From Balanoglossus misakiensis (lineage: Eukaryota > Animalia > Hemichordata): 64,000 nt of DNA. Below are positions 1 to 64,000 of this stretch, piece after piece; the stretch's first letter is position 1; every line of letters begins with the position of its first letter. The translations under genes were made by a program, and so were the position numbers. The DNA lies in assembly GCA_040954595.2 (NCBI GenBank), contig CM082591.2:8050047-8114046 (forward strand). The letters run 5' to 3'. The notes under the pieces were generated by a model. That model saw nothing but the letters and a program-made list of their open reading frames with translations, was not told where the DNA came from and made no database searches.

Positions 1-3000
1 TTGTGCATTAATGTAAAGCATGATTAGCACATGGATGTGTTTGAATGAGGCATTTTTGAAAGCCTTTGAATTTTATAACATGGAAAATCCTGAAGAAGAA
101 AAAATATCTGGATGGAAACTTGATCTAACCAATGAAGAATTCCTAGAATCTCAGTTGCTCATGCTTTGTGCATGAATGTAAAGCATGATTAGCACATGGA
201 TGTGTTTGAATGAGGCATTTATGAAAGCCTTTGAATTTTATAACATGGAAAATCCTGAAGAAGAAAAATTATCTGGATGGAAACTTGATCTAACCAATGA
301 AGAAATCCTAGAATCTCAGTTGCTTATGCTTTGTGCATGAATGTAAAGCATGATTAGCACATGGATGTGTTTGAATCAGGCATTTTTGAAAGCCTTTGAA
401 TTTTATAACATGGAAAATCCTGAAGAAGAAAAAATATCTGGATGGAAACTTGATCTAACTAATGAAGAAATCCTAGAATCTCAGTTGCTCATGCTTTGTG
501 CATTAATGTAAAGCATGATTAGCACATGGATGTGTTTGAATGAGGCATTTTTGAAAGCCTTTGAATTTTATAACATGGAAAATCCTGAAGAAGAAAAATT
601 ATCTGGATGGAAACTTGATCTAACCAATGAAGAAATCCTATAATCTCAGTTGCTCATGCTTTGTGCATGAATGTAAAGCATGATTAACACATGGATGTGT
701 TTGAATGAGGCATTTTTGAAAGCCTTTGAATTTTATAACATGGAAAATCCTGAAGAAAAAAAATATCTGGATAGAAACTTGATCTAACCAATGAAGAAAT
801 CCTAGAATCTCAGTTGCTCATGCTTTGTGCATGAATGTTAAGCATGATTAGCACATGGATGTGTTTGAATGAGGCATTTTTGAAAGCCTTTGAATTTTAT
901 AACGTGGAAAATCCTGAAGAAGAAAAAAAATATCTGGATGGAAACTTGATCTAACCAATGAAGAAATCCTATAATCTCAGTTGCTCATGCTTTGTGCATG
1001 AATGTAAAGCATGATTAACACATGGATGTGTTTGAATGAGGCATTTTTGAAAGCCTTTGAATTTTATAACATGGAAAATCCTGAAGAAAAAAAATATCTG
1101 GATAGAAACTTGATCTAACCAATGAAGAAATCCTAGAATCTCAGTTGCTCATGCTTTGTGCATGAATGTTAAGCATGATTAGCACATGGATGTGTTTGAA
1201 TGAGGCATTTTTGAAAGCCTTTGAATTTTATAACATGGAAAATCCTGAAGAAGAAAAAATATCTGGATGGAAACTTGATCTAACCAATGAAGAAATCATA
1301 GAATCTCAGTTGCTCATGCTTTGTGCATGAATGTAAAGCATGATTAGCACATGGATGTGTTTGAATGAGGCATTTTTGAAAGCCTTTGAATTTTATAACA
1401 TGGAAAATCCTGAAGAAGAAAAAATATCTGGATGGAAACTTGATCTAACCAATGAAGAAATCCTAGAATCTCAGTTGCTCATGCTTTGTGCATGAATGTA
1501 AAGCATGATTAGCACATGGATGTGTTTGAATGAGGCATTTTTGAAAGCCTTTGAATCTTATAACATGGAAAATCCTGAAGAACAAAAAATATCTGGATGG
1601 AAACTTGATCTAACCAATGAAGAAATCCCAGAATCTCAGTTGCTCATGCTTTGTGCATGAATGTAAAGCATGATTATCACATGGATGTGTTTGAATGAGG
1701 CATTTTTGAAAGCCTTTGAATTTTATAACATGGAAAATCCTGAAGAAGAAAAAATATCTGGATGGAAACTTGATCTAACCAATGAAGAAATCCTATAATC
1801 TCAGTTGCTCATGCTTTGTGCATGAATGTAAGCATGATTATCACATGGATGTGTTTGAATGAGGCATTTTTGAAAGCCTTTGAATTTTATAACGTGGAAA
1901 ATCCTGAAGAAGAAAAAATATCTGGATGGAAACTTGATCTAACCAATGAAGAAATCATAGAATCTCAGTTGCCCATGCTTTGTGCATGAATGTAAAGCAT
2001 GATTAGCACATGGATGTGTTTGAATGAGGCATTTTTGAAAGCCTTTGAATTTTATAACATGGAAAATCCTGAAGAAGAAAAAATATCTGGATGGAAACTT
2101 GATCTAACCAATGAAGAAATCCTAGAATCTCAGTTGCTCATGCTTTGTGCATGAATGTAAAGCATGATTAGCACATGGATGTGTTTGAATGAGGCATTTT
2201 TGAAAGCCTTTGAATTTTATAACATGGAAAATCCTGAAGAACAAAAAATATCTGGATAGAAACTTGATCTAACCAATGAAGAAATCCTAGAATCTCAGTT
2301 GCTCATGCTTTGTGCATGAATGTAAAGCATGATTAGCACATGGATGTGTTTGAATGAGGCATTTTTGAAAGCCTTTGAATTTTATAACATGGAAAATCCT
2401 GAAGAAGAAAAAATATCTGGATGGAAACTTGATCTAACCAATGAAGAAATCATAGAATCTCAATTGCTCATGCTTTGTGCATGAATGTAAAGCATGATTA
2501 GCACATGGATGTGTTTGAATGAGGCATTTTTGAAAGCCTTTGAATTTTATAACATGGAAAATCCTGAAGAAGAAAAAATATCTGGATGGAAACTTGATCT
2601 AACCAATGAAGAAATCCTAGAATCTCAGTTGCTTATGCTTTGTGCATGAATGTAAAGCATGATTAGCACATGGATGTGTTTGAATGAGGCATTTTTGAAA
2701 GCCTTTGAATTTTATAACATGGAAAATCCTGAAGAAGAAAAAATATCTGGATAGAAACTTGATCTAACCAATGAAGAAATCCTAGAATCTCAGTTGCTCA
2801 TGCTTTGTGCATGAATGTAAAGCATGATGAGCACATGCATGTGTTTGAATGAGGCATTTTTGAAAGCCTTTGAATTTTATAATGTGGAAAATCCTGAAGA
2901 AAAAAAATTATCTGGATGGAAACTTGATCTAACCAATGAAGAAATCCTAGAATCTCAGTTGCTTATGCTTTGTGCATGAATGTAAAGCATGATTAGCACA

Positions 3001-3490
3001 TGGATGTGTTTGAATGAGGCATTTTTGAAAGCCTTTGAATTTTATAATGTGGAAAATCCTGAAGAAAAACAAAATATCTGGATGGAAACTTGATCTAACC
3101 AATGAAGAAATCATAGAATCTCAGTTGCTCATGCTTTGTGCATGAATGTAAGCATGATTAGCACATGGATGTGTTTGAATGAGGCATTTTTGAAAGCCTT
3201 TGAATTTTATAATGTGGAAAATCCTGAAGAAAAACAAAATATCTGGATGGAAACTTGATCTAACCAATGAAGAAATCCTAGAATCTCAGTTGCTCATGCT
3301 TTGTGCATGAATGTAAGCATGATTAGCACATGGATGTGTTTGAATGAGGCATTTTTGAAAGCCTTTGAATTTTATAATGTGGAAAATCCTGAAGAAAAAC
3401 AAAATATCTGGATGGAAACTTGATCTAACCAATGAAGAAATCATAGAATCTCAGTTGCTCGTGTATTGTGCATGAATGTAAGCATGATCA
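1..3490. repeat. 165-bp tandem satellite, about 21 copies (runs off window start)
   Basis: Unit TTGTGCATGAATGTAAAGCATGATTAGCACATGGATG...CTCAGTTGCTCATGCT recurs at 1, 166, 331 and onward; copies are near-identical. Confidence 0.98.
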
Positions 3491-5086
3491 AACACACAGG
3501 TATTGATTTTATCACATTCACATTTATTTCAGTATATTTACTTTGGCGCTACTTGTAGATATATGTTGCCAAGAAAACTGACTTGCATAGTAGTTGTGAC
3601 ACACAAACACATCACCCAACATGTTCACTAATATAGTAAAAATTCTAGATTACAACTGATGGGGTAACAGACTTGCAAAACTTTTACAAATACGTTCTAC
3701 AATCATGGGATAGTTTTTCCAAAGTTCTTGCATCAAGTTCAATAGTAACACGACTCTCGACTATTGATAAAGTCAATGCCATATACAGATGTATACTTTC
3801 TCAATTATGCATTCAAGTACATCTTAAATTTAAACAAATTCAAAGTATAATACAGCAAATACAAACAGACAGTGTAATCATTTACAATACAAATTCAAAA
3901 ACTACCAGCCCCTAAGTTTACTCCCCATAACAATGTCACTATAGTTGTCTACTCAAGTAACTTAACTGTACTTCACAAGAAAACAAAACAATATACAGAA
4001 TCATAAAATTTGCGCAAAAGTCATCGCTAGCCAAGCTTAGAAGGACTTCCCTCAAAACGTACACTTCGACCAGTTTTGGGCAACAGTTGGCCCAGTCGGC
4101 CTGATAGCAAAAATGATCATAGCACCCCCTGCCGGCAGTATTTAACTGTGCCTTTGAACCAAGAATACTTTATCTTTTCGTAAAGTAGTTGACTTTCAGC
4201 CAGTACAGCAAATTTTTACTTTTTGAAATCCAGTGAAACAAAATAAAAATAGTCGACATTCTTTACATATCTCATGAAAACTGCAAAGTCATTCTGCAGC
4301 GTTGTAGTCTCATGTCAGAGTCTCGATCGAGCTAGCTGCAAGTGCGCCCTCTACACAGTTAAAAACAAAATGTAAAAGATTGTCGTTCACATCCCTTGTT
4401 CATATATTTTTGAAATAACAACAATTTCGGACTAACGAATGGTAATCTATATAAATTACAATGCAATACATATCAGGCGATTTACAGGTAAGTTTTTAGA
4501 ATTATTTTGCACACATAAATTGATGAATCGCCTTCATCCATTCGGATGCAATGGAGATCTGATGGGAAGTGGACTGTACATCATAACTTTCAGACCCCTC
4601 CATGTCAAAATTCATGAAAAAAACGAGTAAAAATATTCCAAAACGACTCAGATTCGGAATATTTATGCTCGTTACATGAAGCGACTGTAGGCTGAAATAT
4701 TTTTTTTCCAAAATGAGCTTTGTAAATGTGGAAAAAAGAACCCAATTTTTGATTGTTTACATGCCAAGTTGACGAAATGCATTCAGTTTCAAACAGTCTT
4801 GTCTCAAAATCCCTCAAAATAAACTGCAAAAATTACTCAAAACACTCTCAGTTTATTTTGCCTCCACTCAGTACATGTAGCGACTGCACCTACAATTAAT
4901 TTCTGTTCTGAATTTTACTTCAAAATGTGGAAAATAACTTCAAAAATTGTGAAAGTGACATTGGTTCAGTTTGAACTTTGTTGCCATGGCATGCGATCAA
5001 TCGTAAATTTATCGACGCTGCCTCTAAATTTTCTCCCAAATTTCACTGTTTTTGATGTCGTGTTGACATGTATTTCATGGTGATGT

Positions 5087-5904
5087 TCATGTCTGCTTGT
5101 AGAATACTTTGATTTGGTCGCTGGTCAACTCTCTAACAGCAATTCTGTCACCGCTGACTGCAAGGAACCAGGGGCTTGTCACCTCACCTTCAAATAAGTG
5201 ACAGATCCACTCTCCATCAAATCTCCATTTCACAATCCTATCATTCCTCCAATCACACACAAACAAATTATCGTCGTCATCGACGTCAATGCTGCTAGGA
5301 CCGAACAGCTGACCAGGACCTGAACCTTCCACACCAAATTGATACAAGAATTTCAATTCAGCATCAAAACACTTGATGCAGTGATTGCCGTAGTCAGACA
5401 CCATGATGACATTCTTACTGTTGACCACCACAGAGTATGGGGAACTGAATTGTGTTTGGCCACCGCCTCGACCACCAACCTCTGCAACATACTGACCATC
5501 TTGGGTGTACTTGAGTAGCCGATGACCTTCGAACTCAGTGACCAAAACAAATCCATTCAGTAGAGCGATGCCAGAGACATTGACGCCTGCAGGTAGAGTA
5601 ATTATTCTCAGAATTTTATTGTTTTGATCACAAACAACAATTTGAGAATTTCCACCATCACTTATGAAGTAGATGTTGTCATGGGAGACAGCTACATCCC
5701 TTGGCTGGAATGGCTTTGCAAACTGACCATCAAAACTTCCCAAGACTTTGTCACAGGTGTAATCTTGATTCAGTATCTGTACAACCCTGTTGCCTCGGTC
5801 ACACACCACCAGTTTGTCACCATGGAACACCATACGTCCTGGGTTCTTAAACTTTCGCCCTGGCTTTGGACTTTGGCCATCCAGTGTCCTCACTGACCAG
5901 TGAC
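5087..5904 (-). CDS. A, last exon: NHL-repeat six-bladed beta-propeller
   Basis: NHL motifs such as QFSSPYSVVVNSKNVIMVSDYGNHCIKCF and GQLFGPSSIDVDDDDNLFVCDWRNDRI. Acceptor cctaacag|GT; stop TGA at 5087. Confidence 0.92.
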
Positions 5905-8900
5905 CTGTTAGGTGAAACAGAGGTCAAAGGTCAAACATGCTGTACCCTATTGAAATGCATTAGGAATATGATGCTGGAGTTAGTGTTTTATTGTTCATTT
6001 TTACAAGAGCAAGCATATTACACAAGAAACGAATCATTGCTATGGCAACTGAACTACCAAAGGGCAGTTTCTCTACACAATGTTTACAGTGACAAGTAAC
6101 CATGGCAACCAGACTAACCCCAGTTTGCGGAACTATTTTTTATTGCTCTGCAATACCAAGGAAGAAATTTATTGTCTCTTTGTTGACAGATTATTATAAA
6201 ATACATGAAAGACTTTCTTATTTAACCATTCAATAGATATACTAACATTGATGTTACTATGGTAACGCATTTTAGGAAATCAGGTCAAAAATAATTTTTT
6301 TCTTATAACTTTTGACTTCATAGACATTTCATAAAAAATCTTGAACTAAACGTCTGGGATAATTCCTCAGTTCATTATTTTTCTGAACAAATTTATGATG
6401 GTAACATTATTAACTGGTAACCATGACAACTGAATTTATTTTGCAAAATATGACATTATGCAAGAGTTAGTGTTTTAATAAAATTTCTTTTAACAAATTG
6501 AATTAATGCTTGGATAAAATTTCTGCCAAAGTACCATATATGTTTTTCAATACCAAATAACCATGGTAACATACATGGAACAGATCAGTAAAACAATAAT
6601 CATTGTCTTTTAATTTTAAAGATGGTTATGTTGAATATATTGATTTTGATATTTCTTGACATGTTTACAATCATTTTGAACCACATACATGGCGGTTCTA
6701 AAGTAAACACATACTCGGAAAAACTTTGACTAGATGCCGAAATATTGCTTGCCCGTTGTCACGAATTACGCCGAGTCAGGTAGTTTCTATTCAAGAACTA
6801 TTTATTGTCCAGCATAACATCGCTAACAAACTACTCAAGTACATCCAAGATCCGCATCCCACTCGTGTTGCTTCCTTTGCACACGTTACATAATATGCTA
6901 ATGAATCACATGACATTATTTTAATCATCTGCTGATGACGTATCAGCACATCTCCCTTTCTTTTGAGTTTGTGACACTTTTACACATAAACAAACTTTCT
7001 GTTACGAATGCCAATGCAAATAAAGCTCAAATAAAACTCAAAATATCGTAATTGTCTTATTGTCTTTCATTAGTGTTCATTGTGGTAATATTGAAAGTAA
7101 TTGTCTCTACTAGGCTAATAATACTCAAACAAGTTACCCTATACAACTACACTTAGGGGTGGACTACCCTAAGCTTGACAGTGCCAGGGGATTATTCTGC
7201 CCCTCACAGTGGCATCTGCTTTCTATCTAGCCCTAATACTCATCGTGATATTTCACAGGTTTCTTCACGATTCGTCCACTTCTGGTTCGGACCTGCTCTC
7301 CTGTATTTTCCGGAGGTGGTGGTGTTATCTCTCCGTTTGTTGTAGCATCTTTTTCCCCTCTGGGTAGTGGACTTTCTTCTCTGGTTGGCATAACCGGATA
7401 CAATATTTGTTCCTTCGGTGGTGTTGCATTCTGGGATGACTTCTCTGGTCTCGATGTGAACAATAGATGTCTCCGGTTTCTCCTCAGAGTACCATTTGAT
7501 GTCTGTATGATGTAAGAACGTGGTGTTGTATCAGCACTGATTACTTTTGCTGGTGTTTTCCAACCACTTTCTCCATCCAATTTAACTTTGACCTCGTCTC
7601 CTGGCAACAGCTCTGGCAGGCTTTTCGTTCCATGTCGTTTATTGTATGCTCTTTTGTATGCATCTTTGGCCTTCTTATCTGCAGCTCGGACTGTCTTCAG
7701 GTCGGGCTGTTCCGGCACTAAATTTTGTGGAAGTGTTGGGAGTGTTGTGCGTATTTGACGTCCCATCATCAACTTGCATGGACTGGTGCCTGTGGCTGCT
7801 ATTGGAGTTTCTCTGTAACTCATCAGTGCAAGAAATGGATCTTCTTGCTTCAGGATTTTCTTCGCGATGCGAACGCCGCTTTCTGCCTCTCCATTGGATT
7901 GTGGGTAATGAGGGCTGGAGGTGTTGCATCGAAATCCATACTTTCTGCTAAACTCTTGGAATTCGAAAGCTGTAAACTGTGGACCGTTGTCGGAGAATAT
8001 TTCTTCTGGAATTCCCCATCTTGCAAACATATTCTTCAGTTGCCTATTATTTGTCGACTAGTAGTGGTGGTCATGTGTACAATTTCTAACCATCTGGTTT
8101 GGTAATCCATCACTACCATGAATTTCTGGCCATCGCATTCACAGAGATCGACCGCAATTTTCTGCCATGGCCTCTCTGGCAACGGGGTAGTCATCAGTGG
8201 TTCTCTTCTTTGGGTTGGTTTGTTTTCATTGCAAAACTTGCATGTGGATATCTTCTTCTTGATATGTTTTGCGATGCCTGGCCACCAAACTGACTGGATA
8301 GCTCGCTCACGGCATTTTGTCAAACCCTGATGTCCTTCGTGGATTCGGTTGAGGGTATCATTCCTCATACTTGTCGGAATCACGATTCTATCTTCATAGA
8401 GCACCATGTTGTTGATGACTGACAGTTGTCCCCTTACAGCGAAATATTTCTGTATTTCTTCTGGGACTTCTTTCGATCGTTTGGGCCATCCTAGTTTTGT
8501 AAACTCTAGGACGAGTCGTAGTTGGTCATCAGCTTGTGTTTGTTCACTGATCTCTTCCAGCTTTTTTGTTGAAACTGGTTTGCTTGCTTCCACGTACTCC
8601 ACGTGGGCTTGTACATCTTCCACGGTGGTTGGGCTTTCTGTACGTTTTACTGGAAGTCTGGAAAGTGTGTCAGCTACCACCAATTCCTTGCCTGGTACAT
8701 ACACTGCCTTGGCGTTGAACCTCATTAGTCGTAGTAGTAGTCGTTGACATCTCAGTGGTGTCTTGTCCAAATCTTGGCTGTTTATCAGTGGTACTAATGG
8801 CTTATGATCGGTTTCCAGGGTGAATGACTCCAATCCGGTCAGGTAACGTGAGAATTTTTCACATGCCCATACACCTGCAAGACATTCCTTTTCTATCTGT

Positions 8901-11900
8901 GCGTATCTCTGCTCAGCTTTGGTCAATGTGCGGGAAGCATAGGCTACTGGCCGTCGTCTATCTCCCTCATCTTGAAATAGGACTGCACCCATTGCGTAGC
9001 TGCTTGAGTCTGCACTCACCGTGATTGGTTTACTTGGGTCGTAAAATGCCAAAACCGGTGTTCTTGTTACTAATTCTTTCATTTTCTTAAAGGCGTCGTC
9101 TTGCTTTGGTCCCCAGAGCCATGCTGTATCACTTTTGAGTAATTCGCTCATTGGCTGTAGTGTGGCTGACAAGTTTGGCAGGAATTTTCCGAGGTTGTTT
9201 ATCATGCCAAGGAGTTGCTTCAGTTCATGTACATTGGTAGGGGGTGGAAGCTCTTCTATTGCTTTCACTTTATCTGGATCTGCGCTCACGCCATCTCCGC
9301 TAATTATCCCTCCAAAGAACTTGATGCTTGATTTCTTTATTTCACACTTTCCTTTATTTAGTTTCAGTCCGGAATGTTCTACCGTGTGAAGTGTTTTGTT
9401 GAGATGTTTATCGTGGTCATCTCCCGATTTCCCATGTATTATGATGTCGTCCATGATAGCCTCTACGTTGTCATGGTCACGCAACATGTCTGACATTACA
9501 CGCTGGAATATTTCGGGTGCTGAGGTGATTCCAAATGGCAGCCTTTTGAAGCAGAACCGACCAAACGGTGTAATAAATGTGGTCAACTTTGAGCTCTCTG
9601 GATCTAAGGGAATCTGCCAGAATCCACTTGAGGCATCTAGTTTGGAGAATACGTTGGATCCTGCTAGTTTTGGAGCTATGTCTTCTAATGTTGGGAGGAC
9701 ATATCTTTCTCTTTTCACTTCTTCATTTAATTTCCTCAGATCCACACAAATTCTGACTTTTCCACTCGGCTTTTGGACCACTACCATAGGAGCACACCAT
9801 TCTGTTGGCTCGGTAACCTCTTCTATAATTTCATTTTCAAGCATTCGCTGCAACTCTTCCTTCACTTTTGGAAGCATTGGAAATGGAACCCGTCGTGTTG
9901 TGTTTACACTGTACGGTTTAGCACCTTCTTTCAGCTGTATTTTTACCGGCTTACATTGCACTAAGCCTACATCTCCAAACACATTTGTTTGCTCAGGACT
10001 CTTTGGGTTACTGACCTCTTCGGCTCTAATTACCAGTCCCATCTGACAGGCAATCTCCCGTCCGAGCAGGTTGTTGACATGATCTCCCTGTATCACGTAT
10101 ATTGGTACAGAATAGACTTTGTCTTTGTAGCGGATGTGGGCTGTAAACTGACCTTTGCAATCCAGTTTTCCCCCTGGGCTCAATAAATCGGCATCGGGTG
10201 GTTTCAGTGGAGTGCCTCTGGCTATTTGTTTATATATCTTGTGTGAGATAACGGATATGTCGGCGCCCGTGTCGATCTTGAAATTAATGGTTTTCCCACT
10301 GACCTTCAAGTTTACTTGCCAAGCTGTCTTCATTTCCTCGGCTTTGGAAATGGCTCCCAAGAAATATGACCTTTTCTCCACTTCCTCAACGGTAGTTTCC
10401 ATTTTTGTCACCTCTTTCACATCTTTGCTTCTGCAAACGGTTGCGAAGTGGTTCATCTTTTTACATTTGTTACACTCTTTTCCTCGAGCGGGACACTGTC
10501 CTTTTGCGTGTTTCCGGCCGCACCTACCGCATGCACTTTTGGGATTTTCTTCTCCTTTCCCTTTTGGCGACCTGCCTTGTTTTCTACCCGGTTTGTACGG
10601 CGTTTTCCTTCTTTCGAAAACTTCGTCAAGGGCTTTGGCATGTCCTTGTGCTGAAACTTGGTCTTTTACCTTTTCTGCCTGTTTTGCCATCTCGATCGCT
10701 TTTTCAAGTGTCAAACCACTTTCTAATTGCATTCTTTGTGACACTTCCGAATCGAGTATTCCGACGACAATTCTATCCCGAAGACTTTGATCTCGAAATA
10801 CTCCAAAGTCGCAACGATCTGCCATGTCATAAAGATCTCTCAGAAATGCTTCTACGGGTTCCCCTTTTTGTTGTACCCGTTGGTTGAAACAGAGTCTTTC
10901 ATGAATGACGTTTGTTTTAGGGATGAAATGCTCGTCGAGTTTCAGCATAACGATGTCGTAGTTATTTTTATCAGTCTCAGCGGCGAATCTTAGTCCGGCA
11001 AAGACTTTATCGGCTTCTGGGCCCATGCTATAAAGGAGTGTGTTTACCTGGATCGCCCCAGATTCCTTGTCGAGCTTCGTAATCAGTCTGTACCTTGTGA
11101 AACGTGTCTTCCACGCAGGCCATTCCGCTACGTTGAAGCTGAAGCTTTCTGGCGGGTTAGCTTTCGGCATCTTGGTTTCCGTGTTCCTCGTCCGGGAAAG
11201 TTACTGGTACTGCACGGTTTTCACTGCTTTACCGCTGCCACCATGTCACGAATTACGCCGAGTCAGGTAGTTTCTATTCAAGAACTATTTATTGTCCAGC
11301 ATAACATCGCTAACAAACTACTCAAGTACATCCAAGATCCGCATCCCACTCGTGTTGCTTCCTTTGCACACGTTACATAATATGCTAATGAATCACATGA
11401 CATTATTTTAATCATCTGCTGATGACGTATCAGCACACCCGTCATCTGAAAATGACAACGCCGTTGGTCGCATGGCCAGATCACGTGATTGATAGTAAAG
11501 AATTGATTTTGATATTTCTTGATAACATTGTTACAATCATTTTGAACCACATACACATACTCTAGTTAGTAGGTCATCAAGTTCTTGGTTTGTGTTATAG
11601 GTCGGAAAAGAAAAATGCCTTATGAATGAGATGAATATACATTTGTTTCTTTTTCTAGTCGACCAGAGATGGTCTGCTTTCAAATCAGTAATTATCACAT
11701 TGGTGAAGAGAGAACAAATCTACTGTCCTCAGATGAGAAGGCTGCCACTTTCTGAGACCAAGTGAGTATTTTAGTTGAACAAATGCATGAGAAAATAATT
11801 GTTGTAACTTTAACTTCAGAGAATTTACTGATAATGTTGTCCTATAATAGTGGGCTACTTGAAACGAAAATAGACTATTGAAAATGGTAAAATAATTTGA

Positions 11901-14900
11901 GTAGAAAATCTATCTGAAAGAAGTTTGTTAATCATTGCAGATGATCTGAGAGATGGAAAACCTACAGTCACTTAGGATGAGTCATGATAAATGGTCTGTC
12001 TCAACGCCACTGGCTGTTCCAGATTGTCATTGGATAAAAAAATTGGTAAGTCCCTTATTTGAATTTCATAATTTAAATTGTACTATGAATGAAGTGGGGT
12101 AAGCTAAATGTATAAAACATACGCGTACGGTGCTTTTAACCCTTCCACCACCATGGTTTGGTCCAAGTCTGTTGTTTTCTATGGTAAATGTGGACCTCTA
12201 TAGAGGGAACTAGGGGGTAAAGGGTTAACATGTGGTCCTTGAGGAAACACTGAAAGACTATTAGCCACTGATGCTTTACTCTGAACAGATGATTCCAGTG
12301 AAATGTGTACTTTTACAGTTAGCCTCGACATTTTCTGAGCATGTCTGGTTTCATTGCCTTACCTTTCTCACCTGTAGTCTGTCTTTCTTTTGACTTTGGT
12401 TCATCTTGATTGGTTAGGTCTGCAGACCCAGATGACTCTTCTCTTGTTGTCTCAGGTTGTGTTGGTTTGGTTTTGGCATCCCCAGTTTCTTTTTCTGTAG
12501 TTGTCTCTGGTTGTGGATGTTTGGTTTCCCCCGATCCAGTTTCTTCTTCTCTTCTCATCTCAGGTTGTGTTGGTTTGGTTTTGGCATCCCCAGTTTCTTT
12601 TTCTGCAGTTGTCTCTGGTTGTGGATGTTTGGTTTCCCCCGATCCAGTTTCTTCTTCTCTTCTCATCTCAGGTTGTGTTGGTTTGGTTTTGGCATCCCCA
12701 GTTTCTTTTTCTGCAGTTGTCTCTGGTTGTGGATGTTTGGTTTCCCCCGATCCAGTTTCTTCTGCTCTTCTCATCTCAGGTTGTGTTGGTTTGGTTTTGG
12801 CATCCCCAGTTTCTTTTTCTGCAGTTGTCTCTGGTTGTGGATGTTTGGTTTCCCCCGATCCAGTTTCTTCTGCTCTTCTCATCTCAGGTTGTGTTGGTTT
12901 GGTTTTGGCATCCCCAGTTTCTTTTTCTGCAGTTGTCTCTGGTTGTGGATGTTTGGTTTCCCCCGATCCAGTTTCTTCTGCTCTTCTCATCTCAGGTTGT
13001 GTTGGATTGGTTTTGGCATCCCCAGTTTCTTTTTCTGCAGTTGTCTCTGGTTGTGGATGTTTGGTTTCCCCCGATCCAGTTTCTTCTGCTCTTCTCATCT
13101 CAGGTTGTGTTGGTTTGGTTTTGGCATCCCCAGTTTCTTTTTCTGCAGTTGTCTCAGGTTCTGGATGTTTGGTTTCCCCCGATCCAGTTTCTTCTTCTCT
13201 TCTCATCTCAGGTTGTGTTGGTTTGGTTTTGGCATCCCCAGTTTCTTTTTCCTCAGTAGTTTCAGTATCACCAGCTTTATTTGAACATTGAAATGAGAAG
13301 ACACAAATTAATTCCCTTGAGATTGTAATGTTAATAAATATATCTTTTGAAGCCTGATAAAGAGTGTTGAAAATGGTGAATGAGAATACCATGGTGACCT
13401 CAGTTTAAAGTAGAAAACAAATCAGAAACATTCTCGTATACAGTTAATGATAGTGAAAATTGAAGCAACAAGATAAAATGAAAGCCAATATGGTACATCC
13501 TCTGGATTGTTGTAATCATCAGCATGTCTCATTTACAAGGCTTAATAATAATATGAACCAGCCATTGTTTATGTCACATGTGACCACATCCCAAAGTAAA
13601 ACTTAAAATCAATCTCACCTTGTTCAGTTTTCAATGTGATCTCTTCTCCCAGTTGAAGAGCCATAGCCTTTTTCAGTTGCAGCTCATTATCATATTGCTC
13701 ATCATGTTTTTTTGATAATTTCAACTTGAGTTCAGCAATTATTTGGTCTTTCTGATCAAGTTTGGACTTCAACTCTTGGATGTGTCTAGGGTCTGATTCT
13801 TCTAATCTTTGCTTGAGGGAAATGACATCCAGAAGTTGTGTGAAAGCTACTTTTTCAGTTTTTTCAAGTTTCTGAACACAATCTTTGTACTGCTTTTCTA
13901 AGATGAACTTTTCCTGAATTGCTTCTTTCAACTGATTCTCTAGAATCGTGTTTTCTGCTCGAAGTTTGAACTTTTCTGCCAAGGTCTCATCCATCTGCTG
14001 TTTTAGAGATTTCTTATCTGATTTCAAGGACTGCATTTCTTGGAACTGTTTTAGACTAACTTCAAAGGGCAGTAAGCTTTGTGCTTGTGAGCTGATAGAT
14101 TCATCTGGAATGGAAAGAACTGGTGTGCCATATTGTATGATTTTCCCCTCCAAATCTGAAATGAAGTAGATTTAATAATTATTATTTAAATGTAGGATGT
14201 ACATTAAGCAATCTGCAGATGTCAAATACTTTCGTTTTACGTTCACCTTATTATTTAAATTTGTGAAGTAAATTTCACAATGCTATTGACCTTGGTAAGA
14301 TATGCAGGAAATGGCTTTGTCAAATTCAATAAATTTTGAATGCTCTAGTTTAGTATAAGTTGATAAAAAATAATACCGATGGATGAATGGCGATAATTGT
14401 TTGTTGTAACTTGTGAGTAGTCATTTTTAAAAACAAGGAAAATATTTCCGGTACTATTTGGCTGCTTTGTGTATCTTGGTACTGAAAGAAACAAATTCTG
14501 AGAGTTTCAGTCAAACCTTTGGAGTGTGTAATATGCTTGTCAGACTTGGTGACTAATGTAATAAAAATCATTATTACACCTCACGTATTATACCGTTTTC
14601 GTGATTGGCTGAGACGCGCTCACGTGATATAGAAAAAAAAGTGATATAACATGGCTAGAGTTGATAAAGCCCTGTCGTGTGCGCTGATATTGCCCGCTGG
14701 GTTGTTTTGGTGTTCTGCGCGCGACTTCTGCGCGTTCCAAACTGTCGTTCAATGGCTTCCTTCACGATCAGTCAACTCCCGCATCTATATGGCTTCAAAG
14801 CGACACACAGGCTTAACACCTGTTCAACTGGATGATATTTTACTGCAAACGGACAGTAAATACAACAAAATCGCAACCAACAGTGCAGTATTTTCAAAAT

Positions 14901-17900
14901 AATCTAAGTTCGAAGTAGGTATCGTATAATTCTTGGGAGATCGAGACATTTTACATTCTCAGCAACATACGACATATGGACGCGCGTCTACGTTCTTCTA
15001 TGCCTGCCTTGTATGTACGTTCAAATGTTCGGCGTAATAAAATTAATAACACATTATGCTCGGGCAACATCACGATTTGAAGCCTGCCCTCGGGCTGGTG
15101 ATCTCTGACCACAATATTGATGATACCCTCGCCTGCGGCTCGGGCATCATCAATATTATGGTCAGAGATCACCATCCCTCGTGCAGGCTTCAAATCGTGA
15201 TATTGCCCTCGCTATCATGTGTTATTATTTAACTGTTTATTACCTGATTCACTGAAATCAGCCCTTTCTGTGTCAGTCATAAGATACCTTCTTACACCCA
15301 GTAACTCTAAGATTTGAGGTCTGTGAGATAGGATATGCTGAACTTTCTTGGTCATTTTCCCCGATAGTTGTATGATGTCAAACTCTCTTCCTTTCTGTCT
15401 TTTACACTGCTCACTGTCAAATATCTGAGGTGCATGTTTGTCTGCTAACTTCTGGAATTTACATGTTGGATCAATCTCCAGAAATGTCTTGTATATTGTC
15501 CCACCTGCAAGACATACATGATGTACAATTCTTTTTTACTTTTTGGGTAAAACAATTCCCACCTTAATGATGAAATGTCTCTATCTGTGATTAAATGGTC
15601 TCTATCAAAGAGACCTAAAATGGCACCTTTGCCCAGAGTAATAGTAGGTTTAGGAAACTCAAATGATATAACAACATACATGTATGAACATGATGATAAA
15701 GCCCAAAATCTTGTACTTACCTCGTTTCAGGTCAATCTGGAAATGATCAGAATGAATTTCCATCTCTGCATTTTGGAAAGCCATGCATGTTCTGTGATCC
15801 TTAATTGGATATAATGGAGATTTAGTATTTATCAGTATATGGTAGTGAATAATTAGTAATACAGAATAACACATTATTGTTTTCAGAATCATTACAGTAA
15901 CTGTGTTGTCATTTAATTTAACATGATATTGTTTCATTCACTCACCTAACACACTAACATAACAATCTAAATATATCTTTACCTGATCAATTATATCATC
16001 ATCACTTTCCTCTTCTACACTGTCATCACACACTTTCACTGATCTTATTCCCCCACCATCTCCTGGAAGATAATAAAACAGGAAATGTATAGTGTAATAT
16101 GTACACTCTTGATTCTTTGGAAAAAATGTCTAAGACTTGAGAAATTAGCTTAGAGATAATACAGTTAACCATGCAACATGTTTTGATTTTGTTTGTCAGA
16201 AACAATTTTTATATTGCATCTTTAAAATTTATTTTGAAGTGTTTAGTGTTTCAGTGAAGTTTGCACCTTTGTTATAAGCTTTATAGTTACTATTTCTTTA
16301 CTTGCAAGAGAGGATGTCTGTACAGTCTAGTTCCAAAATGTAAAAATCAGAAATGTAAAATGTAAAACTAAAAATCAGAAACTTAGGAACAGACTTACTG
16401 TTCAGGAAGAATAGTTCCAGTTCATCAAATCTGGCTTGGTCATATGTAGCTATCAACTGTAGTGGAATTCCAGCTGTGTTGGCCTCTGTCATTTCATCTG
16501 TCATCAAGATTGGTTCTAATGCCTTGGCTAAACTTCTTGAATCTTCAAGACAGCTTCCCCGCAATCGGTAGAGATTATAAAGTCTACGCATGTTGGCTGT
16601 GATTTGCAGAGACCCTTTTTCCATATTGGTTATGTCCACTTCACCCAGTTTGTCATTGCAGGCCTTCTTGACTTTGTTGATGTCATCACCGTTGGTTACC
16701 ACTTCAGCTGCTCTTCTCTCCAACCCCTGTTTGCAGTTGTCCCAAGATGCAGAAGCCGCCTGCTGCATTGCCTCGTTCGGTGCTTCGTCTTGTAGATGCT
16801 GCTGATAGGCATTTTCATTCAGTCCGACATGGATTGTAATTGTTGTGTCATCATGGTTTTCTGTGTTTTGTAGCGGCTCTGCTGTCATACTTGTATCCGT
16901 TTCATCCAATTCCTTTATGTGGACTTTCGTAGTTTGTTGGTTTGTGTCATTCAATGCTTCTTCAGCTGTTCTCTTTGCTGGTGGTTGACTTTGTGTCTGC
17001 TGCTCTGCTGTTGTTGGATTTTGTTGACGGCCATCTCCATCTGGCTGGACTGGAACTGCAATTGCTGTTTCAGAATGGCAGAAGTACATAAGCTGTTTGA
17101 CATGTTTGAAGCAAACTCATTGTTTGAATGATTAGCTAGCTAACAGAAAGTTTAAACTGATAATAGAACACAAAATATCATATACAATGTAGCTCATACT
17201 GGTATATACCTCATATACCAACTTGCATTTAGATCTGGTCTTTCAACAACAACAAAATAGTACAGTTGGGGTATTGTTATGGGGAAACTTTCGAGCCACA
17301 TTATTTATTGACATGCTGCAACACTATCTGAATGAGGATTGAATTCAAAGTGCAGACATCCAGCCTTGAAATTGAAGAATAAAGAAAACTTAACCATGAA
17401 TACTTAACCAAACGTAAGATTACTTAAACTGTACCTGTTGCATTTTGTTTGTCCTTTTTAGTGCATTGGTCATGTTCATCTTCCTGTTGTTTTCTTGCCT
17501 TTGGTGTCAACATACTGGCAAATGTTGCATAACTCTTTTTGACATCTTCACTCTCCATGAAAGCCTTCTTCAGCTCCTTAGCTTCTTCAAAAGCTATCCT
17601 GGTCTTCTTGACATTCCATATTATCTTCTCCGAAATCTTATCAGATGAGTGTGACACTACAAATCTGTCTGCGTAGTATGGAAAGTATTTCTTGACGAAC
17701 TTTCCAAGCTGGGAATATTCAGTGGGATAGGTTGGTGTTCCGGATGCTACACCTTCTAAACCACTAAATCCATAGTCGACACTGAAAGGTGGTGGAAGGC
17801 AAATGTCAGATTGACAAAGTGATCTCCTTAAGGTCTTTGCCGAGTAAGCAGGGAGAAGATGTGCCTTTACGTGATCGCTGTTTATCTGCTGTAGGAGATA

Positions 17901-19565
17901 TTTTCGTTCAGCATGACCTGCTTGTCGAGAAGCTCCCTGTACTGACCATTTCAGAAGTTTGTCATAAACATCTTTCAGTACTTTTGCTGCACTTCCAATA
18001 GAAGCTGCTAGTGTCTCACATCTGTCCAGGGCTTCTTGGGTATCAATCTGTCCGTATGTCAGTATGCTGTGAGTTGTCACTTCATCTGGTAACTTTGGGT
18101 CCATCTTGAAAAAGACTTCAGCAGGTTTGGGTAAAATCTCTGCATGAGGGATCATGTGTAGTTCCCTGTCATCAAAGGGAGCCCGGTATTCGTTCTGGAA
18201 ATGCTCATACACACTTGGACCAATTGAGAATATGATGTCAGCTTCACTGGCCATCTTCAGCATCATTTCACTGAACTTTTCTGTTGATAATCCCAGCAGA
18301 CAGTTATCATCTTCATAGGCATGGTTGATCATCACTAGTTCTGCACTTGGAAATACTTTCTCTCTGATGTCTGCAGCAGCGAGGAAAGTCTTGGGAGCAT
18401 AACCAACAACATGCTGGATGTTTACAAGCTTTTGTAAGTCAGGATAGTAGATTTTATGATACATCAACCACTTTAATTCTGGCTTGTCTTCATCTGGGTC
18501 GATTCTTCCCTGTCTTTGTGCTGGAATCAATTTAACCCGACACTTGGCAGCATCTGCCTTCTGGTCATCACTGGCTTTGACACCAACAAAGGTGGAGTAG
18601 GCTTGAACAGGAGTTCCTTCTTCATCTTTCCTTGCACAGAAATCTTGTACAAGAATTCTGTGAAACCCAGTCAAGCCACAATCTTCTTTGTTCCATTCAT
18701 CATGCACAAATAATACTCCAGGAGGTGGATCTGGAAGATGGAGTTGATGAAGTTTGGCTTCAGGGAAGAGACTTGCGTGAATTGCTTTGGCTGCATTGTG
18801 TGTCTTTGGAGAATATCCGACTACATGTTGGATGTTTTTCAGTTTCTTCAGTCCTGGGAAGTGGATACTGTGGCTGACAAGCCAGTGTACTCCAGGGGGG
18901 TCTTCAGTAGAATTCAACCATTTGTCTCTTATAGCTGGGATCAAAGTAGCACCAACACTCTCTGCATCTTTCTTTTGTTCTTCACTAACTTCAACTTGAA
19001 GGGTAGTACAGAGGAATTCAGAAACATTCTCAGACTTTATCTTTTCATGGAACTCATTGACAAGCATATGACTTGGTTTTGTAATCTGCCCTTCTGAGGT
19101 TGTGTCCCAGGTTGGTAGCAGCAGTAACGCTGCAGCTGGTGGTTCAGGAAGTGAGAGTTGGTGAAGTTTGGCTTCAGGGAAGAGACTTTTACGAATTGCG
19201 GCTGCTGCATTGTGTGTCTGTGGAGAATATCCGACTACATGTTGGATGTTTTTCAGGTTCTTCAGATCTGGGAAATATATACCATGGTTAATAAGCCAGT
19301 TTACTCCAGGGGGGTCTTCAAGAGGATCTGCAGATGACCACTTATTTCTTGTAGCTGGGATCAAAGTAACATCAAATTTCTCTGCATCTTTCCTTTGTTC
19401 TTCACTCACTTCAACTTCAAGGGTAGTACAGTGGAATTCAGAAACGTTCTCAGACTGGAGTGTGTTTTCTTGGAGATGTTTGATTATAGCTTGAGTTGGT
19501 TGGGAGGTCTTTGCCTCCTTGTCCCATGATTTCAATACAACCAGTGCTGCAGATGGTTCTGACAT
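5087..19565 (-). CDS. Paralogue A: GT4-like / TRADD-N-like / coiled-coil / 36-aa repeat / NHL multidomain protein (about 1827 aa, 8 coding exons)
   Basis: Exons 19565-17435, 17064-16399, 16062-15983, 15799-15721, 15504-15244, 14155-13619, 13274-12363, 5904-5087. All introns are GT-AG with phases 1,1,0,1,1,1,1. Total 5484 nt, in frame. The same structure recurs in paralogue B. The start at MSEPSAAL is assumed (an acceptor lies 7 nt upstream). Confidence 0.8.
7233..8030 (-). CDS. Integrase core and C-terminus, separated from pol by a frameshift
   Basis: SDNGPQF...SSPHYPQSNGEAE, then TPRSYII and RTRSGR. One extra A near 8040 would restore RQIIGKLKNMFARWG. Confidence 0.92.
   Translation of the reverse strand: MFARWGIPEEIFSDNGPQFTAFEFQEFSRKYGFRCNTSSPHYPQSNGEAESGVRIAKKILKQEDPFLALMSYRETPIAATGTSPCKLMMGRQIRTTLPTLPQNLVPEQPDLKTVRAADKKAKDAYKRAYNKRHGTKSLPELLPGDEVKVKLDGESGWKTPAKVISADTTPRSYIIQTSNGTLRRNRRHLLFTSRPEKSSQNATPPKEQILYPVMPTREESPLPRGEKDATTNGEITPPPPENTGEQVRTRSGRIVKKPVKYHDEY
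8036..11170 (-). CDS. gag-pol (zinc knuckles, protease, RT, RNase H, integrase N-terminus)
   Basis: CGRCGRKH..C and CNKCKKMNHFATVC knuckles; FKIDTGAD; RLPFG...IMDDIII; ADSSSYAMG...ETDHKPL; HEGHQG...CKFC. Confidence 0.96.
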   Translation of the reverse strand: MPKANPPESFSFNVAEWPAWKTRFTRYRLITKLDKESGAIQVNTLLYSMGPEADKVFAGLRFAAETDKNNYDIVMLKLDEHFIPKTNVIHERLCFNQRVQQKGEPVEAFLRDLYDMADRCDFGVFRDQSLRDRIVVGILDSEVSQRMQLESGLTLEKAIEMAKQAEKVKDQVSAQGHAKALDEVFERRKTPYKPGRKQGRSPKGKGEENPKSACGRCGRKHAKGQCPARGKECNKCKKMNHFATVCRSKDVKEVTKMETTVEEVEKRSYFLGAISKAEEMKTAWQVNLKVSGKTINFKIDTGADISVISHKIYKQIARGTPLKPPDADLLSPGGKLDCKGQFTAHIRYKDKVYSVPIYVIQGDHVNNLLGREIACQMGLVIRAEEVSNPKSPEQTNVFGDVGLVQCKPVKIQLKEGAKPYSVNTTRRVPFPMLPKVKEELQRMLENEIIEEVTEPTEWCAPMVVVQKPSGKVRICVDLRKLNEEVKRERYVLPTLEDIAPKLAGSNVFSKLDASSGFWQIPLDPESSKLTTFITPFGRFCFKRLPFGITSAPEIFQRVMSDMLRDHDNVEAIMDDIIIHGKSGDDHDKHLNKTLHTVEHSGLKLNKGKCEIKKSSIKFFGGIISGDGVSADPDKVKAIEELPPPTNVHELKQLLGMINNLGKFLPNLSATLQPMSELLKSDTAWLWGPKQDDAFKKMKELVTRTPVLAFYDPSKPITVSADSSSYAMGAVLFQDEGDRRRPVAYASRTLTKAEQRYAQIEKECLAGVWACEKFSRYLTGLESFTLETDHKPLVPLINSQDLDKTPLRCQRLLLRLMRFNAKAVYVPGKELVVADTLSRLPVKRTESPTTVEDVQAHVEYVEASKPVSTKKLEEISEQTQADDQLRLVLEFTKLGWPKRSKEVPEEIQKYFAVRGQLSVINNMVLYEDRIVIPTSMRNDTLNRIHEGHQGLTKCRERAIQSVWWPGIAKHIKKKISTCKFCNENKPTQRREPLMTTPLPERPWQKIAVDLCECDGQKFMVVMDYQTRWLEIVHMTTTTSRQIIGN
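11231..11243 (-). other. Primer-binding site, tRNA-Leu type
   Basis: TGGTGGCAGCGGT lies directly inside the 5' LTR and is complementary to ...ACCGCTGCCA-CCA, the 3' end of metazoan tRNA-Leu(AAG/TAG). Confidence 0.8.
12140..12224. mobile_element. 85-bp piggyBac-type MITE
   Basis: TTAA|CCCTT...AAGGG|TTAA. Related copies near 42307-42392, 28663-28748 (inverted) and 27134 (partial). Confidence 0.75.
12363..13274 (-). CDS. A exon 7: 108-bp / 36-aa E/T/K/P-rich coding minisatellite, about 7.5 units
   Basis: Unit EKETGDAKTKPTQPEMRRxEETGSGETKHPQPETTA. Acceptor ataaag|CT, donor AAAG|gtaagg, phase 1-1. Confidence 0.85.
13619..14155 (-). CDS. A exon 6: coiled-coil
   Basis: Heptad-rich K/E/Q/L sequence; tttcag|AT...CAAG|gtgag; 537 nt in both paralogues. 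Confidence 0.85.
14571..15232. mobile_element. Non-autonomous element with subterminal hairpin (A-specific insertion)
   Basis: Absent at the equivalent site in B (about 47950). Hairpin 15062-15208 centred on CTCGCCTGCGGCTCG. Confidence 0.85.
15244..16062 (-). CDS. A exons 3-5 (80, 79, 261 nt; not correctly represented in the ORF track)
   Basis: Translate as RDGGGIRSVKVCDDSVEEESDDDIIDQ / DHRTCMAFQNAEMEIHSDHFQIDLKR / GGTIYKTFLEIDPTCKF...ERADFSES. Canonical splice sites; same exon lengths in B. Confidence 0.8.
16399..17064 (-). CDS. A exon 2: linker plus TRADD-N-like module
   Basis: Pattern MEKGSLQIT...LYNLYRL...LAKALEPILMTDEM...LQLIATYDQARF resembles invertebrate TRADD-N-like domains (recognised by eye). 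666 nt, phase 1-1. Confidence 0.6.
17435..19565 (-). CDS. A exon 1: two partial N-lobe repeats plus full GT4/GT-B-like domain
   Basis: VLFVHDEWNKEDCGLTGFHRIL (N-lobe), ADIIFSIG, HAEILP, ILTYG, SDICLPP..VDYGFSGLEGVASGTP (GT4 donor-binding-like motif). The motif QHVVGY[SA]P.T occurs three times. Confidence 0.85.
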
Positions 19566-20007
19566 TGTATTCCTATCAGGAAGAAGTATGGGCAAGGAAA
19601 TATGTGAGATTGTAACAACTGTTTCTCTGAAGAGTGACTGTTTAAATATTCATGCACATAAGTCACATTGCAATACTGAGTAGGGAGCTAGAAGGTCAAA
19701 TGAGGTCACAGTGTGTTAGAAATCAGGCTTCAACATGTCTGATTAAATATTATCCAAATATTCTACATTTGACATCATGAGTGAGTAGTGACCAGTCCAT
19801 ACAAATACACAGTTTTACAACATCTACTTATTACCATAATCATTATTTAGGATTTGTTGTTATTATATCTAGTTAACTAAAAGAATAAAGTGCTTTTCAG
19901 TGAGAAATGATGAAAGTGTTAAATTATGAGAATTTGAAATTTGTAGACCTCCATATGACCAATGGCCAGGATGTGTGGTACTTTGTAACTTGTGTAGCCT
20001 TTGTTAT

Positions 20008-23000
20008 TAGACCATGAGCCAGTAGGGGTTTACCTCACCCCCCCCCCCCCGGGGGGAATTTTTGAGACAATGTTTTTCTGAAAGCCTATCATATACTGAG
20101 TAAAATTCACTTTGTTTGCCATCTGGGCACCGGGGCGTTTTCGAGTTATTGGCTTCTAAATTATATTGGGTAACGTATGTAGGAAAGCCTAAAAGTGCAT
20201 ATACCGGTAGGTTGACGTAGGGGGGTAAATTAGTCTTGTAAAATACTGTCTCTCTGAATGTATACCTAGAACAACAGGAAAGTATTTGGTATTAAAAGAA
20301 AGCTGATATGACAAATATTGACATCATAGTGACGTCATAAGTCAAAATACCCTTACGAAAATGGTGTTCTGTTCACCTATAAATGTGAGGTTTTGCAAAA
20401 CACGTCTCTGAGCAATTGTACTGATGAAAACTGTGATGTGTTTGGTATCAACAGAAAGCTGATTGAGTAAAGTATCTTATTATTGTAAAAAATTGATATA
20501 ATAATCAATTACGTCATCATTACGTCATACTTCCAAGTACCCTTACCAATTAGTGACTATGATGACAAGTTATTACCCTAGGAGATAGGTGCCTTTAAAT
20601 AAAAAAAATTGGTAAGGAAGGTTTGTGAAGTCCATTCTATGTAAAAAATGGTGCTGATTCCAAAAAAGTCAGTCTTATTGACCCCACCCAAGACAAAATT
20701 GCCATTTTGGCACTTTTTAACCCAAAAAAGTTCATTTTTAGAAAACACTAAAAACACACTGTTTTCGTCACATTCGAAGATCTGATGACATATGATATGC
20801 CTATTCTATGTAAAATTTGGTTGATATTACGAAAAAAGCAGTCTGACTGACCCCCACCCAAGACAAAATTGCCATTTTGGCACTTTTTAACCCAAAAACG
20901 TCATTTTTAGACAAAACTTAAAACACACTCTTCTCTTCATATTGATTGATTTGATGATATATGGAAAGTCAATTCTATGTGTAAAATGGTGACTTTAAAA
21001 CATAAAGCAGTCTTTTTGACCCCAATCAATACAAAAATGCCATTTTTGGCCATATTTTTGAGGTCAAAAAGGTCATTTTTACAAAAAAACTAAAAACAAA
21101 CTGTTTTCTTCATATTCAGAGATCATGTGATATATGAAAAGTTTATGCTATGTAAAATAGTTCTGATTCCAGAAATATCAGCCTTATTGACCCCCACTCA
21201 AGGCAAATGTGCCATTTTTGCCACTTTTTGCCCCAAAAATGTCATTTTTAGAAAACACTCAAAACTTATATATTTTCTTCACTTTCGGAGATCTGATAAT
21301 GTATTATATACCCACCCTGTGTAAAATTTGGTAGTTTTCAGTCAATACCCCCCCACAATCCCCCTTTTCATGGCCCCTCGCTAAGTCGCGGCCCTCGTTA
21401 AGTCGCGGTTTTCCCGATGGACCCCGCCACCCGCGACTTAGCGAGGGTCTACTGTATTCAAAAAAGTAGGTTTATTGGCGCCACTCAAGATTAAAGTGCG
21501 TTTTTTGGCAAGTTTTTGCCCAAAAAGGCCATTTTAAGAAATAAGCAAACGTTTTTCTTTATATTTGGAAATTTGATCATGTATGAAAAGTCCATTTATT
21601 GAAAAATTGGTGTTGACTCTAGAAAAAGCAATCTTATTGATCTCAATGAAGATGAAAATACTTTTTGCCCAAAAAGGGTCATTTTTAGAAACTACTAAAA
21701 ACATGCTATTTTTTTCCCTTTGGTGATCTTATAATAAATAAAAGTCCATTCTATCTTAAAAGTAGCGATTTTTCCAAAAAAGCACTCTTACTGACTCCAC
21801 AGAGGGAAAAAATGCCATTTTGGCCACTTTGCTCAAAAAAGGTAATTGTTTGAAACTTCTTTCTTTATTTTCAGAGATCTTATGATGTACGGAGAAGGTC
21901 CATTTTTGTTGAAAGGGAGCCGATTCCAAAAAAACAATTCTTTTCAGCCCTACAAAATTGTCATTTTGGCCATTTTTGGTCAAAAAGGTCATTTCAAGAT
22001 AAAATGAAAACAAGCCGTTTTCTTCGTATTTAAATGTTTGATTATGAATGGAAAGTCCATTTTTTGCAAAAAATATGCTGATACCAACAAAACAGTCTTA
22101 TTAAGACCCCACTCAATACAAAATTGCCACTAAGCCATCTTCTAGTCAACAATTGTCTTTTTCAGAAAACAAAATAATTGGTGTTTTTTGCCTTTTGAGT
22201 TTTGATGTTATATTTGCATATTTAAAATGTCATACCATATGATATCAGTTGAATTGATGATATTGAAAGGCAGAGTTGCCACAAGTTGGCACATTTAGCC
22301 TAAAATGGAACTCAACAATAAAACGAGACGATCCATGTATTCACACTGTATACTATAAGTAGGTTATACATGGTATACATTTTTTTATGGACATCTATAC
22401 CAGCTCCGGATAGATTGTGACATTTATCCCTTTCGTTCTGAATACAAAATCAGAAATTATATTATATCATGATACCTCCGTCATTTTGATTGGAATCCCA
22501 CGATGCTAAATACTCAATAGAGCTAAAACTGGCCCCTGAACTAGCACACAACAGGGAAAATGTGGGTTTAAACCTAATAAATATAATAAAAACTCTAAAA
22601 TTCCTTGACGTTTCAATTTGGAGATGCTCTAAGTGAATATTTGGGACTTTGCCATGTGCAGTGCCTGTCTTTTTGTCGCCTGTATCATGTTTAATGCTTG
22701 GTCCTGGGCGACGTGTTTTGATTCATCGACGCGACTTTGGTTCAATTCGTATAACTTCTACTCTCGACGCTGCTTCATCATCATTATGAGTTCAATTTGG
22801 GCTATCTCCAAATGCAAACATTTTTTTTCTTTAGAAAATGTTTAAAATGATAAATTTGTCTTAAGTAGGACTTTTTAGGCAATAAATTGCCAAAAACGCA
22901 ATTTTGACTAGAATGGGGTCAATCAGAATTTTTTTTTTATAGAATGGACTTTTCATACATAATCAGATCTCTGAATATGAAGAAAACAGTTTGTTTTTCG

Positions 23001-24226
23001 TTTTTTTTTGTAAAAATGACCTTTTTTGACCTCAAAAATGTGTATTGATTGGGGTCAAAAAGACTGCTTTATGTTTTATAGTCACCATTTTACACATAGA
23101 ACTGACTTTCCATATATCATCAAATCAATCAATATGAAGAGAAGAGTGTGTTTTAAGTTTTGTCTAAAAATGACGTTTCTGGGCAAAAATGGTCAAAAAG
23201 GCAATTCTGTCTCGTTTGGGGTCAGTCAGACTGCTTTTGTCGTAATATCAACCAAATTTTACATAGAATAGGCATATCATATGTCATCAGATCTTCGAAT
23301 GTGATGAAAACAGTGTGTTTTTAGTGTTTTCTAAAAATGACGTTTTTGGGCAAAAAATGGTCAAAAAGGCAATTCTGTCTCGTTTGGGGTCAGTCAGACT
23401 GCTTTTTTCGTAATATCAACCAAATTTTACATAGAATAGGCATATCATATGTCATCAGATCTTCGAATGTGATGAAAACAGTGTGTTTTTAGTGTTTTCT
23501 AAAAATGACCTTTTTTGGGTTAAAAAGTGCCAAAATGGCAATTTTGCCTTGGGTGGGGTCAATAAGACTGACTTTTTTGGAATCAGCACCATTTTTTACA
23601 TAGAATGGACTTCACAAACCTTCCTTACCAACTTTTTATTTAAAGGCACCTATCTCCTAGGGTAATAACTTGTCATCATAGTCACTAATTGGTAAGGGTA
23701 CTTGGAAGTATGACGTAATGATGACGTAATTGATTATTATATCAATTTTTTGCAATAATTAGATACTTTACTCAATCAGCTTTCTGTTGATACCAAACAC
23801 ATCACAGTTTTCATCAGTACAATTGCTCAGAGACGTGTTTTGCAAAACCTCACATTTATAGGTGAACAGAACACCATTTTCGTAAGGGTATTTTGACTTA
23901 TGACGTCACTATGATGTCAATATTTGTCATATCAGCTTTCTTTTAATACCAAATACTTTCCTGTTGTTCTAGGTATACATTCAGAGAGACAGTATTTTAC
24001 AAGACTAATTTACCCCCCTACGTCAACCTATATGCACTTTTAGGCTTTCCTACATACGTTACCCAATATAATTTAGAAGCCAATAACTCGAAAACGCCCC
24101 GGTGCCCAGATGGCAAACAAAGTGAATTTTACTCAGTATATGATAGGCTTTCAGAAAGACATTGTCTCAAAAATTCCCCTGGGGGGGGGGGGGGGGGGGA
24201 GGTAAACCCCACTGGCTCATGGTCTA
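20008..24226. mobile_element. 4.2-kb foldback-type non-autonomous DNA transposon (TAG...CTA ends, Academ-like by inference)
   Basis: TAGACCATGAGCCAGT... matches ...ACTGGCTCATGGTCTA. Inverted arms exceed 1.1 kb (about 20008-21130 vs 22965-24226) and contain roughly 150-bp subrepeats. No long ORF. An extra terminus copy lies at 24322-24347. Confidence 0.9.
21376..21456. mobile_element. Tc1/mariner (pogo/Tigger-like) MITE remnant nested in the foldback element
   Basis: CCTCGCTAAGTCGCG...CGCGACTTAGCGAGGGTCTACTG|TA. Confidence 0.55.
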
Positions 24227-24370
24227 TAACATAATGATTGATGTACTGGCTGGGGGGGGGGGGCTATGCATACGCTGACAGGAGTAAGTGCATGATGGCC
24301 GCCGAGCGTGAAAAGCCTACAGTAAACCCCTACTGGCTCATGGTCTATTAGCTTTCGAATAGACGGTTAA

Positions 24371-24713
24371 AGGGACAAAGTCTCTCTCTCTCGCTGCCCT
24401 TTTTCCATTAATTATATTTGATACAAGACACTGTTTATGTTATTCTACATGTGGATATATAGTGAATCAACATTCAACGACACACACCTTCCATCCCACT
24501 TGTAGACACGAGAGTGAAAACTCGCCAAAATGAATAATGGGTGTTTACCATTTATTCATTTTGGCGAGATTTTTACTCTCATATGCTACATATGGTATAG
24601 AATTTGTGTGTGGTTGAATGTTGAGTCACTATATATCCAAATGCAGAATAACAACAGTGTATTGTATCAAACATAATTAATGGAAAAAGGGCAGAGAGAG
24701 AGACTTTGTCTCT
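24371..24713. mobile_element. Palindromic MITE with TTAA target (Kolobok-like)
   Basis: TTAA|AGGGACAAAGTCTCT...AGAGACTTTGTCTCT|TTAA, almost fully self-complementary. Partial copy at about 59413-59590. Confidence 0.85.
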
Positions 24714-27045
24714 TTAATAAAACATCAAGCGAGCGAAAAGAATAACAGTAAACAAACTTCGTACTAATCTGTGCACAATTAAATGTCCGGTTTCCAAAAA
24801 TATCGAAAATATTCTATGTAAATGCTTCAAAGAAAGTGGTCGCCCAGACGCATTGAAACGTACCGCGTACATATGTCTACACGGGGCTAGCCGGAAGTGC
24901 TTTGCGTGTGATGGGTCTCCACCTTGGTCAAAGGCTTCTAATCACCTGACTAGGACTTTTCTCGCTCGATCATATAGCGATCGCGTCGACTAACAATCGA
25001 GATGTGATGTTCATTTTCAACTGAAAATTAGGCCTCAAAAAACCAAAATTGTTCGTAAATTTCTGATCATTTGATCAAAGGCCGACATTAGAGAGATTCT
25101 CTACCAAAAATCGGGCTCCAAAAGTAAAAAAAAGTTGTTCGTAAATTCCCGATGATACATTATTTATTTACGCAAGCAGTGGTAAAACAGTATTTTACCA
25201 TCACTCTCGTCCAATCAGAATGGCGGACGGAAGCATGATATGATTGTATTTAAACGGTGATCGGTGCATGGATACCATGCTTCAACTGGTTGTATTAAAT
25301 GCACTTCAAGGAACCTACTGCAGGTGAAGCTGAAGTCCGAGTACATTACTTTGAAAGTACGAATTTGTACTTCCACTCGTACTACCGGTATGCCCATTTT
25401 GAGACGATTAGATAAATGAAATACTGCAATATCATGAGTGACCATACAAATACACAGTTTTACAAAATATCCTAATTACCATAATCATTATTTAGGATTT
25501 GTTGTTATTAAACCTTGTGCGTCATGGTTGAGGACAGAAAGAATAATAAGACTGTCACAATATATTACCAACTTCAATACAACATACCTCTTAATTTTGT
25601 AACAGAGTGGTTGATTCCTTCACAAGGTAGAACTTCAATCCATGGTTCACTGCCAAAGCTACAGTAGGTTCAATTGTCATAAACAGGAGAAATCCCTGAG
25701 TCTGGTTCCAAGTACCACAGAGCTGCTCAGTACTTGTCACATACCTGTGTTGTAGATGTGATATCAGAGTTTGGAATCTCTTTGCCACCACCCATTTACA
25801 ACACGTCACTTATATGTATGTATTCAATGTATTCCCTTAAAAAACAAGACAATCACCAGCTCCACTGTATAACATACCTCAAAAATGGTTGTAAAAGAGT
25901 GGTTGATTCCTTCGCATGTTAGAGCTTCAATCCAGGTACACGAATAAATGTAGGAATCCTCAAATTATACAAGGTGTTCACCAGGAGAAAAAAAAAACTG
26001 CAGAAATGTTCCAGTGAGTGGCCTTGAGTACCTTGGAGCTAACACAATGCTTGTCATGTGATCTGCAAAATGGCCAAAGAAAGTGAATTCTTTGTTTTGC
26101 ATCCACTCAAACTACTGAAAAGGTTATGGATAAGTGATTCAAAAACAAATACAGGAAATTGAATACATTAAATTCAAGTTTCATTTTTGGATCCTTCTTT
26201 AATAAAGAAGTATTGACCAATACAAAATCAAACTAGTATTTTTTACCTCCATTCTTCATAACACACCTCAACCTTACAGGTGATTTGAGCAAATTATGTA
26301 GAGTTTGTAACAGAGTTTTCTGGTCAGAAAATGCTAGACGGGGATTTCACTGCTTCTTTGTCAAAAATCTGTATAAAAAAAAAACGAAAAAAAAAACATG
26401 GTGTGCATGAGGGTGCAAAACAAAGAGTTTACTTACAGTGGCCCAACACAGTAGAGAGACCCTGTTCAATTGCCAGTCTGTCTCCATTGCCAGTCTCTAT
26501 TGACAACATGTCAGCTATTCAAATCTAAAAACCTTTGAAAAAAAGACCTACAGCTTCATGAACTCAAGGGTTATTAGTACCATTCACTAAAGTTTTTGAT
26601 ATTCTTTAATGCTTTAATATTTTGACGCCGTCTGCTGAACTGAAAGTAGAAATTGTTTTTCTGTTTCACTTTGAGACTAGCCTATGTAATGAGGTCAAGG
26701 TCAAATAAGGTCAACATTCACTGTGTCACTGGTTTAAAAAGTAAAACAAGTATAGTATTATGGTTTATATTTTGCAAGGAATCAAGTACTACCTATACTC
26801 ATATTTTTTTCAGCAAATAAGTGCTACTGATCTAATTGAAGAATGCAAAAATAGGTTTTGATTAATTGGATTTTTTCTGTCATAAAGGGATTCAAGTGTT
26901 ATCGCTTGGGTGTGATAATAATTGCTGCAAATGGCTTTTTCTTTGCTTTCTTTTTTCATTTGATCGTTTAATTATAACATTGTAAAAACTAAAATATGTC
27001 AAATTGGAACTCTGGAAGAGACAATGAATTGTGCGACTGTTTTTA

Positions 27046-27108
27046 GTTTTACATGGTAGAGTTTTACATGGTAGAGTTTTACATGGTAGAGTTTTACATG
27101 GTAGAGTT
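27046..27108. repeat. 15-bp tandem repeat x4
   Basis: (GTTTTACATGGTAGA)4. Confidence 0.9.
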
Positions 27109-28974
27109 GAAATCTAAGCCGACCCAACTTCAACCCTTTCACCACCACAGTCTGGTCCAAAGCCATTATTTTCAAACCAAATACATAATAGGCTTTACAG
27201 AATAGAAAAAGAAACCACAGTCAATACACCGAAATAAAAATAAAATAGGCCAAAGTTGGAGTTACTGGAGCCTTAATTAGTACAGCCAGATGTGGCAGTG
27301 AAGCTGGTTGAAGTTATTTATCAAAATACACTCAAGTTGAATGTCCAATTCAATATGGAGGTATTTAAGGGTGTTGAAAATTGCATTGTGCGCAAATTCC
27401 CACAGAGTGCCATTTATTGCACTGTGCTCGTCCCGCACTTTGACCCCTCACTCTTGTATTTTCGACTCTCTTAAATACAATGTATTACTGAGATGAGAAT
27501 GAATGTTAAAGCTTTGACAAGGTACAGCTGACAAATACCGGTATATTGAACTGAAAGTGGGACACATTATTGCATTATACCAATGAACCGTCCCAATTAT
27601 TTTGGTTCTTGTGAGCTGTTTGTCTCTTCCTGTATTTGGACAAAAATCTTTGCATTCTTTGGAAAGTCTACGTATTGTATTTGCATTAAAGACTTCCATC
27701 TCTGGCAAACAATTATTTGTCAAATATTCTGTAGACTTTGTTTGAGGAGCCAATTCTTTCACCCAAATGGTGGATATTAAAAACCAATAGTGAAATGTGA
27801 TTTTTTCTTGAAGAAAACCGGGTGGCAACTGAAAGTGTTACCATAGCAACACATTAAAATCAAGTCACACTAGAAATATACTTTTTTCTGTGTATATGAA
27901 ATCAATTTCCCCCTATTAGATAACAGTTTTTGTTTATTTAAACTGTTAGTCAACAAGTTTTATATACTTCTTACATTGGCAAGTACACTGCTGTAAGAGA
28001 GCTGAGACACTCACTGTATTCACCCATTTGTTGAGGTCAAAAGTTCTTGAAGCACACAATGGACAATTCTTTTCACAAAGATAACAATTGAAATATTTGC
28101 GCTGCGTTGTAGCTGTCAGAAAAGAGTCTAAAAGATTAAATAGTTTTAAAATAAATTTTTTGTGGTCCCACAAATTAGGTACTTATCCTCAAACATGTTC
28201 ATTCTTTTTCTTGAAATCCATGATGTTTTAAAATTGTCTGCATGCTTCTGTCAATGAAGTAGGTTGGCCAGAAAGTAATTAATCTTTTTTAACGAGGACT
28301 GCTGAGTGTGTGACAGATTCTCGATTGAACAAGCTTTACTCGCCTTATGAGTGTAATAGACCACAAACATTCCAAAAACCTAAGATTGACGACCTCAGTC
28401 AGTTCTTCATTTCAGGTAAATTAAACACATCTTAATAAACATCTTGACACATTCTGCTTCAGACTTCATAGACACCAAACTACAGGTAAATTTGTGTGTG
28501 TGTTATCAGGATCTCTAGTCCAATAGGGTAAAAGTAAAAAATAAACCAGAATTTCACAGCTGCAGTTATAAATAAATCTAAATGAAATTTTTCTTTTCAA
28601 ATCCATGGGTGTGAAAGGGTGAAAAAGTATAAAACTGCATTGGCCATCTTAGTATTTCTTAACCCTTTCACCCCCAGTTCCCTCTCTAGAGGTCCAAGTC
28701 TACCATAGAAAACAATGGGTTTGGACCAAACCATGGTGGTGAAAGGGTGAAGCTGATGTGATAGTAACAAACATTTCCATCCAAAGGCTAATTATTGTTC
28801 TGCATTGGAATACATTAATTAATTCTTCGATATCAAATGACGTCAGATGCAGTTCCCTTGGCATTCAAATTTCCAGATGATGGGCAACTTCAGCAACATG
28901 GTGCAGACAAAGACTGTGCAGACGAAACACCATGAGGCTGATGAGGCACCATACCCAATACATGGAACGTGTCT

Positions 28975-29103
28975 GGTGGTTCTAAAGTGAAAACATACTC
29001 ATAAAAACTTTTACTGGATGCTGAAATATTGCTTGCCCGTCACCTGGAAATGACAACGCCGTGGGTCACATGGCCAGATCACGTGATTGGTAGTAAAGAA
29101 TTG
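28975..29103. repeat. Intact copy of the short interspersed repeat into which the gypsy element inserted
   Basis: Matches 6691-6756 joined to 11443-11503, with a single CCCGT at the junction. Confidence 0.85.
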
Positions 29104-29291
29104 TTGTACTGCACAGGAACACGTACACTAATGAATTTTCTGTTTCATTCACCAGGGCCAGGCTTTTGGCCAAGATCGGGCTGTATCTGACCCCTTTCCT
29201 TTTAGCATAGCGCAGCCAGTGGTGGGAATGGGGCAGGGGACCAGACTACTGCACTGGAACACACTAATGAATTTTCTGTTGCATTCACCAG

Positions 29292-29463
29292 GTCTTTGTC
29301 AGATCGTGAGATTCGCACAATGGCAGCCAAGATATATGAACTGCCCATAGATCTTTCAACACTCACTGGTTTAGAGATAATCATGAAAGACTGTGCTCAA
29401 CTTCTACCCAAAGAGATGGTCGTAGAATCACCAACATCAGAACAATATTATGACAAAGAAATG
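29292..29463 (+). pseudogene. GNPTAB: Isolated exon of GlcNAc-1-phosphotransferase alpha/beta (gene fragment, or exon of a very large gene)
   Basis: [39 protein letters not shown]...EQYYDKEM matches my recollection of vertebrate [39 protein letters not shown]...ESYYDPNL. Splice sites caccag|G and ATG|gtaag. No neighbouring GNPTAB exons recognised. Confidence 0.75.
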
Positions 29464-29519
29464 GTAAGAAAGCTACAAACAACTGTATTCAAGCCCCATG
29501 AGCTGCAACTTTGGGGGAT

Positions 29520-30610
29520 AATTAGGCCAAATAAAAAATATGTGCTGTTCCGATTACCCGACCTACCCTAATTTTAACCTGCCCACCCTAATAGTGCGGT
29601 ATGGTATGTCAAGAAAAACAGCTCCCGTAGGATTTTTGTGCTAAAATTGATTTTTTTGCTGTTTTGGCTTCTATGGGGACCCAACTACCCAAAAATGATG
29701 GGGTGCAATTTTAAGGGCCCCTCCATCATATTTTCTGTGGGGGGGGGGGGGGGGGGGGTACTTCCGTTTTGTGGTATGATGTGTATTCCCGTAGGATTTT
29801 TGTGCTAAAATTGATTTTTTTGCTGTTTTGGCTTCAATGGGGACCCAACTAGCCGAAAATGATGGGGTACAATTTTAAGGGCCCCTCCATCATATTTTTC
29901 TGGGGGGGGGGGTACTTCCGTTTTGTGGTATGATGTGTATTCCCGTAGGATTTTTGTGCTAAAATTGATTTTTTTGCTGGTTTGGCTTCAATGGGGACCC
30001 AACTACACGAAAATGATGGGATGCAATTTTAAGGGCCCCTCCATCATATTTTTCTGGGGGGGTACTTCCGTTTTGTGATATGATGTGTATTCCCGTAGGA
30101 TTTTTGTGCTAAAATTGATTTTTTTTGCTGTTTTGGCTTCAATGGGGACCCAACTACCCGAAAATGATGGGGTGCAATTTTTAGGGCCCCTCCATCATAT
30201 TTTTCTGGGGGGTCACTCCTGTTTTGGCCTCCCCGAAAATATTTATTCACCTATCCACTCCATTTTCGTAGAATTTTCTGCTAAAGAATTTTTGTTTGCT
30301 GTTTTGACTTAAATGGGGACCCACCTGGTCACAAAAGATCACACGCAAATGTTAGGGCCCCTCTATTACATTTGTGGGGGGGGGGCACTTCCATTTCGAC
30401 AATCTTAACGGTATTTGTTCACCTATTTCGTGTAATGTCGTAGGAGTTTTTGCTAATAGTTATTTGTAATGTTTGCTGTTTTGGTTTTAATGATGAATAA
30501 ACATCCCCAAAATGATGGAAACTCAATTTGTTGGAGATCTCCATCACATTTTCTTCCAGGGGGGGGGGGGGGTCACTTTAGTTTTAGCAGCCCTGGAGAT
30601 ATTTGTTCAT
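29520..30610. repeat. Repeat element with internal ~150-164-bp poly-G-containing tandem units
   Basis: CCCGTAGGATTTTTGTGCTAAAATTG at about 29624, 29788, 29942, 30092, then two decayed units. Starts with a MITE-like end TTAGGCCAAATAAAAAA...CCGACCTACCC. Confidence 0.8.
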
Positions 30611-31696
30611 TGATCTAACTTGAACACAATGAATCACTGAGAAGAGAATGAACGTAAGCTTTGACCAGGTACAGCTCACAAATACCGGTATATTGAACTG
30701 AAAGTGGGACACATCATCGCATTATAACAATGAACCGTCCCAATTATTTTGGTTCTTGTGAGCTGTTTGTCTCTTCCTGTATTTGGACAAATCTTTGCAT
30801 ATATGTACATAGCATGTATGTGTGTAACTGTGTATATTAATATGCTGTTTGGAGTAGAACAAGAAATTGAATTAGATACACAGAACAAAAAAATCTGGAA
30901 ATAATATCCCTTTCAAATCCAACAGTAAAACCTGAGTTTCAAGTTTGATTGAGATGAGAAAGAAATTGCAAATACCATTTATGATGGTGATTGACAGTTT
31001 ATTTACCTACAAGAGGAGATTCAATCCTGTCTGATATTTCTAAATGTTATGACACAAGTTCTCCTGTTTTTGTTCAGGTGAATGACTAGACGTTTGCAGA
31101 CTTTACAGGCCGAGATCAAAGTGAGAAATGAACTGCCACCAATGTCAACATTCCAGGGAATTCCATGACGTGCCAGAAAACTTTTTTCATACAGAAGATT
31201 TCCTCTTTGGAAATTCAAATGACCCGTTGTTATGGTTACCAGAACTCACAGGTCACGCTGGGATTTGTGACTGCACATATTTTTGACGTGTCCATAGAAA
31301 AAGTCACGTCAAAATAACATGTCAATTTGAGGTAATGGCCCATTTATTTGAACACTGTGTTTAAAAGTAGCGACATATAGACACACATGGTTCAATCAGC
31401 AGACAGTGTCTTTTGCAACAAGACAAATGAGGGAGTTCTGAGTGAAAAGGATAATTTCACAGATTCATTGTCTGTGTGCACATACACCTGTCAATCAAAC
31501 TGGGCCAATTCTAATGATATCTCACTCCACATTGGTGGTGTAATGGTCACTGCATGTGTGCAGGCAAGCCGTGAATTGAACATCTTATGTGGCCGATGTG
31601 AGCATCAATCTTGACACGTCAACTCATATTTTCACATCCAATGAATATTTTCCATGTAAGATACAAGTGAGTTATGCCTCAAAGCGACTTCAGCAG

Positions 31697-34600
31697 AATT
31701 GTTATACATTGCCCAGCATGTATGAAGCGTAATCAAGGCCAAAATTCAAAACCCCATTTTCAACCCACAACCTCCCAATTTTCAACACACGTTCCCCAAA
31801 TTTCCCCAAATTGTTATACATGGCCCAGCATGTATGAAGCGTAATCAAGGCCAAAATTCAAAACCCCATTTTCAACCCACAACCTCCCAATTTTCAACAC
31901 ACGTTCCCCAAATTTCCCCAAATTGTTATACATGGCCCAGCATGTATGAAGCGTAATCAAGGCCAAAATTCAAAACCCCATTTTCAACCCACAACCTCCC
32001 AATTTTCAACACACGTTCTCCAAATTTCCCCAAATTGTTATACATGGCCCAGCATGTATGAAGCGTAATCAAGGCCAAAATTCAAAACCCCATTTTCAAC
32101 CCACAACCTCCCAATTTTCAACACACGTTCCCCAAATTTCCCCAAATTGTTATACATGGCCCAGCATGTATGAAGCGTAATCAAGGCCAAAATTCAAAAC
32201 CCCATTTTCAACCCACAACCTCCCAATTTTCAACACACGTTCCCCAAATTTCCCCAAATTGTTATACATGGCCCAGCATGTATGAAGCGTAATCAAGGCC
32301 AAAATTCAAAACCCCATTTTCAACCCACAACCTCCCAATTTTCAACACACGTTCCCCAAACTTCCCCAAATTGTTATACATGGCCCAGCATGTATGAAGC
32401 GTAATCAAGGCCAAAATTCAAAACCCCATTTTCAACCCACAACCTCCCAATTTTCAACACACGTTCCCCAAATTGTTATACATGGCCCAGCATGTATGAA
32501 GCGTAATCAAGGCCAAAATTCAAAACCCCATTTTCAACCCACAACCTCCCAATTTTCAACACACGTTCTCCAAATTTCCCCAAATTGTTATACATGGCCC
32601 AGCATGTATGAAGCGTAATCAAGGCCAAAATTCAAAACCCCATTTTCAACCCACAACCTCCCAATTTTCAACACACGTTCCCCAAATTGTTATACATGGC
32701 CCTGCATGTATGAAGCGTAATCAAGGCCAAAATTCAAAACCCCATTTTCAACCCACAACCTCCCAATTTTCAACACACGTTCCCCAAATTTCCTCAAATT
32801 GTTATACATGGCCCAGCATGTATGAAGTGTAATCAAGGCCAAAATTCAAAACCCCATTTTCAACCCACAACCTCCCAATTTTCAACACACGTTCCCCAAA
32901 TTGTTATACATGGCCCAGCATGTATGAAGCGTAATCAAGGCCAAAATTCAAAACCCCATTTTCAACCCACAACCTCCCAATTTTCAACACACGTTCTCCA
33001 AATTTCCCCAAATTGTTATACATGGCCCAGCATGTATGAAGCGTAATCAAGGCCAAAATTCAAAACCCCATTTTCAACCCACAACCTCCCAATTTTCAAC
33101 ACACGTTCCCCAAACTTCCCCAAATTGTTATACATGGCCCAGCATGTATGAAGCGTAATCAAGGCCAAAATTCAAAACCCAATTTTCAACCCACAACCTC
33201 CCAATTTTCAACACACGTTCCCCAAATTTCCCCAAATTGTTATACATGGCCCAGCATGTATGAAGCGTAATCAAGGCCAAAATTCAAAACCCCATTTTCA
33301 ACCCACAACCTCCCAATTTTCAACACACGTTCCCCAAATTTCCTCAAATTGTTATACATGGCCCAGCATGTATGAAGCGTAATCAAGGCCAAAATTCAAA
33401 ACCCCATTTTCAACCCACAACCTCCCAATTTTCAACACACGTTCCCCAAATTTCCCCAAATTGTTATACATGGCCCAGCATGTATGAAGTGTAATCAAGG
33501 CCAAAATTCAAAACCCAATTTTCAACCCACAACCTCCCAATTTTCAACACACGTTCCCCAAATTTCCCCAAATTGTTATACATGGCCCAGCATGTATGAA
33601 GTGTAATCAAGGCCAAAATTCAAAACCCCATTTTCAACCCACAACCTCCCAATTTTCAACACACGTTCCCCAAATTTCCCCAAATTGTTATACATGGCCC
33701 AGCATGTATGAAGCGTAATCAAGGCCAAAATTCAAAACCCCATTTTCAACCCACAACCTCCCAATTTTCAACACACGTTCCCCAAACTTCCCCAAATTGT
33801 TATACATGGCCCAGCGTGTATGAAGCGTAATCAAGGCCAAAATTCAAAACCCCATTTTCAACCCACAACCTCCCAATTTTCAACACACGTTCCCCAAATT
33901 TCTCCAAATTGTTATACATTGCCCAGCATGTATGAAGCGTAATCAAGGCCAAAATTCAAAACCCCATTTTCAACCCACAACCTCCCAATTTTCAACACAC
34001 GTTCCCCAAATTTCTCCAAATTGTTATACATGGCCCAGCATGTATGAAGCGTAATCAAGGCCAAAATTCAAAACCCCATTTTCAACCCACAACCTCCCAA
34101 TTTTCAACACACGTTCCCCAAATTTCTCCAAATTGTTATACATGGCCCAGCATGTATGAAGCGTAATCAAGGCCAAAATTCAAAACCCCATTTTCAACCC
34201 ACAACCTCCCAATTTTCAACACACGTTCCCCAAATTTCTCCAAATTGTTATACATTGCCCAGCATGTATGAAGCGTAATCAAGGCCAAAATTCAAAACCC
34301 CATTTTCAACCCACAACCTCCCAATTTTCAACACACTTTCCCCAAATTTCTCCAAATTGTTATACATTGCCCAGCATGTATGAAGCGTAATCAAGGCCAA
34401 AATTCAAAACCCCATTTTCAACCCACAACCTCCCAATTTTCAACACACGTTCCCCAAATTTCCCCAAATTGTTATACATGGCCCAGCATGTATGAAGCGT
34501 AATCAAGGCCAAAATTCAAAACCCCATTTTCAACCCACAACCTCCCAATTTTCAACACACGTTCCCCAAATTTCCCCAAATTGTTATACATGGCCCAGCA

Positions 34601-35021
34601 TGTATGAAGCGTAATCAAGGCCAAAATTCAAAACCCCTTTTTTTAACTCACAACCTCCCAATTTTCAACACACGTTCCCCAAATTTCCCCAAATTGTTAT
34701 ACATGGCCCAGCATGTATGAAGCGTAATCAAGGCCAAAATTCAAAACCCCATTTTCAACCCACAACCTCCCAATTTTCAACACACGTCCCCCAAATTTCC
34801 CCAAATTGTTATACATGGCCCAGCATGTATGAAGTGTAATCAAGGCCAAAATTCAAAACCCCATTTTCAACCCACAACCTCCCAATTTTCAACACACGTC
34901 CCCCAAATTTCCCCAAATTGTTATACATGGCCCAGCATGTATGAAGTGTAATCAAGGCCAGAATTCAAAACCCCATTTTCAACCCACAACCTCCCAATTT
35001 TCAACACACGTTCCCCAAATT
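31697..35021. repeat. 112-bp tandem satellite, about 30 copies, including three 102-bp variants
   Basis: Unit AATTGTTATACATGGCCCAGCATGTATGAAGCG...CCCCAAATTTCCCCA; period 112 (31701 to 31813). Confidence 0.98.
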
Positions 35022-35149
35022 TGCAACTCCTCAGTCACCACTCACAGCATCCAGACTCCAATTCAGGTCATGTAATCGGAACAGCACATATTTTTGTTAT
35101 TTGGTCTATAGTTGGTCTATAGTTACTTGACCCTCACAGAAATGTGATA

Positions 35150-35810
35150 TCTGCCTTCTCTTAGTAGCTTCACTGTCAATGACATGGAACTTATCAGATA
35201 GGTTGATTGTCTGTCATCATTTGTATGTCTGTCCGTTCATCAATAATTGAGTGCTTAAAGACTGCAGGTCATACAGTTTTGTAATTTTGGTGTAAAGGTT
35301 ACCATTGGGGTGATCTGAGTCAGATTTGTAAAATTTTGACATAATTTGCAAATTTGCATATTTATGAGTCAAGTTTTGTGGGTTTTGGTGAAAAAAAATT
35401 ATCTTCTCTGACACAAGCAGTTTGATTATTTCAAAATTTGGTATGCAAGGTCCTAGGAGTGACCTTAATAATTTTGTTCAAATTGTGGTAAAATTTGCAT
35501 TTTGAGGGCAATTTTAGCTGTTGGGTAGGACAATCTTCTCAGAAACTGTCCAATCACTTACATTGTCAGATGGGAGCATATATTGCCTTACAATTTGGTA
35601 TGCAGGTCCAAGGGGTGCTCTAAGAGACAAATGTGATGGAATTTGTAATATTGTATTTTTATATTTTTTTTCAACTTTTGGTTTAAAAAAGTCTTGAAAA
35701 TTCCATATGTGCAATTGTTTTAAACTCTGGTGTGAAGGTCCCTGGTCAAATTTCTTTTTATTTTGACAAATTTTTCATTTGCATATTTTAAGTTAAATTT
35801 GCCTTTGAAC
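35150..35810. mobile_element. Possible decayed HINE/Helentron-like non-autonomous element
   Basis: TTAGTAGC start, GTCTGTCCGT-like microsatellite, then degenerate internal repeats around AATTTGGTATGCA. Confidence 0.4.
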
Positions 35811-36572
35811 TCTGCTTACAGGGACTAAATCATCCACTATGTTGCTAGTTTCATGACATCTTCTGTAATGGGTGGTGTAACCTAATTTTTCAGTAAAATT
35901 AATCTGTATTGCAATTTATTTATTTATGATGTAATTGTCATGGTCAAGACTGGCTGTAAATTTATGATTCTCACATGGAAATAAAAAGACATGACAAACA
36001 TGAAATTGTTTTCTATGCTTTAATTTGGTTTGTATGTAATGAATTTGATTGTCCTTGTCATCATATCCGTGCTGCAGCTGTGAGATCGACGGATTGTTCT
36101 AAGCTGGATAATTCGATTCTCAAAACAACGAGTACAGATCGTCAATGGACGCCATTTTGAAAATCGCATGACTTCTCAATATTAAAAAGCCGAAAGGTTT
36201 GTGGTAAATTCCAAACCGATAATCGAAAAAGGCGATCGTCAACAAGTTTTTACGTTTACTATTTACATGAAAATGGCAGCAAGAACGAAAGAAATCGTAA
36301 GCATTTTGCAGGTCACTGTGGATAAAATTCCAGTGTCTGTTCAAACAAAAGAATGTAAAGTAATGACCGCTCCTATACAACCAAGCTACACATAAATACG
36401 TGTCAATATATCAAAATTCACGCGAGTGAATATGAAAAATCCCAAAAACATGACATCAAAGGATTTTCAGTTGTATTTCAAATCACGCGTTACAAAAAAG
36501 TCCTCAGTAAATGCCATCTACTAGGCAAACCAGAACAAATAAAAAATCGCTAGAAAATCAAGATTGACTGAA

Positions 36573-37286
36573 AGGGACTGTTCAGAATTTACTTCCAGGG
36601 TGGGGCCGGTGGATTTTTTATTTTCCTGGTGATTTTTTTCCATGCTGTTCTCAGTCAGTAGAGCCAATTCTCAGGGTTGTAAACAACAAAAAGTAGAAAC
36701 AAATGTTAGTTTTGTATTTCATACACTTCTATTTCCACGAGGGTATGTCTACATGTCAACCTGAATTGTCAGCTTCATTGATGAAGAATTGTGGGGGGGG
36801 GGTGACTTAAATTTTGAAGTCCACAAAGGGGGGGGGGTCATCTTTTTTTTGTAAACGTTTAGGGGGGGGGTCACATACTTTTGCCACCGAACTTTTGCTT
36901 TTGAATCCACAAAATTGCAGTTTCGCGCCCTTTATTTTACAAAATTTTCTTGGGGACACCCCCTCCCACACCCGCCACTTTTCTTGTTTTACCAATTCTA
37001 GCAACTATTGTATTGACTTGTCATTTTCATTTGTTCATAGATTTCTTTATTGCAACGATATTCTATTATATAATTGGGGTGTGAGGAGCCTCATTCCCTT
37101 TATAGCATACAGTGTACCCGGCACATTATATGATCAGGACGGTGAATGTTTTCGGCGTGGGGGAGGGGGGGGGGGTCATCATTTTTTGGTCCTGGGTGAA
37201 GGGGGGGTCGGCCTGATTTTGAAAACCGATGACACAAACTTACCCCCTCCCCCCCCCCCCCCACGCCGTAAAAACTGAACGGTCAT
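36573..37286. mobile_element. Poly-G/C-rich MITE-like element
   Basis: Imperfect TIRs AGGGACTGTTCAGAATTTAC and GTAAAAACTGAACGGTCAT|TAA. Confidence 0.5.
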
Positions 37287-37368
37287 TAATTTGACTTGTG
37301 AAGGTACTGTTTATGAATAAATATGAATAAATATGAAAATAATTCCAAATGCTGTTTTGACTTTATTA

Positions 37369-38527
37369 CTAGCACATGGATGTGTTTGAATGAGGCATTT
37401 TTGAAAGCCTTTGAATTTTATAACGTGGAAAATCCTGAAGAAAAACAAAATATCTGGATGGAAACTTGATCTAACAAATGAAGAAATCATAGAATCTCAG
37501 TTGCTCATGCTTTGTGCATGAATGTAAAGCATGATTAGCACATGGATGTGTTTGAATGAGGCATTTTTGAAAGCCTTTGAATTTTATAACGTGGAAAATC
37601 CTGAAGAAAAACAAAATATCTGGATGGAAACTTGATCTAACCAATGAAGAAATCCTAGAATCTCAGTTGCTCATGCTTAGTGCATGAATGTAAAGCATGA
37701 TTAGCACATGGATGTGTTTGAATGAGGCATTTTTGAAAGCCTTTGAATTTTATAACATGGAAAATCCTGAAGAAGAAAAAATGATATCTGGATGGAAACT
37801 TGATCTAACCAATGAAGAAATCCTAGAATCTCAGTTGCTCATGCTTAGTGCATGAATGTAAACATGATTAGCACATGGATGTGTTTGAATGAGGCATTTT
37901 TGAAAGCCTTTGAATTTTATAACATGGAAAATCCTGAAGAAAAAAAAATATCTGGATGGAAACTTGATCTAACCAATGAAGAAATCATAGAATCTCAGTT
38001 GCTCATGCTTTGTGCATGAATGTAAGCATGATTAGCACATGGATGTGTTTGAATGAGGCATTTTTGAAAGCCTTTGAATTTGATAACATGGAAAATCCTG
38101 AAGAAGAAAAAATATCTGGATGGAAACTTGATCTAACCAATGAAGAAATTCTAGAATCTCAGTTGCTCATGCTTTGTGCATGAATGTAAACATGATTAGC
38201 ACATGGATGTGTTTGAATGAGGCATTTTTGAAAGCCTTTGAATTTTATAACGTGGAAAATCCTGAAGAAAAACAAAATATCTGGATGGAAACTTGATCTA
38301 ACAAATGAAGAAATCCTAGAATCTCAGTTGCTCATGCTTTGTGCATGAATGTAAGCATGATTAGCACATGGATGTGTTTGAATGAGGCATTTTTGAAAGC
38401 CTTTGAATTTTATAACATGGAAAATCCTGAAGAAGAAAAAATATATGTATGGAAACTTGATCTAACCAATGAAGAAATCATAGAATCTCAGTTGCTCATG
38501 CTTTGTGCATGAATGTAAAGCATGATC
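37369..38527. repeat. 165-bp satellite, second array (about 7 copies)
   Basis: Same unit and same right-hand junction (GCATGATCAAACACA) as the array at 1-3490. Confidence 0.98.
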
Positions 38528-40127
38528 AAACACACATAGGTATTGATTAGATCACATTCTCATTTATTTCAGTATATTTACTTTGGCGCTACATGTAGAT
38601 ATATGTTGCCAAGAAAACTGATTTGCATAGTAGTTGTGACACACAAACACATCACCCAACACGTTCACTAATATAGTAAAAATTCTAGATTACAACTGAT
38701 GGGGTAACAGACTTTCAAAACTTTTAAAAATACGTTCTACAATCATGGGATAGTTTTTCCATAAGTTCTTGCATCAAGTTCAATAGTAACACGACTCTCG
38801 ACTATTGATAAAGTCAATGCCATATACAGATGTATACTTTCTCAATTATGTATTCAAGTACATCTTAAATTGAAGCAAATTCAAAGTATTATACAGCAAA
38901 TACAAACAGACAGTGTAATTATTTACAATACAAATTCAAAAACTACCAGCCCCTAAGTTTACTCCCCATAACAATGTCACTATAGTTGTCTACTCAAGTA
39001 ACTTAACTGTACTTCACAAGAAAACAAAACAATATACAGAATCATAAAATTTGCGCAAAAGTCATCGCTAGCCAAGCTTAGGTGGACTTCCTTCAAAACG
39101 TACACTTTGTACAGCTCTGGGCAACAGTTGGCCCAGTCGGCCTGATAGCAAAAATGATCATAGCGCCCCCTGCCGGCAGTATTTAAGTGTGCCTTTGAAC
39201 CAAGAATACTTTATCTTTTCGTAAAGTAGTTGACTTTCAGCCAGTACAGCAAATTTTTACTTTTTGAAATCCGGTGAAACAAAATAAAAATAGTCGACAT
39301 TCTTTACATATCTCATAAAAACTGCAAAGTCATTCTGCAGCGTTGTAGTCTCATGTCAGAGTCTCGATCGAGCTAGCTGCAAGTGCGCCCTCTACACCGT
39401 TAAAAACATAATGTAAAAGACCGTCGTTCACATCCCTTGTTCATATATTTTTGAAATAACAACTATTTCGGACTAACGAATGGTAATCTATATAAATTAC
39501 AACGCAATACATATCAGGCGATTTACAGGTAAGTTTCTAGAATTATTTTGCACACATAAATTGATGAATCGCCTTCATCCTTTCGGATGCAATGGACATC
39601 TGATGGGAAGTGGACTGTACATCATAACTTTCAGACCCCTCCATGCCAAAATTCATGAAAAAAACGAGTAAAAATTCTCCAAAACGACTCAGATTTGGAT
39701 TATTTATACTCGTTACATGAAGCGACTGTAGACTGAAATATTATTTTTCCAAAATGGTCTTTGTAAATGTGGAAAAAAGAACCCAATTTTAGATTGTTTA
39801 CATGCCAAGTTGACGGAATGCATTCAGTTTCAAACAGTCTTGTCTCAAAATCCCTCAAAATAAACTGCAAAAACAATTCAAAACAGCCTCAGTTTATTTC
39901 GTCTTCACTCAGTACATGTAGCGACTGCACCTACAATTAATTTCTGTCCGAAATTTTTCTTCAAAATGTGGAAAATAACTCCAAAAATTGTGAAAGTGAC
40001 ATTGGTTCAGTTTGAACTTTGTTGCCATGGCATGCGATCAATCGTAAATTTATCGACGCGGCCTCTAAATTTTCTCCAAAATTTCACATTTTTTGATGTC
40101 GTGTGGACATGCATTTCATGGTGATGT

Positions 40128-40945
40128 TTATGTCTGCTTGTAGAATACTTTGATATGGTCTCTGTTCAACTCTCTAACAGCAATTCTGTCACCGCTGACT
40201 GCAAGGAACTCAGGGAGGCTCACCTCACGTTCAAATAAGTGACAGATCCACTCTCCATCAAATCTCCATTTCACAATCCTAGAATTCAACTGATCACACA
40301 CAAACAAATTATCGTCGTCATCGACGTCAATGCTGCGTGGATACCTCAGCTGACCAGGACCTCTACCATACACACCAAATTGATACAAGAATTTCAATTC
40401 AGCATCAAAACACTTGATGCAGCAATTGCCACAGTCAGACACCATGATGACATTCTTACTGTTGACCACCACAGAGTATGGGGAACGGAATTGTGTTTGG
40501 CCACCACCTCGACCACCAACCTCTGCAACATACTGACCATCTTGGGTGTACTTGAGTAGCCGATGACCTGCGATCTCAGTGACCAAAACAAATCCATTCA
40601 GTAGAGCGATGCCATAGACAATGATGTCTGCAGGTAGAGTAATTATTCTAAGAATTTTATTGTTTTGATCACAAACAACAATTTGAGAATTTCCATTATC
40701 ACTTATGAAGTAGATGTTGTCATGGGAGACAGCTACATCCCGTGGCTGGAATGGCTTTGCAAACTGACCATCAAAACTTCCCAAGACTTTATCACAGGTG
40801 TAATCTTGATTCAGTATCTGTACAACCCTGTTGTCTTGGTCACACACCACCAGTTTGTCACCATGGAACACCATACCTCTTGGTCCTTTAAACTTTCGCC
40901 CTGGCTTTGGACTTTGGCCATCCAGTGTCCTCACTGACCAGTGAC
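40128..40945 (-). CDS. B, last exon: NHL beta-propeller
   Basis: Same length as in A; about 30 aa differences; stop TAA. Confidence 0.92.
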
Positions 40946-43900
40946 CTGTTAGGTGAAACAGAGGTCAAAGGTCAAACATGCTGTTCCCTATTGAAATGCT
41001 TTAGGAATATGCTAGAGTTAGTGTTTTGTTGTTCATTTTAACAAGAGAAGCATATTACAAACAAAACGAATCATTGCTATGGCAACTGAACTACTAAAGG
41101 GCAGGTTCTCTACACAATGTTTACAGTGACAAGTAACCATGGCAACGAGACTAACCCCCAGTTTCTGGAACTATTTCTTTTTTTCTGCAATACCGAGGAA
41201 GAAATTTACTGTGTCTCTTTGTTGACAGATTATTATAATATGCATGAAAGACTTTCTTATTTAACCATTCAAAAGACATACTAACATTGATGTTGCTATG
41301 GTAACACATTTGAGGAAATCAGGTCAAAAATAATATTTTTCGTGTAACTTTTGACTTCATAGACATTTCATAAAAAATCTTGCACTAAACTTCAGGGATA
41401 ATTTCTTATATCATTATTTTTCTGAACAAATTTATTATGGTAACATTAACTGGTAACCATGACAACTGAATTTATTTTGAAAAATATTGCATTATGCAAG
41501 AGTTCTAAAGTGTTTCAATATAACTTCTTTTACCAAATCGAATTAATGCCTGGATAAATTTTCTGCCAAAGTACTATATATGTTTGAGGTTTTTCAATAC
41601 CAAGTAACCATGGTAACATACATGGAACAGATCAGTAAAACAATGATCATTGTTTTTTAATTTTAAAGATGGTTATGTTGAATATATTGATTTTGATATT
41701 TCTTGATAACATATGGTTACAATCATTTTGAACCACATACACATACACTAGTTCGTAGGTCAGCAAGTTCTTGGTTTGTGTTATAGGTCGGAAAAGAAAA
41801 ATGCCTTATGAATGAGATGTCGACCAGAGATTATAGTCTGCTTTCAAATCAGTAATTATCACATTGGTGAAGAGAGAACAAATCTGCTGTCCTCAGCTGA
41901 GAAGGCTGCCACTTTCTGAGACCAAGTGAGTATTTTTGTTGAACAATTAATGCACGAGAAAATAATTGTTGTAACTTTAACTTCAGAGAATTTACTGATA
42001 ATGTTGTCCTATAATAGTGGGCTACTTGAAACCAAAATAGACTATTGAAAATGGTAAAATATTGTTAGTAGAAAATCTATCTGAAAGGAGTTTGTTAATC
42101 ATTGCAGATGATCTGAAAGATGGAAAACCTGCAGTCACTTAGGATGAGTCATGATAATGGTCTGTCTCAACACCACTGGCTGTTCCAGATTGTCACTTGG
42201 ATAAAAAAATTGGTAAGTCCCTAATTTGAATTTCATAATTTAAATTGTACTATAAATGCAGTGGGGTAAGCTAAATGTGTAAAACATATGCCTACAGTGT
42301 TTTTAACCCTTTTACCACCATGGTTTGGTCCAGACCCATTGTTTTCTATGGTAAATGTGGACCTCTATAGAGGGAACTAGGGGGTAAAGGGTTAACATGG
42401 GGTCCTTGAGGAAACACTGAAAGACTATTAGCCACTGATGCTTTACTCTGAACAGATGATTCCAGTGAAATGTGTACTTTTACATTTAGCCTCGACATTT
42501 TCTGAGCATGTCAGGTTTCATTGCCTTACCTTTCACACCTGTAGTCTGTCTTTCTTTTGACTTTGGTTCATCTTGTTTGGTTAGGTCTGCAGACCCAGAT
42601 GCCTCTTCTCTTGTTGTCTCAGGTTGTGTTGGTTTGGTTTTGGCATCCCCAGTTTCTTTTTCTGCTGTTGTCGCAGGTTGTGGATGTTTGGTTTCCCCCA
42701 ATCCAGTTTCTTCTTCTCTTCTCATCTCAGGTTGTGTTGGTTTGGTTTTGGCATCCCCAGTTTCTTTTTCTGCAGTTGTCTCTGGTTGTGGATGTTTGGT
42801 TTTCCCCGATCCAGTTTCTTCTTCTCTTCTCATCTCTGGTTGTGTTGGTTTGGTTTTGGCATCCCCAGTTTCTTTTTCTGCAGTTGTCTCTGGTTGTGGA
42901 TGTTTGGTTTCCCCCGATCCAGTTTCTTCTTCTCTTCTCATCTCTGGTTGTGTTGGTTTGGTTTTGGCATCCCCAGTTTCTTTTTCTGCAGTTGTCTCTG
43001 GTTGTGGATGTTTGGTTTCCCCCGATCCAGTTTCTTCTTCTCTTCTCATCTCTGGTTGTGTTGGTTTGGTTTTGGCATCCCCAGTTTCTTTTTCTGCAGT
43101 TGTCTCTGGTTGTAGATGTTTGGTTTCCCCCGATCCAGTTTCTTCTTCTCTTCTCATCTCTGGTTGTGTTGGTTTGGTTTTGGCATCCCCAGTTTCTTTT
43201 TCTGCAGTTGTCTCTGGTTGTAGATGTTTGGTTTCCCCCGATCCAGTTTCTTCTTCTCTTCTCATCTCTGGTTGTGTTGGTTTGGTTTTGGCATCCCCAG
43301 TTTCTTTTTCTGCAGTTGTCTCTGGTTGTAGATGTTTGGTTTCCCCCGATCCAGTTTCTTCTTCTCTTCTCATCTCTGGTTGTGTTGGTTTGGTTTTGGC
43401 ATCCCCAGTTTCTTTTTCTGCAGTTGTCTCTGGTTGTAGATGTTTGGTTTCCTCCGATCCAGTTTCTTCTTCTCTTCTCATCTCTGGTTGTGTTGGTTTG
43501 GTTTTGGCATCCCCAGTTTCTTTTTCTGCAGTTGTCTCTGGTTGTGGATGTTTGGTTTCCCCCGATCCAGTTTCTTCTTCTCTTCTCATCTCTGGTTGTG
43601 TTGGTTTGGTTTTGGCATCCCCAGTTTCTTTTTCTGCAGTTGTCTCAGGTTGTGGATGTTTGGTTTCCCCCGATCCAGTTTCTTCTTCTCTTCTCATCTC
43701 AGGTTGTGTTGGTATGGTTTTGGCATCCCCAGTTTCTTTTTCTGTAGTTGTCTCTGGTTGTGGATGTTTGGTTTCCCCCGATCCAGTTTCTTCTTCTCTT
43801 CTCATCTCAGCTTGTGTTGGTATGGTTTTGGCATCCCCAGTTTCTTTTTCTGCAGTTGTCTCTGGTTGTGGATGTTTGGTTTCCCCCGATCCAGTTTCTT

Positions 43901-46900
43901 CTTCTCTTCTCATCTCAGGTTGTGTTGGTTTGGTTTTGGCATCCCCAGTTTCTTTTTCTGCAGTTGTCTCAGGTTGTGGATGTTTGGTTTCCCCCGATCC
44001 AGTTTCTTCTTCTCTTCTCATCTCAGGTTGTGTTGGTTTGGTTTTGGCATCCCCAGTTTCTTTTTCTGCAGTTGTCTCAGGTTGTGGATGTTTGGTTTCC
44101 CCCGATCCAGTTTCTTCTTCTCTTCTCATCTCAGGTTGTGTTGGTTTGGTTTTGGCATCCCCAGTTTCTTTTTCTGCAGTTGTCTCAAGTTGTGGATGTT
44201 TGGTTTCCCCCGATCCAGTTTCTTCTTCTCTTCTCATCTCTGGTTGTGTTGGTTTGGTTTTGGCATCCCCAGTTTCTTTTTCTGCAGTTGTCTCTGGTTG
44301 TGGATGTTTGGTTTCCCCCGATCCAGTTTCTTCTTCTCTTCTCATCTCTGGTTGTGTTGGTTTGGTTTTGGCATCCCCAGTTTCTTTTTCTGCAGTTGTC
44401 TCAGGTTGTGGATGTTTGGTTTCCCCCGATCCAGTTTCTTCTTCTCTTCTCATCTCTGGTTGTGTTGGTTTGGTTTTGGCATCCCCAGTTTCTTTTTCTG
44501 CAGTTGTCTCTGGTTGTGGATGTTTGGTTTCCCCCGATCCAGTTTCTTCTTCTCTTCTCATCTCTGGTTGTGTTGGTTTGGTTTTGGCATCCCCAGTTTC
44601 TTTTTCTGCAGTTGTCTCAGGTTGTGGATGTTTGGTTTCCCCCGATCCAGTTTCTTCTTCTCTTCTCATCTCAGGTTGTGTTGGTTTGATTTTGGCATCC
44701 CCAGTTTCTTTTTCTGCAGTTGTCTCAGGTTGTGGATGTTTGGTTTCCCCCGATCCAGTTTCTTCTTCTCTTCTCATCTCTGGTTGTGTTGGTTTGGTTT
44801 TGGCATCCCCAGTTTCTTTTTCTGCAGTTGTCTCAAGTTGTGGATGTTTGGTTTCCCCCGATCCAGTTTCTTCTTCTCTTCTCATCTCAGGTTGTGTTGG
44901 TATGGTTTTGGCATCCCCAGTTTCTTTTTCTGCAGTTGTCTCAGGTTGTGGATGTTTGGTTTCCCCCGATCCAGTTTCTTCTTCTCTTCTCATCTCAGGT
45001 TGTGTTGGTATGGTTTTGGCATCCCCAGTTTCTTTTTCTGCAGTTGTCTCTGGTTGTAGATGTTTGGTTTCCCCCGATCCAGTTTCTTCTTCTCTTCTCA
45101 TCTCTGGTTGTGTTGGTTTGGTTTTGGCATCCCCAGTTTCTTTTTCTGCAGTTGTCTCTGGTTGTGGATGTTTGGTTTCCCCCGATCCAGTTTCTTCTTC
45201 TCTTCTCATCTCAGGTTGTGTTGGTATGGTTTTGGCATCCCCAGTTTCTTTTTCTGCAGTTGTCTCTGGTTGTGGATGTTTGGTTTCCCCCGATCCAGTT
45301 TCTTCTTCTCTTCTCATCTCTGGTTGTGTTGGTTTGGTTTTGGCATCCCCAGTTTCTTTTTCTGCAGTTGTCTTTGGTTGTGGATGTTTGGTTTCCCCCG
45401 ATCCAGTTTCTTCTTCTCTTCTCATCTCAGGTTGTGTTGGTATGGTTTTGGCATCCCCAGTTTCTTTTTCTGCAGTTGTCTCTGGTTGTAGATGTTTGGT
45501 TTCCCCCGATCCAGTTTCTTCTTCTCTTCTCATCTCTGGTTGTGTTGGTTTGGTTTTGGCATCCCCAGTTTCTTTTTCTGCAGTTGTCTCAGGTTGTGGA
45601 TGTTTGGTTTCCCCCGATCCAGTTTCTTCTTCTCTTCTCATCTCAGGTTGTGTTGGTTTGGTTTTGGCGTCCCCAGTTTCTTTTTCTGCAGTTGTCTCTG
45701 GTTGTAGATGTTTGGTTTCCCCCGATCCAGTTTCTTCTTCTCTTCTCATCTCTGGTTGTGTTGGTTTGGTTTTGGCATCCCCAGTTTCTTTTTCTGCAGT
45801 TGTCTCGGTTTGTGGATGTTTGGTTTCCCCCGATCCAGTTTCTTCTTCTCTTCTCATCTCTGGTTGTGTTGGTTTGGTTTTGGCATCCCCACTTTCTTTT
45901 TCTGCAGTTGTCTCTGGTTGTGGATGTTTGGTTTCCCCTGATCCAGTTTCTTCTTCTCTTCTCATCTCTGGTTGTGTTGGTTTGGATTTGGCAATCCCAG
46001 TTTCTTTTTCCTCAGTAGTTTCAGTATCACCAGCTTTAATTCAAAATTGAAATGAGAAGACACAAATTTAATTCCCGTGAGATTGTAATGTTAATAAATA
46101 TATCTTCTGAAGCCTGATAAAGAGTGTTGAAAATTAAACAGAATATGGTGACCTCAGTTTAAAGTAGAAAACAAATCAGAAACATTCTCGTATACAGTTA
46201 ATGATAGTGAAAATTGAAGCAACAAGATAAAATGAAAGCCAATATGGTACATCCTCTGGATTGTTGTAATCATCAGCATGTCTCATTTACAAGGCTTAAT
46301 AATAATATGAACCAGCCATTGACCACATCCCAAAGTAAAACTTAAAATCAATCTCACCTTGTTCAGTTTTCAATGTGATCTCTTCTCCCAGTTGAAGAGC
46401 CATAGCCTTTTTCAGTTGCAGCTCATTATCATATTGCTCATCATGTTTTTTTGATAATTTCAACTTGAGTTCAGCAATTATTTGGTCTTTCTGATCAAGT
46501 TTGGACTTCAACTCTTGGATGTGTCTAGGGTCTGATTCTTCTAATCTTTGCTTGAGGGAAATGACATCCAGAAGTTGTGTGAAAGCTACTTTTTCAGTTT
46601 TTTCAAGTTTCTGAACACAATCTTTGTACTGTTTTTCTAAGAGGGACTTTTCCTGAATTGCTTCTTTCAACTGATTCTCTAGAATCGTGTTTTCTGCTCG
46701 AAGTTTGAACTTTTCTGCCAAGGTCTCATCCATCTGCTGTTTTAGAGATTTCTTATCTGATTTCAAGGACTGCATTTCTTGGAACTGTTTTAGACTAACT
46801 TCAAAGGGCAGTAAGCTTTGTGCTTGTGAGCTGATAGATTCATCTGGAATGGAAAGAACTGGTGTGCCATATTGTATGATTTTTCCCTCCAAATCTGAAA

Positions 46901-49900
46901 TGAAGTAGATTTAATAATTATTATTTAAATGTACATTTAGTAATCTGCAGATCTGAGTAGATGCTATTGCCAAATATTTTACTTTCACATTATTATTTAA
47001 CGGATCTGGATTTAACGGTTAGGATTAGTGTTGGCATTTTTTCGATCCACGGCCCCGGGCATCACTAAGCCATAAAGAGAGACAAGGGTGGAAACTAGCC
47101 CAGTACGGCAAAACCTGAATGTCTCGTATCGGAAGGTTAAATGCGTCATTGAAATTCAAATTGGACCAATCAGATAGCTTGTTAGTCCTTGCAAGGGGAC
47201 GTTAACAAGCTATTTGATTGGTCCAGTTTGAATTTTTACCTTCTGATACGAGACATTTAGGTTTTGCCTGTACGGATGTCAACAGAGAACGATGTGAAAT
47301 ATCGCCGATTTATACATTGAATTACAGGATATATATAGCAAGTATAGAGTATTTTGTCACTGCAAACGTAATATTTCAAATGTCAGACATTTATTTGTTG
47401 TGTTATTCTGGACTCGAAAATACAGTGCTGGGACCCGGAAATGGGCTAGTCTCCACCCTTGTCTCTCTTTGTGGCTTAGTGATATGTCCGGGGCCGTGGA
47501 TCGAAAAAAAATGCCAACACAAATCCTAACCGTTGATAATACCCTAACCCTTACATGTCAACAAACCATATTTATTAATAAAGAAATATGTATTTGTTTA
47601 TTATGCCAATCAACAACAACAAACAAACAAACAATAAAATCGCGGAGGGACAGCCCCCTGTGGTAGGATATGCGGGAAATGGCTTTGTCAAATTCCATAC
47701 ATTTTGAATGCTCTACCGTAGTTTAGTATTAATTGATAAAAAAAATTACCGATGGATTAATGGCGATAATTGTTTGTTGTGACTTGTGAGTAGTCATTTT
47801 TAAAAACAAGGTACAGTTGTAAATATTTCTTGTACTATATGGCTGCTTTGTGTATCTTGGTACTGAAAGAAAGAAATTCTCAGAGTTTCAGTCAAACCTT
47901 TGGAGTGTGTAATATGCTTGTCAGACTTGGTGACTAATGTAATAAAAATCACTGTTTATTACCTGATTCACTGAAATCAGCCCTTTCTGTGTCAGTCATA
48001 AGATACCTTCTAATACCCAGTAACTCTAAGACTTGAGGTCTGTGAGATAGGATATGCTGAACTTTCTTTGTCATTTTCCCAGATAGTTGTATGATGTCAA
48101 ACTCTCTTCCTTTCTGTCTTTTACACTGCTCACTGTCAAATATCTGAGGTGCATGTTTGTCTGCTAACTTCTGGAATTTACATGTTGGATCAATCTCCAG
48201 AAATGTCTTGTATATTGTCCCACCTGCAAGACATATATGATGTACAATTCTTTTTACTTTTTGGGTAAAACAATTCCCACCTTAATGATGAAATGTCTCT
48301 ATCTGTGATTAAATGGTCTCTATCAAAGAGGCCTAAAATGGCACCTTTGCCCAGAGTAACAGTAGGTTTAGGAAACTCAAATGATATAACAACATACATG
48401 TATGAACATGATGATCACGCCCAAAATCTTGTACTTACCTCGTTTCAGGTCAATCTGGAAATGATCAGAATGAATTTCCATCTCTGCATCTTGGAAAGCA
48501 AGACATGTTCTTTGATCCTTAATTGGATATAATGGAGATTTAGTATTTATTAGTATTTGGTATTGAATAATTAGGGGTTATTACACTAATTTTGGTCGAT
48601 AACGTGTCGTATTCGAGTGATGTCCGTATTTTGACGAGTTGCGCTTCGCAACGAGTCAAAATACGGACATCACGAGAATGCGTCGCGTTATCGACCAAAA
48701 TTCGTGTAATAACCCCTTTATCATACATGCCTACCTATAAAACAGTACGATTTGCGAAAATGCGCCGAGAAAAACAATTTCAAATTTGAACCAGGCGCTG
48801 GGATCACGGCAGTAGCCATGTTGTGACGTATGATGTGTGGGCCGTAGTATCATTTTAAGGGGGTTGGCAGCTTTCATTACGATGGGCACTTCCGCATTCT
48901 AAATAAAATTGTCTACGTTCTCTTTCAAAATATCATGTTAACAATTATTTTGCATTGAGAATTTCGAAGAAGTAAAAATGATACATTCAACATTGCAAAA
49001 CTGCCAGCTTTGAAAACGTTATTGCAGCTTCTAATAACCGAATTTTACAACACCCCTCTCCACTAGCGTCCTATGCCCCGTACGTCGCTCGCACGCGCAG
49101 CGAACTGTCGCGCCGTGCGTTCTCAAAAATTGTTCGAGACGCGGAGTGTAATACCGTAAAATATCGCGCTCAGTGTAATACCGTAAAATATCTTCGGGGC
49201 GAGAACAATAGAAAGTGCCAAATACAGGCGTTGCATGTATGATAATTAGTAATATAGAATAGCACATTATTGTTTTCAGAATCATTACAGTAACTTTGTT
49301 GTCATTTAATTTAACATGATATTGTTTCATTCACTCACATAACACACTAACATAACAATCTCAATATATCTTTACCTGATCAATGATATCATCATCACTT
49401 TCCTCTTCTACACTGTCATCACACACTTTCACTGATCTTATTCCCCCACCATCTCCTGGAAGATAATAAAACAGGAAATGTATAGTGTATTATATTATAC
49501 CAGTATATTGATGGTGTAAATCACGCTATTTTATTGGTCGAGACATGACACGTGACTGTGATATATTAGCCATATACCACAGTCATATATCATAGTCAAA
49601 GAAAATGCCTTTTTAAAATGTTTTATGCAAAGTTTCAATATACTGGCATAATATAATAGGAATAACACACCCCCAGCCATGGTATTCCACTCGATTTTGA
49701 CCAGTTCAACTCCATATACGCACGAGCGATGTCGTGAACTGGTCAAAATCTCGTGGTATACCATGGCTGGGGGTGTTTTATTGCTTAAATATGTACACTC
49801 TTGATTCTTTGGAAAAAATGTCTAAAACTTGAGAAATTAGCTTAGAGATAATACAGTTAACCATGCAACATGTTTTGATTTTGTTTGTCAGAAACAATTT

Positions 49901-52822
49901 TTATATTGCATCTTTAAAATTTATTTTGAAGTGTTTAGTGTTTCAGTGAAGTTTGCGCCTTTGTTATAAGCTTATAGTTACTATTTCTTTACTTGCAAGA
50001 GAGGATGTCTGTATAGTCTAGCCTAGTGCCAAAATGTAAAAATCAGAAATGTTAAATGTAAAACTAAAAATCAGAAACTTACTGTTCAGGAAGAATAGTT
50101 CCAGTTCATCAAACCTGGCTTGGTCATATGTAGCTATCAACTGTAGTGGAATTCCAGCTGTGTTGGCCTCTGTCATTTCATCTGTCATCAAGATTGGTTC
50201 TAATGCCTTGGCTAAACTTCTTGAATCTTCAAGACAGCTTCCCCGCAATCTGTAGAGATTATAAAGTCTACGCATATAGACTGTGATTTGCAGAGACCCT
50301 GTTTCCATATTTGTTATGTCCACTTTCCCCAGTTTATCAGTGCAGGCTTTCTTGACTTTGTTGATGTCATCACCGTTGGTTACCACTTCAGCTGCTCTTC
50401 TCTCCAACCCCTGTTTGCATTTGTCCCAAGATGCAGAAGCTGCCTGCTGCATTGCCTCGTTCGGTGCTTCGTCTCGTAGATGCTGCTGATAGGCATTTTC
50501 ATCCAGTCTGAGATGAAATGAAATGGTTGTGTCTTCATGGTTTTCTGTGTTTTGTAGCAGCTCTGCTGTCATACTTGTATCCGTTTCATCCAATTCCTTA
50601 ATGTGGACTTTCGTGGCTTGTTGGTTTGTGTCATTCAATGCTTCTTCTGCTGTTCTCTTTGCTGGTGGTTGACTTGGTGTCTGCTGCTCTGCTGTTGCTG
50701 TATTTTGTTGATGGCTATCTCCATCTGGCTGGACTGGAACTGCAATTGCTGTTTCAGAATGGTAGAAGTACATAAGCTGTATGACATGTTTGAAGCAAAC
50801 TCATTGTTTGAATGATTAGCTGGCTAAAAAAAGTTTAAACTGATAATAGAACACAAAATATCATATACAATGTAGCTCATACTGGTATATACCTCATATA
50901 CCAGTGCATTTAGATCTGGTCTTTCAACAGCAACAAAATAGTACAGTTGGGGTATTGTTATGGGGAAACTTAGAGCCACATAATTTATTAACATGCTGCA
51001 ACACTATCTGAATGAGGATTGAATTCAAAGTGCAGACATCCAGCCTTGAAGTTGAACAATAAAGAAAACTTAACCATGAATCCTTAACCAAACATAAGAT
51101 TACTTAAACTGTACCTGTTGCTTTTGTTGTTTCCTTACTGCATTGGTCATGTTCATCTTCCTGTTGTTTTCTTGCCTTTGGTGTCAACATACTGGCAAAT
51201 GTTGCATAACTCTTTTTGACATCTTCACTCTCCATGAAAGCCTTCTTCAGCTCCTTAGCTTCTTCAAAAGCTATTCTGGTCTTCTTGACACTCCATATTA
51301 TCTTCTCCGAAATCTTATCAGATGAGTGTGAAACTACAAATCTGTCTGCGTAGTATGGAAAGTATTTCTTGATGAACTTTCCAAGCTGGGAATATTCAGT
51401 GGGATAGGTTGGTGTTCCGGATGCTACACCTTCTAAACCACTAAATCCATATTCGACACTGAAAGGTGGTGGAAGGCAAATGTCAGATTGACAAAGTGAT
51501 CTCCTTAAGGTCTTTGCCGAGTAAGCAGGGAGAAGATGTGCCTTTACGTGATCGCTGTTTATCTGCTGTAGGAGATATTTTCGTTCAGCATGACCTGCTT
51601 GTCGAGAAGCTCCCTGTACTGACCATTTCAGAAGTTTGTCATAAACATCTTTCAGTACTTTTGCTGCACTTCCAATAGAAGCTGCTAGTGTCTCACATCT
51701 GTCCAGGGTTTCTTGGGTATCAATCTGTCCGTATGTCAGTATGCTGTGAGTTGTCACTTCATCTGGTAACTTTGGGTCCATCTTGAAAAAGACTTCAGCA
51801 GGTTTGGGTAAAATCTCTGCATGAGGGATCATGTGTAGTTCCCTGTCATCAAAGGTAGCCCGGTATTCGTTCTGGAAATGCTCATACACACTTGGACCAA
51901 TTGAGAATATTATGTCAGCTTCACTGGCCATCTTCAGCATCATTTCACTGAACTTTTCTGTTGATAATCCCAGCAGACAGTTATCATCTTCATAGGCATG
52001 GTTGATCATCACTAGTTCTGCACCTGGAAATACTTTCTCTCTGATGTCTGCAGCAGCGAGGAAAGTCTTGGGAGCATAACCAACAACATGCTGGATGTTT
52101 ACAAGCTTTTGTAAGTCAGGATAGTAGATTTTATGATACATCAACCACTTTAATTCTGGCTTGTCTTCATCTGGGTCGATTCTTCCCTGTCTTTGTGCTG
52201 GAATCAATTTAACCCGACACTTGGCAGCATCTGCCTTCTGGTCATCACTGGCTTTGACACCAACAAAGGTGGTGTAGGCTTGAACAGGAGTTCCTTCTTC
52301 ATCTTTCCTTGCACAGAAATCTTGTACAAGAATTCTGTGAAACCCAGTCAAGCCACAATCTTCTTTGTTCCATTCATCATGCACAAACAATACTCCAGGA
52401 GGTGGATCTGGAAGATGGAGTTGATGAAGTTTGGCTTCAGGGAAGAGACTTGCGTGAATTGCTTTGGCTGCATTGTGTGTCTGTGGAGAATATCCGACTA
52501 CATGTTGGATGTTTTGCAGGTCCTTCAGGTCTGGAAAGTAGTTAATATGGTTAAAAAGCCAATGTACTCCAGGGGGATCTTCAAGAGGGTCTGCCCACTT
52601 GTTTCTTGTAGCTGGGATCAAAGTAGCACCAACACTCTTTGCATCTTTCTTTTGTTCTTCACTCACTTCAACTTCAAGGGTAGTACATTGGAATTCAGAA
52701 ACGTTCTCAGACACGAGTGTGTTTTCTTGGAGATGTTTGATTATAGCTTGAGTTGGTTGGGAGGTCTTTGCCTCCTTGTCCCATGATTTCAATACAACCA
52801 GTGCTGCAGATGGTTCTGACAT
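40128..52822 (-). CDS. Paralogue B: same architecture (about 2550 aa, 8 coding exons)
   Basis: Exons 52822-51115, 50748-50083, 49455-49376, 48517-48439, 48223-47963, 46894-46358, 46033-42530, 40945-40128. Total 7653 nt, in frame; splice sites as in A. Confidence 0.8.
42530..46033 (-). CDS. B exon 7: 36-aa coding minisatellite, about 31.5 units
   Basis: 3504 nt, equal to the A exon plus exactly 24 x 108 nt; frame uninterrupted. Confidence 0.85.
47014..47534. mobile_element. MITE with ~88-bp TIRs and a nested ~170-bp palindrome (B-specific)
   Basis: AACGGTTAGGATTAGTGTTGGCA...ACTAGCCC vs GGGCTAGT...TGCCAACACAAATCCTAACCGTT. Inner palindrome 47103-47273. Absent from the A intron near 14260. Confidence 0.85.
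48574..49248. mobile_element. Subterminal-hairpin element (B-specific)
   Basis: Hairpin 48574-48716; ATAATTA on both sides; empty site in A near 15850; inverted relative at 55435-56110. Confidence 0.88.
49490..49787. mobile_element. Subterminal-hairpin element (B-specific)
   Basis: Hairpin about 49661-49782; empty site in A near 16095. Confidence 0.85.
51115..52822 (-). CDS. B exon 1: one partial N-lobe repeat plus full GT4/GT-B-like domain
   Basis: Core nearly identical to A; one ~140-aa repeat fewer. Confidence 0.85.
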
Positions 52823-53423
52823 TGTATTCCTATCAGGAAGAAGTATGGGCAAGGAAATATGTGAGATTGTAACAACTGTTTCTCTGAAGAGTGACTGTTT
52901 AAATTTTCATGCACATAGTCACATTGCAATACTGAGTAGGGAGCTAGAAGGTCAAGTGAGGTCACAGTGGATTAGAAATCAGGCTACAACATGTCTGATT
53001 AAATATTAACCAAATACTGCAATATATGACATCATGAGTGACCATACAAATACACAGTTTTACAAAATGTACTCATTACCATAATCATTATTTAGGATTT
53101 GTTTTTCAGTATTTGTTGTTATTACATCTAGTAAATAAAAGAATAAAGTGCTTTTCAGTGAGAACATGAAAGTGTTAAATTATGAGAATTTGAAGTTTGT
53201 AGACCTCCATATGACCAATGGCCAGGTTGAGTGGTACTTTGTAACTTGTGTAGCCTTTGTTATAGAATGGCGACAAAACATGTTGTTAATATACATGTAC
53301 AGTTATTCTACATGATTGACAGATTGATACTGTGGAAGGGCAGTGGAGCCTGGAAGGTCAAAAGAGGTCACACCGCGACAATATGTATGGTTTAAATGTT
53401 AACTATACTATAGGGTACATTAA

Positions 53424-53597
53424 AGGTATACGGTCACCTATACAAATTTAGCCACAGTTACCATGGTAAATCGAGATCTAACCAATCACAGATTTTCAGT
53501 GGGTGGCACACGCGAAAATAAAGCGTTCTTTAGAACACTCAAATACGCCATTTCAGCCATATATGGGCGTATGTAAATTGGAGGTGACCGTATACCT
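53424..53597. mobile_element. 174-bp MITE with TTAA target
   Basis: TTAA|AGGTATACGGTCACCT...AGGTGACCGTATACCT|TTAA. Confidence 0.88.
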
Positions 53598-53872
53598 TTA
53601 ACACCATGTCCAAATATAATGGACAGAATAGCTAAACCTTAATCTAAATTCTGTTATCATTACTAAAAAGGTGTGTGATCACAATCTATTCTTTGGTACC
53701 TTGTTATCTTATCAAATATTTGCAGTGTGCAGACCACAGTTACCAGCAGCATTTGTAAAGTTTAGGTTTAAACTGATCAATCAAAAGTGTTCTTGGGAGA
53801 AATATGTTGAAATGTCAATCATTACTTATTGATCAAAATTGACCTGCATGCAGTGCATTTAAAATAAGTTTC

Positions 53873-54330
53873 ATTATTATACATCTAGTGCCGAGAACAA
53901 TAGATTTTGGCGTGCAATAAAAAGCCGTACAGAACGGTACGTACGGAACGCGCGTTAAATAAGTTTTAGGTTTCAAGGCGCCCCAAACTCACCGTGTACA
54001 GGTATGCGTTGTTATGCGGACGGTTTCAAGGCGCCCCCACTCCAACGCACGTGCGCACACGTAAACAAAAAACAAAGATGTCTGCTCACTGAGTCAACTG
54101 AGCGGTTTTCTATCGATTGTATCGGCATTTTTGGCGTTTTGAAAGCCAAGTAACATGCAACACAAGAACTAACGGAGATGTAAGATGTATAATAATAAGG
54201 TTATTACGAAAATACCGCAAAGTATGCACTCGGACATTAGCGCAGCGCATCGCCCTCCGCTGCGCGTCGGGCGATACTGAGCGCTAATGTCCTCGTGCAT
54301 ACTTTGCGGTATTTTCGTAATAACCTCATA
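53873..54330. mobile_element. Subterminal-hairpin element
   Basis: Starts TTATTATAC; hairpin 54198-54326 (AGGTTATTACGAAAATACCGCAAAGTATGCAC...GTGCATACTTTGCGGTATTTTCGTAATAACCT). Confidence 0.75.
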
Positions 54331-55434
54331 TTCTTTCATTTTCAATTCATGTCTGGAAGGGAGCATTCAAAAAATTGACATGACAGCTTTTCCCCACACA
54401 AATTTAGCCGATTGGTGGGTACACACCACGTCTATTATTAATATTCATGAGTTTACTTTTCTTGTTATACGTACACTCTTATAACAATGGAAAATCTTGA
54501 GGATGGCTATTACATCAAGCTGACAACCCCCGCAAGTGTATGTCATGTACATAAACAAAAATAGTCTGGTGTGTGGAGCCGCCTCCCTTTTTTACAGGAA
54601 GTACTTTTGAAATATTTTTTTTGCTATCAGTCCACACTCATGATCAGTTTTGTGTCAGAATTATAGTCATCACAACATTTCGAGTAAGACTTTACCAGAA
54701 GAACTTGTTTTTGTTGTGGCTCTGATTGGGGCCGTTTTAAACTGGGGTTTGTTTGGCGACTTTTAAGACCACGGTCATGTCACATTTGCCATGCAGGGGA
54801 CTTGCAGGGGGCGGGGTAGACTCTATGGCAGTCGCTGTGCCTGTCGATAAGGAATGGAACTTTCGTTCGTACGACGCGCATTTCATTTTCAGTATCACAC
54901 AGTCTTGGAGCAAGACTAGGGGTGGGGGTGCTTGTTGACGGTACCGAGAGGAGTCGGCCAGTTTTAGTTTGTACTTCAGGCCAAATAGCGCAGTGCCAAC
55001 CCAATTTATCTCTTATAAACTTTATAAAATATAATACATTGTAACATTAAATTGTTCAGTCGGAGGATTTTTTTCATCATTCTGAGCAACACGGCGGCAG
55101 CATTTGGATTGCTCTTTCTCTAGGAAATCGCTCAAGCTTATAAAACATGAGGTCTGTGCAGCTCCACTCATCAGCTTCTCATCACTGTCCCTCACCTACC
55201 CAATCATTTCAAAGGGGTGATCAAGATGGCCAGAACAGCCAGTTTTAACCAACCAGGTTCAAGAACCTGAGAAAAGGTGCTAAAAGCATGCAATAGATAT
55301 ATTGACGAGATAAACATTGGGAAGAGTAGGATTAAAGGAGGTGTGACTGGTCCAACCTGTTCAGTTTTAGTGTGGGGCACGGCTGGAATGATAAAAATAA
55401 TGTTGCTTTCATAATTTTTACCAAGTTTCAGTAT

Positions 55435-56110
55435 TCATAATTATCATACATGCAATGCCTGTATTTGTCACTTTCTGTTGTTCTCACAGTGAAGATATTA
55501 TAAAGTATTTCACTCGGTGAAACTATTTTTGATAATGCGCTGAAATCATCACACAGCGTTGACTCAGTGATCAGCGCGAGAGTTCGCTGCGCGTGCGAGC
55601 GATGTACGGGGCATAGGACTCTAGTGGAGAGGGGTGTTGTAAAATTTGGTAATTAGAAGCTGTAATAAAGTTTTCAAAGCTGGCGGTTTTGTCATGTTGA
55701 ATGTAGCATTTTTACTTCTTCGGAATTCTCAATGCAAAATAATTGTTAACATGATATTTTGAAAGAGAACATAGACAATTGTATTTAGAATGAGGATGTG
55801 CCCATCAAAATGAAAGCTGCCAACCCCCTTAGAATAATACTACGGCCTACACGTTGATCACCTGAACGCATCGCCCTGTCTCACTTGGCTATGGGCTACT
55901 GTCGTGATCCCTGGGCGCCCGGTTCAAATTTCTGGCCGTGAAATTGTTTTTCTCGGCGCATTTTCGCAAATCATACTGTTTTATAGGTAGGCATGTATGA
56001 TAAAGGGGTTATTACACAAATTTTGGTCGATAATGCGACGCATTCTCGTGATGTCCGTATTTTGACGAGTTGCGAAGCAACGAGTCAAAATACGATGCGT
56101 TATCGACCAT
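55435..56110. mobile_element. Inverted, slightly truncated copy of the 48574-49248 element
   Basis: Shared internal blocks and hairpin; end ATAATTATCATACATGC. Confidence 0.85.
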
Positions 56111-56639
56111 TAACAAAATAATAAATCATCAGCTCCAGTAGAACATACCTCTCAAAACGGTTGTTGCGGAGTGGTTGATTCCTTCCCTAGTTAGAGCTTC
56201 AATCCAGGTACATCTGAAATAAGTGATATTAGTCGCATGTAAATACAAATCCTAGACATTTTTCCTTTAGGTCTATTTTCAAGTTGACAAAAGTTTAGAG
56301 GCTTAATTGTGAAGTTATTCCAATAGAATTCTTTTTGTTGATGTCGGGTTCTATTAGTTGAAAATGAAAGAGGATGTGGCTCGAGTTTGAGGACTAAAAG
56401 AAAAAGACAGAAAATATCACCAAATATTCAATGTGACGTACGTACCTCTTAATGTCGTAACAGAGTGTTTGATTTCCTCACAAAGTAGAACTCTCCAGGT
56501 GAACAACTGAAGCTAAGGTCCCAAAAGTATCAAGAGCGTAAGTGCTCACCAGAGAAAAATGGCAGATAAAGTTGCTGATCGATCTACCAAGTGCTGTACA
56601 CTTGTCATGTGATCTGACTTTAAATACCTGTGTTTTACA

Positions 56640-57420
56640 AATGTATCACATACAGTCTGGACTCTGTCAAAGTTTAATTTCCATCGCGTCCATTTAGAAC
56701 ATGTCAGCAATTGAAATTCAGTTAACTTTGAAAATGTTTCAATGCAACTTCATAAACTAAAACTTTATCAAATGTTTACAATTTTTCTTGATGACTGAAA
56801 ATTTGTTATCTTCAGCTCAATTTAACCATAATTTTTTTTTATTCTGTTAAATTTCTCTTTGCTGTTTGTTGACAGGACAGAACTTTGGTTTAAAAGTTTA
56901 ATATGTAAGACCAGTTGTACATATACCACTGACACTGTTAACTTATCACGTCAATCTGGACTCTGTCAAAGTTTAATTTCCATCGCGTTCGTTTAGATCA
57001 TGTCAGCTCTTGAAATTCAGTATTTGAAAATGTTTCAATGCAACTTTATCATCTCCTACTCAATTTAACCATATATTTTTTTCTGTTAAATTTCTCTTTG
57101 CTGTTTGTTGACAGGACAGAACTTTGGTTTAAAAGTTTAATATGTAAGACCAGTTGTACATATACCACTGACACTGTTAACTTATCACGTCAGTCTGGAC
57201 TCTGTCAAAGTTTAATTGCCATCGCGTCCATTTGGAACATGTCAGCAATTGAAATTCAGTTAACTTTGAAACTGTTTCAATGGAACTTTATCATCTTCTA
57301 CTCAATTTAACCATTTATTTTTTCTGTTAAATTTTCCTTTGCTGTTTAATTGTTAACGGGACAGTTGGCTTGATGAGGTAAAGGTCAGATAAGACCAGTT
57401 GCACATATACCACTGTTAAC
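56640..57420. repeat. Three diverged ~240-300-bp tandem units
   Basis: TCTGGACTCTGTCAAAGTTTAATT at about 56656, 56955, 57194. Confidence 0.85.
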
Positions 57421-57924
57421 TGATTAAAATTTAGTCTTCGAAATTTAGAGCAAATATGGATAATATGAACAAGTTGTAAAATTTATAATTCAGCAAAAAA
57501 ATTTAATAGTATAGCAAAATTTACTTCTCACAAACAGTAATGGCCGCTGATCTATTTCAAACAATCAAGACAGTTTTTGATTGATGGTACTTTGTCAAAC
57601 ACTGAAGCAAGGATGAATGTCTACCATTTGATTTTATCAGTTTAGATATGCCAGGCTTTGCAGGTATTTTGTTTATTTTGTGATTTGTTCTGTGTTAATG
57701 TCATTCTGTCCCCAGAGATAATATCGTAGTTGATAAGCAAATGGTCTCTGAGTTTTGGACCTGTATATAACTGTACATTTCTCAAAAATGAAATAAATTG
57801 TACCTACCAGAGGCAAACATTAGATATTGGCAAAACAGGATTAAAGTGGCCCATGTAATTGTAATTGAAACATCTCCAAACGTGACTATCATTTCATAAA
57901 TAATGATTTATTTTATCCATTTAA

Positions 57925-58335
57925 GGATGTACGTTCAGTAAAATTGAAAGTATTGTCATGTTTTTAATTGTGGATTTTTTTATTCTCCTTTGTATGTATA
58001 ATGAAAATCCGTAATAAAATATAGGGGTCACCGCGCTTGTTTTTGAAATACAGAGCCATGAATTTGGTCGATAATAGAAGAAATCTGCTGACTCAGCATT
58101 TTTCACCAATGGTTTGTCTATGGGCAAAATTTTTAACTCAATTTATCTCAAAATAGAGCGCGGTGACCCCTATATTTTATTTGACCTATGAATTTATATT
58201 TGCTAGACTGAGCTATGTGTAAAATTTCGTGAAAATGACAATAGTAGAAGTTTGTTTTCTGGCGATTATCAATGTAATCCTATGGGAAAAAGACCGGGCG
58301 CACAGTGTTTCCGGTTTATGTTCTGCATAACATCC
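57925..58335. mobile_element. MITE with TTAA target (Kolobok-like)
   Basis: TTAA|GGATGT...ACATCC|TTAA, with internal inverted AATATAGGGGTCACCGCGCT / AGCGCGGTGACCCCTATATT. Confidence 0.75.
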
Positions 58336-58582
58336 TTAAGCACTGTCTCATTCACTCCTGGTGAAGTCACTCAGAACATTCAATTTAATTTCTCACAATG
58401 ATATTATTTTCCATTGCAGATTTTCAAAGGCTATGCAGGAGAGGACTGTAAATGTCTCACTGTCAATTTACTAATCTTGAATTTTTTTTTATTAAAGGAC
58501 TCATAGTTCATGTATGCTTACTGGTGGGTTCTAGGACAGCCACCCCCTGGACATCATATACCCACCAGGCATTTACTTACTA

Positions 58583-58900
58583 AATATGTATGACCATAAC
58601 ACTGACTCTACAATCTGCATGATTCGTCAATACGCCGTCACGTGACCTTCGTCATTTCGAACTGTTCCCTAGGGCATCATTTCGATCAGTTTCTGCCCGG
58701 TACTGTTGCCCCGCCTTGATATCATTCCATGTTTGGTGTGCCACAAAACACATGATGACTAACATATTCGGGCAACAGTGTATTTTTGATGACCTCGGGA
58801 CTGCCAGTCACACCAAAACAGTCTGTTTTAGTTGTGACTAGCAGCACCCTCGGTCATCAAAATACACTGTTGCCCCCATTGTCAGTCATCATGTGTATAC
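58583..58900. mobile_element. Subterminal-hairpin element
   Basis: Hairpin about 58748-58896 (ACACATGATGACT...GGGCAACAGTGTATTTT / AAAATACACTGTTGCCC...AGTCATCATGTGT). Confidence 0.7.
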
Positions 58901-59862
58901 TGTAGTATTAAACCACAATCTTATCTGACACTGTTTCATGTTGGTTGTGGGACAGCACAAATTCAAACACTTAACAAAATGTCCCTCACATATAAACCAA
59001 TTTTCCAAGCAAACTAGTCTGCTGTTCTTAACTTGTTGAGTTTTGATCATTTTCACATTTTCTCAACTCAAGTACATGCTTTTGATAGTGACTTAATCAT
59101 TTCAATAAAATCTTAATACAAGTCATTCAGGTGACATTATGCAACTTTTATCTACCAGATCTCCAGCACCAATGCCATCACAGCTGTGCAGTCACATGAC
59201 CAAAATAAATAAACAACTTGGCAAATCCACCATCAGAAGAACACAGGAATAACAGAAAGAAAGTGAATATCTGATATAATGTGATATTTCAAATTGTTAT
59301 TTTAACAAACATTTTCGTATTACAAAGTTAACATTTAACGTTCAATTTTTCTGACATTAACAAAATGAAATGATTTACATAAATTTAATGTACACACACA
59401 TTGCCACTTTAAAGGGACAAAGTCTCTCTTTCACTGCCCTTTTTCCATTAATTATTCTTTGATACAAGACACTGTTTATGTTATTCTACATGTGGATATA
59501 TAGTGCATCAATGTTCGACCACACTCAACTTCTATCCTGTTTGAAGGATATGAGAGTAAAAATGAATACAAATGTTAATGGTAAACACTGATTTCCCTTA
59601 CAGGGACTAAATCATCCACTATGTTGCTAGTTTCATGACATCTTCTGTAATGAATGGTGTAACCAAATTTATCAGTAAAATTAATCTGTATTGCAATTTA
59701 TTTATTTATGATGTAAATGTCATGATCAAGACTGGTTGTAAATTTATGATTCTCGCATGGAAATAAAAAGAAATGACAAACCAGAAATTGTTTTCTATGT
59801 TTTAATTTGGTTTGTATGTAATGAATTTGATTGTCCTTGTCATCATATCCGTGCTGCAGTTG

Positions 59863-60766
59863 TTAGATCGACGGATTGTTCTAAAATATCCATGGATGCT
59901 TCCAATCACCGTCTCATCATTTGCATATTCCGTTGTGATGCGTAGAACACGTAGGCCTGAGCGAAAAAGAAAGTTTTCCGGTAGACTCTGTAGATCGATG
60001 TTTTGTTCTAAAATATCCATGGATGCTTCCAAACACCGTCTTGTCATTTGCATATTCCGTTGCGATGCGTAGAACACGTAGGCCTGAGCGAAAAAGAAAG
60101 TTTTCCGGTAGACTCTGTAGATCGACGTTTTGTTCAAAAATATCCATGGATGCTTCCAAACACCGTCTCGTCATTTACATATTCCGTTGTGATGCGTAGA
60201 TCACATAGGCCTGAGCGAAAAAGAAAGTTTTCCGATAAACTGTGTAGATCGACATTTTGTTCAAAAATATCCATGGATGCTTCCAAACACCGTCTCCTTA
60301 TTTGCATATTCCGTTGTGATGCGTAGAACACATAGGCCTGAGCGAAAAAGATAGTTTTCCGGTAGACTCTGTAGATCGACGTTTTGTTCAAAAATATCCA
60401 TGGATGCTTCCAATCGCCGTCTCATCATTTGCATATTCCGTTGTGATGCGTAGAACACATAGGCCTGAGCGAAAAAGAAAGTTTTCCGATAAACTCTGTA
60501 GATCGTCGTTTTGTTCTAAAATATCCATGGATGCTTCCAAACACCGTCTCGTTATTTGCATATTCCGTTGTGATGCGTAGAACACATAGGCCTGAGCGAA
60601 AAAGAAAGTTTTCCGGTAGACTCTGTAGATCGACGTTTTGTTCTAAAATATCCATGGATGCTTCCAAACACCGTCTCGTTATTTGCATATTTCGTTGTGA
60701 TGCGTAGAACACATAGGCCTGAGCGAAAAAGAAAGTTTTCCGGTAGACTCTGTAGATCGACGTTTT
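59863..60766. repeat. 127-bp tandem minisatellite, about 7 copies
   Basis: TAGATCGACGTTTTGTTC...GACTCTG with period 127. Confidence 0.95.
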
Positions 60767-61546
60767 ATCAATACCATTAAAAGTGTTGTAGTTACTTCAA
60801 GCGTTAGGACTAGTTTATCCGAGAAAGGGGACGTAAACTTAAATATCTTCCAAGAAATTAGGTGCACGTCACATTGTTTCTTACTCAATTACTAGGAGAA
60901 GGATTATTCTTAAAATGTCATATTTCAAGCATTATTTACGGTATTAATGAGGCCACACCGACCCTTTGTCCTTTTGTCGTCAATTTTTTGAGACAGCCAA
61001 GAAGTATGCCCGCGTGCAGTCGTGCGAGAAGAAAAAAGTGCAGTTTCATGTGATATGTCAAGGTCGCTTTCTGCGAAGTTTCAGTGTAAGTTGTACTATT
61101 ATTAGTTTTGCGAAATCTTGCTCATCATTTTGATTAGCTCCATGATTTTTTTAACAAGTTTCTTAAAATTTGACGAATTCTTGAAATTTGTCGAAGTTAG
61201 TATCATTTTTGAGTGTTGTGATGTGATGAGATGTGATGTACAAGCATGGAGGTCTCCATGGTACAAGTTAGTTCTGACCACCTCGTTTTGAGTATTCACC
61301 ACTGCGCAGAAAAACACATCAGCATAGGCAGGTCGATAAGTGACTTATTTCAAAGTCCAGTGTCTATCGATCGCGAGCGAGTCCTTCAGAATGTCATAGT
61401 GAAAACTGACCAGATGACAGTCAGCTATTTTTAGCAATCCAGTACGTTAATCCGACTTAATCCGCCAACTTTCAAACTAAGTTATGAAAACGGGAATTGT
61501 ATCAGCACTCTCAATTTTGAAAATGCAAAGAAAGATGGTTGAAGTA

Positions 61547-62727
61547 CAATCTGATTAAAATCAGATGTAGGGAACGGCGACGTGGTTTTTTTATGCTGTC
61601 GCCTCATATTATTACGGCCGCCCGCCGTCCTTCGGACGCTCACCTCCTTCGGACGCTTCTGTGGGGAATCAGCCACGTCCGAAGGTTGACGGCGTACATT
61701 CTCTCCATCTCCTTCTCCACCCAACATATTCATAAAGTCCGAGAGAGGTACCCGGCAGATCGTAAACCTTTCGTAGACAGAGACTTGCAACAAGTTTTCC
61801 GAGTAACACAAAGTTCTGGTTTATTACTGGCCACACGTAAGAATTACACGACTCGTTCCATGCTCATTGACTCTCATCACGGATCTCCCGTTATAAACGT
61901 GTGATCTCAAATTTCACCACACCTTATTAATACGTTAGTCAAGTATTAAGTCATAAAAGGAACACGTCATCTTAATATTTCTTAAACATGAACTTAGCGC
62001 GTGATATCTCTATCTCGTTCTGACATGTATCAATTACACAATCTCGTTTACTCTGGGTGAAGTACCTATATATGTCAATACTGGACTAATATCATACAAG
62101 TGAATGACTTCTTACGTAAGATCTATGATCGTTAAAACTCAATCGTGACACTTCCCACTTTTCCAATAATCGAACTTCCACGTTCGATCAAAGGAAGAAT
62201 GAAAACGAAAACCAGGTCTGCGCTATCGGTTTTAAATACACTACGTCAAAATCAAACTCAATAATCACCTTTAAAATATCACAGCCTGTTCAAACAAATT
62301 AAAGAAAATCGCATAAAACGTTTTCAATGTCAAAATTCAAAACGACTTCACTGTTCTGACTTCTCGTCAAAGAGTGTCTCTTTTCCAGTGCAAAATTCAA
62401 CAGTCAATAACCGCGTAAAAAATCAAGTCTGATAGTTCTTGTGTACAAACATAATACACTTCATCATACTGTCACGTTCAAAAATAACCACGACAATGGA
62501 AACGAATTCTTATGTGAAAGGATGTGTAAGACTACAATAAAATCACGCTTAACTTCAACTACACTCTGGGACTTCTCTCTTGTCCCTCGTATGAACTCAC
62601 ATGCCAACTCAAAGGGCCATTTTCATACGCCAGACCGTCTCCCTTGCGGTCATTAAAACATCACGAAATGTCGCAGCACAAAAAAAAAACACGTCGCCGT
62701 TCCCTACATCTGATTTTAATCAGATTG
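61547..62727. mobile_element. 1181-bp non-autonomous TIR transposon with 9-bp TSD (Mutator/MULE-like)
   Basis: Perfect 38-bp TIR CAATCTGATTAAAATCAGATGTAGGGAACGGCGACGTG; TSD GTTGAAGTA at 61538-61546 and 62728-62736. Confidence 0.92.
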
Positions 62728-64000
62728 GTTGAAGTATTGAACTGGTTGAACTATTGAATGCACTGATTTATATAAGCGGGGAAAATTGTACTTGTATTAT
62801 ATATATTTTTGTGTCCTCTACAATTTCGGATATCATGAATTCCCATCAACTATTCCCCGGCCCCGTGTATGCTATGGAGCTACCATGCCCGTACGTCTAA
62901 ATCTGGTAGGAACGCGATGTTCTTTTGTTTCCTAAATGGTGTCGTGCGCAAAAGCAATGCCGCGATGACGTCACAACAAGCCCAAGCTTGAAGGTAAGAA
63001 AACTGGTCATTTTCGTTTCAGTTTAATAATGCCGAATTGAGGGTCTTCTGTTTCTTCTTAGACAGTGTGTTGAAAGGGTTAACGTGGTCTAAGAGCATAT
63101 CGTATGTAGCTCGAACAAATTAGACGATCAGAAGGCAAGCTAAGGCTGCGAGTTTCGGGGCTTCAATTTATGTAGCTCCCAGAATGCTTGCTTATTTTTG
63201 AGGCCCCGCAGTCTGAATAATAACATGTTTCCGCAAAGGCCTATACGAGGTACATACTAAATTCACGTTGCAGACTACAAGGGCAGGTTTGTGTCCCGGT
63301 GCATGGCGGTCCAGGTTGGTTTCCCAGCGTTCCACTACCCATCTTCCTTTTCAAACGTGCTTGCTTTAGACGAAGTGTTTGTAACATGCGCTAAAGACGA
63401 CATAGTTCTCCGTGTACCCGATAATTTGGCGAGAGTTTGTTTGTGTGTGTTGGGAGACGCCTAAACAATGATCCAAGAGGCTTATGCGTTCTCGTCGAAG
63501 TCTCGACACCTCGCATGGTTCGGAAAATCCCGCGTCGTTTCCCTTTGAAAGCCGTCCTGAAAAATGTATCCGAGTGTCAGGAATATATGTCGTCTGATCA
63601 GAAACTCAGTTCACTGGGTACTGTGTTACATATGCTTCGTGCCTTGCACAAGTTGATTTATACAACTGTAAAACCGATTTACAGTATCGCCATATTGATT
63701 ATTGTTGAATCTGATTGTACTTTGTCGTGACCGGTTGTTCAGTACAATGCTATATGCATACGATTGCATGTCTTGTTCACTGTGCTATAGATAGTCTAGT
63801 ATTTAACTGTGCTAGTACATGTATGATGTAGCAATAGTAGCTCCCAGGTGGCATTTTGATGTTTTTATTCGCCCCACGAACTGATTTTACTTCATTCTTG
63901 ACCCTAAAAATGAAGCCCTGTGCTTCTGAACAGTGATATAAATGGCCCCAGTAGAGCTATGTAACTCCATTTTGCTTCCTGTGCAAAATCTCCACTCATT

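Follow-up and report, generated by a model that had tools for sequence, protein, structure and literature searches.

We identify two predicted tandem genes, A and B, that are likely to encode fast-diversifying intracellular immune sensors, proteins that would signal rather than transfer sugars. They lie in a 64,000-nucleotide stretch of Balanoglossus misakiensis DNA (the window). We read them in this way from their sequences because the GT4 domain is without three active-site residues, a predicted TRADD-N-like fold follows it, and the C-terminal NHL propeller has changed on its top face only. Both gene models carry these domains; the donor motif is lost throughout their GT4 clade, the propeller differences cluster on the top face, and the propellers fall in a clade common with TRIM ligases.

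In our joint explanation, on which our confidence is evenly balanced, genes A and B arose by recent tandem duplication within a family that has expanded in acorn worms, and the family would encode cytosolic pattern-recognition proteins that combine ligand sensing by NHL, TRAF recruitment by the TRADD-N-like domain and a non-catalytic GT4. The top face of the propeller would bind a changing foreign ligand, the helical segment of exon 6 would cluster the receptors, and the TRADD-N-like domain would draw in a partner of the TRAF type. The GT4 domain, its catalysis presumably lost, would serve as a ligand-binding or regulatory module and not as a transferase, and acorn-worm GT4/TRADD-N/NHL proteins would act in immunity.

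Two tandem eight-exon genes

Gene A (19565-5087) and gene B (52822-40128), both on the minus strand, are each predicted to join eight coding exons into a single, stop-free open frame, of 1824 and 2547 amino acids, respectively (Table 1). All 14 introns have GT-AG borders, phases are compatible at 14/14 junctions and six exons have equal lengths in the two genes. These junctions and frames, together with the Pfam matches to GT4-conflict and NHL given below, agree with the initial annotation, which had proposed two tandem eight-exon genes joining these modules in frame. It had also called them intact; that holds for the exons of both, and we restrict the word to exons because a 4.7-kb LTR retrotransposon, with identical 194-bp LTRs, a 5-bp target duplication and an integrase spread over two frames, sits in the last intron of gene A.

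We consider it very unlikely that GT4 and NHL are transcribed separately, or that the assembly has placed two haplotypes in tandem as A and B. A search of sequencing runs with 46300-52900 listed no RNA run containing it, which speaks neither for nor against. Many Ptychodera flava models end before the NHL or have no GT4, and the LTR in intron 7 of gene A carries an AATAAA on the gene strand, as separate transcripts might lead one to expect. Against such an artefact stand the compatible phases, the same module order in 35 independently annotated proteins from two genera, and the A/B homology itself, which breaks off ~440 bp before the start codons, the regions farther out not being collinear, unlike alleles.

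An acceptor-like tract lies immediately 5′ of the start codon in both genes, so that each is likely to have an upstream non-coding exon. The first residue lies ≤30 residues from the first lobe in 44/48 relatives with tandem N-lobes. Relative P0202 has a DED exon further upstream; a search of the window for this or another 5′ coding exon gave no match at E <0.07, and such an exon was rejected, and no protein family was assigned to the upstream ORFs scanned. A crude hydropathy scan found no hydrophobic N-terminus in either gene, its top windows (1.75 and 2.03) falling within propeller strands, in line with the earlier statement that no signal peptide or transmembrane segment is evident. An Rfam search gave 0 matches.

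Table 1 Features of genes A and B in the window (positions count from its first letter).
Feature	Position	Strand	Description
Duplication unit A	2334..20011		homologous to unit B 37370-53266; introns and flanks 2-7% apart
Gene A coding exon 1	17435..19565	-	two extra truncated GT4 N-lobes 19559-18729, then GT4-conflict 18728-17508
Gene A donor site	Arg site Q 18050; Lys site D 18026; first-Glu site V 17780	-	+1 D 17777; second Glu kept 17756
Gene A exon 2	16399..17064	-	low-complexity linker, then TRADD-N-like 16846-16400; GS turn, Ser 16612
Gene A exon 3	15983..16062	-	short acidic linker, 27 codons
Gene A exon 4	15721..15799	-	short linker, poor conservation, 27 codons
Gene A exon 5	15244..15504	-	compact ferredoxin/ACT-like domain (predicted fold)
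Gene A exon 6	13619..14155	-	helical, charged; probable coiled coil
Gene A exon 7	12372..13274	-	acidic S/T/P-rich stalk, 108-bp unit x7.4
LTR retrotransposon, Ty3/gypsy-type	6757..11437	-	intron 7, gene A only; same strand as gene
Gene A exon 8	5087..5904	-	six-bladed NHL propeller and stop
Gene B coding exon 1	51115..52822	-	one extra N-lobe, then GT4-conflict 52405-51185
Gene B donor site	Q 51727; D 51703; V 51457	-	+1 E 51454; second Glu 51433
Gene B exon 2	50083..50748	-	linker and TRADD-N-like 50530-50084
Gene B exon 3	49376..49455	-	gene model
Gene B exon 4	48439..48517	-	gene model
Gene B exon 5	47963..48223	-	ferredoxin/ACT-like domain (predicted fold)
Gene B exon 6	46358..46894	-	probable coiled coil
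Gene B exon 7	42539..46033	-	stalk, 108-bp unit x31.5, frame open throughout
Gene B exon 8	40128..40945	-	NHL propeller

A GT4 clade without the donor triad

Exon 1 matched Pfam GT4-conflict (PF20706) with E values of 1.4e-38 (A) and 5.9e-34 (B), scoring 133.4 and 118.1 bits against a curated cut-off of 26 and covering profile positions 1-374 of 385. The N-terminal repeats are truncated GT4 N-lobes without the Gly loop and the His; their number varies between the copies, as first noted (two extra units in A, one in B), and the extra lobe of gene B is a mosaic of gene A repeats 1 and 2.

In GT4 enzymes, pyrophosphate binding is assigned to the donor-site Arg and Lys, sugar binding to the first Glu and ribose binding to the second, and some enzymes can do without one Glu of EX7E (PMC8760489). 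The canonical donor motif mapped onto solved GT4 enzymes in a PDB profile search; a single-sequence PDB search with the GT4 core gave 1 chance match (E 1.2). Both genes have Gln and Asp at the pyrophosphate-binding sites and Val at the first Glu, and only the second Glu of EX7E is present. Trees (FastTree and quick trees) placed the window GT4 in a remodelled clade of 62 domains from three acorn-worm genera, in which the complete Arg/Lys/first-Glu triad occurs in 0/62 (Arg 2/62, Lys 13/62, first Glu 5/62), compared with 66/84 in the canonical clade (Arg 75, Lys 73, first Glu 83). Counts from a second alignment, with a profile made from canonical domains only, were near-identical (Lys 14/62).

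The fold is nonetheless kept, with 111 columns ≥90% conserved across 41 core-clade domains. The clade retains the second, ribose-binding Glu (62/62), the N-lobe His (55/62, and both window genes) and part of the Gly loop; it has an acid at +1 in 57/62 and a new near-invariant Gln and Asp/Glu. A conserved N-lobe His is a feature of catalytically competent GT4. The Lys and first-Glu columns vary freely, with no fixed replacement residue. Both window genes, and 25/61 of the clade, have an Arg directly following the Lys site, which could compensate.

The initial annotation had proposed an effector-adaptor-sensor layout. Its modules and their order stand, but an enzymatic role for GT4 is doubtful because the Arg, Lys and first Glu are absent from both genes and never occur together in the clade; the supposed effector is likely to be a pseudo-enzyme or to have a rewired site. 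The kept ribose Glu and His and the new acid at +1 suggest that the donor site has retained binding of a nucleotide or nucleotide sugar.

A doubtful alternative, although one to be taken seriously, is that GT4 remains an active transferase whose donor site has been rewired, and that it glycosylates an invader molecule captured by the propeller. The retained His, second Glu and partial Gly loop, the new Gln and Asp/Glu, the Arg beside the Lys site and the +1 exchange between the genes (Asp in A, Glu in B) would all suit such an enzyme. It also has precedents: single motif residues can be missing from active GT4s, Pseudomonas aeruginosa WaaG has Thr in place of Arg, the changed Arg going with a changed donor (PMC10579960), and GT4 conflict domains have been proposed as effectors (PMC8195603, section 15). 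The joint loss of three donor-binding positions, the free variation of the Lys and first-Glu columns and the extra N-lobes without Gly loop and His speak against it. In the immunity of marine invertebrates, GT4 conflict domains are taken to act as enzymatic effectors, an assumption for which the triad-less clade offers a direct test; keeping the fold without the triad, this acorn-worm clade is a candidate pseudo-enzyme sensor.

A TRADD-N-like domain and a second ferredoxin-like domain

The exon-2 model (pLDDT 94.2) has a two-layer beta-alpha-beta-beta-alpha-beta fold. Two fold searches each returned TRADD-N as its top match, at weak scores: Foldseek placed it first among 350,542 chains (E 8.1e-3, TM 0.40), and a second search first among 48,161 chains (Z 6.3, with 109 aligned residues at rmsd 4.2; the second-best match had Z 5.6). 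No Pfam family matched exon 2 at E up to 1, and a protein atlas search with the domain gave no usable match. The beta2-beta3 turn is GS in both genes, and 51/52 sequences carry Ser or Cys at the TRAF-contact position (Ser 44, Cys 7), preceded by Gly in only 19/52. The vertebrate TRADD N-terminal domain (PDB 1F3V, 1F2H) is alike in fold and in the Ser at this turn; exon 2 differs in its low identity (9-11%) and longer first helices, and the window genes have no death domain. The TRADD-N-like module of the initial annotation is upheld on these grounds.

Exon 5, on its predicted fold, is a second ferredoxin-like domain, which the initial annotation had missed. It is optional in the family, occurring in 10/35 full-layout relatives. 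That exon 5 had been copied from exon 2 was rejected by profile comparison (probability 0.2); TRADD-N was absent among the matches listed in a fold search with exon 5, to which it may still be related. A protein atlas search with the exon-5 domain of relative P0004 gave no usable match. The exon 2/3 join of gene A matches a motif present in 44 relatives; counts for the 5/6 and 7/8 joins were set aside, as loose extension could inflate them.

The coiled coil first proposed agrees with the composition of exon 6, but the heptad test was not significant (159/1000 shuffles equally high). Stalk length varies between the copies as claimed, from 7.4 units in A to 31.5 in B.

Propeller change is confined to the top face

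Exon 8 matched Pfam NHL (PF01436) above its cut-off (E 3.7e-19 for A, 2.5e-15 for B), with six blade motifs, and its best solved matches were the TRIM-NHL proteins Thin, TRIM2/3, TRIM71 and Brat. The genes differ here at 30/271 residues (11.1%): all 30 differences fall in the 103 top-loop positions, and neither the 30 bottom-loop positions nor the 138 strand positions contain any (P 1.2e-14; loop limits hand-drawn from the blade motifs after the A/B differences had been viewed). The hypervariable propeller surface described at the outset is thereby supported. With identical scaffolds at all 168 non-top positions and 30 changes on the putative binding face, the pair is a clean natural experiment.

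Top-face dN was 0.216 against a dS of 0.099 (P 0.04); for the whole exon the difference was not significant (dN 0.074, dS 0.050, P 0.2). Top-face dS is also elevated (0.099 vs 0.018), and gene conversion may therefore contribute to the change. Variability also peaks at the sites that changed between A and B in a set of 21 acorn-worm paralogues (P 2e-7) and in 10 P. flava TRIM-NHLs (P 3e-6), with no excess of mean paralogue entropy in top over bottom loops (1.82 vs 1.72, P 0.22). The initial annotation had placed variation in the propeller, the stalk and the N-terminal repeats; all three vary, but exon 2 also differs, at 20/221 residues (9.0%), with dN < dS.

We think it improbable that the proteins have a role unrelated to pathogens, such as self/non-self or gamete recognition or Brat/LIN-41-like RNA regulation, with endogenous partners or selfish elements driving the propeller change. 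In developmental regulators the NHL top face is an RNA-binding surface (PMC4015489), the nearest solved propellers include such proteins (Brat, TRIM71) beside Thin and TRIM2/3, and the top face has 13-17 basic vs 8 acidic residues. Conserved RNA regulators, however, do not have one third of the top loops altered when the introns of the duplicates are 2-7% apart, and the GT4 and TRADD-N partners stem from conflict contexts. If the immune-sensor reading is true, NHL, mainly known as a conserved RNA-binding fold, becomes a diversifying recognition surface in a deuterostome. LRR and SPRY domains are comparable diversifying surfaces.

Relatives and described systems

The closest relatives of both genes are acorn-worm proteins. 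The complete module order occurs in 35/229 retrieved proteins (~29 loci; P. flava, Glandiceps) and the window GT4 subfamily in 57 P. flava clusters, which supports an expanded family in relatives. In other relatives this cassette is followed by TPR, NB-ARC/TPR or PARP14-like tails or preceded by a DED, and the usual immune contexts of these partners count for the sensor reading.

The layout cannot be called undescribed, as it had been: GT4+TRADD-N is reported in hemichordates by Kaur et al. (2021, PMC8195603), whose supplement labels Saccoglossus GT4-TRADD-N proteins DEDD2 and has a row for an amphioxus GT4+TRADD-N+beta-propeller protein. In a limited library that scarcely covered subscription papers, we found no paper that treats this family, a GT4-conflict clade without activity or a hypervariable acorn-worm NHL; nor did we find in print the GT4 clade without the donor triad, the identity of the N-terminal repeats as truncated GT4 N-lobes, the second ferredoxin-like domain, or the top-face confinement of NHL change with variable sites common to TRIM-NHLs.

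The window genes show the pattern of Kaur et al., namely GT4, TRADD-N, a variable C-terminal repeat domain and lineage-specific expansion. They resemble the cnidarian, amphioxus and hemichordate systems (DEDD2 clade) in module order, in expansion in marine invertebrates and in having retrotransposons close by, and add extra N-lobes, the second ferredoxin-like domain, a repeat stalk and the remodelled donor site. Amphioxus XP_019644604.1, whose propeller is an NHL, has GT4, TRADD-N and NHL in common with them. Amphioxus GT4-NHL proteins, however, keep the Lys and EX7E and sit in the canonical clade, whereas the window genes do not, and a single origin with the acorn-worm clade was rejected (AU P 6e-102 for three proteins, 2e-5 for XP_019644604.1 alone).

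Coral glycos_transf_1 proteins with TPR, ankyrin or NACHT-LRR (PMC12314368) likewise combine an N-terminal GT4-type domain with a repeat sensor in clustered expansions, their TPR and ankyrin forms being mostly without NACHT; in the window genes the sensor is NHL and there is no NACHT. We found no NACHT, NB-ARC, LRR, RING or B-box in the scanned exons (1, 2 and 5-8), matching the earlier description of a layout without NACHT, RING and B-box.

TRIM-NHL proteins (TRIM2/3, TRIM71/LIN-41, Brat, Thin) and a P. flava TRIM2/3-like expansion share the C-terminal six-bladed NHL with the window genes, which have GT4 and TRADD-N in their N-terminal half in place of RING/B-box. It is possible, although unlikely, that a conflict GT4 of bacterial type has become, in acorn worms, a dead enzyme sensing a microbial nucleotide sugar or glycan, joined to a TRAF-recruiting domain and to a hypervariable NHL exon swapped with TRIM ubiquitin ligases. 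Such proteins would form a two-input cytosolic repertoire of dozens of genes without NACHT or LRR, one propeller pool feeding both signalling and degradation. The P. flava TRIM-NHL genes fall in the propeller clade of the window genes; the propeller of this TRIM2/3-like expansion varies at the same sites, and P. flava TRIM propellers share 58-65% identity with that of gene B, as close as those of GT4 paralogues.

Two tandem genes with open eight-exon models

Self-comparison of the window revealed a direct duplication, with one minus-strand gene in each unit (genes A and B). The feature pointed out in the initial annotation is real: predicted splicing at GT-AG junctions joins eight coding exons into an open frame of 1824 aa in A and 2547 aa in B. 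Exons 2, 5, 6 and 7 are phase 1 at both ends, the pattern expected of shuffled modules.

The introns and flanks of A and B differ by 1.9–6.7%. Upstream of the start codons, homology extends for ~440 bp and the sequence farther out is not collinear, which speaks for a genuine tandem duplication rather than two haplotypes. In the GT4 core, A and B are closer (dS 0.014) than in exon 2 (dS 0.094) or the introns, hinting at recent gene conversion. The retrotransposon in gene A has identical 194-bp LTRs, a 5-bp target duplication and an integrase broken over two frames near 8040–8060; because it places an AATAAA on the gene strand within the last intron, gene A may be truncated in vivo.

Features of the window and their coordinates
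Feature	Position	Strand	Remarks
Gene A	19565-5087	-	eight coding exons
Gene B	52822-40128	-	eight coding exons
Duplication units	2334-20011; 37370-53266		direct
Pyrimidine tract + AG	19566-19600 (A); 52823-52860 (B)		directly before start codons; an upstream non-coding exon is likely
Ty3/gypsy-type LTR retrotransposon	6757-11437	gene A strand	young; last intron of A; absent from B
4.2-kb element	20002-24231		1.1-kb inverted ends, internal 168-169-bp repeats; where A/B upstream homology stops (A side); probably a non-autonomous DNA transposon
165-bp satellite	1-3488 (21 copies); 37370-38526 (7 copies)		downstream of A and B, respectively
Tandem array, 112 bp x30	31697-35022		
Tandem array, 127 bp x7	59864-60766		

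A large acorn-worm family of a known kind

A search with exon 1 found 58 proteins, 57 of them from Ptychodera flava, at no more than 57% identity, so the source is likely an acorn worm akin to P. flava yet distinct from that assembly; both PF20706 and NHL were present in 16 of 30 long matches from P. flava. A search of representative sequences gave 306 matches (150 of them covered, names looked up for 20). Across all 229 proteins retrieved, GT4 C-lobe, TRADD-N-like and NHL domains occurred in that order in 35, or 29 once identical segments were collapsed (25 P. flava, 4 Glandiceps talaboti). The family is large; these 35 relatives are database gene models, so the joined architecture is supported only as far as their annotation is correct. 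In other members the C-terminal tail is TPR, NB-ARC/TPR or PARP14-like, or a DED stands at the N-terminus. A remodelled GT4 and TRADD-N-like cassette is also N-terminal in a 3027-aa PARP14-like protein of G. talaboti (P0073; RRM, KH, Macro, WWE, PARP).

The layout had been put forward as undescribed, which was not borne out: it is a variant of a kind described in the parts of PMC8195603 covered here, which place GT4 ahead of TRADD-N in proteins of cephalochordates, hemichordates and cnidarians, with GT4 proposed as an effector. The supplement (30 of 176 GT4-GTase entries and all 60 Saccoglossus entries covered; the remainder may contain closer rows) includes GT4+TRADD-N proteins of Saccoglossus whose tails are Bcl-2, LRR or ankyrin, several TRADD-N+coiled-coil+beta-propeller proteins, and an amphioxus GT4+TRADD-N+beta-propeller protein, XP_019644604.1. 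Inactive GT4 domains are unmentioned in its section 15. Clade-wide loss of the donor triad, strict top-face diversification and a propeller pool shared with TRIM ligases were not found in the literature searched, and all three are directly testable.

Loss of the GT4 donor triad

Among 159 complete GT4 domains, a tree separated 62 in a clade with the window genes (FastTree 0.999; SH-aLRT 100 in an 18-row subset) from a canonical clade of 84, leaving 13 in neither. With names looked up for all but 8 of the 62, every named member of the window clade comes from a hemichordate (P. flava, Glandiceps or Saccoglossus), and the five named canonical members are amphioxus. The canonical profile aligns with solved GT4-type enzymes across the donor-site motif, in which the pyrophosphate is bound by Arg and Lys, the sugar by the first Glu and the ribose by the second Glu (sections of PMC8760489). 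Canonical domains keep the Arg (75/84), Lys (73/84) and first Glu (83/84), with the full triad in 66; window-clade domains keep them in 2, 13 and 5 of 62, with no full triad and no triad residue at all in 44. The second Glu is retained in 62/62. The position after the first-Glu site is Asp or Glu in 57/62 window-clade domains, whereas it is Pro in all 84 canonical ones. Re-alignment to a canonical-only profile gave agreeing counts.

From these residues, transferase activity of the window-gene GT4 domains has probably been lost, though with modest confidence. That they are still active would be in keeping with the functional Pseudomonas aeruginosa WaaG, in which Thr replaces the Arg (PMC10579960, in part), with the dispensability of one Glu of the EX7E motif (first and second Glu) in some enzymes (PMC8760489), and with an Arg adjoining the Lys site in both A and B; loss is nevertheless the reading we favour. 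Most donor-site residues are also missing from the 13 domains outside both clades (P0013, P0100, P0101, P0117, P0141, P0144, P0149, P0158, P0168, P0175, P0181-P0183), four of which are named P. flava, so decay may have occurred several times.

XP_019644604.1 (P0122), whose propeller is NHL, resembles the window genes in GT4+TRADD-N+NHL, but its GT4 belongs to the canonical clade and a common origin with the acorn-worm genes was rejected; GT4-to-NHL fusion therefore likely arose more than once. Amphioxus P0163 and P0166 represent a separate GT4-NHL fusion: their canonical GT4 is joined to a weak match to filamin and to NHL, a tail like that of TRIM2/3 but lacking RING.

Repeats, candidate adaptor and stalk

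Exon 1 gave a family match to GT4-conflict and exon 8 one to NHL. The initial annotation had overlooked a folded domain in exon 5. This is predicted to be compact and ferredoxin-like (pLDDT 82.4, best Z 7.9), a fold common to S6, ACT and HMA domains, and is found in 10 of the 35 full-layout relatives.

Each N-terminal repeat is ~138 residues long and copies strands one to five of the GT4 N-lobe, without the Gly loop or the His. Gene A has two and B one, which starts like A repeat 1 and ends like A repeat 2, the product expected from unequal crossing-over. Two are likewise present in three of the four P. flava relatives placed closest in the GT4 tree; none of six Glandiceps representatives examined had tandem N-lobes.

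The exon-2 domain had no Pfam match. Its model (pLDDT 94.2) ranked TRADD-N first with Foldseek (E 8.1e-3) and VIA-align (Z 6.3, rmsd 4.2, 109 residues; runner-up 5.6). The TRADD-N turn pairs a small residue with a Ser that touches TRAF2 (Kaur et al., PMC8195603, in part); it is GS in A and B, with Ser or Cys in 51/52 aligned domains.

E/K/Q/R/L/A residues make up 65% of exon 6, whose 139 residues include a single Pro but no Gly; a heptad test was not significant. The stalk spans 302 aa in A and 1166 aa in B, and the matching segment 4–845 aa among 20 relatives, several with a similar 18-residue unit.

Diversification of the NHL top face

Of 271 propeller residues, 30 are different between A and B; every one falls within 103 top-loop positions and none at the other 168 (P 1.2e-14). 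In these loops dN exceeded dS (0.216 versus 0.099; P 0.04, post hoc); the same comparison over the whole exon gave P 0.2. Top loops held 28 of the 30 columns that varied most across 21 relatives, and sites variable between A and B exceeded other top sites in variability (2.48 versus 1.54 bits); average variability did not differ between top and bottom loops.

Searching with the NHL exon found 56 proteins, including 12 from P. flava with RING and/or B-box (58–65% identity). TRIM propellers were nested among those of the GT4 family and TRIM monophyly was rejected (AU P 0.003; 35 of 60 rows, group chosen after the first tree). The TRIM group also contains two GT4 proteins encoded on the same contig as several TRIMs, making chimeric annotation a possible cause of their placement. 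A P. flava TRIM2/3-like expansion (P0193-P0205, P0221) falls in the same NHL clade and is variable at the same top-face sites.

Follow-up and report, generated by a model that had tools for sequence, protein, structure and literature searches.

NHL domains are best known as the modules through which developmental regulators bind RNA or proteins. The window analysed here, i.e., the whole stretch of 64,000 nucleotides from the acorn worm Balanoglossus misakiensis, holds two copies of a unit of about 15-17 kb (copies A and B), each of which ends in an exon encoding an NHL propeller. An earlier, sequence-only reading placed the differences between the two propellers at the predicted ligand-binding face and pointed to strong diversifying selection or to patchwise conversion from a larger paralogue pool. 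The locus thus raises the question of what drives these differences and what such a propeller might recognise.

Architecture of the two gene copies

Both copies comprise eight exons with seven GT-AG introns, and their open frames encode 1824 aa (A) and 2547 aa (B). The domain order is GT4-conflict, probable TRADD-N, a coiled-coil-like exon, a repeat linker and NHL (Table 1). NHL repeats (PF01436) were found above the gathering score in both terminal exons, with E-values of 4e-19 and 3e-15. The linker exon is an in-frame minisatellite, whose copy number shifts the linker length by about 860 aa.

Table 1. Positions of exons, variable patches, repeats and further features within the window
Feature	Position	Strand	Basis or remark
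Copy A exon 1: two extra N-terminal GT4 half-repeats and GT4-conflict core	17435..19565	(-)	PF20706, E 2e-38
Copy A exon 2: linker and probable TRADD-N (about 16399-16759)	16399..17064	(-)	
Copy A exons 3-5 (15983-16062, 15721-15799, 15244-15504)	15244..16062	(-)	GT-AG borders, open frame
Copy A exon 6: coiled-coil-like	13619..14155	(-)	judged from sequence
Copy A exon 7: 36-aa (108-bp) low-complexity repeat linker	12372..13274	(-)	7.4 copies
Copy A exon 8: terminal phase-1 exon, whole six-bladed NHL propeller	5087..5904	(-)	Pfam NHL E 4e-19, AF2 model, Foldseek matches, AG acceptor and open frame
Variable patches, blade 1 (residues 21-24, 37-38)	5792..5848	(-)	B equivalent 40833-40889
Variable patches, blades 2-3 (residues 84, 107-111, 125-126)	5528..5656	(-)	B equivalent 40569-40697
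Variable patches, blades 4-5 (residues 154, 172-175, 193-195, 201-204, 219-222)	5240..5446	(-)	B equivalent 40281-40487
Variable patches, blade 6 (residues 240-246, 261-264)	5114..5188	(-)	B equivalent 40155-40229
Copy B exon 1: one N-terminal half-repeat and GT4-conflict core	51115..52822	(-)	PF20706, E 7e-34
Copy B exons 2-6 (50083-50748, 49376-49455, 48439-48517, 47963-48223, 46358-46894)	46358..50748	(-)	
Copy B exon 7: same 36-aa repeat linker	42539..46033	(-)	31.5 copies
Copy B exon 8: paralogous NHL propeller	40128..40945	(-)	same as A in all 168 non-top-face residues
Extra N-terminal GT4 half-domain repeats	18729-19565; 52406-52822		two in copy A; one in copy B
Exonic in-frame 108-bp minisatellite	12450-13251; 42604-46010		
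165-bp satellite arrays	1-3488; 37370-38526		21+ copies; 7 copies; directly 3' of both gene copies
Gypsy/Ty3 LTR retrotransposon, intron 7 of copy A	6757..11437	(-)	RT, RNase H, protease, integrase-Zn Pfam matches
Second copy of the short interspersed element	28974-29103		
Exon-like ORF matching GNPTAB	29206-29568	(+)	E 3e-11
Tandem arrays (112-bp x30, 127-bp x7)	31697-35022; 59864-60766		between and beyond the genes

The TRADD-N segment gives no Pfam match. In the ESM Atlas, the copy B segment reaches 0.92 to TRADD-like_N clusters (210 of 256 features), and the ten best named matches all belong to one clan, although just 14-18% of the proteins in the top clusters carry PF20694. The putative segment is also matched in 33 hits from Ptychodera flava, in two of them over only 28 aa. 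Judged from these model-based matches, exon 2 probably carries a TRADD-N domain.

The GT4 domain, which is conserved between A and B, shows a GT-B fold in the copy B model (pLDDT 67; best match MshA, E 5e-9), while a phmmer search of the core against the PDB found nothing. EX7E is the donor-binding motif of GT4 enzymes, in some of which one Glu is expendable (PMC8760489). Its first Glu is absent in all 19 aligned GT4 domains, with an Asp one residue later in 16 of the 18 from P. flava, and its second Glu is kept in 17 of these 18 and in the window. At the position presumed to hold the pyrophosphate-binding Arg of the GT4 Arg/Lys pair, Gln stands in 16 of 18 domains; this position lies in a low-confidence part of the model. 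Since the first Glu of EX7E is absent, the domain may be inactive or atypical as an enzyme. No RING or B-box was matched in the exon ORFs scanned (those longer than 26 codons), the N-terminus being GT4, and no NACHT or NB-ARC domain (STAND NTPase) was matched by Pfam in the window ORFs or in 16 P. flava relatives.

Several further features surround the genes. The satellite arrays are part of the duplicated unit and are a possible substrate for unequal crossing-over. The Gypsy/Ty3 element, whose pol ORF is divided between two frames within the integrase region, lies within a short interspersed element; it has 194-bp LTRs and a 5-bp target duplication, and its insertion is very recent since the LTRs are 100% identical. 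Between the copies, on the opposite strand, an exon-like ORF matches GNPTAB (GlcNAc-1-phosphotransferase alpha/beta). The two gene copies may lie in introns of a GNPTAB gene, or the ORF may be an isolated remnant. Elsewhere outside the two genes, 60 further ORFs were scanned with Pfam, and none gave a match above the curated cut-off.

Placement of the differences on the propeller

Exon 8 aligns codon by codon between the copies without indels. Thirty non-synonymous codons (16 with single, 12 with double and two with triple changes) account for 46 nucleotide differences, next to seven silent codons and a TGA/TAA stop difference. This reproduces the counts of about 46 and 7 given in the sequence-only reading, as well as all ten motif pairs quoted there. 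Its figure of about 30 differences in 268 residues is right in the numerator only, as the exon has 271 full codons. The contrast drawn with the other exons also stands: the coiled-coil exon differs by the claimed two residues, over 178 rather than 179 positions, and the GT4 exon core differs at 12 of 430 residues, five of them in the last eight codons, so that the stated number of about seven remains for the domain.

The AlphaFold2 model of exon 8 (37-sequence alignment) is a six-bladed propeller with pLDDT 94 and pTM 0.92, in which 24 strands make up six four-stranded blades closed by the N-terminal strand. Foldseek relates it to the NHL domains of Thin, TRIM2 and TRIM3 with TM-scores of 0.83-0.88 (TRIM2 0.88); with TRIM71 included the range is 0.81-0.88, and conserved TRIM-NHL domains as a whole span 0.78-0.88. 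In a propeller, the d-a and b-c loops lie on one face, and the faces were assigned from the strand topology of the model (DSSP), not from atomic coordinates. On this assignment, all 30 differences fall into the 103 predicted top-face codons (hypergeometric p 1e-14), i.e., 12 in d-a loops, 13 in b-c loops and five at the start of strand a, whereas the other 168 codons show no amino-acid difference. The first three residues of strand a were added as a class after the differences had been seen; the loop-only comparison without that class gives 25 changed residues out of 85 in the top loops and none out of 45 in the bottom (a-b, c-d) loops (Fisher p 9e-6). The differences form twelve separate patches of 1-7 codons each.

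Zebrafish LIN41 provides an external check. Fourteen of its residues, eight of them Arg or Lys, are named as RNA contacts (PMC5908797). Hand-mapped via the alignment, these contacts correspond to five register positions per blade (P-2, P-1, P+1, D+1, D+2), and 21 of the resulting 30 positions differ between A and B (p 1e-17, and 2e-8 within the top face), which supports the top-face assignment. The positions that build the basic pocket of LIN41/TRIM71 (P-1, P+1, D+1, D+2) differ between A and B and vary in P. flava; a conserved pocket is absent. Mapped onto the strand topology of the predicted structure, the variable residues thus lie on the predicted ligand-binding face and none is scattered.

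Does this clustering reflect selection? Over the whole exon, dN/dS (NG86) is 0.073/0.052, i.e., about 1.4, and with p 0.26 we discarded it as a test of selection. The raw 46:7 count alone is therefore no proof, and the case rests on the location of the changes. We used our own pairwise codon likelihood model, which compares M2a with M1a with no prior partition and draws on the two full coding sequences only. For the NHL exon, adding a positively selected class improves the fit (LRT 47, p 6e-11), and this class takes in 14% of sites at omega about 28; no such class is seen in the control regions (GT4 core p 1, exon 2 p 1, exons 3-6 p 0.16). With a fixed partition and shared time, the top-face omega is 5.9 (p 1e-6), and it is 3.3 if multi-nucleotide changes are allowed (p 0.018). 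Given its own divergence time, the top face has an omega of 2.4 with p only 0.051, because its silent divergence exceeds that of the framework (dS 0.10 against 0.02, p 0.03).

Variants in the same species and in Ptychodera flava

Three sequencing runs of the same species (X1-X3) come from one sample, possibly the source of the window, and are not independent of it. They contain hundreds of contigs resembling the NHL exon (340 in X1); the larger paralogue pool guessed in the sequence-only reading exists. In X1, between positions 5196 and 5490, all 34 variants with a share of at least 7% fall into 13 top-face codons of 97 (p 8e-7), where rare framework variants are under-counted because the cut-off is stricter in conserved stretches of high summed contig depth. 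Taken one at a time, 30 of them change the amino acid, and 20 introduce a letter that A and B both lack. At position 5303, 24 contigs carry a non-A letter, and 38 of 40 contig variants are top-face among the rows listed (of 222). The patches of blades 4-5 are the most variable ones in this pool. Two X3 contigs depart from the window sequence at the exon acceptor and then run in frame with other letters, a weak hint that they may be spliced transcripts of other paralogues. The depth of one collapsed contig is 40-124 times that of long single contigs, which we take as a hint and not as a copy number.

The nearest named relative is P. flava, with 53-64% identity over near-full-length matches. Among the best 150 matches of a 50%-cluster library, every single-stretch match above 50% identity comes from P. 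flava, and most rows are long bacterial-type repeat proteins; a metagenome scan with 187 pattern matches brought up no relative. In 50 distinct P. flava NHL domains, compared at the protein level only, entropy is 2.42 bits at the sites that differ between A and B against 1.01 elsewhere (p 1e-12). Of the 30 most variable sites, 27 are top-face and 16 coincide with A/B differences (p 4e-10), and a top-face excess occurs in each of 14 disjoint close pairs (299 of 435 differences).

GT4-conflict and NHL are combined in 19 of 82 hits, isoforms included, all of which are from P. flava; the GT4-alignment search of longer proteins covered 3496-5000 aa only. In P. flava, the same NHL subfamily is also carried by RING-B-box (TRIM) proteins, where chassis assignments rest on RefSeq models that may include fusions within tandem arrays. 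The P. flava proteins P0179 and P0019 present it as DED+NHL and DED+GT4+NHL. We built an unrooted tree from the framework columns of 32 rows of known chassis, dropping the top-face columns and leaving out 20 unlabelled rows and P0083. Here, TRIM-borne NHL domains group with 12 GT4/TRADD-N-borne ones (100/98), which indicates that the NHL exon has been mounted on more than one chassis, while an 11-row group with the window pair stands apart from the TRIM-containing group. A second candidate swap, the GT4 protein P0012 inside the TRIM group, was not retained, as TRIM monophyly is not rejected (AU p 0.142).

Taking the site model, the top-face clustering and its repetition in same-species copies and in P. 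flava together, the diversifying selection suspected from the sequence is supported: the top face of this multi-copy NHL family is under positive selection, with differences beyond the neutral expectation.

Proposed function, competing explanations and related systems

Going by the sequence data, the NHL propeller is likely the variable part by which an intracellular receptor, drawn from a germline repertoire, senses non-self molecules. In this view, non-self ligands would dock on the propeller face. Oligomers held together by the coiled coil, with the reach given by the long linker, would engage a repetitive target through several propellers at once and hence with avidity. A model for such multivalent binding is TRIM5, which binds capsids with avidity. 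Binding would trigger TRADD-N adaptor signalling or death or, as an alternative output, glycosylation or blocking by the GT4 domain. The frameworks would likely be held near-identical by duplication and gene conversion, while selection would keep the patches different and conversion would reshuffle them.

As regards the ligand, the contact positions are 22% aromatic, against 4% in the bottom loops, and 18% Arg/Lys, and they are net positive in 42 of the 50 P. flava domains. Arg and Lys over the 30 contact positions number 2 to 10 (4 and 6 in the two window copies), and the charge of the whole top face ranges from -8 to +9. Contacts that are aromatic and basic but variable in charge fit protein ligands best and leave room for RNA. 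A pathogen protein is our moderately favoured candidate, viral or transposon RNA seems rather unlikely, and a glycan quite improbable. A bolder version, which we put forward tentatively, is that acorn worms possess a germline, antibody-like library of intracellular NHL receptors. Each animal would have tens of frameworks that are almost the same, and micro-conversion would reshuffle the roughly 30 hypervariable contact residues of each. Encoded as a single plug-in terminal exon on TRIM, GT4/TRADD-N and death-effector chassis, the library would let one sensor repertoire feed several effector outputs, and it might read foreign RNA.

Selection may also be real but driven from within, by sequence-specific binding of transposon RNA or by allorecognition or gamete recognition rather than by pathogens. 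The variable sites do occupy the register that contacts RNA in LIN41, the contacts lean towards the basic side, and the fungal het-d/het-e propellers, which follow the same evolutionary pattern, act in allorecognition (PMC12222747). However, the wide spread in Arg/Lys number and charge is unlike the fixed basic pocket of LIN41. Hydropathy gives no transmembrane segment outside a propeller strand in the window genes, and their N-terminus is not hydrophobic, which speaks against a cell-surface role. In addition, the domains joined to the NHL propeller, i.e., GT4-conflict, TRADD-N, DED and RING-B-box, belong to immunity or cell death. We consider an endogenous driver unlikely.

Neutral patchwise conversion without positive selection, with more diverged paralogues as donors and purifying selection acting on the rest, would account for the raised silent divergence of the top face, for the 14 of 30 codons with multiple hits and for the three of seven silent changes that lie next to a changed codon (p 0.07). 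At the amino-acid level, a PHI-type test detects recombination in a 16-sequence P. flava TRIM clade (p 0.0005), but it is not significant in another clade (p 0.62, 0.82) and gives borderline values in other sets (p 0.04-0.12). The half-repeat of copy B is a mosaic that starts like the first and ends like the second of copy A, which indicates intragenic recombination; many P. flava relatives carry two such half-repeats. Given the raised silent divergence, conversion or old haplotype patches probably contribute. Yet neutral conversion cannot explain that twelve patches leave every framework residue untouched, and at the silent rate of the top face 23 changes are expected against 44 seen (p 7e-5). 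As a sole cause it is thus very unlikely. Patchwise conversion, as put forward in the sequence-only reading, probably holds as a contributor and not as an alternative to selection, and we read the variable patches as older ancestry inside a homogenised framework, i.e., as conversion plus selection.

Relaxed constraint, by which the top loops drift while the rest is conserved, would agree with the non-significant whole-exon ratio, and loops generally vary more than strands. It is contradicted by a non-synonymous top-face divergence (pN 0.185) four times that of introns and flanks (4.4%, 239 of 5445 aligned nucleotides), which corresponds to 44 changes against 10.5 expected from drift (p 1e-14), and by the unchanged bottom loops. 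Unless introns and flanks were homogenised far more recently than the exon, this explanation is hardly credible.

Equally far-fetched are somatic diversification, an assembly artefact (two haplotypes in tandem) and decay of copy A, for although A bears private letters at 5465, 5609, 5701, 5836 and 5839, where the letter of B makes up 77-100% of the X1 and X2 contig depth, and a recent retrotransposon, both ORFs are intact with all seven GT-AG introns, allele or paralogue status leaves the clustering unchanged, and the pattern recurs in P. flava. C>T and G>A changes together account for only eight of the 34 pool variants, which shows no deaminase signature. Somatic diversification, which the sequence-only reading had raised, is not supported. 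A few of the differences of A may still reflect decay that has just set in, as suggested by the retrotransposon in intron 7 and by Arg24 in place of a Gly that all 50 P. flava domains share; this would touch few sites.

We therefore return to the reading of a germline-encoded sensor for non-self molecules. To our knowledge, the immune repertoire of hemichordates is barely described, and hypervariable NHL contacts would add a recognition scaffold to invertebrate deuterostome immunity, beside LRR, PRYSPRY and WD40 sensors. The family offers a testable handle on the proposed GT4 effector, and the A/B pair, with an identical framework and 30 changes on one face, is a natural experiment on ligands.

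Among known systems, TRIM5/TRIM22 and the fish finTRIM proteins with B30.2 (PRYSPRY) domains form expanded families in which a coiled coil precedes a C-terminal recognition domain under positive selection. The present family shares the coiled coil and the selected C-terminal domain, and its NHL subfamily also occurs on RING-B-box proteins of P. flava; it differs in that the variable domain is NHL and that the window genes have GT4/TRADD-N and no RING-B-box. The fold of tachylectin-2 is of the propeller type. In corals, tachylectin-2 is a recognition protein with positive selection, but it is lectin-like, was studied as alleles of one locus and is not an NHL domain fused to effector modules (PMC2880987). 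The NHL domains of LIN41/TRIM71, Brat, TRIM2/3 and TRIM56 have the same fold and ligand-contact register (PMC5908797), and TRIM56 is antiviral, with an NHL-like domain that binds viral RNA (PMC6623546). These conserved proteins are low-copy, with a conserved binding face in LIN41/TRIM71, whereas in the present family, with its many close paralogues, this face is hypervariable.

The combination of GT4 and TRADD-N, the latter of the DEDD2 clade, is a described invertebrate conflict chassis, for which TRADD-N or GT4 was proposed as the output (Kaur et al. 2021, PMC8195603). Like these proteins, the window genes place a domain that is probably TRADD-N after GT4-conflict, belong to a lineage-specific expansion in a hemichordate and end in a variable module. 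Among the rows listed for Saccoglossus (30 of 35), LRR, Bcl-2 or ankyrin follow GT4+TRADD-N, whereas NHL follows in the window; in amphioxus, variable WD40 propellers follow DED-TRADD-N (PMC8195603). As a domain label, NHL did not turn up in the searched text of 13 supplementary files of that paper (file 2, which gave four letter-string matches, is an alignment), and the parts of it that were covered contain no site-level selection analysis. The window genes thus probably belong to the GT4+TRADD-N group, with an NHL sensor unlisted in the parts covered. Searches of the open literature brought up no hypervariable NHL family in hemichordates, while subscription journals, supplementary tables and bioRxiv supplements may describe one. 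Term searches likewise gave no mention of the family in the papers on the P. flava genome (PMC11175523), the amphioxus pangenome (PMC12373286) and the Saccoglossus poly(I:C) response (PMC10210618).

Similar in evolutionary terms are the HNWD NLRs het-d/het-e of Podospora, where a propeller sensor with a near-identical framework, kept so by concerted evolution, and few hypervariable codons of the interaction surface under diversifying selection is joined to an N-terminal effector (PMC12222747). They differ in using WD40, in homogenising repeats within a gene instead of between genes, in needing a NACHT domain, which is absent here, and in serving fungal allorecognition. The window genes would work like HNWD receptors and TRIM-B30.2 families but belong to neither. 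The GT4+TRADD-N chassis and variable propeller sensors are therefore already known, and the proposed hypervariable NHL sensor family is what seems new with respect to the open literature, while the evolutionary logic of a variable sensor on a constant effector is familiar.
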